A stretch of 64,000 nt of DNA from assembly GCA_010015585.1 (NCBI GenBank), contig ML975149.1; one strand, given 5' to 3'. A program made the position numbers and the translations under genes. Below, piece by piece: positions 1-64,000 of the stretch (the stretch's first letter is position 1; every line of letters begins with the position of its first letter). Below the pieces are notes generated by a model, which ran no database searches, had not been told where the DNA came from, and was given only the letters and a program-made list of their open reading frames with translations. Source of the stretch: Eremomyces bilateralis CBS 781.70. Taxonomy: Eukaryota.

Positions 1-420
1 CTTGAGCACCAGTAATACGGTAGCACCTTAAGCACCAGCGGCATCTTAAGCACCAGTAGCATCTTCAGCACCAGCGGCACCTTGAGCACCAGCGACACCT
101 TAAGCACCAGCGACATCTTAAGCACCGGCATCTTAAGTACCGGCACCTCAAGTACCGGCACCCTAAGCACCGGCACCCTGAGCACCAGCGAGGCCTTAAG
201 CACCGGCACCTTGAGCACCAGCGGCACCTTAAACATCGGCACCTTAAACATCGGCACCTTAAGCACCAGCGGCACCTTAAGCACCAGCACCTTAAGCACC
301 GGCACCTTGAGCACCAGCGGCACCTTAAGTATCGGCACCTTAAGTATCGGCACCTTGAGCACCAGCAGCACCTTAAGTACTGGCATCTTGAGCACCAGCG
401 GCGCCTGCGGCGCCACCGCC
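1..420. repeat. Degenerate 15/18-bp minisatellite (about 24 units, consensus ~GCACCTTRAGCACC[AGC]G), truncated by the left edge of the window
   Basis: Tandem units such as caccttaagcaccggca, caccttgagcaccagcgg and caccttaagtatcggca are directly visible. Differences between units are almost all C/T or G/A transitions. Confidence 0.9.
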
Positions 421-618
421 ATTTTATGAATCCCTGGAGCATATCATGGATGCATCGATATTGAGGCTGACATTCTGATGGCGATGACACGAAGCACAAT
501 CAAACATCCATGGAGATGATTCGGATTCGCCGACAGCTGCAGCGATATTGACCCGCCAGGAAGATCCAGATGTTTTAGTGACGCTGTGGCAGATGACTTG
601 CATATCGAGTATGTACAA
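1..618 (-). pseudogene. Probable RIP-damaged coding relic with a Gly-Ala-Gln repeat
   Basis: The frame of ORF 424..618(-) continues past TAA (424-426) as NGGGAAGAAGAQDAST*GAAGAQGADT*... Stops fall where sister units have CAA (Gln). Confidence 0.45.
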
Positions 619-3600
619 TCGAGGTTGACAAATATCTTGGTTTCAAGGACTCCGAAATTCACCCCAATGCCGTCATCTCCAACCCACGTGTGATAGGGTA
701 GGGCATGTGGATTTCAGAATGACCTGCCAACTCGAGGCAGCACGTGCAAACAGCGGCAGAAAAGTATTAGGGCGCTTTCGCTTGATGAATGGTGAGTTGA
801 CACCATCCTTTCCAAAGAAAATTGTCCGTCGCTACAACACAGCGGATCCGGATGGATCCGTCAGACATGTGAGACGCTGCAACGAAATTCGCTGGATAGG
901 GATGATTTCCGAACGCTTCGGAGGCATGATGAAACCACACGGCAGCCGACCGCTCGGATCTCCCGCAAGGTTCCAATATCCAAAGACCAGAACTCACGTG
1001 TTGGAGTGGAATGAAGTGGAGTTGCAGCATGATCTACCCCACAACCGCAACCCCTTGCCGACTCACTGGGCTGAGGTCCCACATCCCGAGCCCCGAGGCG
1101 AGGTTTCGGTACTCATGTACCTACTTGGTACCGCGACCTCTGCGTACCAGAAATATTAGGACGACAAGGAATTCAAATTGGTAATCCGGAATATCACATC
1201 CGGAATACCACCGAATATCTAGGAGGAACCATCCTCGGAAGTTGGGAGGAATACTGGAGGGAGTAATATTCTAGATTGTTCCTTGGAGTCTAACCTGTAT
1301 TGGTAAGTGTTCGCAGCGAAAGTCCCAAGCCAATATCACGAAACTCGGCAAAAGTTGGGAAATGGATAGTGACGATATTTCTGCCGTGTTATTCAATGCC
1401 TCGGAGATGAGTCGTTTCGGGTCTCGGGACCAAGTCACGATCTTTGCGGAAACCCCCATGGCCCAGATTGGCCGAGCGCGGACGCGGTGGTCTGCTAGAA
1501 ACTTTAGTCTCTACTCTCTAGTTAGTAGAGGTACACGTCGACAAACTTTGCGAAAGAGCTAGACTTGTGCGCTGGGACTTGTCAGGGGCCTCAGAGCGAG
1601 GATATTATAAATGAAAGTGCAATAACCTCCGAACATGGTTAGTACTCGCCACGTGCCAGCACGCAAAGGACACATCATTCTATTCAGCATCTCGACGAAA
1701 TGGGGAAGTCCAATATCATTCTATATCTTCGGCGTTTAATTTCCGTTCCAAGTGATACTGGATACGGGTATACGCAGCGGAAGTTGTTAGTTCAACTAGT
1801 CCCTGCAGTCTGCGGACAATCCGAGCGAATCCGCAAAGATGGTGCATTCGGGCAAGTACGGAATGGAGACACTCGTCCTTGGTAAAGCCTAGATCGAAAC
1901 CGTTGCGCTAGGGAAGCCAAGCGACTCGTCGAATGTCGCGACCGATGTCGTCGATGACGGGAGAAATAGGAGCCAGCGTGAAGGGGTTTCAAAAATCGAT
2001 CGTGGAGTGAAGCCCTGGACTCGCATCATTTTACCAAACTTTCGTTTCTGCATAGTATGCACTCCAAATCGTTCAGAGATGAGCCAGCGAAGCGGAGACG
2101 GGGAAACCGGGAACAACACCGTGCAGTCCCGTCAGTGCAGATGTACAACTGTCCATGCATCTGAGCTTAATTGTACTGATGTATCATGTACCGACGACGG
2201 TCCAATGTACATGAGTACATCCATCTCGGGTCTACTCCACTCCGTCGGCTTCAATTTCCGATGAGCCTAATGTTGATCTCGCCTCGATACTGCATGCTAG
2301 CCGGAGTGGGCAACCCTCGAAACGGAAAGTATGGTCTTGTTCCAGATGCGCGCGAGATAGATCAACCCTGGAAAATCTTCTTCACGAGCAAATTTGGACA
2401 CGTAAAACGTAGTTTCAAGATAGAGTACTCGAGTTGCGACGGAAACGTTGTCTGCCCAAAGCCCCAGCCTCCGCAAAAGATGCTCCGCGACCAGTATCAA
2501 ACACGGAGGTCGGAGAGGCTGGGGGTGGGGTATCGAACCTCCCACATCGCCCATCGGGCCTCCCCGCGTGGGGTATTTGATGTGATCATCCAAATGAGAC
2601 ATCAAAACATCAACCATCGCGATCAGGCAGCTGGATAAATTTCAGCGTGGGATATGCGACCCTCCTGCTCATCTAGGCATCCATCGACATCAGGTTACCA
2701 ATACTTGATGAGCAAAGGTCAGCTGCATTGTGAGGTTGACGAAGCACGACTCGTCAGGTATGAGGCGTCGCAATATCCTTCGTAAACCTGACCTACACCC
2801 GCCTTGCAGGCTGACTTGTCGTCAGTCGTCGTGGTCATCCGAATATTTCGGAGTCAGACACAACTATATCACATTACCATATTAAACTACCTGTTCCCCT
2901 TCGGTCATTCGCAAACGCATCCCAGCTTGAGAAACAACACAGCCGACAACGTGCGCCTATCAGATCCATCGCGGCCACATTCCCTAAGAGGCGGTCTGAA
3001 GCGGTGTATTTGTCCATCCCGACTGGTAACAACTCATCCGTATCATTCTCGTGATGCCTCCAATCGCGAGGCGGAATGAAGGGCGGTCAGGGACCGCTAC
3101 TTTGCGATCTGGTGTGGTTACACACGCGATTGGATGGCTTCGGGGCGCGGGGTCCGGAGAACAATGAAGGTTGGGCTGCAAAACCCAATGCCGCAATGTG
3201 TCGCTACAAGGCGACGCGGATCCAGGCAGTAGCCGTGATCCTAGCCGGCGTGGGAGCGGTGCGGCGGCAGAGGTTGCGGATGGGAGGGACTCCGGTGAAT
3301 ACCGGCTAAAGGGATCTGATCAATGAATCATGACTAAAGAGGGTTTCGCGATCGGAATGGAAACTAGATCATTTGATTGCGCCTGTATTACCGACTGATC
3401 CTCCCTTTCAAAAATCGATATGGAGAGAAATTAGAAACTGAGTGTCACGCTCAGACTGTCACGGAGAAAAGACAAAGCCATGGGCACCTTGGGATCACAT
3501 CACATCCTTCCGTTCGACGTCCTTGCTTCTTCACCTGGAACACCGAAACTGCAGGTGATAATAATATCAGATATGTGATGAGAAGACCTGCCGGATGGGC

Positions 3601-4660
3601 GCCGAAAAGGATGGCGGTTCCGCGTGCTTTGGCCCCCGTAAGGATTCCCGAGGCTGCTCACCCCCAGCAATCTCCCCAGCAATTCACCCACAAATAGCGA
3701 GGCAAACACCCGGTAACCACAGGTCATTGGATAGCCCCGGAGCAATTTGATGGTGGGTACCATTTGACCGCGGTGCTCCACGAGAAACGTCGGGAACACG
3801 TTCTCTGGCTCGGTCGAAGTGTGATCGTTCCGTGGGCGCCTTCTCGGGCCTTGGTTCCATGGATGGGAGATCTAGCTGAGGGTCACGGAGGTGACGGATA
3901 GTATAATACGTGTCGGATGAAATGATTTTCGACCTTCAAAAGCACTCTGACTCCCTTTCGGCCGTTTCGACATCTGCCCCTTTAAATTGCTTTGTCTGCT
4001 TCTGAGATTTGGTTCCGTGAGTTGTGTGACTCGAGTCCAAGAACAAGCAAGTCAAAAAACGACATATCAAACCGAACACCCCATCCCCTTTTGGTTCGAC
4101 ACCGAATTCAAATCTCCAAGCCGCAGAAGCTGCAGAAGCTGCAGAAGCGGGCGTCCATCCACCACGCCCACGTCCGAAAGCACAACGTTCATACGTCGCC
4201 CACGTCAACCAGTCATCCCGCGCCTCTAACTCAGTCTGAGACCGCTCTTCCACACGACTTTACCGCCTCTTGAGATATAAGATATCACATTCCTCTTGCC
4301 GCCCGATTTTTCTTCCTGATCACGGAAAGGTTTATGTCCATGTTAGACTTTTCAGTCGTGCATATCATTCGAACCAAACCAAATCTTGGTGGTCGGAAAC
4401 ATTCGCATATCACCACGACCATTTTATCAACTTGCGCTCAGCCCAGTCCCCCGATCTCGGCTGATTTCCGTGGCTCCTCCGCACCCCACGACACGCCATC
4501 CAGCTGAGCTGTGCACACTCGTCATAGTCGCGTCGACGGCCACGCCACACCCAAACACGTATCGAACCAGAACCAGAATATATCAACAACGTCACCAGCC
4601 CTGGTGACGGTTGTTTTCAACACCACCCAGCGTCCCAAACCTACGCGAAAGTCATTCACC

Positions 4661-5140
4661 ATGCATTTCTTCGACTCACCCTCACCGAACTCCTCCTCCA
4701 CCACCATCACCATCGGCTTCTCCACCAGCCCTTCCTCTATCCGCTCTTCCTCCTCGACCTCCTCGACCTCCTCGACATCCTCCACCTCTTCCTCCTCCGA
4801 TAGCACCTTCACCTGCGCATTCCCGTCATGGCCGGCCAGCAGCACGCTCTCATCTTCATGTCCCTACACGGGCTCACCGACCCCTTCCTACCTTGAAAAC
4901 CCACCGAGCTCCTTCATCAGCGACGAGGACCTCTTCGGCGATCTGGAGCCCATGCTGCTGACCGAGGCGCCCGCTCCACCGCGGCAGTACCATCAGCAAG
5001 TGGCGCAGCCCTTGTTGCCACTGTATGCCAGCGCAAGGCCGTACCCGGAGAAGAAGAAGCGGAGACGGAGTAGCGGAAAGAAGGCTGGGAAGGCGAAGAC
5101 CAATATGGAGACCATCCTGGAAGCCAAGGAGTCCCTTTAA
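4661..5140 (+). CDS. Small Ser-rich hypothetical protein (159 aa, intronless) with a C-terminal basic NLS-like tract
   Basis: ATG in good context (ttcaccATG, 4661) and C-ending codon bias. Motifs TCAFPSWP and SSFISDEDLF resemble a Pezizomycotina hypothetical family from memory. KKKRRRSS lies near the C-terminus. Confidence 0.75.
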   Translation: MHFFDSPSPNSSSTTITIGFSTSPSSIRSSSSTSSTSSTSSTSSSSDSTFTCAFPSWPASSTLSSSCPYTGSPTPSYLENPPSSFISDEDLFGDLEPMLLTEAPAPPRQYHQQVAQPLLPLYASARPYPEKKKRRRSSGKKAGKAKTNMETILEAKESL

Positions 5141-8100
5141 TGAATAAGTGATGACATGCTTTTATGAAATGGTAAGTTGTGACAAAGCATATTGCGCAAT
5201 ATATGACTAACGATCAAGACAGATGAAAGTAACGATATGATACCCCTTACGAGTGATGACAAATGTACATCACTGTCACTGCGGCCATGAGCCCCCATGT
5301 GGCCGCGACCATCCGGCTTTGAGTCGCGTTGCGATTCTACACCTTGAGAGAGTCGCTAGAATGCATGCGCTCACGCGCTGTTCACACATTGCGTTCGGAT
5401 TTCGAGTGCTAGCCACATAACGATGCATGGCAGTATCTTGGCAACCTGACACCTTCATCAGCCTGAGCAAGTTGGCTGAGCCCGACAACATGCACAAGCA
5501 GAGTGCCGTTGCAAATGCGCGACGCGAGTTCATTCCGGCCATCTCCTGCTTCGATGAGCATAGAATGGATGGTTACGGCGAGGAATTGCTATTGCGTAAT
5601 CGTGGTTCCCTAGCGGATGTGCTGAGCACATCCTTGGCTGAACCATGTGCACGAGAATTTTGACTAGCCTTTCGGACCCGGCTTCCGTGCGTTGGAAGGT
5701 AGAGGAGGTTGGTTGTTTGAATCCACCAGATGGTTGATTTTGAAGGAAGATGTGGATATATGCACTGTACTGAAGTGGAGCCGTCTGGTTTGTGCTTAAA
5801 TGTTGACGAGACATAAGACATTGAGATCTCAGATTCGAATTCCTGGGGAATGGAGAAGAGAGCTTTGGCCCTCATCTGCTCTTGCGGAGAGGCTGGTGGC
5901 ATGTATCCACCTTGAGCTGTCAATGCTCCTGTGCTCGAGCAGAATCTAATCAACAATCCAACTAATTGTCTGAAAATGAAATTGTGTCCTACTCACTGTC
6001 CCATACCGCTGGTTACTAGCATGGGCGACCATCATGTTCAAGTACTTCACCTCGAGTCTATCCCACGACTCCATAGGATTTATTCGAAATTTGAAAGACC
6101 AAAGGTTGCGCCACTGTGCAGGTATGGTATGGCCGCAGAGCAGAGCACTGTTCACGTCACTGACCTGTGCGTAGCCGACGCAAAACGGGGCAACGGGCGC
6201 ATCGTCCCGTTAGTAAGTGCCAATCAGCGCTCCCTCCCGCATAGAACCAACATCACTATCACGAATTCACGATGCATTCGTTGAACATTACAACTCCTTC
6301 CGACCAAACACGGCGCTTAGAGACTTGGAGACTTTCTGAAACATTTGACTGACGATCTGATGACTCTCATAACGAGGACTTAAGACATTGGAGTGGAAAT
6401 AAAACGGAGAAGTATTGACAAGTTCTCGTCACCCCTCGACTCCCAAAATGTGCTATCAAGCCATGGCGCTGGTGGCAGCTTGGAATGTGGGTCAGTGGGT
6501 CTTCGGTCGCTATCACGGTCCGTTCCCTTGCTGGCCGCGGGTCGCTCCAAGGGCAAGGATGCTACAATTCAAATCCACTGATCCGCCATGCTCGCTTCCC
6601 GAGTCCTTGTCCTCACCGGCTGGTCGCAGATGCGGTTTGTTAGGAACTCGGGGGAGCAAGGTCTATTACCAGACATTGAAACACCACGTGCTGCTGTAAG
6701 CTGGCTGACGAGCGGGCGGTTAGAATAATAGTACTGCTAGAGTACTACTGTAGGAACGAATAGGGCACGACTTATATGCGCAGGCGCTGAGCGAGCGTCC
6801 TTGATGTGTAACAGACCTTCTGATGAAGTGGCATTTGCTTGGTGTGGGGGGCATTGCATTAATTCACCTATGCTCACGCCAGGAATCGGACGTGGGATTC
6901 GGTCAGCCACTTCTATTGGATAGGCAATTCGAAGGATTCATAGTTATTCCAAAATCGCATCTAATTTTCTCCATTACGACGGATTTGTTGGTAGAATTCA
7001 GCGTTGGAGTTGGAAATTCGTGAGGTTGGGAATTACTAGTTGGGAGTGATGGAGAGCTTGGGCAGGCCTGGCGTTTCTTCTGTTTGTGATACCCTAGAGA
7101 CGGCTAGAGTTATCCAGCCGAGATTCAACGAACCTTTGTGCAACATCATCTCTCCTTCACTTTACTTGGATACCATCAGAATGTTTCTTGGAGACACAAT
7201 ATGGAAAATGCATATGAACATGATCCCAAGGTCTTTGCTGGAATTCCAGACTATGCATTGCTTCCTACTTCGGGGTAGTGGCGGTCAGAATGCCCAGGTA
7301 CCTTGTCACAAGTTAGGAAAGCCGTACTACCGCATATGCGGACGATATCGTCGTATATTGGTCTTCCCAGGTTATTTCGAAAGGGTCAAGGATAGCCTCA
7401 GTAAGTGTTTCTCTTGTTATCCTCGTGTCTCGGAAGTTAAATCATCCATTGTCAACGAGTCTGAGTGAAGAGGGGTGGGGCAGGTATTTGAATATCAATG
7501 GTTCTTGGGACAACAACGCCGCCATGCGCCATGCGCCATGCGCCACGAGCCCACGACGCGATATTCTGGCAGGAAAACGTGGGAAACAAGGCCCTTTTTA
7601 ACTCCAACTCACACCACTCTAACTCACACCACTCTTGATAGCCAACAAAACCACATCCTTGGCCAAATTTCCAGTCGAGGGGGTTGGGGGGACCGGGGAC
7701 AAGGCTTGCTAGAGCTCCAGAGACCGAAAGCATGGAAGCACAAGCTCATTGGCTACATGGAGGCTAGGCTAAGTGTGATGGCTGACCACTCGCACTCCAA
7801 CCATCTCCTCGAAGTTCCTGGTCCCTGCAGAGCAACAGGAATGCCACCGTCGTACCGCCTATTACTGGCTCATCACGTCGGCTCCGTCGCTCTGGCAGTG
7901 AAACAATGCCCGCAGAAACGGTCGTCTTAATGGATTTCTTGAGAGGGATTTGTCCTGGGGTTTGAAGACTGACATTCTAGTGCCCTGGGGGGTGCTCATG
8001 ATGTCCCGCCTCAAAAGCCTCCTGGGCTTTTCCGTTCTTCATACGCTCCCCCAACCTCTCCCCTCCAGCTTTCATTTCGCCATTGCGCACTCCTCAAGCC

Positions 8101-8878
8101 CAATTCGCGCACTGTCACTCCCATCTCGGGCACTAGACATACTGATCGGCCAGTTTGACCTTGTCCCGCTGTTCGGCAAGGATATGGGCATCACAACTGG
8201 CTGATCGCAACGCAGGTGGCAGACCCTGAATACGTGAGCCTCACAGTTGACCAGTTGCCGCACCTCGTTAAGCGCCCAACAAGCTGCACCATTGGAGACG
8301 TTGGTTACTGGAGGTTGAGTTTGAGAACCGCTTTCTGCATCCTGCGACCATCATCTCCTCTCGCGCTGTCTTTCCCATCTTCTTCTCGTCTCTTGTATGC
8401 ATTGCGATCTCTTTCTTGCTGTTTCGCCGTTTGTCGCTACCCCTCCTGATTCAGCGCCTTTGTATCACTTTGCATATCCTCCTAATTCCCCTCCATTTAC
8501 ACCCTTTGAGGGGGCGTATGCGTTTCGGACCTACCTGCCCTGCAGCCGGAACCAGAGCTCACAATCACCGTCGGGGGGGGGCACAACCTCCTCAGCGTCC
8601 ACCTCAAACCTCATCCCAGTTCATTGGGCCTCGCTGGGCGCTGAATTGTAGTTGTGAGTACCGGCGAAGAGGCTGGGTTTCCCATATCCTTTTTTGTCTT
8701 CCCCAGTGACACCAGCTCTCCTTCATACATCTCACAGTCCCTCAAAGTCAAACCCCGCTTGTGTTTCCTTATCCGTAATATCGGATTGTCTGGTTTAGGT
8801 CTTGTACAATATTCATTCGTCGCCTACCATGGGGTTTCTCTGTAATTAAAGACGCACAAATATGACGTTCCACTGACG

Positions 8879-11800
8879 ATGGCACCTCCAAAAGCACCTC
8901 CGTCCTCGGAACTCGACAAGCCATCCTCCAACCCGGATCCAAAACCTTCCGCCATGTCGACCGGCTCCTATCCCGCCCCCTATCCTCGCTCTACCTCCCA
9001 AGGATCTCGTCGCTCAGATCACTCCGACTCTCGCCATTCGAATCGATCGAATCGATCGAATCGATTGCACCCCATCCCACCTGCACCGACGTTAACTCCC
9101 GCGAACGACATTCGCTTTCAACCAGCCGCTGCGACAGGATCATTCTTACTATATGCATACCGCAATCTAATTCTATGTCTTCACCATGACACACTGGCAA
9201 TCGAGCGTCGGTTCGATAGGCACCGCGACGAAGTTCAATGGATCTCGGTGGACAACATTAGTGAGCGGGGAGCCGGGCGACTGGTGGTTAGCTATGATAC
9301 CAGTCAGACAACCATTGTGTGGGACCTTTTGACGGGAGATGAGGTGGCGCGGTTCGCGTCGTATGAGGAGATACGGATTGCGAGCTGGATGAGGAATGGG
9401 AATATCGCATTTGGTAAGTTTACGTTATTTCTTTGAATTGGGTAGGCCGAATGGACAATATAACTTAGAACTGGGTATAAGAGATGGAACCAACGTCTAT
9501 TTTCCGAGAGCGCTGAGCCATGAAATGTCTGGACTGGATAAAACGGATTTACAAATGGGGAGAAGATTACTCACCCTGACTTTCTGGGAGTCTAACTCCG
9601 CCCACGTACTGTCCAATGGTCACTGAGGCTATTGTCCGACTTGAATCTGATGTACTGTTTTGGGGTCATTCGGCTTGGGAATGACTGATCGGAAGGATAC
9701 GATAACCGGACCGTTCGTTTGGACGTTCTCAGTCAAAGACTCCAGGTTTTTGCTTTCATGAATACTTGTGTTACCCAGCGACTTGGTGTTCAAACGAGTC
9801 CTTCTTTTCTCATTCTTCCTACCTATTGTTCTAGACGTATCGCAGGACTGGAGGGACTGGTTGACTGACAAGTTTTCAGGGAACGACCAAGGAAACGTGA
9901 TACTTTTCGAGCCATCAACATCAGAACATGTGTCTGCACGGACGATATTCGATCCGATCACTGCGCTGGCACCATCTCCTGATTGCCGGACGTTTTCTAT
10001 TGGGTTAGTCGTTTATGGTTTGACTTTTGTTGCGGAATGGCGGCTGACGATGATGCAGTTACATGAATGGATCAATTTTGATCGTAACATTACAACCATT
10101 CACTATTCTACACACCCTCAGCACGGCGAGATCCCCCTCACCTATAAACGGGCTCGCATGGCACGGATCTTCATCTAAGCAGAAATCTGAGATGTTGGCA
10201 TCACAAACAGCCGATGGAGATCTCCGCGTATGGAGTATCCCCAAATCACCATCACCAGATCCGCCAACTGTAATCCGGGTCCTGAACCGATCGGAAAACA
10301 GGATAATTGCTCCATGTTGGTTTGCGTGGTCGAAGCTTGGGAGGATTGTTCAGTATTCTGAAGGGTAAGTTGATTGGCCGCACAACCCCTGCTCGGCGCG
10401 TATTCAAGGGGGGGGGGGGCACAGCGTATATCAGACGAGACGGCGCTAACTGATACAGGCAAACTTGTGTTTGGGACGTGCGGACCAAACGGGTGACCTA
10501 TGAGACTGTCCCAACTCTCGAAGGTATCGTCGCCATTACCAATTTCGGGCAAACAGCTACATTGTTCACCTTGTGTCGGAACTTTACCATCCAGCAGTAT
10601 GATGTTAATCCCAATACTAAACCGACACTCGTTGCCAATATGCAGCAGCCCCCTGCAAACCTCCCACCATCACCGCCCAATTCGATTGAACAGCAGAAGG
10701 CGGCACTGCACGGCAATGCGCCACTAACAATTGCGACGTTTCCTGTCCAATTGGAATTCGAGTCCACGAGCGAGGAAGAAGGCCCTCCCATGTCCCCGTT
10801 GGAGAAGATCGCCAAGGAAATGGGGCAACTGGACGACCTCGAAGACGAGATGCGTGACCGGTTGGGACCTCTCAGCCCTGTCTCAAGTCGAGGGAGCCAA
10901 AGCTCGCGCTCCTCTGCAGGTCGCAGGGAACGTGACCACCTTCGATCATTGGCCGCCGCGAAAAAGCGTACACATAGTAAGAATTTGAGCAGGCGCCCGC
11001 TTAAACCTTACTCCCCCGGTATTGTGTCCGATAGCTCGACCGGCGATTCCACCGTCTTTTCATCGGCCAACTCTTCTCTGCGTAGTGTATCCACTCGTAG
11101 TGCGCTTGAGAGCTCACAGTGGACGTACTCTACGTCGGGGAGTGCGGCTCCCAAGTCGAGCCATCTTCGTAAGGAAGTCACCATCGGTCCCGACGAGAAG
11201 GAACACAGCGCTCCTATGGATTTGTTCCCTTACTTCAAGGCCAAGATGAGTGAGGCACAATTCCGCAGTGCCCCAATGGACAATCAGTACCGCAGCCCAG
11301 ATGACTTGAGGCGCCTGGTGTTGGATCTCATGTTTGACTGGACAGACGACGTCGACGCACTTATCCGTGAAGAGAGTAAGTAAGCCCATAACTCTAACAG
11401 TGATACTCCTTGGACGCTTATATTTTATTGTACAGTTTCGAAACATCCGCCGGCCTCTTCTATCGCTGTTATTCTTGCAAAATGGCTCGGTGACCTCGAA
11501 GCAGACATGGCTGCATCTTTAGTCGGCTCGTCGGCCATGTCTTCAGCTGACTGGATGGTAGTCGCACTCTGTACAATGGGGCAGGAATCACAGAGGAAGA
11601 TGGGCGAGGCTTTCGTGCAAAGCCTTCTTGCCAAAGGCGATATCCACCCCGCAGTCGCTCTCCTTCTCGGATTCGGCGAGCACGACGAGGCTGTTGAAGT
11701 CTATGTTTCACGAAAGTACTACATGGAGGCATTGCTTCTTACTTGTCTTCTTTTCCCGTCAAACTGGGAACGACAGAAGCACCTAGTACGCAAGTGGGGC

Positions 11801-14800
11801 GAGTCTTTATTCGTCCAAAAAAAGGCAGAGCTTTCCGTCAAATGCTTTTCGCTTGCCAGTTTGGATTCATCCGAACCATGGTTCTCTCCGCGCGCCACAG
11901 AGGCGGTTGAGGGCGCACAAGCGCGAATGATGGAAAGCAGACTCGCAGCCGGGAACCCGCCGTTATCACCTCCTGCCAGCGGCCGAGCTACTGCTGGTAA
12001 CATGGGCCTGAAGCTCATCACCAGCTTTGGCAAAAGCGGCTTGAAACCCCCTGGTGGCGCGCTTGATGAAAAGACTCCAATGGGAGGACCAGGGGTGACG
12101 CCTATTGCCGAAAGTGCTCTCTCCCCCTCGGGAGCAGGCTGGAATGGTCCCAATGCTTTCCGCAGTATTAACCCCCATTCTCTTGGTTCGGCCCAAGCGA
12201 CCGCAACTCCTGGCGGATACTATCGGCGGAGGCGATTCCCAAGCAGAAGTTCTGTCGATCGAAATGCAGATACGACACCCATCGCCGCTACCCCTCAGTA
12301 CGGAAGCAGGATGAACACTCCACAAACGGCCATCAATGCTCCACCAGACCTGCCAGGAGAAGCATCACGCGTGAAATCCCGTAGCACTTCTCAAGGCCGA
12401 GCATCGGAGCTAGAGATTCTCTCACCAGTTGCTTATGAGCCGCCTCGAACTCTGGCATCGGCCGTATCTGAAGGTACCGGGCGTGGGCGCGTCAAATTGC
12501 CGCCACCGACGAAGAATGCGTTCAGCGGATTCAAAGAGGAAAAGCGAAATGGGTCGAGGGATCGAAAACCAGAAGACTTGCATCTGAATCTCAAGCAGAA
12601 TGTTGTGGTGGAGCCTGCCCTTGGCTCACCTGAGGGCTCGATGATCACTCATACTACAGCTACAACCGCGAACAGCTCCAAAGCCACTACGAATCGCACA
12701 CGTGCAAGCGAGGGTACAACTCGAAGTACCAAATCTGTCGATCGCCACCTCGCAGCTAGCAAAGTTCGATCCATCGACCAGTACATCAATAGCATACAAG
12801 CCGCGAACTTCCAAGCTGCACGTCAACGTTCTGAGAGTCGAAAGCGAGGGACAAGTCGGGAAGGAAAGGAGCGTGATCGGACATCTAGCGTTCACAACCG
12901 ACAATCCTCTGACTCTCGCGGTCGATCTGGCACTCGATACATCAAGCCAGCCAAGCGTTCGCCATCGTCCCCGGTCTCGATGTCACCTGATCAAGCGGCA
13001 TTGTATTCATCCCAAGATACATTTGATGCAGAAAGGTTCTACAAAGTTGGCCCAACGACTGCTTCTGAGACGACGAACACTACTCGTAGAGGCCGTAGTC
13101 GCTCCAAGGGCCCTGGTGGAACGTCTAAGACACGCTCAATATCCCGATCCCATCGCAATTCATCTGTCGAGGGCCACAGGCATCGATCAAGAAGCCGACG
13201 GCATGGAAGCTCACGGCATGAAGACTCACGGTATGGAGACTCACGGCATGGGGACTCACAGCATAGAGACGCAAGCCGCTCAGAAAGTATGGAGCGGATG
13301 GGACGCCCTGTACTCACGGACGGCCGTGGGCGGACACACCTTCGGGGTGAAGGATCTACTGGCCGTTCGCCATCCAGCCCATTACCCCTCACAACTGAAG
13401 GTCGAAGGCGGCGGGCCGAAAGTGAAGATACAGAGAAAGTCCGCAACAGACAGAGAAGCACGAGCCGCCATGCTAGGGTCCCGAATATCAGTCGAGCTTC
13501 AGCATCACGAGAAGCGAGTCTTGAAAGGCATCGAGAGCGATCCATGGAACGCATGAGAGAAAGAGAGTCATCCAGAGGCAGGCGCAGCGAGAAAGTGTTA
13601 TCACGAGTTTCAGAGAAATCACCCGAGCGCATCCCTCGCCCACTTCAAGCGCCAACAAAACCGACATTTCCAAGAGTAGAGACGACTTTCACAGAGGTCA
13701 AGCCGCTGACGAAGCGGGAGCTTGCAGCAAAAGAACTTGAAGAGCGACGACTTTCACTGGCGAGACGACCTTCTGCTCCTGCAATCCCCCATCCTGATGA
13801 GCTTTTTCGGCCAACCCTGAGCAACCGCTCCTTTACCGACATTAGTCCTTCCGGACCTGAATCGCACACCCGGGAGCCCTCATCCTCCATCAGTGAGAAG
13901 GATGTATGGCGCAGTCCGCTGGACAATGATGCGCCCCCCCAGCGGCGGGCAATAAAGACGAATGGGACGAGCACATCGTCAGTCCCTATTGGGCTTCCAG
14001 CAACTCCAAGTGCCATGAAACACCCAAAGTACATGAGTCCTAATACCGAGAACGATAGTGTCCCTTCTGTGCCTGCTATTCCGCCCGAACTTTCCAATCA
14101 AAGTCCAAGTGCCCAGCAGGATTCCGATCCACTATTTACTCTCCCGGCCACTACATACGGTCAACTAACGAAAGCCGACATCCAGCGTTCCGCATCTGTT
14201 CCGCTTGAGCAATCACTTGGAGCATCTGCAACCTCTCCAGCGAGATTAGGTGCTCGACGTGAGTCAGTCTCTACGAGGTATCCTGGCCATTCAAGAGTAC
14301 CTTCTGCAGAGTCCCCTCAGCGCAGTCCACCGATGCCTTCGCCCATCGCTTCAATTGGCGAGACCCTTGCTGCGTCACATCAGAAACCGCAGGTTCGGGA
14401 ACAAAATGTCTTCACTGTAGACAAGCCAAAGTTTGGTAAAGTTCCTAGTCCTACCCCCACGCCAGTCCTCCCCGAACTGCAACACCTTTATTCCCCTCCA
14501 CCGCCACCGCCTCCACCGTCTTTATTCCGGGGCAGCACCGCCACGGGAATTTCATCACAAGGTGTCATCAACATTGGCATAGACAGCAACAATTCGCCGC
14601 CTGCTTATGGCGACTCTCCACGTGTCTATTCCACCAGCACGCAGAGCTCACGCACAGGAACTCCCGCCGTCCACGATCCTAACCTTGCCTCCTCCCCTGC
14701 CCAGGGTCATCGTCGTGGTCGTGGCTCCGTCTCCGAGACCGTCGGCCAAAAGCTTCGCAGCGTCCGCGACCGAATCCGTAGTACTAGCCGCGGTCGCAAT

Positions 14801-15217
14801 AACATGAGCCCCGGAAATGATGCCCTTTCAGCCGGTGCCAGCCCGTACGAGTCGGTGCCTCCGCCATTCACCTTCCCGCCCACTGGCAGCCGGACCATGA
14901 GCCCAAACAACGCCGAGCCGAACAGCCCGGAGCGTCCATACACGAGTCATGGCGGCGGACAAGCGGCGACTCCGCATCCGGAAGTAACCATTCCTGCTGG
15001 ACCGGGCGTAGGTGTCGTGATGGGGCCGGAATCATCTCCTGGGCCAGCATCTGCGGGTGCGGAGCAGAGGGGACCGAGGCCAAATTTGCCGTATCAGGGA
15101 TATAGGAATCCGAAGGAGATCCGAGCAAATATGCCACCTGACCAACTGCAGTTGGGTGTTACAAATTCAGCGTATTTGGCAGGAGGGATGGCTCCGACGC
15201 AGGGTGGGAATGGGTGA
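8879..15217 (+). CDS. Large WD40-repeat protein with a central alpha-solenoid (Gemin5-TPR-like) segment and a long Ser/Arg/Pro-rich disordered C-terminus
   Basis: Exons 8879-9413, 9880-10003, 10059-10364, 10459-11375 and 11436-15217 join in frame through GT..AG introns. WD motifs: TIVWDL, LRVWSI, TCVWDV. Helical segment: EAFVQSLLAKGDIHPAVALLLGFGEHDEAVEVY. Confidence 0.85.
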
Positions 15218-16138
15218 ACGGTTGGTGGCAAGATCGAGGCTTCGAACGGCCTCTTAACGGCCTTTTGTGAGCTCGAAGGGGTACTCGAAATTAACTAAGC
15301 AGCTTAGAAGAAAATAGGGGCTATTGAAAACCTCCTCGTTCATGTTCACAGCACCTTATTTTGGTACTTTATGTTTGGAGTCCGGGTGTAGCAAATTTGA
15401 TATTGAAGCGGTTTCGTTTTGCTTTTCAATTCGTTTTATATTCGGCCACGGCATGATATCTTCTATTCTTCGTGTTTTGGTTCTTCGAAGGGCATGACTT
15501 TGGCATTTAGCGATGGATCTGGGACTTTGGGACGACTGGACGACCGCGTATTCATCGATTTGCTCAAATTTTCCCTAGTCATGTTGCGGGCCCTAGCTTG
15601 AGGGATAAGCGAGCCGCAGAGTTTGCGTTATGTGTTCTAGCAACGGGCAAGGAACGGGAGGCATGGCATGGCATGGAATGGGCACCAGAATGAAAAACCT
15701 CCCCCAGCGTTTCACTAGAGCGGGCAGAGCGATCTGCATCGGGTTATTCACCATCGGAGTCGCGATTCTGTAGCCTAGGGCGATTGAATTGTAATTGGAG
15801 TATCTGAGCGGTCAACAGAGCAGAATCGCTCGTGAACAGTGATATCCGTAGAAAGCTTGAGAGAGCGGGGTTAAGCGCGTAACTCGGGATCTACACCTGC
15901 AGTCACGAAACGGCGTCCTTGGCGCGAATTGTTTCGCTTCGGTTGACGTTGTAAGCGCCGCACTTAGCCCCTGGATTCTCGGAGGAGTAGGGCTGCAGCG
16001 TGTCTGCTTCGCCTACGCATGCTCAAGCGGGGCAGGCTCAGCCACAGACACTCGACACATGTAGACGCCGGTATGCAGAGGGTGCATCAATGCCCAAACG
16101 CGGGATGATGATCACGTCGACTTGTCGTGTGTCCGAAT

Positions 16139-18030
16139 TCAAGGCGGCGCTCCAGCAGCTCTCCCAGCCGCACTCACCGGAGCGGCACCGCCATCCCCCG
16201 CTCCCCCTCCCTTCCCCCCTCCCCACCTCCCTCTCCCCCGTCCACCTCTCCCCCCATGTCCCCCTCTCCCCCCCTGTCCCGCCCCTCCGCCACCCCCCAC
16301 CGTCCCCTTTCCCCCCTTCTCCCTCCTCACCAACACCTCCACCGCCCCCTCCGCCACCTTCACCGGACTCGCCGCCACCGCGGCCATCAACCCCTCGCTC
16401 GTCGCAAACTCCGCATACGCGTAGCCTTTCTTGCGGTCGATTTCGCAGCTGACGACGGGGCCGTGGGCGGCGAGGGCGGTGGTGAGGAGGTCGGTGGTGA
16501 TGCCTTGAGAGGGGTTGGCGTGTTTGAGGAAGGCGTGGGTGATGGTAGTGGTGGTCAGGGGTGGGGGTGCGGTGGATTTGCGGGAGGTGGAGGGTGCGGT
16601 CGATGGAGTGGATGGGGGTGGGGTTGGTTGAGCGGCGGGAGTGGGGGTGGGTGTCTTTTTGAGGATCGTGGGCGAGGGTTGCGCGGATTGTGCGGCGGAA
16701 TGCTTGGTAGATGGCGTGGTTAGGGGTTGTGCGGTCGAGCCGATATTGTTGGGTTTATCGACGATCGTCGCGTTGGCATTCGCGGCCGCCTTTGCCGCAC
16801 CTCGAGGACCCCGCGTGCGTGGACCTTTAGCTGGTCTCCCGGTCTCCTTTGCCGATCCTGCCGCCGCCCTGCCTGGGGTCGCTGCCGAGGCTGAAGAGCC
16901 ATCTAAAAGCGCTGCTGGGCGCGGAGACGCCTCGCTGTCGGCCTTCGCAGCCGGTTCACGGCTCCCGGGGGTGCTGGGAGCTGGCACGACGCCTTTTCCG
17001 CGCGGTCCCCGGCTCGGTAGCACGCCCAGATCACGCTGTACGATCTTCGCTGCGAGGCTTGCATTTCCGCGCTCCCTTCTTCGTTCGGCGGATGGGCCGG
17101 TCGGAACCGTAGTGGCTCCGCCTTGTGCCTGGGTAGCCGCGGCGGCGGCGGCTTTCGATGATGCCGGAGATTCCTTGGTGAGGACTCTCACCGGCGTTTT
17201 ATCGGCTTTCGCTCCGCGTTTGGACCTGCTGGGTGACGCAGCCACCTCCTTCGACGCCTTCGCCGCCTTCTTGTCGGCCGCCTTATCGGCCTTTGCGTCC
17301 TGCTGCGCGTGCTTCCCTCCTTTCTTGGACTTGGCGGCTTCCTTGGCGGCTTCCTGGGCGGCCTTCTTGTCACGCAGATGTTGAATCAGCGGCGTGATGG
17401 TGACTTTCTCGGCGGATTTGGATGTGGACGCCTCGCCCACGGCGTCGATGGGCGCGGGTTTTGTGATGGGGTTGGTGAGGCTCTCCAGGAAGGCCTTGAA
17501 GTCCGGATCTTGATCGATTAGGCCTTGGCGTTGGTCGACCTTGCGCTTGCCGGATGGGACTTTCTGCAGCAACGCGATTTCGAGGACGGGTGGTCCGATA
17601 AGGGCGGGGTCGCGCGTAGTGTTCTTCGAGTCGACGAATTGTGTCTCCTTGACATGTTGGTTTAAGGCGAAGATATGTGCCTTATCGGTGACTCGGAGAT
17701 AGGCTCTAGAGGGCAGAGAGGGGTTCGCAGCACTGTCCATGAATTAGCGACGCACCAAATACACCGTCTAACTTCTTGGACGTACTCAGTAGAGATACTC
17801 CCTGGCCGATACGACACCCAATCGACCTTCCCCGCTCCGCATTTCCACTCACCGCCCAAGGCCGCTTCGAACTCATCCTGAGTAAGTCCCGGGGCGAGTC
17901 GACGGATCACGATCTTGAGCTTCGGCGACGCGGGTTTTGGAGGCTTCTGAGGGGCGTTTTTCTGGAGAATGGCCGTGGGCATTGGTAAGAGTCCATTTTG
18001 AGAGGGTGCTCCCTTTCCGCTTGGAGACAT
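16139..18030 (-). CDS. UPF3: Nonsense-mediated decay factor UPF3 (Smg4/UPF3 RRM-like domain) with a C-terminal RRM-like domain and RGG tail
   Basis: Exons 18030-17786 and 17732-16139. The N-terminal KLKIVIRRLAPGLTQDEF...PSRAYL...GPPVLEIA matches UPF3. The C-terminus has an RNP1-like KKGYAYAEF and RGG repeats. Confidence 0.85.
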
Positions 18031-18227
18031 GCTCGAAGGCAAGGGTCTCCTCTAAGATGGTTAGCAGTATGGCATTGAATCACGAACGCCTAGGAGGAGA
18101 GTCGAACGTGGGGATGGTAGGAGAGGAGCGGGGTGGTGATAGTGGAAGTTCAAGATATCAGTATCTCGCAGTTCATCACGAAATTCATCCGGAGCATTAG
18201 GAAGGGAAGTCCGAGTTGACGTCGTGA

Positions 18228-18267
18228 GATGCCTTGATGCCTTGATGCCTTGGAGCCTTGATGCCTG
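18228..18267. repeat. Short tandem repeat (GATGCCTT)n in the UPF3/SIT4 divergent intergenic region
   Basis: gatgccttgatgccttgatgccttggagccttgatgcct. Confidence 0.8.
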
Positions 18268-18631
18268 TATCCGAGCTGCCCCGCACCGCCACAATATCGG
18301 GAGCTACGCCACTTTCCCAGCACGACGACTGGCACTTCGATGGCCTGTGATATGTCGTTCAGACATCTTGTTTCGATGTATTGTGATGGGGATCTACTGT
18401 GAAAGAACTCGCCACAAACTAGACCATCTCAACCTTTTGCTTTCCTCCGCAATGCCCCGCTGCCGTTTCCCCAAGTCTGCTCAGCATCTTTAGCGCTTTT
18501 CATCCCAAAGCCACCCCGTAATATCCCAAGTATCCACCTGTCTCGAACATTTGTCACACGAACCGCCCTCCCTTTCTGGCCGCCCTTTTGAACCTTATAC
18601 CCTACCCGTCGATTGAGAAGTATACCTCGCC

Positions 18632-20019
18632 ATGGCGAATGAGAGCGATGTTCCCCAGCCGGGCGCCGCTCGGTTATCGAAGGGTGCCGGACCCGATGAA
18701 TGGCTCGAGCAAGCCAAGCAGTGCAAATACCTCCCGGAAAGCGACATGAAGCGTCTATGCGAGATAGTCAAAGAGTTCCTCATGGAAGGTACGTTTCCCA
18801 TCCCGCCGCGCAGCGCACCCCCCCGCGCGTCTCCATCCCCCCAGCTAACCCCCCCAGAATCCAACATCCAACCTGTCCGCACCCCCGTCACCGTCTGCGG
18901 CGACATCCACGGGCAATTCTACGACCTCCTTGAGCTCTTCCGCGTCGCTGGCGGCATGCCCGACGATGCGCCCCTCCCCACCGCCGCGTCGCCCGCCCCG
19001 CGAGGCAAGCCCATTCGCCCGGAAGACATCGAGCCGCCGACGCAGATCAGCGACCCACGCGCCAAGCGGAAGATGAAGCGGCGGTATCAGCAGGATGCGA
19101 ACTATACGGGGTCGAGCCCCGGCGAGGACGAGGAAGAAGATGAGGAAGAGGAGGAGCGGGGGCGGAGTCGAAGCGTGGGTAGGGCGGGGAGGGACGCGAG
19201 TTTGGGGTCGGGGGAGACGGGGGAGAGTGGGAATACGGCGGGATCCGGGGGGGATGGGTTGCAGAACTACATCTTCCTGGGCGATTTCGTCGACCGGGGG
19301 TATTTCAGCCTCGAGACGTTCACGCTGCTCATGTGCCTGAAAGCCAAATACCCCGATCGTGTCACCCTCGTCCGCGGCAACCACGAGTCGCGGCAGATCA
19401 CACAGGTCTACGGGTTCTACGAGGAGTGTCAGACGAAGTACGGGAACGCGTCGGTGTGGAAGGCGTGTTGTCAGGTATTTGATTTCCTAGCGCTCGCGGC
19501 CGTCATCGATGGGAAGGTGCTATGCGTGCACGGGGGGCTGTCGCCGGAGATTCGCACGCTGGATCAGATCCGCGTGGTGGCGAGGGCGCAGGAGATTCCG
19601 CACGAGGGCGCGTTCTGCGACCTCGTGTGGAGTGATCCGGAGGAGGTGGATACGTGGGCGATTAGTCCGAGAGGAGCGGGGTGGTTATTTGGGGATAAGG
19701 TGGCGACGGAGTTCAATCATGTCAATGGGTTGCAGTTGATTGCGAGGGCGCATCAGCTTGTGAACGAGGGTTACAAGGTTCGTCTGGTCTACCCCAAGTA
19801 TGTGTTTCTCCTGCTGACACTACCCAGTACCATTTCCCCGACAAGGACGTCGTTACGGTCTGGTCCGCTCCAAACTACTGCTACCGATGTGGCAACGTCG
19901 CGTCCATCATGAGCCTCAAGGAAGACCTGGATCCGCAATTCACCATCTTCAGCGCGGTGCCGGATCACCGCCGCGCCGTCCCAGCGGGACGCGGGACGCG
20001 GGGCGAATATTTCCTGTAA
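18632..20019 (+). CDS. SIT4: PP6/SIT4-type Ser/Thr protein phosphatase catalytic subunit
   Basis: Exons 18632-18788, 18858-19777 and 19828-20019. PPP motifs GDIHG, GDFVDRG, RGNHE and [11 protein letters not shown] are present. N-terminal GPDEWLE and C-terminal YFL are as in Sit4/Ppe1. Confidence 0.92.
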
Positions 20020-20959
20020 ATTCACCACCACCGCCGTCGGATGTTCGGATGTTACGTCCCTTGGATACCTACCTTGCACTGCTACGTCCATGTCACGCCA
20101 GAGATGCCCTGCATGACTATAAAGCAGATGATACACGCTTTTTTGTCGTTCGGTTTTAGATACCATACCAGCCACATGCACCCGTCATGTCCGTTGGGGG
20201 GATGTTGCAGGCAGGAGTTGATTCGGGTGATTGGGAGTACTTGTACTATATTGCGCTCTTGTATATTGCATGGGCAGCTATGGGAAGAAGATGATTGATT
20301 GGTTTGGGTGGTGCTGTTATGAGTGTCACGTCTCAATATCTATTCCACCGTCTATGCCTGGTTACAGCCTCGCTTTTTGATACCGTACGATACTGCCAGG
20401 AGCGAGAGAGAGACCAGTCATCGGACGCTGTTGAAGACTGGAGCATGGGTCCACTAACGCAAGAAATATTCCCCACGGTTGGTATTGGCCGGCACAGTGA
20501 TTGCAGTATTCATTGACGGATAAGACATTATGAAGTACCTAGCATTTAGTACAGTAACGTATCTACTACTATCTACAGTAAAAAGGAATCGAGGGTTGAT
20601 AGTTACTGTATACGAACTTGAGGAAGCTCGTTGTGGACGGTAGAGCAAGCGACACTCCCCTGTAGTCTCGTGTCTCGTCTCTCCTCTCCTCTTATTGGAG
20701 TCTCATTGCTTGTGTTGCTTCCACCGTTCCACTCCTCTGCTGCTCTTTGCTCCCCCTCCCCCCTTCTCCCACCTCAATTATCAACCACTCCCTTCTGTTA
20801 GACCGCTCCCTTTCTGGATCCCTTGCGAATGGCATGTGTGCTCTCATTTAATCCTTCAGAAGCAACTTCCTACGTTTCAATCTCTGGAATTGCAGCCCTC
20901 CCGCCGCCGTCTTGGTGTTTGTTCCCTCCTCCCTTCGCCTCCCACACCGCAACATCACC

Positions 20960-23190
20960 ATGAATTCCAACGACGCCCCAAACCGCCTGCAGCTCAACTT
21001 TGGCTTCAACAACGACCGAAACAACAATTACGCCGGCGATGCAGGGCGGCAGTATCCCACCACCCCCTCGACCTTCCCTCAGCCCGTGTATCCGAACCAA
21101 TCGGGCCAGCAGGAGGTCTGGGGCGCCCAGCAAACAAACAACGGCTATGGAAATGCGAACTACTTCATGAGCAACCCGTATCAAACCGCCTACCAGCAGC
21201 AACACCCTGCTGGTCAACACCCCGCTGGTCAACACCCCGCTGGTCAACATCCCGCTGGTCAACATCCCGCAGGCCAACAAGCCAGCCAACAAGCCAGCCA
21301 ACAAGCTCCCTCCTCAACCTACCGTCCGGCCGCAGGATACAACGTCAACGACGCCACGAACGGCCTCGTCCACCAATTCTCCCACCAGAACCTCGGCGGG
21401 AACTCCCCGCGCTCCGGCAGCCCGTTCGCTCGGCAGCCCTCGCCGAACCAGCCACGACCGAAGACGGCGGGGACATCGAACCAGCCGCAGCCGCAGCCGC
21501 AGCCGCAGCATTCGAACAACTTCCTCGCACCAACCGTCCCCAGCGCCAGCAGCGCGCCGGTGGAGGAGGAGGCGCCGCCGAAGCAGCCAGAGAAATATGG
21601 CGATAATATATCGAAGAAGGCGAAGATGACCACGGGGCTGGTCGCGCAGTTCTTCAAGGATAACGTGCAGCGGGCAAGGGATAGGAATGGACGGTTCGTG
21701 GATCCATCGAGCATTCATCTATGGTGTACTGATATCTTCTAGGGCGCTGGAACTCGAGCAGATCGTGAATGACCACTCCATGCCGGAATCCCGAAAGGAA
21801 CAGAAACGGAACAACATGGTCCGGGCGGAGGCTCAATATCTGCGATTCCTCCGCACCAAGGAGAAGCCGGAGAACTTCAAGACCATCAAGATCATTGGAA
21901 AGGGGGCTTTTGGGGAGGTGAAGTTGGTGCAGCGCAGGAATGACGGCAAAATCTACGCATTGAAGTCGTTGGTTAAGACCGAGATGGTAAGTCCCCTCAC
22001 TGGGATAAAATTCCGGTCTCTAACAGCTTGTAGTTCAAAAAAGACCAGTTGGCACACGTTCGATCTGAGCGAGATATTCTCGCGGAGTCCGATAGTCCTT
22101 GGGTGGTGAAACTGCACACGACATTCCAGGACAACACTTTCTTGTACATGCTCATGGAGTTCCTTCCTGGTGGAGATCTCATGACCATGTTGATCAAATA
22201 CGAGATATTCACCGAGGACATCACTCGGTTCTACATGGCCGAACTTACGCTTGCTATCGAAGCCGTACATAAGTTAGGCTTCATCCATCGGTTGGTTTAC
22301 CTCTCACACCTATCCTCATCAAGCTAACCCTTATAGCGATATCAAACCCGACAACATCCTCCTCGACCGCAACGGCCACATCAAGCTCACCGACTTTGGC
22401 CTCTCCACCGGCTTCCACAAAGAGCACGAAGCCTCCTACTACCAACAACTCCTCTCCGGCGGCAAGCACCGCTCCTCCCGCGACAACCGCCAATCCATCA
22501 ACTTCGACCAAATCCACCTCACCGTCTCCAACCGCGCGCAGATCAACACCTGGCGCAAATCCCGTCGCCAGCTCGCCTACTCCACCGTCGGCACCCCGGA
22601 TTACATCGCCCCGGAGATCTTCAGCGGGAAGGGCTACGACTTCGGCTGTGATTGGTGGAGCGTCGGCACCATCATGTTCGAGTGCCTGATCGGCTGGCCG
22701 CCCTTCTGCGCTGAGGAGCCGCACGACACCTATCGGAAGATCGTCGACTGGCCTCGCCATCTGCACTTCCCGCCGGACTCCCACCTCGGCCCGGAAGCCG
22801 AGAACATGGTTCGAGGGTACGTTTCCCCCTTTCATCATATCCCTACATTCCCCCCCCCCTCTTCCATCCCACCCACTAACCACCCATAGTCTCATCTGCG
22901 ACCCCGAAAACCGCCTCGGCCGCATCTCTGGTGCCCACGAAGTCAAGACCCACCCCTTCTTCCGCGGCGTGCAATGGGACACTCTGCGCCGCATCCGCGC
23001 CCCCTTCGAACCCCGCCTCACCTCCAGCGTCGACACCCAGTACTTCCCCATCGACGAGATCGACCAGACGGATACGAGCGCCCACATGCGCGCGCAGACG
23101 GCAGCTGCTGGAGAGGATGTCGCGGCGGAGATGAATTTGCCGTTTATCGGGTATACGTATAAGCGGTTTGATGCGTTCCGGGGGTCGTGA
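20960..23190 (+). CDS. cot-1: NDR-family Ser/Thr kinase COT-1/CBK1
   Basis: Exons 20960-21693, 21743-21986, 22034-22290, 22337-22816 and 22890-23190. Kinase motifs [19 protein letters not shown] and [14 protein letters not shown], plus hydrophobic motif FIGYTY. N-terminal [11 protein letters not shown] as in Neurospora COT-1. Confidence 0.95.
21199..21305 (+). repeat. Coding minisatellite in the COT1 N-terminus: (QHPAG)x5 then (QQAS)x2
   Basis: 15-bp caacaccccgctggt units followed by 12-bp caacaagccagc units. Confidence 0.85.
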
Positions 23191-24107
23191 GCGGGTGGTT
23201 GATTGCGGAGCTCCTGGGATAACATTAGCGGAGCGATGAACCGGATCGAAATGTGCCAGCGCAGTTCACGAAGCGTCGCGTGTTTTTCGGCGATTGATTG
23301 ACAGACGGGCGGAGCGGATGGGAGATTTTCGCGTCCGGGGGACTGCATGATGACATGGCGGCTTGCGGCGTCATGGGTTTGGTTTTATTGACAACTCGCT
23401 CCTTGGGATCTCGAAAACGAAAAATGGATGGGATGCTGAGATGGGGGCGGGGCGGACGTGTCGGCCGGTGCCATGGTTATGTGGGCAGGTAGAATTGAAC
23501 GTTCAATGAATCATGGCTGGGGAATGTGACTCGTAGTTCGTGTAGTAGATGGAGGGCGTGATTGATCTCATACGGTTATATATTGGGCTGAGTTGATCGA
23601 TATGGCTTGAACAATTGTAGCTGTAGCACCTCTCTACGAGGGATTCTCACACCCAGAATTTGGCTACTTCAATTCTCAAAACACTGCTCCACCGAAAATC
23701 ACTATCTAGCATTTCCACCCTCATACAAGCCTCGTTTCCCAGAACATATACATCGAAACTCCCCTATTCCTCTGATGCGGATGGGTGAGGTGGTGCTTCG
23801 TCAATGAAATGTTAAGGGTCAACGACGGGCTGATGTGGGTTCAACCTCTTTCAGTTGGCTCCCCAGCGACTTGCATCATAAAACGACAACTTCGATTGAG
23901 ATTTTAATCACCCAATGTTTAATTAGTTCTCATGGAATAATTTGTAGAAGTCTAAGAGAGAGCTTTCTCACATCGCAACTGGAAACACAACCGATCCATT
24001 CGCTCCTCCGTTGAACTCACAAAATTCTAAGGATCGAAACGTCCTGATTCTGCCCTTGTCCAAGCAGTTCTCCCGCCAAACCTGATATAAAAAGGGTCAA
24101 TAAAACA

Positions 24108-25333
24108 ATGTTGGATTTAGCGACGCACAGCGTCCCCGACTCGAAGGCGTTCTTCAGTTATAATCTCCTCCCGGCGTACGTGGACGAAAAACAGCTGCCG
24201 TTGAAACGGAAGCCGTTTTCGACGTTTCGAAACTACACGTTTCCCCATACGGTATTTGAAATTGATATCGATGAGCTTTTATTCCGTGCGAGGCTAATGG
24301 CGACGGCAGATCAGCCTCATACTTCCGGAAGATGCATACGAAGGGATACAGAGCAAGCAAGAGCAAGGAGACTTCCTGACGTTGTCGTACTGCAAGGTGT
24401 ATCTTCGCCCGGCGGAGTTGCTGGAGGAGGAGTTCTTCAATGAGTATATGAAGAAGGGGTCTGTCTTAATGAGGTCTGAGGGACGGGAGGGAATGGATAC
24501 GTTGATAACGGTTACGGAAGGTATCCGTTTTGAATCACCTAGATGATCCCTGAAATGTGACTCTAACTCCTCGTCTCAGGACAGCTACGGATCGAATTGG
24601 ACAAGGCGACCTACGAACGCTGCGGGTTGGTGGGCAAGCCCATTGACGACAAGGGCCGGAAACATAAGAAAGTTCGATTCGGTATGACATCCTCTTCTAT
24701 CCTTCCGGCATCCTCTTCCGCTCACACTCTCCAGCCATCGAACTCGACCTCCGCGCCCCCTCCATGCTCCACGGCAAAAAAGGGTTCCAACGCCTCCTCC
24801 ACGCCCTCGAAAATGTCCTAAATTCCTCCATCACCTTCCTCTTCCTCGACCTCCAGAAACCCCACGACCAACTTGCGGGCCCCATCTCCAAACACGCCCC
24901 CATCTTACGCCAGGTCACACCCACCATCACCCACCTCCCCCGCACGCGAACCCCCGTCATCGAACCAGCCATGGACCTCACCAACCCCCTCCACGCCACC
25001 GAGCTCCTCGAGTGGCTCGGCCTCGTCGCGCTGGAGTCACCGCGCGTGAGCGCCGACGACGACATGGACCGGTATCTCAGCCGGTACGACGTGCCGACTC
25101 TCGGCCGCGAGGTAGATCTAGGGGAATCGGCCGCCACGAGGACGGCGGACCTAGTGAAGCTGGAGTGGAAGGGGTTGGCGTCCGCGGAGTTCATTACGGG
25201 GATGTATGTGGCCGCGAGGAGGAGGACGATGGGGTCGTGGTGTGCGGTTGGGGCGGGAATGTTTGATGGGAGGGATTATACAGTGTTGAGTATTGGGGGG
25301 GAGGATGTGCTATGCTGGGAGTGTTGGGATTGA
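24108..25333 (+). CDS. RPP40: Ribonuclease P/MRP 40-kDa subunit (Rpp40-like)
   Basis: Exons 24108-24251, 24310-24520, 24580-24681 and 24735-25333. Motifs LRIELDKATYERCGLVGKP, IELDLRAPSMLHGKKGF and ELLEWLGLVALESPRV..DDMDRYLSRY. Confidence 0.82.
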
Positions 25334-25771
25334 ATTTCACGTTCACTTTTCACGTTCACTCTTCATGTCCGGCGCCTATTACTTGGTGGACTTTTCACTT
25401 GGAGCGATATTGTGCATTTGGCATATCTCACTTCTGCCCTCATACTCCATCGTTCCGTCTACCTTTCCTGCACGACACGACTCACTTCTACCTTCTTCTA
25501 TGACCCACCCCCTTCTTTCCCTCCTCGACTCACTTTCATACATCGAGTGATTGGACATTCGTTGGTATCACACCCATCCCCACACTCATCCTAGTCTCCT
25601 CACTCTCTTCACCCATTGAGTGACCTCCTTCTATCATGATTGACCAGGCTCGCTCCCCGCATGTCACACTCGTTGACACCCCTGCGCCATTCGCTTTTGA
25701 GCACTGAACAGTTCTGTCTTGAGTCACCTCTTCCGCGGCTAGATTAAACTATACATGAAGCGAGCGTGGCC

Positions 25772-26632
25772 ATGGTGGTTGCCACACGATCGAGGAACCC
25801 GTAAGTCCACATTTATGCTAGCCCGGTTCATATACCACTGACCGAATCCAGGGACACACTGAAGCGCGTTGCACGTCTATCCGCATTCACTAGGGGTAGT
25901 GTAATGAGGCGTAAACAGACTCTCAGTTTGACGTCCGAATCCAGTTCTGCCTCGACCGACCCCCGGGCGTCTATGTCCGACCAGAAAATCCAGTATCCTT
26001 GGGGACGGAGAATCTGCACATATCACGAGCATGTTCGAGGAGAAACGTGTCTAGATGCGTGATTGTTGGTTCTCTTCATGGTAAGGACTATCAGTTGCAC
26101 CTAACCTTTCCTTCCTATCAGAGTCATAAATTCCTTACTGGGAAGAGGAAGTAGGTACGATGGAGATAAACACTACGCAGAAGCTAACGTCCTTCTAGAT
26201 TCCACATCATACTATGCTGATCACCACTGAGAATCATATCAATAACTTCACTCCCGAGCACATCGATACGGCCATTAAATTTCCGCCATGTCCGATTCGT
26301 CGGGGTCCTCTCTCGATACGAGAGGAACAATTCGTAAAACGTACACCGAGCTTATTGGGCTGAGAGATTGACTAGACAATGGATGGCAGCTCCTGCGGAA
26401 GAAATCGTTCGTGTTGAAGCGAATTTGAATGGAGACGTTCCTACAGTGAAGAGCTTGAATCAAAAGCTTGACAAATAGGCTGGAGAAAACTCAAGCGGAG
26501 GGCTTCTCGACGTTGTCCGAACAGGTGTCGCAAGCCACCCAGAAATTGTCGGCGTTGTCAGAACAGATGTCGCAAGCTACGGACAAGTCGTCGGAAAAAT
26601 CTGACAAGATTATTGTGAAAATTTCCCAGTAG
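25772..26632 (+). pseudogene. Possible spliced, decayed gene or noncoding transcript with a coiled-coil-like tail
   Basis: Three intron-like segments with donor, branch and acceptor (25801-25851, 26081-26121, ~26155-26198). The joined frame has premature TGA/TAG. The tail reads RLEKTQAEGFSTLSEQVSQATQKLSALSEQMSQATDK. Confidence 0.3.
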
Positions 26633-26643
26633 CGAACGGTAAG

Positions 26644-27599
26644 TTAAACCTGCAGCGCCTGTCTCCTCCGCTCTTCTGCCTCTTTCTCAGCTAACGCCTG
26701 TTCAGCCTCGACGATGTCAGAGAGCTTCCTGGCCGTCTCGCGCAGGTTTTTATTCCGTTCTTTAAACCATGCCCCTACCTCGGCGTTCTGAGTTCGATAC
26801 ACCGATTGCCACTTCTCCCCGCCCCCTTCGCTTCTTGAACATCCCCTCGTCTTCTCAACGATCCTATCCCAGATATCTTCGTGCTCTGCCAGAGGTATGT
26901 AAAACTCCTCCAGTGTCCTCTGGCGATACATTTGATACGTCTGTCCAAATATCATTGTCCGGATGACACGGCTGACACTCTCAGGTTGTGGCTTTTTATA
27001 GCGTAGAAACGGAATGTTACCAGCATTGACAATCTGTGGAACCTTTCTAATCCCCTTCACAGTCGGTCGAGGGAATCGGTCGAAAATGCTTGGCGCTTTC
27101 GGTGGAAGGTTTTCTCGACGGGCGACTTTTCGGAGTTGTTTGGCTCGTCTGTCTTTCTTAGGCCAGTCCGCTGGCGGGGGATGTGACTTTAGGAAGCTTT
27201 GTATTCGAGAGAGAGAAGTTTTGTCGCCCTCAGCGGCAGCATCGAGCACGTCAAGTGCCTATAGATTGATCATCACCATCGTTAGCTACACGCAATATTC
27301 AGTCACAACCAGCGGGAAAGCTTACCGCATATCCACCAACGAATTGCAGATTGATGTGTCGGAAGTCCTTCCTCAGCACGCGGTTTCTCCAGAATCGGAA
27401 TTGAATGGTCTCGCGGAGGGCATTGCGCTTTGCATCGTCAAGCCATATTCGATCGACTTGGGAGAGCAGAGCGCGGTAGAGCGCGAGAGCTGGAAATGTA
27501 TGGATAAGCCTAGATCAATAGGAAGCATTGGGGAGGCATACCTGCTACGCGATGACATGAGCGCGTTAATATCGAGGAGGGGAGGAGGGGAAGTTTCAT
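26644..27599 (-). CDS. LYR-motif (Complex1_LYR-like) protein, probably mitochondrial
   Basis: Exons 27599-27542, 27489-27326 and 27258-26644 join to give HRVAALALYRALL...ETIQFRFWRNR, and downstream PFLRYKKPQP. Confidence 0.75.
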
Positions 27600-28114
27600 C
27601 CCATATTTTTAGTGCAACGAGGCGCCTTGTATCCAAGTGCACCCTATGGGTTTGGTATATTGAACTGGTGGAGGTGCCCGAAGTTGACTAGAGGTTCAGA
27701 GGTCAAGAGCTCAAGATGGACTTCGAGATTCTCAGGCTTGGCACTGATCACGCTCAAATACCTGAGCAGAGTGCTTTGACTTCGCACACATTTAATTGTC
27801 TATCTGCAGTTCATTTATTTAGGCTTGTATTTATACGTCTCATTGGAAAGATAGGGAGTTAAGGTAATCATTGCCATTCATTCAAAGTTGGTCGTGGAAA
27901 GCCTAACTCGCCCTAACATATGCTATGATATCAAACCCTCCGGTACAAAGACGTTAACATCCTGTACACCGCTGTATGCATACAAATAATTAACGTCGAG
28001 AGTTCAAGCCGCTGCGTCACTCGTGTTGAAAGTCCACATCCCCGTCGTTATACAACTTGATCCCCAGTATACCGAATACGGAAGCGTGTGCATTGTTTGC
28101 ACCAGGATGATTCC

Positions 28115-28728
28115 TTAGTAGTTGGATCCCTCAGCGGGCTGGGGTAATTTCTTATGGGCAGGAAGCGCCATATACCTGTCCATGATCAGTGATTTGCCAG
28201 AGACTCCTCTTGAGAGTGAGCGCACCTCCGCAGCTCGATTAGAATAGTCTCCATTGTGAACTCTCTCCTCCACTGAACCAAACACGGGAGCTTCGACGGG
28301 TCGACCTAACAGACGCTCAGCCTTGACTAATCGTATATAGTGAGATGTCAAACCTTTCCGGTCGGTCCTACGCAGGGCAGGTTGATCTTGGAGACGAAGG
28401 TAACTTCGGGGGGAACGTCGGGGTATTGTCCACCGCAGTGGATCTTGAGGCTGTAGATGCGGTTCTCGTGAACGCTCTGGACCGTGTTAGTATTCGCGTA
28501 GTATCACAACAGGCTGCAGCGTACATGGGGAGGGCCCAGGATGGTTCCGTTCCAGTTGGTCATGAGAAGGTCCTCGCCATCCTCAAGTCCATACGAGCAC
28601 GCCTCTGGTCAGGTTAGTACTCCACACGAACACACTGGCAAATAGGATTACGAACCTGCACCCAAGCCTTTCTCGCCTTTCTCCAGCTCCTCTAGGAGCC
28701 TAAAGTTTCTAGGGATCTTTGCACTCAT
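28115..28728 (-). CDS. MMS2: Ubiquitin-conjugating enzyme variant MMS2/UEV1
   Basis: Exons 28728-28656, 28604-28525, 28476-28354, 28305-28226 and 28175-28115. The protein reads [21 protein letters not shown]...[20 protein letters not shown]...[12 protein letters not shown]. It lacks the HPN/catalytic Cys motif, as expected for a UEV. Confidence 0.95.
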
Positions 28729-29763
28729 GCTTGCGGAGTTGTCAGCTAATGTCGGGAGGGGTTTTGCGAAGAAGAACGCCTTCTATTTCGGTTCCGATAA
28801 GTGCCTTAGAAAGCTGATTTGGGTAAGGAATCTACAAGTGGACGGGTAAAGTTGGAGAGTCTATGATACTGATGTGAATGTTGCCATGAATCATGATAGA
28901 CAACCAGCCTTGTCAATTGTTGTCACGTGTTGGTGCGCGAAGCCCTCCAAATTCCGGGTCCAGAACCCCCCAGCCCGTTCTGTTGCCAACAACCTGAACT
29001 CTCCGACCTCCATGTCTGCTCCCTCACCATCGATCCTATTTAGGCATTCTTACGAGTAGGAATGATGGCCACCCCTCTCAAGGCGCAACCTACCCTATAA
29101 TGGGCGGTTTGATTTTTCCCTTGCGTCTGTCACCCTTACAGCTCGACACACGCACCGATCACGACTCCAAGACGATATGCCCAGATACCTGTATGCTCTG
29201 CTGTCCGAAAGATTCAGATGTTCTCAAGAACTAGAAAGAGCTTGGAAACCCTTCCCAGATTGGAACATTATAGGAACCTCGGATGTATACCGCCGGATTA
29301 CAAGCCAGACCCCCAGAAAATGATGGCTGTGGTTGAGAGATGCTAGTACAAGCATGGCCTTCGTCCGTGAGCTGGACACGACTGGGGACTGATAATATTA
29401 CATAAATACTATCAGCACATGAATGTGGGTTACGTGGACTACCGTCTTCTAGAAGAACTTCTAGTTTATATAGGTTTCTTCGACTGGCTGGATAATGGGA
29501 ATAGGTATCTTCAGTCTCATTAGACATACTGGAAAGATTTATCTCAGTATTTCCCAATCCTTGTAGCACTTGTTTCCTAAAGAACGTCCGGTCCCTAGCA
29601 CGCCTAGGCCAAAGGATTTGCTTGATGTTGAAGAGTAGGCGTTTCACCAGCCTTCCTTTTGGAGGGACTCCTCTTGCTTTCGGTTCGGCAACCGTATTGT
29701 CTAACAATCGTCTATTGGCTTCGGTTGACACTATCAACCTCTACTGGCCCCGAATCAAACTGT

Positions 29764-30012
29764 CTATTTCCCACCCCTTGGAGACTGCGTGGTTTGCAGC
29801 CCATCCGATGGCTTCGGCAAGGATCCAAGGAGATCTTTTATGGACTGCAGCTCCCGATCTCGAGCTTGCCTATCCGCATGGATTTCTTGCTTCACTTTCT
29901 CGAAATCATCGTCCAACTTCTGATGCCAAGGGTAGAGTACAAACACTTGAAAGCCTAAGGCTGTGGTTGCAATTGCGAAATTAGTGATGGAGAATCGACG
30001 TGCGATGACCAT
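29764..30012 (-). CDS. Small (82 aa) single-pass membrane/coiled-coil protein of the fungal FQVFVLYPWH type
   Basis: NFAIATTALGFQVFVLYPWHQKLDDDF is a hydrophobic helix followed by a charged helix. An intron-like segment upstream (~30131-30077) probably lies in the 5' UTR. Confidence 0.7.
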   Translation of the reverse strand: MVIARRFSITNFAIATTALGFQVFVLYPWHQKLDDDFEKVKQEIHADRQARDRELQSIKDLLGSLPKPSDGLQTTQSPRGGK

Positions 30013-30631
30013 TGTGAAGACAAACGAATTCGCGGACTTGTATGTGATTGGAACTGCTGCAACGACCGATACAATCCTAATAGCAAGTAAGTATTCTGTG
30101 GATGATCATCAGCCGAATATATTGAACTTACTATCATGCAATGATGTTTCCTTATAGGAAAGAAATGAGTGAGGACAGGCGATGATTAATCTGATTCACC
30201 TCCAGTGGGTAGGTGGAGTTTGAAGATAGTTACTGGAGGAAGAACTGAATAGTGGTCTGATGTGGCGTACTACCCCTACCATAAGTATCTACTCGTACGG
30301 GAGCGTTTTTGTTTACTAGAACATGCCCCTGCATGCTTACTGTTAAGATTTAATTACATCCACATCCGAAAGATCTCCGAGAACCCCATGCAGTGAGGCT
30401 GCCGACGTGCATGTGCTACATAACATAGTACTGTTACTGCCCTCGTGCGAGCAATAGGAAACTTTAAAGACTGCTCATGAAAGTCTTACATGTACCAGGA
30501 ATTCCCCAGTAAACTACCAAATGAAGCACTTCACAAGGCGTGCAATTCCCGAAACTATCGTGATATCGTCATTTATCAGCAAGCTTGCACAGCTTCCAAT
30601 CCCAATCGCTCATGTTTACTTCGTTTGAGTC

Positions 30632-31294
30632 ATGGCAGTTGTACCGAAACTCTTACGCCTCCCAGTCCGTCGCGGATTGATTCCGTCGCTTGGGGTAGCA
30701 AAACCAAATGTCTTATGGTTTGGTTGTTCTAGCAGTGGATTTCAGGAGGCTCGAGAGCTCGAACTAATGCCAGGGGAGATTATTGAGCATAGAAATCTGG
30801 GCAATCTGCTCTCAAATCAGGATCTAAGCACGTCTAGCACGGTGGAATATGCGCTGACCGCGGAACAGGTACGTCCCTGTTGGTTCCACCACCTTTCATT
30901 CTGGATTTCCTAACGCTGATGTGCTAATAGGTGAACCATATCGTGATCTGCGGTCATTATGGATGCAGTTTCTTGACTCCAGATTCGAAGAAGAGCGACG
31001 GTGTCGACTCCTGGTTGAAGTCAGTTATCCCAGCCAAATCGGGATGCCAAACACACTGATATCTGATTTAGGGACGTTCGCAAACTGTACGAATCTTGGA
31101 GCGATGAGCTAGAGAAAATCGAGGATGTTTCCGAACGCCAACGTTTGTTTGCGGAACTTTATACTTGGTCGCAGTCTCGAGATGTGCTGAATAGGAAAAT
31201 CGTGATGGATGCTATGGATAATCAGGGTATCAAGGTTCATGCCTTCATTTACGATGACGCGAAGAAGGAATGTCTCCAGTTGACTACTAGCTAA
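30632..31294 (+). CDS. Divergent beta-class carbonic anhydrase-like protein (Asp/Arg dyad absent)
   Basis: Exons 30632-30868, 30931-31019 and 31072-31294. VLWFGCSSSG replaces GCSDSR. HRNLGN, HIVICGHYGC and VHAFIYD are retained. Confidence 0.8.
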
Positions 31295-31518
31295 GTAATC
31301 ATTGCTTCATGGTTCTTGTGCCCGCTTATCTTTCCATCTGTGACAGTCTCACGGCTCTGGCGTCATTGGAACTTCGACATCAAATAGAGTACATGGTTGT
31401 CGTACTAGAGCCTCGCATATCGGCACTATTTAAATTCCCTACTCGGATGCTACAACGCTTCAGCCAGCAGGACGGAATGCATTTCCATGTATGGTATCCA
31501 AGTAATGTTTTTCTAGTT

Positions 31519-32497
31519 TCATTCAAGTTGATAGATCTTCATGATCCCTTCCAGCGTCTCCTCGAAATCAAACTTCAGATCCTTAAGCAACCCATCATGT
31601 AAGTCAAAAACCCACCCATGAACAATGGGATATTGGTTTTTCTGGTAGCTTTGCTGGACAGCTGCCGTCTTCATAATGTTTCTACAAGACTCAATGGTGT
31701 TAAGCTCAATCAGTCGGTTGTATTTTGCATCCTTGTCTTCAATGCCATCGAGTTCTTTTTCATGCAAGCGATAGACGTCCCGGATGTTTCGAAGCCACGG
31801 ATTGAGGATGCCCATGTCAGCAGGCGTCAATGCTGCTTTTACGCCGCCACAGTTATAGTGACCGCACACAACGATGTGCTTGACATGTAAATGTCGCACG
31901 GCATAGTTAATGACGGACATGACGTTCAAATCAGTATTGGGCACCAGGTTGGCAATGTTGCGATGAACAAAGACTTCCCCTGCGTCGAGGCCCATGATCT
32001 CGTTGGCGGGGACACGGCTGTCACTACAGCCAATATATCTACTGGTCATTAGATGAGCGTCACTATAATCACGAACAGCTTCTTACAGATACTCCGGGGT
32101 CTGCCCGGCAGACAACTTTTCAAAGAATGCCGGATCGGCTTCTCGTTTCGAGGCAACCCATTTTCGATTGTTCTCGAAAATCCGCTCATGAGATTGCTGA
32201 AGATATCGCGGAATGGGTTGAATGGTAGGACTATCCATTTTTGACGGAGAGTGATAGGATGCCGTCTTTTGTCCGATATTTTCAAGATCAATGCGTCGTT
32301 TGGGTGGATATTCCTAGTGCTGTTGAGCATGCAAGCAACAATACCATACTTCATCCTTGAATTCCTACCTTAGACGCGCATCCACAGGGTCCTGCGATCG
32401 TATGAATCGGCGCGGCAACGAGGATCTGCCGTGGGAACCTGAGAATGGGAGGAGACCAAAAAGGATTGTAGGAGATGCGAGAGAGGCGAGATATCAT
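31519..32497 (-). CDS. Beta-class carbonic anhydrase (canonical) with a putative N-terminal mitochondrial presequence; internal ATG at 32238
   Basis: Core exons 32238-32087 and 32038-31519 carry YIGCSDSRVP, VFVHRNIAN, HIVVCGHYNCGGV and VHGWVFD. Upstream exon 32497-32369 splices in frame through intron 32368-32314 (less certain). Confidence 0.9.
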
Positions 32498-32862
32498 GAG
32501 GGAGCAATTGGAGGATGGCGTGGAGGTATTAGCGGTTGAATGAGGTTAGGTGATTTAAGTCCTCCGTTCCGTCCCGTCTGTTGAATTCAAGATAGATCCG
32601 GGTCACCTGACTACAATAATAACCGAAGATACCCCGGCACGTGAATTCCCTGGCTGACTAAGCTTTCCATCAACTACATGTCTTGCATGCGGCCAAGGGG
32701 CAGTGATGTGTCCTTGTTTTTTGATTGAAATGCTGCAACATCTGGGTATCTGAAACCCCGATGAATACTGTTCGATACTTTGGGTCTGGTTAGACCCATA
32801 TTCCAATGCCGACGAAGTGAACGAGGGAGATCGCAGAAGAGCTGGGAAGAGGAGCACGGAGG

Positions 32863-35800
32863 ATGACGTCCCAGGTCCTGATTCAGGAGTTGTCCACGAT
32901 CATCCAAGAATCCAAGAGGAAAAATAGCGAACTTAAGAGCGCTGCCGAAAAGGCACTGAACGATATAAAATCTTTGCCGTCCACTTCGGAGGCTCAATTC
33001 GCCCACGATGTCTCCAAAAGACCAAACATTCTCTCACCGTTGTTGCTGGCATGCGACTCAAAGAACACAAAACTCATAGCGCCGGCCGCTGTCTGCCTCC
33101 AGCGGCTAGCGGTATCCAAAGCAATTCCAAGACAGAGCCTAGAAGATGTCGTCGAAGCTCTACGCAGTTGCAGTTCATCCGGCTTAGACATTCAATTGAA
33201 AGTGCTCCAGACGCTGCCCTCCCTCGCACAGAATTACTCGGACGAAATCAGAGGAGATCTTCTGTCGAACGTTCTCCAAGTATGCTCTCTTTTGCAAGGG
33301 ACGAAGACACAAGCGGTGGCGTCGACAGCTGCCGCGACCCTTCAACAATTAATCATTACACTCTACGATCGATTGCGGGCGGAAGATGACAGACAACTCG
33401 AAGTCCCAGCTACCCATGAGATCAAGCTTGAAAGTCGCAGTGTGATGGTAAGACCCGTCGCTTTCGACGCATTCCATGTTTTCCATGACCTCTGTTATCT
33501 TCTGGACGGCAAGAAGCCGCACTACATCCGGTTCTCTTCGATCTCGCCATTGGGTGTGCTGGAACTCATTGAATCGATTTTGGGCAACTATTCCAGCACA
33601 ATATCCGACCATGACGAGCAATTACAATGCCTGAAAGACACATTGCTGCCAAGCATTGTGAGGATCCTGGGGGAGAAGCACGTATTCTCAGCCAATGTAC
33701 GGTGTATGAGAGTGCTCAACTTGATCCTCCAACATCATCTTCCATCCGTTCCTTCGCAATGCGAGTCGGCGCTTGCCCTGCTCAATCATTTCATGGACCC
33801 AGAAGCTGGTCCGCCGTGGAAACGTATCCTCTCTCTCGAGGTGTTTCAAAATCTTTATGCCGACCCAGATTTAATTCTTCAGCTGTATGATCTTTATGAC
33901 AGCCGTAGCAAGGGTAGGAAGATTTTGCAGGATAATCTCAATTCCTTTGTCAGGCTTGCATCGGAAAAGCCGTCCTTGATTGGACTGAGCCACCAATCCA
34001 CAGTACCTGGCAAGTCAACCAATGCTCGCGATGGCCCAGCAGATCAAGTTGCAGTGGAATCAGATGCTGTTGCTGGGGTTATTGGAGGTGCGGTTGGATT
34101 CAGCGGAAGCAACTATGTGGGGATAAGCAACGAATTCAGCATCATACGAACGCCTTGCATCGAGCAATTGGACAAGAATGAGCCGCATACAATCCCCGAA
34201 ACCTATGTTTACACACTAGCGTTGGGATGCATTGGGTCGCTCGCTGATGGCCTTGCGAAGATCATCCTTCCACTATCGGTCCACTCTGACAGTCGTGGAA
34301 GGAAGAAACCAAAAGCGCACTCCGATGTTGAGGTCACGGAGGTTGCAGATCCTTACATCGACAGCCACAGAAGCACGAGGGGAGGTGGTGTATCCAGGTC
34401 AACGTCTTTTCGAAAACGCACGGTCCCGATAAATCCACTGGAACTCAAGGAACACAACTCATTCAAGGACATCCAGGCAGTTGCCAATATCCTGGATGAC
34501 TGTTGGCCTGCAGTTCTCGCTGCGTATTCTACGTTCCTCTACTCCGCGCTGGACAATGACTACTACCGGTCATTAGTACGGTCAATACAGAAGTTTGCTC
34601 AGGTGAGCGGGCTTCTACGGATGACGACTCCTCGAGATGCATTCCTTACAACACTCGGCAAAGCAGCAGTACCTTCAAATGTGGTCGCTGCAACATTTTC
34701 TTCACCTACAAGCGCAACTGCTGAGAGCCCCAGTACCACCGGCAGCGTTAAAGGCTTGGGGCTGCTCAGTGTAGAAGGGTTAGTCAATCAAGGCGGAAGA
34801 CGGGTGTCTGCAGAGAACCCAACCCCTTCTCTGAATACCCGGAATCTGCTCTGCTTGCGGGCGTTACTGAATCTCGCCATTGCCCTGGGGCCAACCTTAG
34901 GCCCGGCCTGGTCAATCGTGATTGAAACACTGCAACAAGCTGACCTTATTCTCGCTCACCCATCTTCGCGGGGCTCTATACGGGATCGACCGAGCTCATC
35001 TTCGGACACTGTTTTAGATAACTCCGAATCACTTTCCCAAAATCTGAACACGGAGATCGCGGCTTGCCAAGCTGCCGCAACACGGCTCTTCGAAAGCACG
35101 GCTGATTACCCAAACGATGCCTTCCATGCCGTACTAAAATCTGTTGGTGAGCTGCTACATGGGAAGGGTGGGCGAACACCAGTCGTGAGAACTCCTCAGG
35201 TACCTAGGACGCCATTTCAGCACCAGAGGCGCGTCAGCAACTTCTCGACCATGTCTGTCACCACAGACGGTAATCTCCAAGACAACATGTTTGCTTTGAA
35301 CAAGACGAAAGACATCGCAACGATGAATCTTGGCCGCTTCTTGGCGTATGACGAAGAAGAAAGCGGATGGAAGTCCCTCACGACCGAGTTAACCACGATT
35401 GTGAAGAACCAATCCATCTCACGCCAAGCTCGTCTATTCGCAGCTGATATCCTGATGCATCTCGCCCTGGAGATGGTCAAGGACTTGGATGATGCTGACG
35501 ACAACGATGTTATCTATCAACGCGCCCTCGATACTCTCATGGATCAGTATCGACAGGCTTCTGTGGAGACTGGCCAGAAACCGGACGATGTGAGTTTGGA
35601 GGTGCACATGCTCGTTCTGCGGTCATTACAGATGATGGTGGAAACTTGTGGCGACTCCTTGAGATCGGTATGGCATCCTGTACTGCAGCTTGTCATCTCT
35701 GCCTTTGAGAGGGAGAGATCTGTGATAGAGAGTGGTGAGACGATAGGCAAGGTCTCTGTCGATGGCGCTATCGTGTCGGTGAGGATTGCGCGAACAGCAT

Positions 35801-38008
35801 TCAGCACGGTGGAGCTGATTTGTTCCGACTTTATTCACTCTTTGCCTATCGACGCCCTTCCAACTCTAGTGGAGACATTGTATCAATTTTCCAGGCAGAA
35901 TCAAGACCTAAATATGTCCTTGACAGTAGGTTATCCGATCATAGAAATGGTTTCTCGACTGGCCGACTGACTGTACCCAGGCAATATCATTCTTCTGGAA
36001 CGTCTCGGACTTCATCCACGAGCACGTGCATGACGAGGAACTGGAGACGTACACCAGCACTGAAACCGGCGAAGAACTGATCAGAACACTTCATCAAACG
36101 TCAGACAAGTCGTCAAGCGCTGCAATCTGGCTGATGCTCCTGTTGCGTCTAACGACAGTGGCTCATGACGAACAGCCGGAGGTTCGGAACGGAGCCCTTC
36201 AAATAATCCTTCGAATCATTCAAAACGTTGGAGGGGAGCTGTCGCCAAGCACATGGACGCTATGCCTCCGATGCATTCTTTTGCACATGCTTGATCAAGA
36301 CGCGGAGAAGCAGCTTTCTGCCATTAAACAGCCGGCGAAAGATGGAACATCCGATGCTGACACCGATACTGCCGTGGCAGAGTGGACGGAAACATCAAGG
36401 CTGATGTTAACAGGTTTCAGCGGGCTCTTCTCAGCGAATCTATCGGTCATTTCGAAAGCAAGTAGGTTCCCAGATATCTGGGCCAACGTCCTCGCAAGCT
36501 TCGAGAAGTATCTGAAACTGAAACGGTACGGCACAAGTGCGGCGGTGTATTCTGCGCTTGAAACCATCCTTGCTGCCATCCCATCGCCAGAATCCGTCGA
36601 CCTCGCGCTCATTGCCCAGGTCGCCGAACTATGGGTGAGCAATTTCCCCGAGCAGGAGAAAAGTGGCTCGACGAAAGAGAATAATCAGGATGCTTACGCG
36701 AAATACGTTCGCGCTTTCAAAGAGTTATATCGACTGGCGAAGACGAAGTTTAACCCCTCACTAATCTCAGCCGCCGCGGAGCACTTAGAGACATGTATTC
36801 AATCGGAAGATTTCGCATACTCAAACGACGTGGAAAGCCTCACCGTTGTCCAAAGCCAAGTACTCGGAGCGCTCTCCGGCATTGAGACGGATAAGGATGG
36901 AGTTTCGTCGATAATCGTCAAATCCTTAGCCGGAATTGGTGTCCTCCCAATCGGCAATGACAGGACGGACCCCAAAGCCAAAGCCCTCACGTTTGTTGCC
37001 GTCTCCAAAGCATGCATGGACGGGATCCAGCACACGGTCATCAACCGTCTCGACCACGACGCGGACCTGATCGAAAGCGGTGCCGTCACTTCAGCTCTCG
37101 AATGCCTTTCCCGTGCTATCCACTCCAAATACCAGCGCAGAACTGACTCCAAAACCATCCCCATTTGGCGCAAAGCCACGACCGTGTCCGTCACCATTCT
37201 CCAGAAACTCCTTTCCAACGGTTCCGTTCTCCCCGGCAATTCGACCACCCTCCATAGCCTCTTGCAGGCCACCGTGCACCTCACCACCGGCATCATGACA
37301 CCCGACCCCTTCCCCTCTCCCACATCCAGCCACGCAGCCCTCTCGACCGACGAATCCTTCGACATCTCCACCCTCCTAACCCTCTTCCCTCTCCTCACAC
37401 CAGCCCTCTCACCCCCCACCATCCCCGAACCCATCCGCCACGAATTCGCCTACAACCTCTTCCTCACCTCCCTCATCCACCCCCTCGACCTCCGCGACGT
37501 TACCGACCCGCAATCTTCCTCGCTTACCGATCTCCACGTCATCCGCTTCGGACGCACGTACGAACCCCCCGCGCGCACGCGGCTGAAGATGGCCTATCTC
37601 TGTCTCGAACAACTCATCTCGCTCATCAGCAACGGTCCCGAATCGCCAGAGAACCCCCAGCCCCGCCGCGACCGCATCGCCCTCGCACAATCCGCCTTCC
37701 CCTATCTCCTCCTCCGCGCCGCGTTGCCGCTCAAAGCGTACATCGCCGACCAGCCGCTGCGCGGGCAGATGCCGATGCCGGAGACGCAGCGGGCGGAATT
37801 GGTGTGGGTGTTGCGGCGGTTGCGAGAGACGGAGTGTTTGGAGGAGGCGGGGGCGGAGGTGGAGCGGGTAAGGAGTCACGGGCGGAGGCATTTGTTGCGG
37901 TTATATCCGTTGGTGGGTAGGGCATTGGGGGTGAGGAATGGGGAGGGGGATGTGAGGGGGGAGTTGGTGGGGTGGATGGAGGGGGTAGGAGTGGAGTTAG
38001 GGCTGTGA
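32863..38008 (+). CDS. MON2: MON2/YSL2 endosomal/Golgi Arf-GEF-like scaffold
   Basis: Exons 32863-35925 and 35981-38008. DCB N-terminus ESKRKNSELKSAAEK...LDIQLKVLQTL, HUS-like region, RDAFLTTLGKAAVP, DLNMSLT/AISFFWNVSDF and YIADQPLRG. Confidence 0.92.
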
Positions 38009-38480
38009 TTTGGGAGTGTGGGGTGGAGCGGGTAGGTAATATTCCAGGGAAAGGGAATGGAATGTGAGGGTATACACAGAGACTGACAGTGGCATTCGTG
38101 AAGGGTTCTGGAGCGAGATATCTACACCAAAAGTAGCAGAATATATGACTATTTCCACAACCAGATAAAAGATGTCCTCGCGGCGTCATGGGTTAGGGAC
38201 ATACGTCCACCACGGCAACACGACCACCACTACTGCCTCCATTTACTGCTTATTGGCGGGCTGGAGACGTATTTAAGTATAACTCGACCATCCTGGAAAT
38301 ATATTTAGTGTAGGCACTCATGCTGCAGCTTAACTTCATAACGATTATTCAATTAATTCATAATCTTCGTAAACCAATACCGATGCGTGCTGTGAAGCAA
38401 TGCTGTCTATTCAATATCCCACCAATACCAGTCAATGAACCCCTATCCAAAGTACAAACCTTCTACACTTATATCCAACT

Positions 38481-41393
38481 CTAACAAACCCTCTCCGTCG
38501 GCTCCCGCCACGGCACCCCCAACCGCTCAAAAATCCCTCTCTCACTCCCCCCCTCCACCAACCTCCCCTCCGTCACCTTCATCCGTCCCCTCCCCCGCAT
38601 CGCATCCTCAAACAGCCCCCGCTGATTCAACCGCATCCCCTTCCGGCTCGCCAGCAACCGCAGGCTCCGATTGAAGATGTCGTTCCCCGTGAAATAAATC
38701 AGCGCCGCACCCATCTCCTCCTCCGGCACTAGTAGTAGATCGATCCGCCGCCACGGTGCCGTCGGGGTGAGCGAGCAGGCTCCGTGGCACTTCGTCGTCT
38801 CCACGGCGTGCACGCTGTCTTTCCCCCCAGCCAGTCTCGCGCGCAGGAACGCCCGCGCCGTCAGCTCGGGTACCAGCTGCTCGAGGACCGTCGATCGAAT
38901 GTATCGGGTGCTCGCCCCTGGCTTCGTGATCAGCAGATCCACATCACCTGAATCCCGTGCACCGCGCCGATATGATCCGCCGATCGTCACCTCGAACGCG
39001 GGGTCGATCGCGCGTAGCGCGTTCGTCACGATGGCGCCGAGCTGGCGCACCTCGTCGCGCGGGATGCGCGCTTGGAAGTCGTCGTAGTGCGCGATGCCGA
39101 CGCGCTGATTATCCGTCAGGGCGATCTGCGGGCACGTCTGCACGTCGGCGAGCGAGCGGCAGCCGAAATCGACCCACTTGCTCGCCTGCGCCAAACCGAC
39201 ATCGTAGACGCCGAGGAAGAGCTGGAGGAGGCGGTCGCGGGGGTCGGTGAGGGTGGATTCGAAGCGGCAGAGGCGGGAGGTGGTGGCGATTTCCTCGATT
39301 TTGCGGGCGAGGCGGTCGCCGATGTGGCGGAGTTGGCGGGCTTGGGCGGCGGTGGTGATGGGGTGGGGTTGGTTCTTGAGGGTGGTGAGGGCTTTGCGGT
39401 AGGCGAGGGAACGCCAGGGGTCTTGGATGCGGGTGTAGTAGTCGCATTGGAGGGAGAGGAGGGTGATGATTTGGGCGTTGGGGTGGGAAGGGGGAATGAT
39501 GGTGGAGGAGGAGGGGGTGGCGGTGGCGGTGGAGTAGTTGGCGGGAGCGGGGTGGGAGTGCATGCATTGGAAGTTGGAAAATTTGGAGTGGTTAGATTTG
39601 GACTTCTTGTGAGCTGGGCGGTGGTCCTCGGAGTCGGAATCGCTTGGTGGCTCGTCTTGTGGCGGAGAGTCGCTTTCCTCGACATCGTCTAGTTCAAGGG
39701 GCTGCAGATAGGTGGTGAGCGTTGGTTCCCTAATATCAGACACTCGATGAGAAAAGTGCCGAGGAAAGGATCCCTTACGATGTCGCGAAGCGCTGCCACT
39801 TCTTGGATGGCTTCAATAAGCTCATAGCCGTACTTGTCTGGTGCGGCGGGCGCAGTCTGGGGAAGTTTCGTTTCATCTGTTTCACCGTCGGCTTGGCCCG
39901 TCTCACAGCCAGTGTCGTGGGACGATGACTTGCCGTATTCGACTCTATCTGATTCTGACGGATCCCCGTGAGTAGCGGTACTGCCCTTCAGGTCGTGCTC
40001 CGGCAACGGCGATCTAGATCGACGGGCGACCTGGTTATTCTGCTGTCAACAGTGGTTAGTACCTATTTATGACTGTCTGTTTGTCCTAGATAGTCAGGCT
40101 GACCTTTGTTTTCGGTTCCACATCAACCTGAGAAGGGATACGGGTAGAGGCAACGGGCCCGGTGTTCGAAGTGGCCTTAGCTGCATTCGGCGTCCCAGGA
40201 ACCTGATAATGGCTCTGCGCAGCATCTAAAATCATCTGAGACCTGATGCAGTCGGAAGGATATTCCTCGTTCACGACGATCACTTCCGGCTGCAAAGTGA
40301 GCCAACCGCTAACTACTCGTGTGGGCCCAGGGCATTGTTGCTTACTGGAATGCCCTCTGGTAGCTTCAGATACACCGGTATATCTTGATACGTGAGACGG
40401 TGGTCCACGATGATGTGCGTGATACCAGCGGTCGCATCCCAATCGCGCACCCATGTCGCGCCATACCGCTCACTAACCCGTATCCTCGCCTTTCGGCCGG
40501 CATGGATGTCGTTATTCGGGAAGAAGTCTAGCGTACAGTGAGCACTTTAGTTCCTGAGCTGGCTTGTTTGAAAGGCGTGTCGAAGTATATTGCCATGGAG
40601 CCAATCAGCGGCCAGGATGCCGGGATGGAGGGGTATAAAGATATGATCCTTATTTCTTCCAAGACTGAACAACAGAACAGGGAGAAGGACCCGAATGCAA
40701 TGACACATCACATCCTGGAGGATTCTCCAGGCATTTTGATTTTTGGGGTATGGGGAAGGCTGGCTGCGCGATGGTGCGGAGATTGGGATGTGATCGGAGG
40801 GATCGGGAAGCATACTGGGGGAAGCGTTTTGGAGGAACCATATAGAACGTACAGAAGTTTAAGTTGGCGAAGATCCGTTGCGCATCAGGGACCAGGTTTG
40901 GGAGGCTGCTACGTCTCCGCTTGGAAGCTTTAGTCTTTGCACATGTTCCTTTGGAAGCCATCGTGGCTGAAGGTGCGATTCTCTCCGACTCCGTATGCCT
41001 CAAAGTTGGAGTTGTGTGGGTGGTAAGGCAGCTGAGCTGTTTGGTACGTTTCGAAGCATTTGGGTCGGAGTGAGACCGGTAAAGGTCCCTTCCGGGCGCA
41101 TGAGCGTTGGAATGCTTCAGGTTAGCCCGTATCTGAACATCCTCTGAAAGTAAAGTTTTCGTCGACAGGACATTCTGGTGGATGGATATTTGAAAGTGAG
41201 TAGGATTTACAGACGAAGGTGAACCAGAAGTCAGAAAGTCCATCGAGGCTTCAATGCCTGGATCCCAGTCATCGGAATCACTAGCTTCAGGTTCATTGCT
41301 ACGGTGCTTTGCTTTAGTATCGGGGGCATCGGGAGGCTCGTCCAGCGCATGGAGACTTGCAAAGAAGCGTTTCTTGTCCGAGAGTGTTTCCAT
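38481..41393 (-). CDS. POL4: X-family DNA polymerase lambda/POL4 with an N-terminal BRCT domain
   Basis: Exons ~41393-40853, 40527-40346, 40289-40104, ~40042-39779 and 39701-38481. BRCT-like YFFPNND...GATWVRDW...ITHIIVD. Lyase domain AYRKA. Catalytic GSYRRG..SGDVD and RRIDLL. YFTGN present. Confidence 0.9.
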
Positions 41394-42253
41394 GACGCAT
41401 TGTAGGATTTGGTTAGTGGTGTCATCCAGGATCCCACGGCCTGATACCACAGTTCGCCTATGTAGAGCACGGCGCAGGACGTGTGACGGGCGAAAGTCCC
41501 GAAGTCTTTAGCCTTTAATAGGTGATGGTGATTGAAAGGTCCCAAGTCCCAAATGGACAATGAATATCCACGATCAATCTCTCTGGAATCCCGGAATGAA
41601 TGGGAATCCCTGATGAGCCGAAGATCACTTTAAACCAGACCTCGTGAAGCACATGCATGATTGCATTCCCCCCCAAAGCACCCCCATCCATGTCTATTCC
41701 ATGATCGACCGTCCCATGTCCCTGATCAACCCGTTGCTCTGGCGGGAGCCACCTCCACACAGTAGGCACACATGCACCCTCGTTTACACGGCTGTTGCGG
41801 TTTCAGTAGATTGATACAACGATCTCATACGTTCCTGCCCCTGGATAGTGGGAAAGAAACCAAATTCTAGCTGCAATTCATGGAACCTGTGACCATTCAC
41901 GATAGAGATGCCCAGAAGGGGCCCCTCGTCACGCCGAGGAGATCGGGAATTGGACTGTCATCCGGTTTACGTCTGTAGAAAGCCAGAGAATAAGTCCAAG
42001 ACCCCAATGCTGGTTTCTTAAAACAATCAGCCGATGCTGGGATGTCCGTAGTCCACATCCATAAGGAAGCTTTTCCGATCCAAGAAGGTTTTCTTGCGGA
42101 CATCTGCACTTGAGCGTTGCTGTCTGTGGACCTGCTCGGTTTCCTTCTTCATCTTCCCTGCATCAGAGACAGACCAAATCGAACGCCCTTTGATGATCTT
42201 CGAGTGAGACGACACTCTCACCCCAATGTCTGGCGACAAGGAACCATCAGAGC

Positions 42254-45200
42254 ATGCGGCGTCGGGCTGACAGTCATCCGCAACTTCTGCGCTGGCAGTC
42301 GAGTCCTACGAACCTATCCACGGACGTATATGCCTCACCACCAGCATTGCTGAGATTTGATGCGGGAACGCAAGGACAACCGCAATACCAACCCGAACCG
42401 ATATACGAAGAGTACGGTCACGCAGAGCAGTCACAGGCAGGAACTGGACGACGAATCGCGAGACCAGCGACAGCAGCACAACTCCAGACGCAGGCGATGT
42501 CATTACAGGTTGGAGTTCGAGGAGGAAGTATGAGAGGCGGATTGATGCACGAAGGTCATGGACACCACCATGGATTCCGTGAACACCCACCACATTCTAC
42601 GGGAATGGATGCCGCTGCGAGTGGCGTAGGCGTTGGTGGTGGCTTGAGCATGAGCAATCCGTTGCCGAATGTTCTGGGGCTGAGTGCGCTGAGCAGCCTA
42701 AACAGCCTAAACGCCATGGCCCTGGGGGCCGTCGATCACCGGTTGGGCGGCGGTGTAGAGCCCATGGATGGCAGGGGGGCCGCCCGTGGAGAGTCCTTTC
42801 TCGAGCGTCTTTCGAGGGTGTCATCGCCCAGTCTCTCCGGTAGCAGCAGCTCCTCCAACTCGCCCAACCCCCCCGCCGCTGCCAACATCCCCAACGCCCG
42901 TGCTGCCAACTCTAACACCACCACGGGCACAGGCAGCCTCAATATCAACGGCAACTTGCTGGCCTCGGCTTCAATCAACGCATGCAGCGCCCCGCCAGCA
43001 ACGCCTACCAACCGTCTTGCGCACTCACACTCATGCTCACACCCATCACTTCCACATGCACATGTTCCTCATCAGTCCACACCCTCTACTTCGGCTCAAT
43101 CCGCCGCCCATGGCCAAGGTCAAACTCAAAGTCAAGCTTTAGCTCCAGCTCCCAATCAAGGAGCAGCACAACCAGGAGCACATGCACTGGCTTCTCAAGA
43201 GAGACGGCATTCTTCTCTACTCCATCGAAACATCTATCCCACTACCCCTTCATCCTCCTTCTCCCCCTCCTTGTCCTCTCAAAATGCTCCCTCCGCGATG
43301 CGCAAGAAACGCCCGCTGGAAGACGCAGAGTATGGCCCAGGTCCCGACTCGCAACGCCTAAAGTTGGACCCCTCCTCCCTCCACCACAACCCGGTCCTGC
43401 AACCCACCAACCCCCAGCGCCAACGCCCTCTCCCGCTCTCCACTTCCCCCATCTCCGCTTCCCCCCTCACCCACCACGTCCGTTACGAATCCGGTCCCAC
43501 CTACGCCTCCGCCGCCCCCTCCGCCTACCCCTACGGGGATCCCTCGCACGACCTCAAGTTCCCCTCCGCGTCCGACTTCCACGTTGAATCGCGGTACCAC
43601 GGCCAGTCGTCCGGATCGGCGCACCACGCGAACGGCCCTCACGGTGCTGCCCCGCCGGCGCATCCAGCGCAGCACCCGACCCCGCAACCGCAACAACCCT
43701 ACTTCCAAGTGCCGCAAACCCCGGATTCGACGACCTTGGATGCCCAGGCACGCATGGCACATGGGATCGCGTATTCGTCCAATGCGCACCTCTATAGCGC
43801 CCTGCCAAATGTAAACGTCGATGTAAATGCGGCCACCTTTGGGGGTTACCTGCCGCAGAGTGCAGGGACGGACTTGAGTGTGTCGGATGTGTATTCGCAG
43901 CCGCTGGTCGACGCGAGTGCGGTGAGTGAAGATAGCCAGAGTTCATGGGACTATTACTCTCTGGACGCGAGTATCCACCTGAAACTGCAGAGCTTGCCAA
44001 TTCTGGACAACCTGGTGAGTGACCCTGTCATGATTCGTGGCTGGGAGGCTATTGAGATATCGTATTGGATGAGTAAGAAACAAGAGTTAACATTAAATGT
44101 TAGGCTACGCAAATCCTGGGAACTTTTGCCAACAGCACGTTTCCCGAAGTCATCTCGCTCATCTCCGAGCCAGAGTCCGGCCGCGGGCAAGCTTACACGA
44201 CGCTGTGCGCTCTATTCGACCAGAATCGCAAGCTGTACACGCGGGACCAGCCCTTCCTCGACGCGCGAGCGCTGCATCTTGACCAGCAACCTGATGCCGA
44301 CAAGACGATCAGGAAGGCCAATTTCGCCTCCTTCATCCTCAGCATCTTCGGCCGGCATGACATCCCGTTCTCCCAACTGAACGAGTCCTTCCTGGAAATC
44401 GTCGTGCCGCCCGGCCAGTACCTGCGGCGATGGCAGTCTACATTGCTCCTAGAACTAAAAACTCAGGGATATATTGCCACAGCGCTGAGCCACGGCGCCC
44501 TAGCCCCGGAGCGGGACGAAGAGACGCTGGAAGAGTATTTCCCGCGAACTATGCAGGGGATCATCTTATCCCGGCGGAATCGAAGCGGCATCGCGGCAAG
44601 CGCATCAAATACGACAACTAGCAAACGACTCGCGCCTACCGAAGAAGACCTGATCCGCCGGCTCAACCAACGGCGACAGAAGGTACTCGAAGTCCAAGAC
44701 GGCGTGGACGGGATCAACATGCTCTCCCACAACCACGACTGGACCGCGTTCCTCAAGCTCGCCGCGCGCACCGTCGCGAAGTTCCTCGCCTTCAGCGATG
44801 CCACCGACTGGAGCCAGCGACCCAAGACCCCCGATCTCGACGACGACTCCGATGTCGTCGACGAGGACTCTCCTTCCGCTCCCAACCACGTCACCCGCGC
44901 CACCCTGGCCGCCCACGCCGCCATCCACGGCCAACGCCACCCCTCCGAAGGCGTCGCCTCCTCCTCCCTCTACCCCTCCCACCTCTATCGCAACTACGCC
45001 GACCTTCCCTCCTCCAGCGCCAGCGGCGGCTCGCTCCCCTCCACGCTCAACAGCTCGTCCTTCCCACCGACCTTCTCCCATGCACACGCGCTGGGGCTTC
45101 CATCGGACACGACGCCCTCTCAGCCGCCCGCCATGCCCACCTCCCTCCTCTACACCCGCGCGCGCAGCCAAACCACTACGAAAGCCCCCCCGCGCTCCTC

Positions 45201-45537
45201 TCGCCCAGGCCTCCCCTCCCAACGCCGCCCCTGGGCGCTCGAAGAAGAGCACGCGCTGATGGACGGGCTGGACCGCGTTAAGGGGCCGCACTGGAGTCAG
45301 ATCCTCGCACTGTACGGGGCAGGCGGCAGCATCAGCGAGGTGCTGAAGGAGCGGAACCAGGTGCAGCTAAAGGACAAGGCGCGGAACCTAAAGTTGTTTT
45401 TCCTAAAGAGCGGGATCGAGGTGCCAGTGTATTTACAGGGGGTGACGGGGGAGTTGAAGACAAGGGCACCAAATCAGGCGCGGCGGAGGGAGGAGCGGGA
45501 GAGACGGGAGAAGGAGGGCGGGGAGGATGGGGGGTGA
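42254..45537 (+). CDS. TBF1: TBF1/TRF-like telomeric-repeat binding factor (TRFH-like domain plus C-terminal Myb/telobox); start codon uncertain
   Basis: Intron 44015-44103 joins LQSLPILDNL to ATQIL...IRKANFASF...LLLELKTQGYI. The Myb domain reads RRPWALEEEHALMDGLDRVKGPHWSQIL...RNQVQLKDKARN. Confidence 0.82.
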
Positions 45538-47547
45538 ATGTAGGGGAAGGGGAAACGGGAAAAGGGGGACGGGGGAAGACTATTGGTTGGGAATCTAGGG
45601 GGGGGATCTCCTTCATGGCGGCCGTGGGACGGGCAATGCGAGATTTGCGGGCCACTTTTCTTATCTTTCTGATTTCAGGGGTTTTTACGAGCATAATATT
45701 CTGCTTTCTCTATCACGATAATAGTGAGCGTTCTCAACACTGGTCCGGACCACGTTGGGGACGCTCATGTCAGTCATGTTGATGATTTTCAACGACTTTC
45801 TTACACTCTTTCGCGTCCCCCCTCTTTCTTCTGCCCACTTGCTTACTTACTTCACGTTGAGATACCCGCTGCATCTAACCGGGGCGTCTCCTTTCTTTGG
45901 CACTGGTGGTTTGGTTTGCATCCCCCTACGGCCTCGACGGACCTAGATCTCGGACCTAGGGGCTTGATAGGGCATCGGGGTTCTTCTTACGTTCCAACGA
46001 AACGCATTGACGATTTCTTTCGGCTTCTTTCAAAATATCACCTGCTTGCCCCTCTCGTCTGCGTTTCCTCTGAGGCACTCCTCGACCACGGCGTCCAAGC
46101 ACGCGTGTTTTGAGAAAGCGACGCCGCATCGGGTTTGCGTGGCTTGACTCGTATATGAATGATGAACAGAATGGCTCGAGTTCCACGGAGCTGCCCGCCG
46201 CTTCGGTGTTAGCGGGTTCGGCGTCCTGCTGCGTTGGGAGCAGAGGGGAGGGAGGTACTTTGGGATACATTAGCAATGATTTACCTCGATAGCGATGGGA
46301 GGTGGGAACAATGAGACACGATAGCCAATCACGCCGCAATTGATACAAAATTATTTCTTGGACGTTGAATCGGGATAAGAGGCCGAGTGAAGTCATTCCT
46401 GCGCCGGAGATCATTGGATGGAGCAGACGGAATTCCTCGTGTCCCAGTGATGTCCTCCCTCTGCAGTCGCATTTACATTGTTCTCCTCTGGCGCCTCCCC
46501 CTCGCGTCCTTCCCCACACCCCCAACCCCATAGGCTGGCGTATAACAAATATCCCGGCGCTCGTCTACACGGCAAGCGGCAGTACATGCACCATACTCAC
46601 CGCACTCTCCTTGTAATCTTACCCGTCCTCCCCTCACATCTATCTTAATCAACCTGCCGCACTACCTCAACCAGGGCCATCGCCTCCCCCAGCCCGCGCC
46701 TTCCAACCGCCCCGCCTCTGTAGGCAGCCTATCCATCCCGCCGTCCTACCTCCAATAGGCAACCGGGCCGATGCATGGATATATCCAACGAGATTGAGGC
46801 CCGCTATCTCTCCGATGGTTGGGTTTGGGGTTACTTCATCGAGGTAATATCTTGGGCTTGGCGCAGGAGGGCGCGTCGGAAGGGGGCGATCACACGTGTC
46901 AGAGATAATTTCTGGCGCCCCTGGATGGGGATGGGGGGATGGTTGGGAGCCCGATGCCCGATGGGAGGAGAACTGGCCGGGCTTCCCCGCGCTTTTTGGA
47001 TGGTAAATTGGTAATATGTGTGGTGCAGCTGGGGTGGAGGGATGAGCTTGGGAACTGAAGTTTGAGCTGATGTCAAATGTTGTCAATGCCGATCGGATAC
47101 AAGGCTATGAGGCTACCAGGCAGAAATTCCGCCCCTGGCATTCTCAAGTTGCGCTCCACGTGTTGAGGCGGCGGAGCGGGAGATTCCGCTCGGGATCAAG
47201 CACGTGAGATTCAACCTCACTCCCAACAATTGGAAGCAACGCAAGATATCGCGGCAACTGTGTGTCAACGAACGGAGCCTATTGATTCAAGCAATAGGAT
47301 TGAGGCATTTCTCAACGCTCATAGTCGAAGGCAATTATATCGCCATCATTCCGAACTCCCAAATCGTCCCTATCCCAAATCCGTACCAAACCCGCCCAGG
47401 GTATTACTTCCCGATACAGAACACTTCCCCACGACAACACTACAGCACCAGGTTTCTCGATTCCTGGATGTGAATTTTCGGATCGTCACTTCCTTCGAAT
47501 TTCTCCTAATCATTACGAACCCAACATATCCTTCCCTAACCATCACC

Positions 47548-48475
47548 ATGTCATCCGCCGGCCCCAGCGAACCCATCTCCGACCCGACCCCCAACACTAC
47601 CAACCCCGCCCCCGAACCAGAGATCAAGACCGAACCCACGCAACAATCAGAATCCGACAATACGCTCGTCGCCCCGGCTGATGATGCGGACGCGGAACCA
47701 TCCCTCGACGCAACGCAGCCGGACCCGATGAATCTGGACGGCGGGAACGACGTGCAGATGAACGGTACGGACGAGCGAAATGGAGCGGCACCACTGTCTG
47801 CGGCGCCGGCGGGGCCGTCAGGACCGAGGATTGCGCAGAAGAAGGATGTGACGTTGCGGGACTTTCTGGGGAAGATGGATGACTATGCGCCGATTGTGAG
47901 TTATCTCTGATATAGCCGTCTCATCGCCGCTCTAGCTGGATATAGAGACGAACCCCCTTCACTATTGCTTTATATTCGAGGCTATCTACGCAAGATCCAT
48001 GCTGTCGAAAGCAACCATCGCTGACTTCTATCTTATCTAGATCCCCGACGCCGTCATCAACTACTACCTCACCCTTGCCGGCCTCCCCCCCCCCCCCCAA
48101 ACCCCCCCCCACCTCGCCCGCCTCCTCGGCCTCGCCACCCAGAAATTCATCGCCGACATCGCGGCCGACTCCTACCAATACTCCCGCATTCGCTCCTCCA
48201 ACACCACCTCCAACAACCCGATGCAAGGTCTCGGCGGCGTCGCGACCTTCGGCACGACGGCGGGCGGACCGAGCGGGCCGGGTGCGGCGCAGGGACAGGG
48301 CGGCGGGAAGGACGCGCCGGTGGCGAAGGCGGCAAATTTGGGGGTGCAGCGGCCGGGGTATGGAGGGGGTGGGCAGGGAGGCGCGAGTGGGCGGACGGTG
48401 TTGACGATGGAGGATTTGGGTATGGCGGTGGGGGAGTATGGGGTGAATGTGAAGCGGGGGGAGTTTTATCGATGA
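47548..48475 (+). CDS. TAF10: TFIID/SAGA subunit TAF10
   Basis: Exons 47548-47895 and 48041-48475. Motifs [49 protein letters not shown] and [25 protein letters not shown]. Confidence 0.95.
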
Positions 48476-48680
48476 AGGAAGGGGGATGGATGGGTGGCAT
48501 TAATTATGGATTGCATTTCGTCGTGGAGTTTGGGACATGGGACGGACACGGGTGGATACCCCGTTGGCATCGAGGGTTCAAACTCTGAGGATTCTAGTAT
48601 ACATATGGTATCATGACTATATTCCATCGCCCTGGAACTCCGGCCAATGCGATGTCAGCGCAAATCTGCATGCACTCCGT

Positions 48681-49170
48681 TTACTTGTTCTTCGACTGCT
48701 TGTAGTAGAACCGTTTCCGCGTCCTAGTTACGGTCAGCCCGCACATCTATCATCGACGCATCGTCTGGTTGCAATGACACGATCATTATATCACAGAGCA
48801 CGTACGGTGAAAACTCTCCCAGCTTATGGCCCACCATGTCCTCCGTCACCATAAACTCATGGTAGATCTTCCCGTTGTGCACCTGGAACTTTCGTCCTAC
48901 GAAATTGGGTAATATGGTCGCGGAGCGCGCTTGCGTCTTGATCGGGATGACTCGGTCGCCGGGTTTCATGTGCGTGAGCGGAAGACTATGAAAACATCGT
49001 TAGGTTCGCCAAATCTATGGATTCGATCTGTTGGGTCGAGTAAGGTGATGGACATACGGGACGATATGTGGTCCTGCAAGTGTGTTAGTAGAGCGCGATA
49101 AATGGGAGCATCAGAGTAGGGGATTACCTTTCCACACCGAGCGCTTCAGCAGCGCTCGTGTTGGGAACAT
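48681..49170 (-). CDS. RSM19: Mitochondrial small-subunit ribosomal protein S19 (uS19m)
   Basis: Exons 49170-49128, 49073-49058, 48985-48806 and 48723-48681. The protein reads RSVWKGP...[18 protein letters not shown]...[14 protein letters not shown]. Confidence 0.93.
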
Positions 49171-49522
49171 TGCATCGTTTGATTCGTATTCTGGAGATGA
49201 AGATTTAGGTTGAGGTTGGAATTGATATTCGAGGATGAGCTCCGGCGGACTAAAAGGACCTTTGACGTGCTGATGCCTGGACAACCACGACAGCTTGCAG
49301 GGATCAGTCAACTTCGTGTTAAAGAGACGAATGCGATGCGTGACGCGCTGGTGTTGAATGTCGCGTTTGTAGTTTAAGAGCAGGGGAATTGACGGGATCG
49401 AAGTCGATATGAACATTGAACGGACACTGTTGATAGAATTCTGAGATTTATTCGAACAAGAGGGAAGTTGGTGTCGAATTGGACGAGACGCCTCAATTCG
49501 TCTCAGCGGAACCGCGACAACT
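49171..49522. promoter_or_regulatory. Compact divergent promoter shared by RSM19 and MRE11, with CGCG-core (MCB/SCB-like) words
   Basis: Head-to-head start codons 352 bp apart. Words gacgcgc (~49342), gtcgcgttt (~49360) and accgcgacaa (~49511). Confidence 0.4.
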
Positions 49523-52060
49523 ATGCCAGCCAGGGCAGTACAACAGGAAGCCTCCGGTAATATAGCCTTTCAATTTTCCATAACGTTTCTGTCTTTGACT
49601 CCGAGTCCCATGTATGATCCCCCAAGTCTAATACCATATATCCAGAGGCGGACACCATCCGCATCCTCATCTCCACCGACAACCATGTCGGCTACAACGA
49701 GCGCGACTCGATCCGCGGCGACGACAGCTGGAAGTCGTTCCACGAGGTCATGTGTCTCGCGAAGGACCATGACGTGGATATGATTCTGCTGGCGGGGGAC
49801 TTGTTCCATGACAATAACCCGTCGCGGAAGGCGATGTATCAGGTCATGCGATCGTTAAGGATGGCGTGTCTGGGTGACAAGCCATGTGAGTTGGAGATGC
49901 TGAGCGATGCGAGTGAGAATTTCCATGGGTGAGTACCTATATCACTCAAAACAATTTAGGTAGAGGAGGGGAGCTGCTAACTCGTATGTAGAGCGTTCAA
50001 TCATGTCAACTATGAGGACCCGGATATCAATGTTGGCATCCCAGTGTTTTCCATACACGGGAACCACGACGATCCATCAGGAGTACGTATAACCCTTTCT
50101 ATGGATGATTCAATTGATAATTTGTGAAGCACGGGCATATGTCTGCCCTTGATCTGCTTCAAGTTGCGGGTCTAGTCAACTACTACGGCAGGACCCCCGA
50201 GGCGGACAATATCACCATCAAGCCTGTCCTGCTACAAAAAGGGCGCACGAAACTTGCCCTCTATGGAATGAGCAATGTCCGCGATGAACGGCTGTTCCGT
50301 ACTTTTCGAGACGGCAAAGTCAAGTTCTTTCAGCCAAGCACCCAGAAGAATGAGTGGTTCAACCTGATGAGTGTGCATCAGAACCACCATGCCTATACGG
50401 ATACTGGCTATCTCCCTGAGTCCTTCCTCCCTGACTTCCTTGACCTGGTCATCTGGGGACATGAGCACGAATGTCTCATCGACCCAAACTACAACCCCGA
50501 ACAGAACTTTCATGTCATGCAACCCGGCTCGTCCGTTGCGACCTCCTTAGTCCCAGGAGAAGCCGTGACGAAGCAAGTTACCATCCTGTCCGTTACAGGC
50601 AAACAGTTTCAGTCGGAGCCAATCAGGCTCAAATCCGTCCGGCCATTCGTCATGAAAGAAGTTATCCTGGCCGATGAGAGGGCCATGAAGAATGTCTGGA
50701 AGAAAGACGATAACCGGCAGGAAATTACCCGGTATCTCTCTACCATTGTCGAGACGCTCATCGATCAAGCGAACTCCGAGTGGTTAGCTGCGCAGGATGA
50801 AGATTATGATGAGGAGGACCAGCCTCAGCCCTTGCCACTGATCCGTCTTCGCGTGGAATATACCGCTCCGGAAGGAGGCCGTTTCGATGTTGAGAACCCG
50901 CAGCGATTCTCCAATCGATTTGTAGGGAAGGTGGCCAATGTGAACGACGTCGTACAGTTTCACCGGAAGAAGGCTACGGCACGAAGAAACAAAGATGGCG
51001 TTGAGCTACCGGAAGCGTCCGTTCTCTCGGCTCTATCACTTGATTCGGTGAAAGTCGAGAAACTCGTCAAGGAATTCCTTACGGCGCAGTCTTTGACCAT
51101 CCTCCCACAAAACTCATTTGGAGATGCAGTCAGTCAATTCGTTGATAAGGACGACAAGCATGCAATGGAGACTTTCGTCAACGAAAGCCTTGCGAATCAG
51201 TTGAAGCATTTGCTTACCTCGGCCGAGAACGTGGAAGAAGATGATTTGACAGAGGCGATGGATGTGTATCGGGCAAAGCTTGAGGAGCTATTTTCGAAGG
51301 GGCACTTGAAGAAACGGGTATGTGGTTTATCAAATCCGTATCCTAATATATCCTAACCGAAGAAACAGTCGAGGATCAGATATCGACCGAAGCCAACGGG
51401 CTGGGACTCAGATATGGATGGAGAATGGGAAGATCAACCGGCAGCAATCATGCGGTCCGAAGATGAACAGGAGGAAGATGACGATGACCTTGCCTCTGCT
51501 CCACCACGACAATCCACCTCTGCGCGTGGTCGAGGCCGCGGTCGTGGTCGTGGCGGAATGGCGGCCAGCAGCCGCTCCACCGCCGCGGCCAAGAAGGCTC
51601 CTGCCAAAAAGGTTCCTGCCAAGTCTTCCCGCTCCACCCGCCGTCCCGCTATTGAGGAAAAAGAAGACGACGAAGACGAAGACGTGGTCATGCTCGACGA
51701 TGATGAGGAGGATGAGGAGTCCGAAGAAGAGGGTCTCTTCGTTCGGCGCTCCAAGACCGCGCCAGAGAATCCTACTAGAAAGTCAACGGCAAGGAAACCG
51801 GCACCGGCGGCCGCGAGAGGAGCGAAGAAGACGGCGACGACGACGAGGCAGTCGACATTGAGTTTCTCGCAACGAGGAGCGTCGCAGAAACCTGCACCAG
51901 CGAATACGAGGGGAAGGAAAGCGATTGAAGTTGTATGTGTGCCCATTGAATCATTCCGGTTCGTATGGACTAACGTTTCAACTTACAGAGTGACGATGAG
52001 ATTTCGGACGATTCAGATGACTTTGATCCTCCGATGGCAAGAACAAGGGCTCGGCGTTAG
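49523..52060 (+). CDS. MRE11: Double-strand break repair nuclease MRE11
   Basis: Exons 49523-49556, 49646-49928, 49992-50082, 50130-51317, ~51363-51932 and 51989-52060. Phosphoesterase motifs [27 protein letters not shown] and WGHEHE. RGRGRG (GAR) tract near the C-terminus. Confidence 0.95.
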
Positions 52061-53109
52061 AGCCGAGATTTGAGAGGGTGTTGGCGATGTGGAGTTTTCG
52101 ATCCAGCACGATGTAGAGATGAGGGAAGAGCGAGGGCAGTCGGATAAAGCTCCCTTCAGGTACTCTCATTCCAATGATGAAAGGAATAGGTTGCTAACAG
52201 TACATTGCCAGCTTAGCGCGAGGCGTCACGGAGCACTTTCTTTGTATGCTGTCGATGCATACTTTCTGCAGATACCCATCCTTCCCCTGTCTATAGGCGG
52301 ATATATAACAAACATTCCGATTCACTAATTATCAGTCCAAATCAACTAAACCTGTGCAGATGTGCCACACGCCTTTCAACTGTTCAATTCACTAGAGCGT
52401 GCTTGAAACTTTTACAATGTTACGCTCCGTCGCTGCCGAATAACAGGAAAGCGCACTCCATGACTTCCATATCGAGAAGCCACCCCTATATTGGATGGCG
52501 CTAGTACTAAAAGAGATCCAACTTGATGCCATCCTTTTCTCGATCAACCAGGCGCATCGCTCGATCTCCATTCATTGCAATCGCACTTCAATGCTGTCCA
52601 TGTTTCTTGCAACGTATCCCAGCGAGCTCCTACCTCTACCATCATCACCCTCACAGCATTGCCGTTCTCATGCCGCTCCAACAACAGGAAAGAACTATAC
52701 TTCGTTTACTACCAGTGATAAACATGCGTCCGCCGTGCTTCTGTCGTTTCATCTTCTTCATACCATCCATTCACTCATTCCACGGCTCCATCACTCTCGC
52801 ATTTCGTTCATTCTCTTCAGCCATTGTTGTGCTTTTGGATACGATCACCTGTGGTTTCTCAGCGGATCGTTTCATACCATCGTTTTTGTCAGGTCTGAAC
52901 GCTACAGGTAACTCTCATTTCCGACCATTTCCTAAGAGTGTCAAAGCTATTAGATCCCCTGCCATATCGTGATAACTTGCAGCCGAAGCTGATCATATCA
53001 GTGTCGAACGCCTTTCATTCACAGTCACATACCAAGTGTCTCGAGCCCCATCGTTGCCTATCCGCAGCTCCGATCGTTTGGGTCTCGTGGACATTGGAAC
53101 CCGGTTATC

Positions 53110-56100
53110 ATGACCCAATACAAAGTCGAAGAGCTTCTGGCACTCCGAGACTCGGTCTCTGAATCCGCAGTGTCCATCGAAAAGCTCGATGTCGATGAAT
53201 CTGTGAAAGGTCAGTCTCCCTTCGGCATGATTCCAGCCAACTGTCCCCATGCATCTCAAGGCAACACAGCCATTTCCAACATAACACGGCGATGCTTATT
53301 CTACTGCGCTCAATTGTCTCGAGATGAGGGTATGCCCGCATCTGATTTGGACGAACTTCACGAGCACCATCAGGCTCGTTTTGATTCCCCGTTTCCTGCT
53401 TCCACCTCCCACTTCTCACTCTCGCTTCCCGCTTCCCTCTCACTTCTCATATCTTCCCCACTTCAAACTCACTCCAAAAAAACTTCCCTTGACCAAATTA
53501 TCACGAGATTTGTCTCTCCTTCTCTGTCTCGGTCCAACAGCGATATCATGCCGCTATATATCACAGGGAAAGGGTCTCCTGTTCGACGAATCCCTAGCCT
53601 CACCTCCAGTCACATCCGCTTGATACCACAACACAGTCGAAGGTTTACTGACAAATTCCTTGAAGAGCACGTTCTCCGACCTTCCTCCTCTGTCAATTGC
53701 ATGTCACTAAAGAGTGAGAATATTCCTCTCGACGGGAATTCGAAGGCAACCCGTGCAGTGAGTGGTCCTCCTCGGTGCGCCTCACAGCCTGTGAAGGAGC
53801 AAGTCTTTGGCCATCTGGCTGTCAAGAAACCCTCTCCGACGCCCTCTATCAAGCGTGGCAAAGCAGAACGCCTTCTCAAGGAGCACGCGTCTCCTCCGGG
53901 GATGCGTGTGACAGCGGGTGGACGAGTCGTTCCCACGGATTTCACTTCTTTCGTTGCTCCAGTTCCACCATTCCATCCTGCGGCGAGGGGTCACATGTTC
54001 GATATGCGTGCAGGAAAACCTGACAGCGCCCATCAGGCTCCAAGCCATCACTCCATTCCGCAAGGCTTCATCGGTTACGACATCAAGGGTCAGCTTTGCC
54101 AGAAAGTTGGCGACAATCTTCTTCCTGTGCAAATGATCAACGGGCTTCCCCACTTTCACTTGCCGCCGGTCAACAACTTTCCCGCAATCCCAGCGATGTC
54201 AGCTCCCACTGCTCCACCGACGGGGCAGCAATTTGCGAACCAGTTCGGGAATGGATCGTTGCCCGCTGAACCAGCCTCCGTCAATATTGATGAGCATATC
54301 ACTCACTTGGAGAATCACTACAAGTTGCTGGACAAGGAACGCCAGCAGTTCGAACGCTTTGAAGTGATTGAGAAGGAACGTGCTCCCGTTCACATGCAGA
54401 GGCAGTTGATCGAGAAGAAGCGTTGGTACATCACGGAACTTGACCGCATTCGCCGTGCTGCCAAGCAGGTCAAAGAGATGAAGGCGACAGGTGCTGTCAC
54501 TGTACCTGCAACCTTTGGCCTGGAAGCGAATCACTCCGCCCCAGCGCCTGCACCGCCTCAGCAACATGCTCCTGGTTTTATGTTCCAGGGAATGCCTCAG
54601 CAACTCGCCGCTCCGCAGGCTCACCCGATGTTTCGCCAAGGCCCTGTCATGCACTTTGAGGTCCCTCAATACGGCCCGGTCCGCTATGACATGCCTCCAC
54701 ATGGATTCTACCTTCCCAATGGAATGCAGCCTGGCATGCAGCCCGGTCCCGGTGGTTTCTTCCCAGTCAATGGAGGCATGCCGGTCCACAACTTCGGTCC
54801 GAACCCTGCAGAACCAAACGGAATAGCCCAAGCTAAGCCTTTGAATCCTGAGCAGCCTTTCGATGCCGATCAGCCTTTCAGTCGTGGCAACAATGCCGTG
54901 GAGATCAAAGACCCTCTCGAACGCCCCAAACAAGACTCTCACCTGGATCCAACCAGTCCCAGCTATGTTCCGAAGAACCTCGCCGGCACTCGCAAGGAGT
55001 CGTCTCTCAAACACTGCGACCCTGGCACGCCCACTCCTGTTGGCTCTCCGAATGATGGCCTCCCTCGCGCCGACCTTGCCAAGTACCTCGTCGGAGACGA
55101 TGGCGACAACCATCATGGCTCTCCAGAGATTCCCTCCTCTGCGGAACGGGTCAACAAGAAGTCCAGTCAATCCAGTGTCAGCACGAGTGCCTTCTTCCCC
55201 GTGAACACCCACGAGTACTCCACGAAGACCTTGTATGGGGCGCGATCTGGAGCCAACGAGGAGAACATACCATTTATGTCGTCCCCAAACGGGGAGAGAA
55301 GTGCCCCTGGGGTTCCGACGAACACGCCCGCTCCCGGAGTCGAGGCAGCCCACAGCAAGGACGGATCTCATGCGTCCGCGCAAGATCATCGTCTGTCGTC
55401 GTGGACACGAGAAAGCGGACAAGTCATGGATCTTGCTCTCAATAATGGTAATCATGATCTGAGAGCCCCCGTTCTCGACGGTCCGGCTTCTGAGTCCCCC
55501 GATCGATTCTTCACCGTACAGTTAAGCTCCGGCCGCAGCGACGCTTCGGAGGCGTCTATCAAGTCGCTTGACTTGGGCTATCTCGATGGATGGCAAACCG
55601 ACTATCGCCCGACCGAAGTCCTCCGATCCAGCAAATATCGCGAGCAATTCGGACGCGCACTTGAAGCACGACGCCGTCTTCGTGAGACAGAGCAGGGCAA
55701 ACGAAAGGATGAGCTCTCTGATGCCGAACTCATCAAATCGGGCAGCCGTCCCGAACGGCTCTTGAAGTCCGAGGAATATTGGACCGCTTTCGAAGAGGGC
55801 AATCACGCGCGGCACCAGCGCATAGTGGAGAACACGGAGAACCCCATCCCACCGCTTCCGAACGCGCCACATCTTTCACCGCGTCGCTTCGCGCTTACAG
55901 AGCCCGACTCCAACATCGAAACTCTCTCTGGGCTTCCAAGCAACGTGCAAGGCAATACTATCACGGCCTCCGAGCCCCCAAAGCGAACATATGCCGGCCC
56001 AACACAACCACTTCACGCACAGACAGCATCCGAAGCCCAGAATGCCTCCAACGTGACCACAAACGGCATCTCGGCCATTCAACCCATCAACGTGCAAGCC

Positions 56101-56694
56101 AACATGTGCAAGCCGACCAAAAGCAAGCATTGCTACCGCTCCAGCACGACTTCCGGCCGCACTCGCAATGCCTCCCGCGCTGTCTCTGCAGCCATCCGCC
56201 CGTATCCTGGCAACATGGCGTACAACGACCCGCTCCGATGCAAGTCGCCCACCAGTCCCAAAATCAGCAACGGCTGGCCTTCCCAATGCGACGGGGCTGT
56301 CGACGATCTCGCCCGCGAACTCTCGCACACCACCATGACCGCCTCCGGGCCATCCACCGCGCCCGCCACCACGCTCAACGGCACCATCAACCAAGACACG
56401 GCGTTCAAATCCCCGAAGAAAGACAAGGGCAGCGCGACGCCGTCGCCCAGCAAGAAGGAGAAAGGATCGTCGTCCCCGGCGCGGGCGAAGTTGGAGCAGA
56501 TCGCGAACAAGGTGAAGAACTTCGACAAGCGCAAAGAGAAAGGGGACAAGGAGAAGCCGGATCCGGCGACGATGGATCCGGAGCAGAAGGAGAAGCATCG
56601 GAAGGCGTGGCGGAAGCGGTTCGATCGGGTGCGGAAGGAGCAGTCGGAGGAGATTCGGAAGTATCACAATGGGCAGAGGAATTCGAATGGATGA
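53110..56694 (+). CDS. Large, mostly disordered hypothetical protein with a probable intron at 53210-53665
   Basis: A 1194-codon ORF. Conserved-looking blocks YKVEELLALRDSVSESAVSIEK, EHVLRPS and KRGKAERLLKEHASPPGMRVTAGGRVVP. Central coiled-coil and basic C-terminal helix. Confidence 0.8.
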   Translation: MTQYKVEELLALRDSVSESAVSIEKLDVDESVKGQSPFGMIPANCPHASQGNTAISNITRRCLFYCAQLSRDEGMPASDLDELHEHHQARFDSPFPASTSHFSLSLPASLSLLISSPLQTHSKKTSLDQIITRFVSPSLSRSNSDIMPLYITGKGSPVRRIPSLTSSHIRLIPQHSRRFTDKFLEEHVLRPSSSVNCMSLKSENIPLDGNSKATRAVSGPPRCASQPVKEQVFGHLAVKKPSPTPSIKRGKAERLLKEHASPPGMRVTAGGRVVPTDFTSFVAPVPPFHPAARGHMFDMRAGKPDSAHQAPSHHSIPQGFIGYDIKGQLCQKVGDNLLPVQMINGLPHFHLPPVNNFPAIPAMSAPTAPPTGQQFANQFGNGSLPAEPASVNIDEHITHLENHYKLLDKERQQFERFEVIEKERAPVHMQRQLIEKKRWYITELDRIRRAAKQVKEMKATGAVTVPATFGLEANHSAPAPAPPQQHAPGFMFQGMPQQLAAPQAHPMFRQGPVMHFEVPQYGPVRYDMPPHGFYLPNGMQPGMQPGPGGFFPVNGGMPVHNFGPNPAEPNGIAQAKPLNPEQPFDADQPFSRGNNAVEIKDPLERPKQDSHLDPTSPSYVPKNLAGTRKESSLKHCDPGTPTPVGSPNDGLPRADLAKYLVGDDGDNHHGSPEIPSSAERVNKKSSQSSVSTSAFFPVNTHEYSTKTLYGARSGANEENIPFMSSPNGERSAPGVPTNTPAPGVEAAHSKDGSHASAQDHRLSSWTRESGQVMDLALNNGNHDLRAPVLDGPASESPDRFFTVQLSSGRSDASEASIKSLDLGYLDGWQTDYRPTEVLRSSKYREQFGRALEARRRLRETEQGKRKDELSDAELIKSGSRPERLLKSEEYWTAFEEGNHARHQRIVENTENPIPPLPNAPHLSPRRFALTEPDSNIETLSGLPSNVQGNTITASEPPKRTYAGPTQPLHAQTASEAQNASNVTTNGISAIQPINVQANMCKPTKSKHCYRSSTTSGRTRNASRAVSAAIRPYPGNMAYNDPLRCKSPTSPKISNGWPSQCDGAVDDLARELSHTTMTASGPSTAPATTLNGTINQDTAFKSPKKDKGSATPSPSKKEKGSSSPARAKLEQIANKVKNFDKRKEKGDKEKPDPATMDPEQKEKHRKAWRKRFDRVRKEQSEEIRKYHNGQRNSNG

Positions 56695-58292
56695 AAGGAG
56701 TTGACTGTCCGAGTCCGGACACTCGACGTCTTACCCGGGCTTCTCTACGTTCAGAGGCGACTTCTTTTCATATCATCAATTGCTGTTTCTCAGGATACAT
56801 TTCTCACCTTCGGCAAACACCAGACGGCAGGTTGAGCACTCTTCATACGATGCACAAGGATCCAAAAGCACCATTGTATACCATCAGCACCATTACACAT
56901 GTTTATTCCCCTTTCGTTTCAGTCATCACTTTTTCCCTTTGCCCGCCTTTGACATTCATGCAGCAGAGATTGAACAGGCTGCACCACACACTGTCTCATT
57001 GCGGTTCACGACAGCAGCAAGGACAATCCGCACACCCACGGCACGCATGAGATGGATCCCATCGACACCTTTTTTCCCCACAACACCACACCACGCACAG
57101 CATCACACTCCAAACGAATACCGAAAGTAGCAGCAATGTATGGATAGCGCACGAGCGAACACAGATGAGATAGCAATAATAGCAGTAGCTAGCAAATGCA
57201 AAATCATGGATCATCACATTTCCGCTTTTGCACATTATTCAGGCTGATTGATCATTGACGTGCTTGCTGGCGATCTCGACTAATCGAGGCAGGCGGGGGA
57301 TCGTCGGTTTGCTGGTGACTAGTGCAGTCGGTAGCTCTATCGGCACGAGTAATATTCCATGTCCTTGACTACTGGATGATGAGGCTGAATTGATGTGTGG
57401 TGCGGAGAGCAGATGGACCCGAGAAAGGTAACCGTGGATAGATGATGGAATGAGGTAATTGAAGTGAAGCAGAACTAGAATTTGGAACGGAACAGGAACT
57501 GGAACTGGAAGAGGTCGCAAGGCAATGAGGCAGAAATGATTGTGGCCTCACGGTTTCAGCCAGAGCCTTTGAGCTGCAGGACCAGACGTTACTTCGATTC
57601 GGGTCATGATGCCAGGAATAGAATATTAAAATTCTTGAAGGCAAAATGACATGGAGATGTCTTACAAAATGGAATGGGAATTGGTCATTATTGTGTGGTG
57701 GATATCGCTGATAAATTGGAGGGATAAGATGGCTGACATCCCGTCAAACATCGAGGAGTCCGCGATATATGCCTCATATGCCTAATATGCCTTACTAGTT
57801 ACCGCAGCCGGTGCTGCACTGTGCTCTACTGTTAGAATCCACTGCTGAGCCACAGTTCTTGCCTCGCCCCGCCACTCCTCCTCTCTCCTCTCTCATACTG
57901 ATTCCTCTCCTCCTTCCCTTCCCCCGACGTTACAACCGCATTGTTAAGCAAAGCCCCATACGGTCAGGATACCCCCAGATCCACCACATTCCTCTCTTCC
58001 CCCATCGCTACATTGATTGCTATCCGCCCATCTTCTTCTTCCTCTTGTTTGACTCTTGTTTGTCCTCGACCATAAGTACGGTTCATCATCCTTTCACTTG
58101 CCGCTCTTATTCATCAGGATTCGCAATCATCGTGGGTTCACCGCACTCCACTCCCCAACGTGCCTCACCCGGTCGAGCAATGGCTCCCTGTGTTAGAAGA
58201 TAGCATCAAGTCCTTTCGTTTCCCTTCCCATCACTCTCAATTCATCTCACCCTATCCATAACCACCCGTCCATCCCGTCCACCTCCTCCATC

Positions 58293-60395
58293 ATGACCCA
58301 GTTCTTCTCCTCCAACCCATCCTCCCTCTCCTCCGAGAAGCGCACCTTTTCCGGCCTCCCCCTTTCCTCCAACAAGTCCGTTACCAGCTCCAACAGCCAA
58401 GTCTCCCAAAAAATCAAGTCCTTCTTCCGCATCAACAGCCTCGGAAGCAACCACGCCGACCCCAAGCACCATGGCGCCCACGATCCCTCCTCCCACCTCT
58501 CCGCCCCCTCCAAACCCGACTCCAAACCCGGCTTCCGCCAATCTCGCTTCCTCCCCCACATCGGCCGCAACCGCAGCACCACCGTCGCCTCCGAAGGCCA
58601 CCCCCTCGACGAAACCATGTCCCCCACCGCCAATGCCAATCCCTACTTCATCCACCAAGGCCCCCCCGCCCTCCGCCATCACAACGACGGCAGCGTGCCT
58701 CCCTCCCCCCCGGACACCCCGCAGATGGCCCAAGCTAAAGCCGACGCCGTCAGCGGCGCCAACGACCAGGCCATCACCGCCGGGAAGGAGGAGCTGGCCC
58801 GCAAGCTGCGACGGGTAGCGTCCGCGCCGAACGCGCAGGGGCTGTTCGCCGGCTCGAAAGGCGCGGAGCGGCCGCAGACCGCGGAGCTGGGGAAGGAGCC
58901 GCTGGTGCAGTACCACCACGCCAACGCGTCGGCGCTGAGCATGGTGGAGACGACGCCGGCGGCGACGGGGGGGGTGTTGACAGGGAGTGCGGAGCATCTG
59001 CCGGTGCCGAGTATCACGGGGTTGCCGACGCCGGGGCAGATTCGGAATAGCGTGGCGTTTCGGAGGACGTATAGTTCGAATTCGATTAAGGTGCGAAACG
59101 TGGAGGTGGGGCCGGGGAGTTTTGATAAGATTAAGATGATTGGGAAGGGGGATGTGGGGAAGGTGTATTTGGTGCGAGAGAAGAAGTCCTCGCGACTGTA
59201 CGCCATGAAGGGTATGTTTCGGTGTAAATGGGTTGGAGGGAGCGTGGCTAACGTGCAGAGCAGTTCTCAGCAAGAAGGAGATGATCAAGCGGAATAAAAT
59301 CAAGCGGGCGCTTGCGGAGCAGGAAATTCTCGCGACGAGCAATCATCCTTTCATCGTCACGCTATACCATTCCTTCCAGTCCGAGGACCACCTCTATCTG
59401 TGCATGGAATACTGCAGCGGCGGCGAGTTCTTCCGAGGTAAGCCAATACATGTGCCGCAATTCCTATTCCAAGGCTAATCCGCTCCAGCCCTTCAAACCC
59501 GTCCCAACAAATCCGTCGACGAAGACGCCGCTCGCTTCTACGCTGCCGAAGTTACCGCTGCTCTCGAATATCTCCACCTTATGGGCTTCATCTATCGCGA
59601 CCTCAAACCCGAGAACATCCTCCTCCACCAGTCCGGCCACATCATGTTATCGGACTTCGACCTCTCCAAACAATCCGACGCCGGCGGCAAGCCCGGCATG
59701 GTGCTCGGCCGCAACGGCAGCTCGAGCAACGGGCTCCCCGCCGTCGACACGAAGGCGTGCATCGCGGATTTCCGCACCAATTCGTTCGTCGGGACCGAGG
59801 AGTATATTGCGCCCGAGGTCATCAAGGGGTGCGGACATACCAGTGCGGTCGATTGGTGGACCCTCGGTATCCTGATCTACGAGATGCTGTACGGAACCAC
59901 CCCGTTCAAGGGGAAGAACCGCAACGCGACGTTCGCGAACATCCTACGCGATGAGGTGCCTTTCTCTGAAGGATCCGGCGCGCCGTCAGTATCCACGTAA
60001 GTTTCGACCCTACCCATGTCTATTCTATCAACCCGACTAACCCCCCTCCCAGCCTCTGCAAATCCCTCATACGCAAACTCCTCATCAAAGACGAACTCCG
60101 CCGCCTCGGCTCCCGCGCCGGCGCCTCCGACGTCAAAGCGCACCCCTTCTTCCGCAGCACACAATGGGCGCTGCTCCGGCACATGAAGCCGCCGATCATC
60201 CCCAACCCGGCGCGTGGAATCGAGACGGTCAACTTCCGCAACGTGAAGGAGAGCGAGAGCGTGGACATCGGGGCGGCGAGGATTAAGGGGGTGCCGTTGG
60301 ACTCGGGGCTGGAGACGCCGGGGAACGAGATCCCCGATCCGTTTGAGGAGTTCAATAGCGTGACGTTGTTGCATGAGGGGGATGGGAGGCATTAG
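58293..60395 (+). CDS. nrc-2: AGC-family Ser/Thr kinase NRC-2 (FPK1/KIN82 flippase-kinase family)
   Basis: Exons 58293-59211, 59264-59437, 59489-59996 and 60053-60395. Motifs [21 protein letters not shown] (DFD in place of DFG is typical of this family), [24 protein letters not shown] and [11 protein letters not shown]. Confidence 0.93.
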
Positions 60396-63300
60396 ATGGG
60401 TGATCTGGCTTGGGGGACTAAAAGTCGTGAAGAGGTGGAAGGGGAGATGGGTGTGGAAGCTCGAGCCGGAAGAAGAGAAAGACGAGGAACGTACGACGTG
60501 CAGCTGCAGCCATCCGGAAGCATGCAACGGCCTCCTTCACGACACGCTTTCCATGAGCATATTTTTCTTTCTTCATACGTCCGCGGCGCCAGGATAGATG
60601 ATCGGCGTCGGTGTTTTTTTTTCGCACAACTCATCCGGGGGGGGTGTTTCGGCTTGCGTTTACTTTTGCTCCCTTCTTTCGTTCGATGCGCGGCGCTGCT
60701 TTCTACCCTGCCCCTGGGCCGCCGCAATCCATGACGCGCGCGGGCGATCTATTTGATGGCAAGAGGCCGCGATGGATGGAGTGTGTGGGATGGACGGGAG
60801 TGAGGGGATTGACGTGTATACTGTACAGCTCTATCGTTAGTCTTGTTGCTTTTCGGTCGCTCGCTCGCTTAGTCGCGTCGCGTGGCGTGGCTGGCGTGAG
60901 CAAGAGCCGGCCACGGTCATGGGAAAAGTGCAGGACAGAATGTAGATTCCATCGCTGGGATGATTTGGTTTTCGTGGTGTGCAGTGCCGGTGCTTGATCG
61001 ATCGTCCGTCGCTTGGCAATTCGGTGATGTCGAGCGACTTGCCATCCCAAGTTCGCGTGTTTTATCCACGGCGGTTGGTTCTCCCATTTTCCTCCTGGCG
61101 AACAATTCCCCTGAATGCGCAGTTGTCAGGTTCCAGCGGGCCACGAGGTTAAGCTTGGAACACCGAGGCAACTCCTAGCAGGTGGACGACGAGCTGGTAT
61201 GCATGGATAGGTCCCGTGGTGGGAATTTTAGGAGATGGTGTCTTGGATCTCGCCTCATGAGGGGCCCATGTAAATGCAGGATGTGGGTCGTTCTCACGGA
61301 GGTGGTTTCTATCAGTCCCTCTCGGATCATATATTAGTTATTGTATTTTTAAAAGTGCTGGAACCCGATTTCTCCAACTCCAGTTAGTTACTACTACTAC
61401 TGTAGCTCTGCTCTGAACTGAACAGCCAGCCGATCGTGACCAAGATCGGCACACGCACAGCTTCCCCAGACTCCCAAAGTTTAAAAGGCCTCGAAAGTGG
61501 AAACACTAGGTAGCGGTGGGGAGGGATCTAAAGCGAAAAGCGATGGATACCCGGACACTGCGAGGCTTCGAATTGGGCCTCAAAGAAACTTTAGGATCTC
61601 CGAATCTCACCCTTATCATTTCTTCGAAATCTCTACTGTGTATGGACGCGAGTGGCTTCCAAGATACCTAACTAAGTGCCTCACTGCCTCTGGGGAGCGT
61701 TCATAACGCGTTCTATCGAGATATACCCAAAATGAAGGGTATACAGGGTCTTTGTTGGTTGAACCACCCAAAATACTATGTAATTAAGCCACACATGGGG
61801 CCACAGATAGGGGCCACGGAAAGGTCGCACGTGTGGGAAAAATAGCGGTTTCGCTCAATCAGGTGATTAATGCAGCGACACAGTGGGAAAACATCATTAG
61901 ATTCCAAAAGAGAGTAGATAGATTGTCCTTGATCCTTAATGAGCGTAAAAACTACGGGAATACGCCCATATTTAAGTTCTGTATACATTCGTGGCCGTAG
62001 AGACCTTGATTTGCTCAAGACGAGCGAAAAGGCAAAGAATGAGAGGCCGGTAACATCGTGGGATGCATGATGTGCTGTCATAGTTGTGAATACTGGGTCA
62101 GGGGTAGGAAACAGAGGACCCTGAAAAACAGACAACTTGATATCTGACAGCATGGTAAATGATGGCATTTATGGAAACGATGAAAAACGGGAATCTCCTG
62201 ATCTTTGACAGGTGTACCGCGCAAGCATTATTATTTGGTGAAATGTGACTAGTGAATGATGGCGTGCAGGGCGCAGGCAGACGGGAAGCCGGAAACCGCA
62301 TCAATCATAGCATCTGGTTTAGCCCTCACCCACGACTCTCAAGGTCGAATCCTCCATTTCATCCAAGACTTTCCGGTCTTGAACTCTTGAGTCTCGGCCA
62401 GACCATCCCTAATTGTGGCTCCGTCGGTGAGGCTTACATAGTATTGCTCGGTGCTCCTGCATTGCGCTGCACGGCTCTCGAGGAGTCGAGGCCCATCAAA
62501 CCAGCATCAAGCTGGGGAAGTCCGGGGCGGTGATCGCTCCATCCCCCAAAAATGCGCAATCCCCCCTCCCCCCCTCGCCGGCGGAGCGTCTACCGTCCGG
62601 GCAGACGGTGCCCCAGGGAGGGACGGTAGACGCCGGTGTTTTTGACCAGATCTCTATGGGTCTACGGAATACAGGATACCTACTACGTAAAGAAACAGCC
62701 TCGACTCTCTTCATGATCAAGACATTTTGTTGAGCGGACCAATCAGAACGCAGGATCTGCGATCTTGGGTGGAGTCACTACTGGGGGTGGACCCGATCAT
62801 CTCCCGCTTGCTGCCTACCACGCACGGAATATGGGGTACCAAGCTCTTGGTACCGAATGGGACTAACTGTATTCAGTAGCTAGTTATTAGTCTTGACTCC
62901 TAAGGGTCTGACGGGCATTCATTATGAGGGTGAAGGTCTGAAGGACATCCTACAATTGATCCGCTCTGACTTTCTGAGCAGAAGAGGGGACTGCGATCAT
63001 GTACCAAGTTCCAAGCTACGTTAAGTTCGGGTTAGTGCCCCCGCATTGTGTCGCACGGAGTCTCTAGTAATCGAGTAGTAGTATAGCCAGTCCGATGCCC
63101 GAATGCCCCGTTATTCCTCTCCAGTCTCCAGTCTCCTGATTCCTAGCTGGGACTCGTCAGGTTTAAACTTTATGCCATCAGTTATGTAGAAGTGGCAGGC
63201 TTCTGAGGCCGTATACGTATCACTGACTCGTGCCGCTAGCATCAGGGGATGCCCAGAGTCCAGACGGTATGTACAGAGAACTCTACCAAAAGTCTTCGTG

Positions 63301-63800
63301 GTGGCGTTTTGCCAAGGATTACCTCTCTCCAGTTCAGTTTCACGTAATTAGTGCCTAGACACGGGAGAACAGGGCCCATTAATAGCGACTTCTAGTGCCT
63401 AATTTTGGGCGGATATAGTGGGCAGGGCCTAAGTTGGGGGGTGAAGAAGCCTATCACTACTGAAGCAACGGGCTCTCTCACGGCTACAGGTCTTGGCGCC
63501 AAGATACAAAGACTTTCGGTAGAGTTCTCCGTACACGCTCTCGAGCCTCCGCAGTCGACACCATCGGTTCAGAACAATGAAAATCCTGGCAGACCGCGAC
63601 AAGGTAGATAAAGGTAGATAAGGCCGAGCTCACCCCTCTGGCGAAGTACTATGTAGCAGTCCAGCCATTATATTTCGCTGGATGCCATCCTGCCTCCTGG
63701 GTGGCTAGCCGCATTGAATATTTACTGCAAAAGCTCCTGAATTGTTATTTCTTAACTCATAAACTCTTGACAGTTACTCGTCGAGCCACTCAACAATGCA

Positions 63801-64000
63801 ATGGCCATACCACGATTCCTGCTGGAGGATCTTCCGTCGAATATCTCACAAGGCCCCAAGCTTATCTCCTTGTTCTCTGTATTCTATGCCATCGCCTTGA
63901 TTGCCGTTCTTTCCCGATTATGGATTCGATTCCGTATGGTGCGATTCGGCCTGGATGACTGGTTTATCTTAGCCGCAATGGTAAGAATCGACCATTCCGG
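63801..64000 (+). CDS. First exon of a PTH11-like (fungal rhodopsin-domain) integral membrane protein, truncated by the window end
   Basis: ATG at 63801 gives MAIPRFLLEDLPSNISQGPKLISLFSVFYAIALIAVLSRLWIRFRMVRFGLDDWFILAAM, then donor GTAAGA at 63981. A TM helix followed by R..R and GLDDW is characteristic of the family. Confidence 0.75.
   Translation, partial: MAIPRFLLEDLPSNISQGPKLISLFSVFYAIALIAVLSRLWIRFRMVRFGLDDWFILAAMVRIDHS

Follow-up and report, generated by a model that had tools for sequence, protein, structure and literature searches.

C-rich and G-rich block pairs at the 3' ends of genes in Eremomyces bilateralis

Along the stretch of the Eremomyces bilateralis CBS 781.70 genome presented above, strongly C-rich blocks are repeatedly followed by strongly G-rich ones, which raises the question of what positions such pairs and what kind of force builds them. 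We re-measured the pairs, related them to gene ends, silent sites, protein composition, introns and untranslated regions (UTRs), and compared them with orthologous loci of other fungi. The E. bilateralis data come from one 64-kb window, the whole stretch analyzed, rather than from the whole genome.

Block pairs and gene ends

All 11 C/G pairs listed by an earlier sequence-only reading proved to have strong GC skew, from -0.32 to -0.77 in the C blocks and from +0.27 to +0.74 in the G blocks, against a window background with a mean of -0.035 (sd 0.23) in 250-nt windows. G/C counts were, for example, 18/139 and then 155/29 across 16190-16740, 94/300 and then 139/21 across 37080-38030, and 22/99 and then 131/34 across 48040-48500. 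With a C-to-G dyad defined by a skew of -0.2 or lower in the left 250 nt and +0.2 or higher in the right 250 nt, the 64-kb window contained nine dyads, versus one in the reverse, G-to-C order; shuffling of 125-nt segments yielded 1.2 +/- 1.0 dyads and reached nine in 0 of 300 shuffles. A plain jump scan likewise found eight upward versus two downward jumps of at least 0.5, and three versus none of at least 0.6. Weaker jumps were close to parity (13 up versus 11 down at 0.4 or more, 18 versus 21 at 0.3 or more) because each block has an outer edge too. Dyads numbered 9-13 in 56 kb, roughly one for each gene, and cumulative AT skew across the window carried no consistent partner signal.

The arrangement had been regarded as independent of gene strand, which does not hold: the coding-strand G-rich half faces the stop codon at all 13 gene-assignable dyads, on + and - genes alike. 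Its proposed location near gene 3' ends was supported: at 9 of 16 gene ends the pivot precedes the stop by 184-321 nt, and 12 of the 16 gene ends in the window have a C excess of at least 100 followed by a G excess of at least 55. The blocks are the 3'-terminal parts of E. bilateralis genes (Table 1).

Within a gene, a C-rich, G-avoiding ramp of ~0.5-1 kb flips to a G-rich, C-avoiding block, typically ~270 nt before the stop and, in the sharpest cases, within tens of bases. The G block can finish at the stop codon or run on into the 3' UTR for as much as a few hundred bases; at 4/16 gene ends it is over no more than 30 nt from that codon. Across the six long open reading frames (ORFs) of the window, position-3 skew was about 0 beyond -1100 nt, reached about -0.4 by -300 and stood at +0.4 to +0.6 over the final 300 nt. 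Position-3 A (.13-.21) and T (.15-.26) remained nearly constant across gene bins while C and G swapped. Many of the strongest dyads belong to convergent gene neighbours whose stops lie close together, for example MON2 and POL4, 475 nt apart. Exceptions are the dyad of the SIT4-type gene and one at 46814, neither of which lies within 300 nt of a stop.

Table 1. Block pairs in the 64-kb window, with the genes that carry them and G/C counts
Feature	Coordinates	Strand	Blocks and pivot	G/C counts
GEMI5-like gene, 3' end	14400..15300	+	C ramp, then G block; pivot ~271 nt before stop 15215	position 3: 4/21, 7/18, then 16/3; last 240 nt 34/5
UPF3, 3' end	16142..16760	-	coding-strand C block 16460-16740, G block 16190-16400 ending at stop codon; pivot in RRM-like fold, 293 nt before stop	position 3: 1/34, then 33/3
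SIT4-type phosphatase	18789..19780	+	C block takes in C-rich first intron 18789-18857; G block begins in ~100-aa insertion of catalytic domain; exceptional, mid-gene, last exon without G-richness	
AGC/NDR-type kinase A	22340..23630	+	C block includes candidate intron 22817-22889; flip ~100 nt before stop 23188; G block extends >300 nt into 3' UTR, which makes up most of it	
Rpp40	24700..25333	+	C, then G block ending at stop codon; pivot 321 nt before stop	position 3: 2/28, then 28/4
MON2 C-terminal tail	37080..38120	+	C block 37080-37720; G block 37780 to ~112 nt past stop 38006; coding by annotation, conserved among orthologues	position 3: 0/33, then 34/3 and 30/1
POL4 (Pol X family)	38200..39600	-	coding-strand C block 39200-39600 (HHH domain), GC-rich middle of neutral skew, G block 38484-38730 (thumb domain) running on into 3' UTR	position 3: 1/34, 2/31, 2/35, then 27/7, 33/0
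TRF-domain (Tbf1-like) gene, 3' end	44700..45650	+	pivot 303 nt before stop 45535; G block ends at ~+117	
TAF10, last large exon	48040..48610	+	C, then G block	position 3: 1/36, then 27/4
Unknown 1233-codon ORF (unk1233), 3' end	56100..56700	+	pivot 277 nt before stop; G block ends at stop codon	56/10
ORF 58197-59294	58240..59300	+	C, then G block; no family match backs its status as a gene	42/7
Kinase B, 3' end	60000..60470	+	C block includes candidate intron 59997-60052, then G block	

Silent sites, proteins and non-coding DNA

The sequence-only reading saw synonymous codons flip from C-ending to G-ending across a pivot, and the position-3 counts of MON2, POL4, UPF3, Rpp40 and TAF10 bear this out, with an almost complete flip. 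Fourfold sites in neutral coding DNA were uniform (A.24, C.28, G.25, T.24); the corresponding values for C blocks (C.66, G.14) and G blocks (G.69, C.07) are partly circular, as the block codon sets were picked by skew. Less circular are the twofold tests, in which NNR codons of C blocks shun G (G fraction.35 versus.56 in neutral DNA) and NNY codons of G blocks shun C (C fraction.35 versus.57). The force works on bases, not on codon optimality.

Protein composition is affected as well: C blocks contained proline at.112 and threonine at.103, and G blocks glycine at.174, glutamate at.090 and arginine at.102. In columns aligned with orthologues, C-block residues were shifted towards C-rich codons in MON2 (p = 4e-4) and POL4 (p = 2e-4) and G-block residues towards G-rich codons in MON2 (p = 0.003) and, less clearly, POL4 (p = 0.07), in a comparison in which a MON2 control stretch was shifted as well (+0.26, p = 0.002). 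As had been argued, protein sequence is not the sole cause, since fourfold and twofold sites carry the bias as well, and so do some of the introns and UTRs.

The wider claim that non-coding DNA shares the bias stands in part. It is correct for the 3' UTRs of MON2, POL4 and kinase A (first 100 nt past the stop, G/C 41/10 in MON2 and 30/12 in POL4) and for introns of C blocks, including the candidates 22817-22889 in kinase A (G/C 0/36) and 59997-60052 in kinase B (3/22). It fails for UPF3, Rpp40 and unk1233, in which the G bias is lost at the stop codon, and for MRE11, where two RNA-supported introns in G-skewed exons are without G skew (G/C 5/9 and 9/11). Among 61 candidate introns, skew correlated with that of flanking third codon positions (Spearman 0.32, p = 0.01), in an imperfect set that retains the false intron 39105-39177, contradicted by an RNA contig. 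The first intron finder misplaced one acceptor (47896-47945 against 47896-48040). Intron support came from a presumed-RNA run with spliced joints, the unstranded contigs of which inform on introns only, without strand, transcript ends or levels.

The flip in other fungi and related skews

The comparison set comprised 54 distinct metagenome loci with POL4 orthologues from other fungi, at 45-56% identity. Position-3 skew was positive over the last 240 nt in 52/54 of these loci and negative from -900 to -300 in 50/54, and the first 100 nt past the stop were G-skewed in 46/51. Other ORFs of at least 300 aa in the same loci displayed a positive shift in 60 of 73 cases (Wilcoxon 6e-10), with six strong flips and no reverse flips; the first 100 nt past the stops of non-POL4 ORFs were without average G skew (mean +0.02, positive in 34/72). 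Thirty long ORFs of other fungal loci yielded a position-3 profile of the same shape as that of the six window ORFs, and GC3 climbed from 0.5 to 0.6-0.7. Cumulative-skew pivots in the weaker metagenome ORFs had a median of -541 and a spread of -700 to -88, a noisy estimate for which 30 of 69 ORFs passed.

That fungal genes carry GC skews of opposite sign at their 5' and 3' ends was described by McLean and Tirosh (2011, BMC Genomics 12:638), who reported that the skews reach fourfold sites and UTRs, affect amino-acid usage and correlate only weakly with expression in C. albicans. The window pattern is this fungal gene-anchored GC skew, here close to saturation. In both, the coding strand favours C upstream and G at the 3' end of the gene, the bias reaches fourfold sites and the choice of amino acids while A and T change little, and protein or translation does not explain it. 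E. bilateralis is not in the species list of that study and departs from its averages in that the bias is visible in single genes, nearly saturated, and changes sign in a step. In long E. bilateralis genes it is the 3' end (the last ~1 kb) that anchors the C bias, whereas McLean and Tirosh placed this bias at the 5' end; since gene length was used to scale their profiles, 3' anchoring of the C bias would not show in them. A limited literature search found no later paper on this fungal skew pattern.

A human counterpart appears in the accessible part of Ginno et al. (2013), which describes terminal GC skew with 3' R-loops and links them to termination. Within that part, the likeness lies in positive coding-strand GC skew at 3' ends and in gene-dense settings. 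The fungal G block, unlike the human skew as described there, lies largely in the coding region, follows a mirror-image C block and is characterized here from sequence.

Candidate causes

From these patterns we infer, tentatively, that the gene-anchored skew may well arise from transcription-coupled, strand-specific substitution bias, possibly with R-loops. The bias would flip sign where elongating Pol II enters a terminal, termination-competent phase, and in the terminal block changes towards G would build up on the non-template strand. A possible route is the formation of abasic sites on the non-transcribed strand while it is exposed, and their bypass by Rev1/Pol zeta, with C inserted opposite; transcription-coupled repair (TCR) would clear lesions from the transcribed strand, and R-loops would raise changes on the non-transcribed one. 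As G-rich RNA favours R-loops, the process could reinforce itself, which would account for sharp edges as well as for near-saturation. In the upstream C block it may be the template strand that accumulates changes, for instance via antisense transcripts begun at the 3' end.

The biochemical components of this route are known from yeast. According to the accessible part of Owiti et al. (2018), Rev1 inserts C opposite abasic sites, TCR repairs the transcribed strand and changes on the non-transcribed strand are R-loop-dependent. Together with the work of Kim and Jinks-Robertson cited there, this abasic-site mutagenesis provides a way for non-transcribed-strand bases to become G; the systems described in that part are reporters in repair mutants rather than an evolutionary footprint, and the route alone does not explain the upstream C block. 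Of two other mutational sources, one-strand deamination (C to T plus A to G) was set aside, as T is depleted at G-block fourfold sites (T.08), and RIP-type mutation was rejected because the blocks are GC-rich.

Several observations sit uneasily with transcription-coupled substitution bias. The upstream C block demands an extra assumption, either antisense transcription or another repair regime, and a position-3 ratio of ~30:1 with sharp edges is extreme for mutation bias alone. Against a purely transcription-coupled process stand the G blocks that stop at the stop codon and the non-POL4 post-stop DNA, unskewed on average. Against the preferred mechanism as such stand the unskewed MRE11 introns, the location of the SIT4-type gene's dyad and the 46814 dyad off gene ends, and the weak expression correlation in C. 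albicans (McLean and Tirosh 2011). Mutation bias is not separable here from selection or biased fixation by sequence alone.

It is conceivable, if unlikely, that the C-to-G dyad consists of back-to-back, self-reinforcing R-loop zones that buffer convergent transcription. Sense polymerases would reach a zone G-rich in their own RNA only past the pivot, and antisense polymerases coming from the 3' end would likewise cross the pivot before they reach the zone that is G-rich in their RNA, the sense C block. The zones would grow by abasic-site bypass on the exposed strand until silent sites saturate. If so, the pivot would be a fossil mark of a Pol II state change ~270 nt before the stop, and E. 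bilateralis a natural 'hyper-skew' model in which the switch can be read directly from the sequence.

Selection on transcription is a somewhat unlikely alternative to substitution bias. Nascent RNA rich in purines and in G across the last 300-500 nt would form stable RNA:DNA hybrids, slowing Pol II and aiding 3'-end formation in a gene-dense genome, and the C-rich, G-poor RNA upstream would form weak hybrids and little local structure. The near-saturated bias with sharp edges agrees with such selection, as do the frequent convergence and close stops of the strongest cases, the presence of all 16 G-quadruplex-type motifs of the window within blocks, and the weak folding of C blocks taken alone in four of eight cases (-9 to -40 kcal/mol per 200 nt versus -54 in neutral coding DNA). 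Retention of the flip at the same place in 52/54 distant POL4 orthologue loci also speaks for it, but persistent mutation bias equally predicts a conserved position. Mammalian pause elements lie downstream of the poly(A) signal, whereas most of the G block precedes the stop codon, and such selection would need to prevail over the protein composition of conserved domains. The idea of CTP scarcity or polymerase spacing put forward by McLean and Tirosh is a variant of this alternative.

Selection on translation or on the mature mRNA, by which the last 80-100 codons would favour G-ending and the preceding ones C-ending forms in a ribosome- or stop-tied manner, is improbable. It could account for the fairly tight pivot-stop distance (-184 to -321 in 9/16), for the several G blocks that end exactly at the stop and for the unskewed MRE11 introns within G-skewed exons. 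However, neutral coding DNA has no fourfold codon preference, the bias is present in C-block introns and several 3' UTRs (with the kinase A G block mostly UTR), and twofold codons leave the complementary base rather than move to one codon class.

The sequence-only reading had suggested strand-asymmetric mutation or biased gene conversion at meiotic break hotspots or replication origins, a model that now appears very improbable. The raised GC3 of the dyads, their symmetry about a point and their negative-to-positive polarity, which is that of an origin-type skew jump, are compatible with it. Yet origins are typically intergenic and spaced tens of kb apart, whereas the pivots, 9-13 in 56 kb or roughly one for each gene, fall within coding sequence at a set distance from the stop codons that they track. 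The flip is kept in 52/54 POL4 orthologue loci at 45-56% identity, and A and T are hardly altered in what is mainly a C/G swap. Further evidence against the model comes from Zymoseptoria, another Dothideomycete genus, for which the accessible part of the published work describes hotspots as not conserved and GC-biased gene conversion as weak or absent.

Selection for long C:G fold-back in the mRNA, also suggested earlier, is barely credible: composition permits extensive C:G pairing, and UPF3 (z -2.2) and Rpp40 (z -3.2) fold better than within-block shuffles, but the other six of eight native dyads do not (z -0.8 to +1.7, and -3.2 to +1.7 overall), five of eight are no more stable than full shuffles, and the POL4 blocks lie 500 nt apart.

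Whatever their cause, such blocks skew codon-usage, GC3 and selection statistics, give spurious antisense ORFs and coincide with short-read assembly breaks. The near-saturation of E. bilateralis gene by gene makes this fungus a much better object than genome averages, and the sharp pivots at a set distance from the stop, together with the reshaped tails of conserved proteins, make it suited to separating mutation bias from selection. Its blocks also offer a way to ask if a footprint of transcription termination can be read from DNA.

Skew blocks at gene 3′ ends

In a 300-nt composition profile of the window, stretches with a skew (G versus C balance) below −0.4 were repeatedly followed by stretches above +0.4, with GC raised to 0.6–0.7, and all 11 C/G pairs listed in the sequence-only reading were borne out (C blocks −0.32 to −0.77, G blocks +0.27 to +0.74). 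Taking as a dyad a switch point, or pivot, flanked by 250 nt with a skew of −0.2 or lower on the left and 250 nt with +0.2 or higher on the right, we counted nine C-to-G dyads versus one in the opposite order; shuffles of 125-nt segments averaged 1.2, and nine was reached in 0 of 300. A jump scan gave eight upward versus two downward jumps at ≥0.5 and three versus none at ≥0.6, an excess absent at lower cut-offs (13 versus 11 at ≥0.4, 18 versus 21 at ≥0.3). Downward jumps are simply the outer block edges, between skewed and neutral DNA. The C-to-G feature of gene ends is genuine and striking.

Within confirmed reading frames, the flip at the third codon position (position 3) was nearly complete (see table), including the synonymous flips claimed from sequence for MON2 and TAF10. 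The order on the coding strand was invariably C then G. The G half lay toward the stop codon at all 13 dyads with an assignable gene, genes on the − strand (UPF3, POL4) being oriented just as those on the + strand. The pattern had been described as independent of gene strand, an appearance that arises solely because a C-to-G dyad is its own reverse complement. Placement near gene 3′ ends, also proposed earlier, holds: the pivot lay 184–321 nt upstream of the stop in nine of 16 gene ends (the other seven at −91, −102, −423, −513, −516, −631, and −668), and 12 of the 16 had a C excess of at least 100 followed by a G excess of at least 55. Relative to the stop, the G block ended between −8 and +29 in four genes, between +79 and +136 in four, and further out in the rest. 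In kinase A, an AGC/NDR-type kinase gene, the flip came ~100 nt ahead of the stop, with the G block extending >300 nt into the 3′ UTR. Across six long ORFs of the window, silent sites were unbiased beyond ~1.1 kb from the stop; closer to it the skew ramped to about −0.4 and then flipped over the last 300 nt, and GC content at position 3 climbed from ~0.5 to ~0.7 along the same ORFs. There were exceptions: the SIT4-type gene carries its dyad mid-gene, within a low-complexity insertion, and has a neutral last exon; the dyad at 46814 has no confirmed stop nearby; and dyads are weak or absent in MRE11 and the carbonic anhydrase gene.

Position-3 counts and coordinates of features in the window
Feature	Position	G/C, C block	G/C, G block	Remark
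MON2		0/33	34/3, 30/1	position 3
POL4		1/34, 2/31, 2/35	27/7, 33/0	position 3
UPF3		1/34	33/3	position 3
Rpp40		2/28	28/4	position 3
TAF10	47167-48472	1/36	27/4	position 3; upstream exon in ORF 47167-47895
TAF10 intron	47896-48040			145 nt, RNA contig
Candidate intron	22817-22889	0/36		all bases
Candidate intron	59997-60052	3/22		all bases
SIT4 intron	18789-18857			C-rich by eye
SIT4-type insertion	18960-19265			~100 aa, in frame
UPF3 C-terminus (−)	16142-16540			
Tbf1-like gene	42197-45534			
Tbf1-like intron	44014-44102			89 nt, GT..AG
Gene without assigned family (−)	48500-49600			82-nt intron 48723-48804
Spliced joint	40528-40852			325 nt, CT..AC
RNA contig ends	37804, 38003, 38329			adapter letters
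DNA contig break	48098 (48090-48102)			C run
G-quadruplex-type motifs	16214-16323, 19177-19258, 37301-37432, 37940-37972, 39473-39494			
G-quadruplex-type motifs, further	45204-45231, 45488-45568, 48085-48119, 48355-48378, 58701-58720			

Gene assignments came from 162 stop-to-stop ORFs scanned against Pfam, which identified a GEMI5-like gene, UPF3, a SIT4-type phosphatase, two kinases, Rpp40, a beta-carbonic anhydrase, MON2, POL4, a TRF-domain gene, TAF10, and MRE11. Two of the ORFs, POL4 and MON2, matched Eremomyces bilateralis CBS 781.70 proteins at 100% (nearest other relatives ~55% identical for POL4 and ~45% for the MON2 tail); annotation treats the MON2 tail as coding, and 97–100% of it is spanned by orthologues. 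Contigs from a sequencing run behaving as RNA gave 13 spliced joints in 36900-56899. One connects a 727-codon ORF to the TRF-domain ORF, which therefore form a single Tbf1-like gene; its N-terminal half is long and of low complexity, and the 727-codon ORF has no family match. The CT..AC joint, one side of which has just 30 letters, could either belong to the POL4 transcript as a long intron or be an artefact. The deepest RNA contigs in this region (1387–2145, a depth that poorly reflects expression) cover the − strand gene without an assigned family. The insertion in the SIT4-type catalytic domain, which we take to be one from its presumed difference from yeast SIT4, coincides with the dyad and is Pro/Ala-rich in its first half and Glu/Gly/Arg-rich in its second. 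The UPF3 C-terminus comprises an RRM-like fold (weak RRM_1 match, E 8.5e-4) and then a Gly/Arg-rich tail, the bulk of the UPF3 G block. RNA contigs stopped in or beside the MON2 G block and DNA-run contigs broke in the TAF10 C block; short-read assemblies seem to be broken by stretches of extreme skew.

Base-level bias in coding and non-coding DNA

Fourfold sites in neutral coding DNA outside the blocks (the MON2 5′ part, MRE11, and others) were near uniform (A.24, C.28, G.25, T.24), and judged at these sites of the window, the fungus shows no general codon preference. The skew persisted at synonymous sites within blocks (C.66 and G.14 in C blocks; G.69 and C.07 in G blocks), figures that are partly circular because blocks were selected by skew. 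Among twofold codons, the G fraction of NNR was.56 in neutral DNA, against.35 in C blocks and.91 in G blocks; for NNY, the C fraction was.57,.83, and.35 in the same order (all contrasts p ≤ 1.3e-4). The complementary base is thus avoided, beyond mere preference for one base. Position-3 A and T were nearly flat along genes. Proteins were affected as well: C blocks were rich in Pro and Thr, G blocks in Gly, Glu, Arg, and Val. In columns aligned with orthologues, C blocks shifted to residues with C-rich codons (MON2 p = 4e-4, POL4 p = 2e-4) and G blocks to those with G-rich codons (MON2 p = 0.003, POL4 p = 0.07); a MON2 stretch intended as a neutral control was likewise shifted (+0.26, p = 0.002).

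The bias had also been said to reach introns and non-coding DNA, which is partly so. Candidate introns in C blocks were C-rich, and 3′ UTRs were G-rich in MON2 (G/C 41/10), POL4 (30/12), and kinase A; on the other side, the G bias was gone at the stop codon in UPF3, Rpp40, and a 1233-codon ORF without known family, and two RNA-supported MRE11 introns inside G-skewed exons had no G skew. Intron skew tracked flanking position-3 skew (Spearman 0.32, p = 0.01) over 61 candidates, seven from the window and 54 from other loci, drawn with an imperfect finder that had one window candidate contradicted by RNA. All 16 G-quadruplex-type motifs of the window (four G runs, each of at least three) lay within blocks on the G-rich strand, which is the coding strand for G blocks and the template strand for C blocks.

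Recurrence in other fungi

Searching metagenome contigs with a POL4 alignment yielded 80 loci, 54 of them distinct; they were chosen via one gene, are phylogenetically related, and are unannotated, and an ORF end in them need not be a gene end. Position-3 skew over the last 240 nt of POL4 was positive in 52 of 54 orthologues (mean +0.30, at least 0.6 in four; +0.79 in the window), negative from −900 to −300 in 50 of 54, and the first 100 nt past the stop were G-skewed in 46 of 51. The last 240 nt of 73 other ORFs at these loci, each of at least 300 aa, had a position-3 skew of +0.20, up from −0.14; the rise was seen in 60 of them (p = 6e-10), with six strong flips versus none in reverse; their first 100 nt past the stop had no average skew (positive in 34 of 72). 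The 3′-anchored ramp and flip also appeared in 30 ORFs of at least 600 aa. Large upward jumps were ~3x denser in the window (1.25 versus 0.43 per 10 kb), and large jumps in the POL4 loci numbered 25 up versus 14 down. Many of these loci had a skew of −0.3 to −0.7 at 100–400 nt past the POL4 stop, as expected if a conserved convergent neighbour has its own G-rich 3′ end, like MON2.

Candidate causes and relation to the known fungal pattern

The position is conserved, silent sites, proteins, and part of the non-coding DNA are affected, and the complementary base is avoided; together these observations point to a base-level force that persists and is bound to the transcription unit, not to a past event. 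We favour a strand-specific substitution bias whose sign changes near the transcript end. On an exposed non-transcribed strand, bypass of abasic sites by Rev1/Pol zeta, which inserts C, is a known way of turning any base to G. Owiti et al. (2018) describe a transcribed strand protected by transcription-coupled repair and R-loops raising non-transcribed-strand changes. G-rich RNA for its part promotes R-loops, and Ginno et al. (2013) associate positive GC skew at the 3′ ends of human genes with R-loops and termination. Such a feedback could explain saturation and sharp edges. The upstream C block would require a mirror process on the template strand, e.g. via antisense transcripts.

Selection that favours pausing or termination competes seriously with this substitution bias. 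A cause at the level of the ORF is kept alive by G blocks that cease right at the stop codon. Selected C:G fold-back in mRNA, proposed from sequence, fared poorly: native folding energy was mostly no better than that of within-block shuffles at eight dyads (z −2.2, −3.2, +1.2, −0.8, −0.2, +1.7, +0.65, and +0.44). The suggested hotspot- or origin-centred process, and with it a recombination or replication footprint, is rejected because pivots are anchored to stop codons, occur about once per gene, and are found again at the corresponding place in orthologues from distant species.

For ~60 fungi, McLean & Tirosh (2011) described an upstream C bias of the coding strand that gives way to a G bias at the 3′ end, with fourfold sites and amino-acid usage affected and A/T flat. 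They proposed, without proof, either transcription-coupled mutation that is phase-specific or avoidance of C tied to CTP supply. No later paper on this pattern was found in the literature searched, which was thin on subscription journals. The window shows the pattern very strongly, in a species absent from that paper's list, and adds that the C bias of long genes is anchored at the 3′ end and that the sign change is step-like. The C-to-G blocks at gene ends in E. bilateralis are an extreme new case of a described, unexplained fungal pattern.
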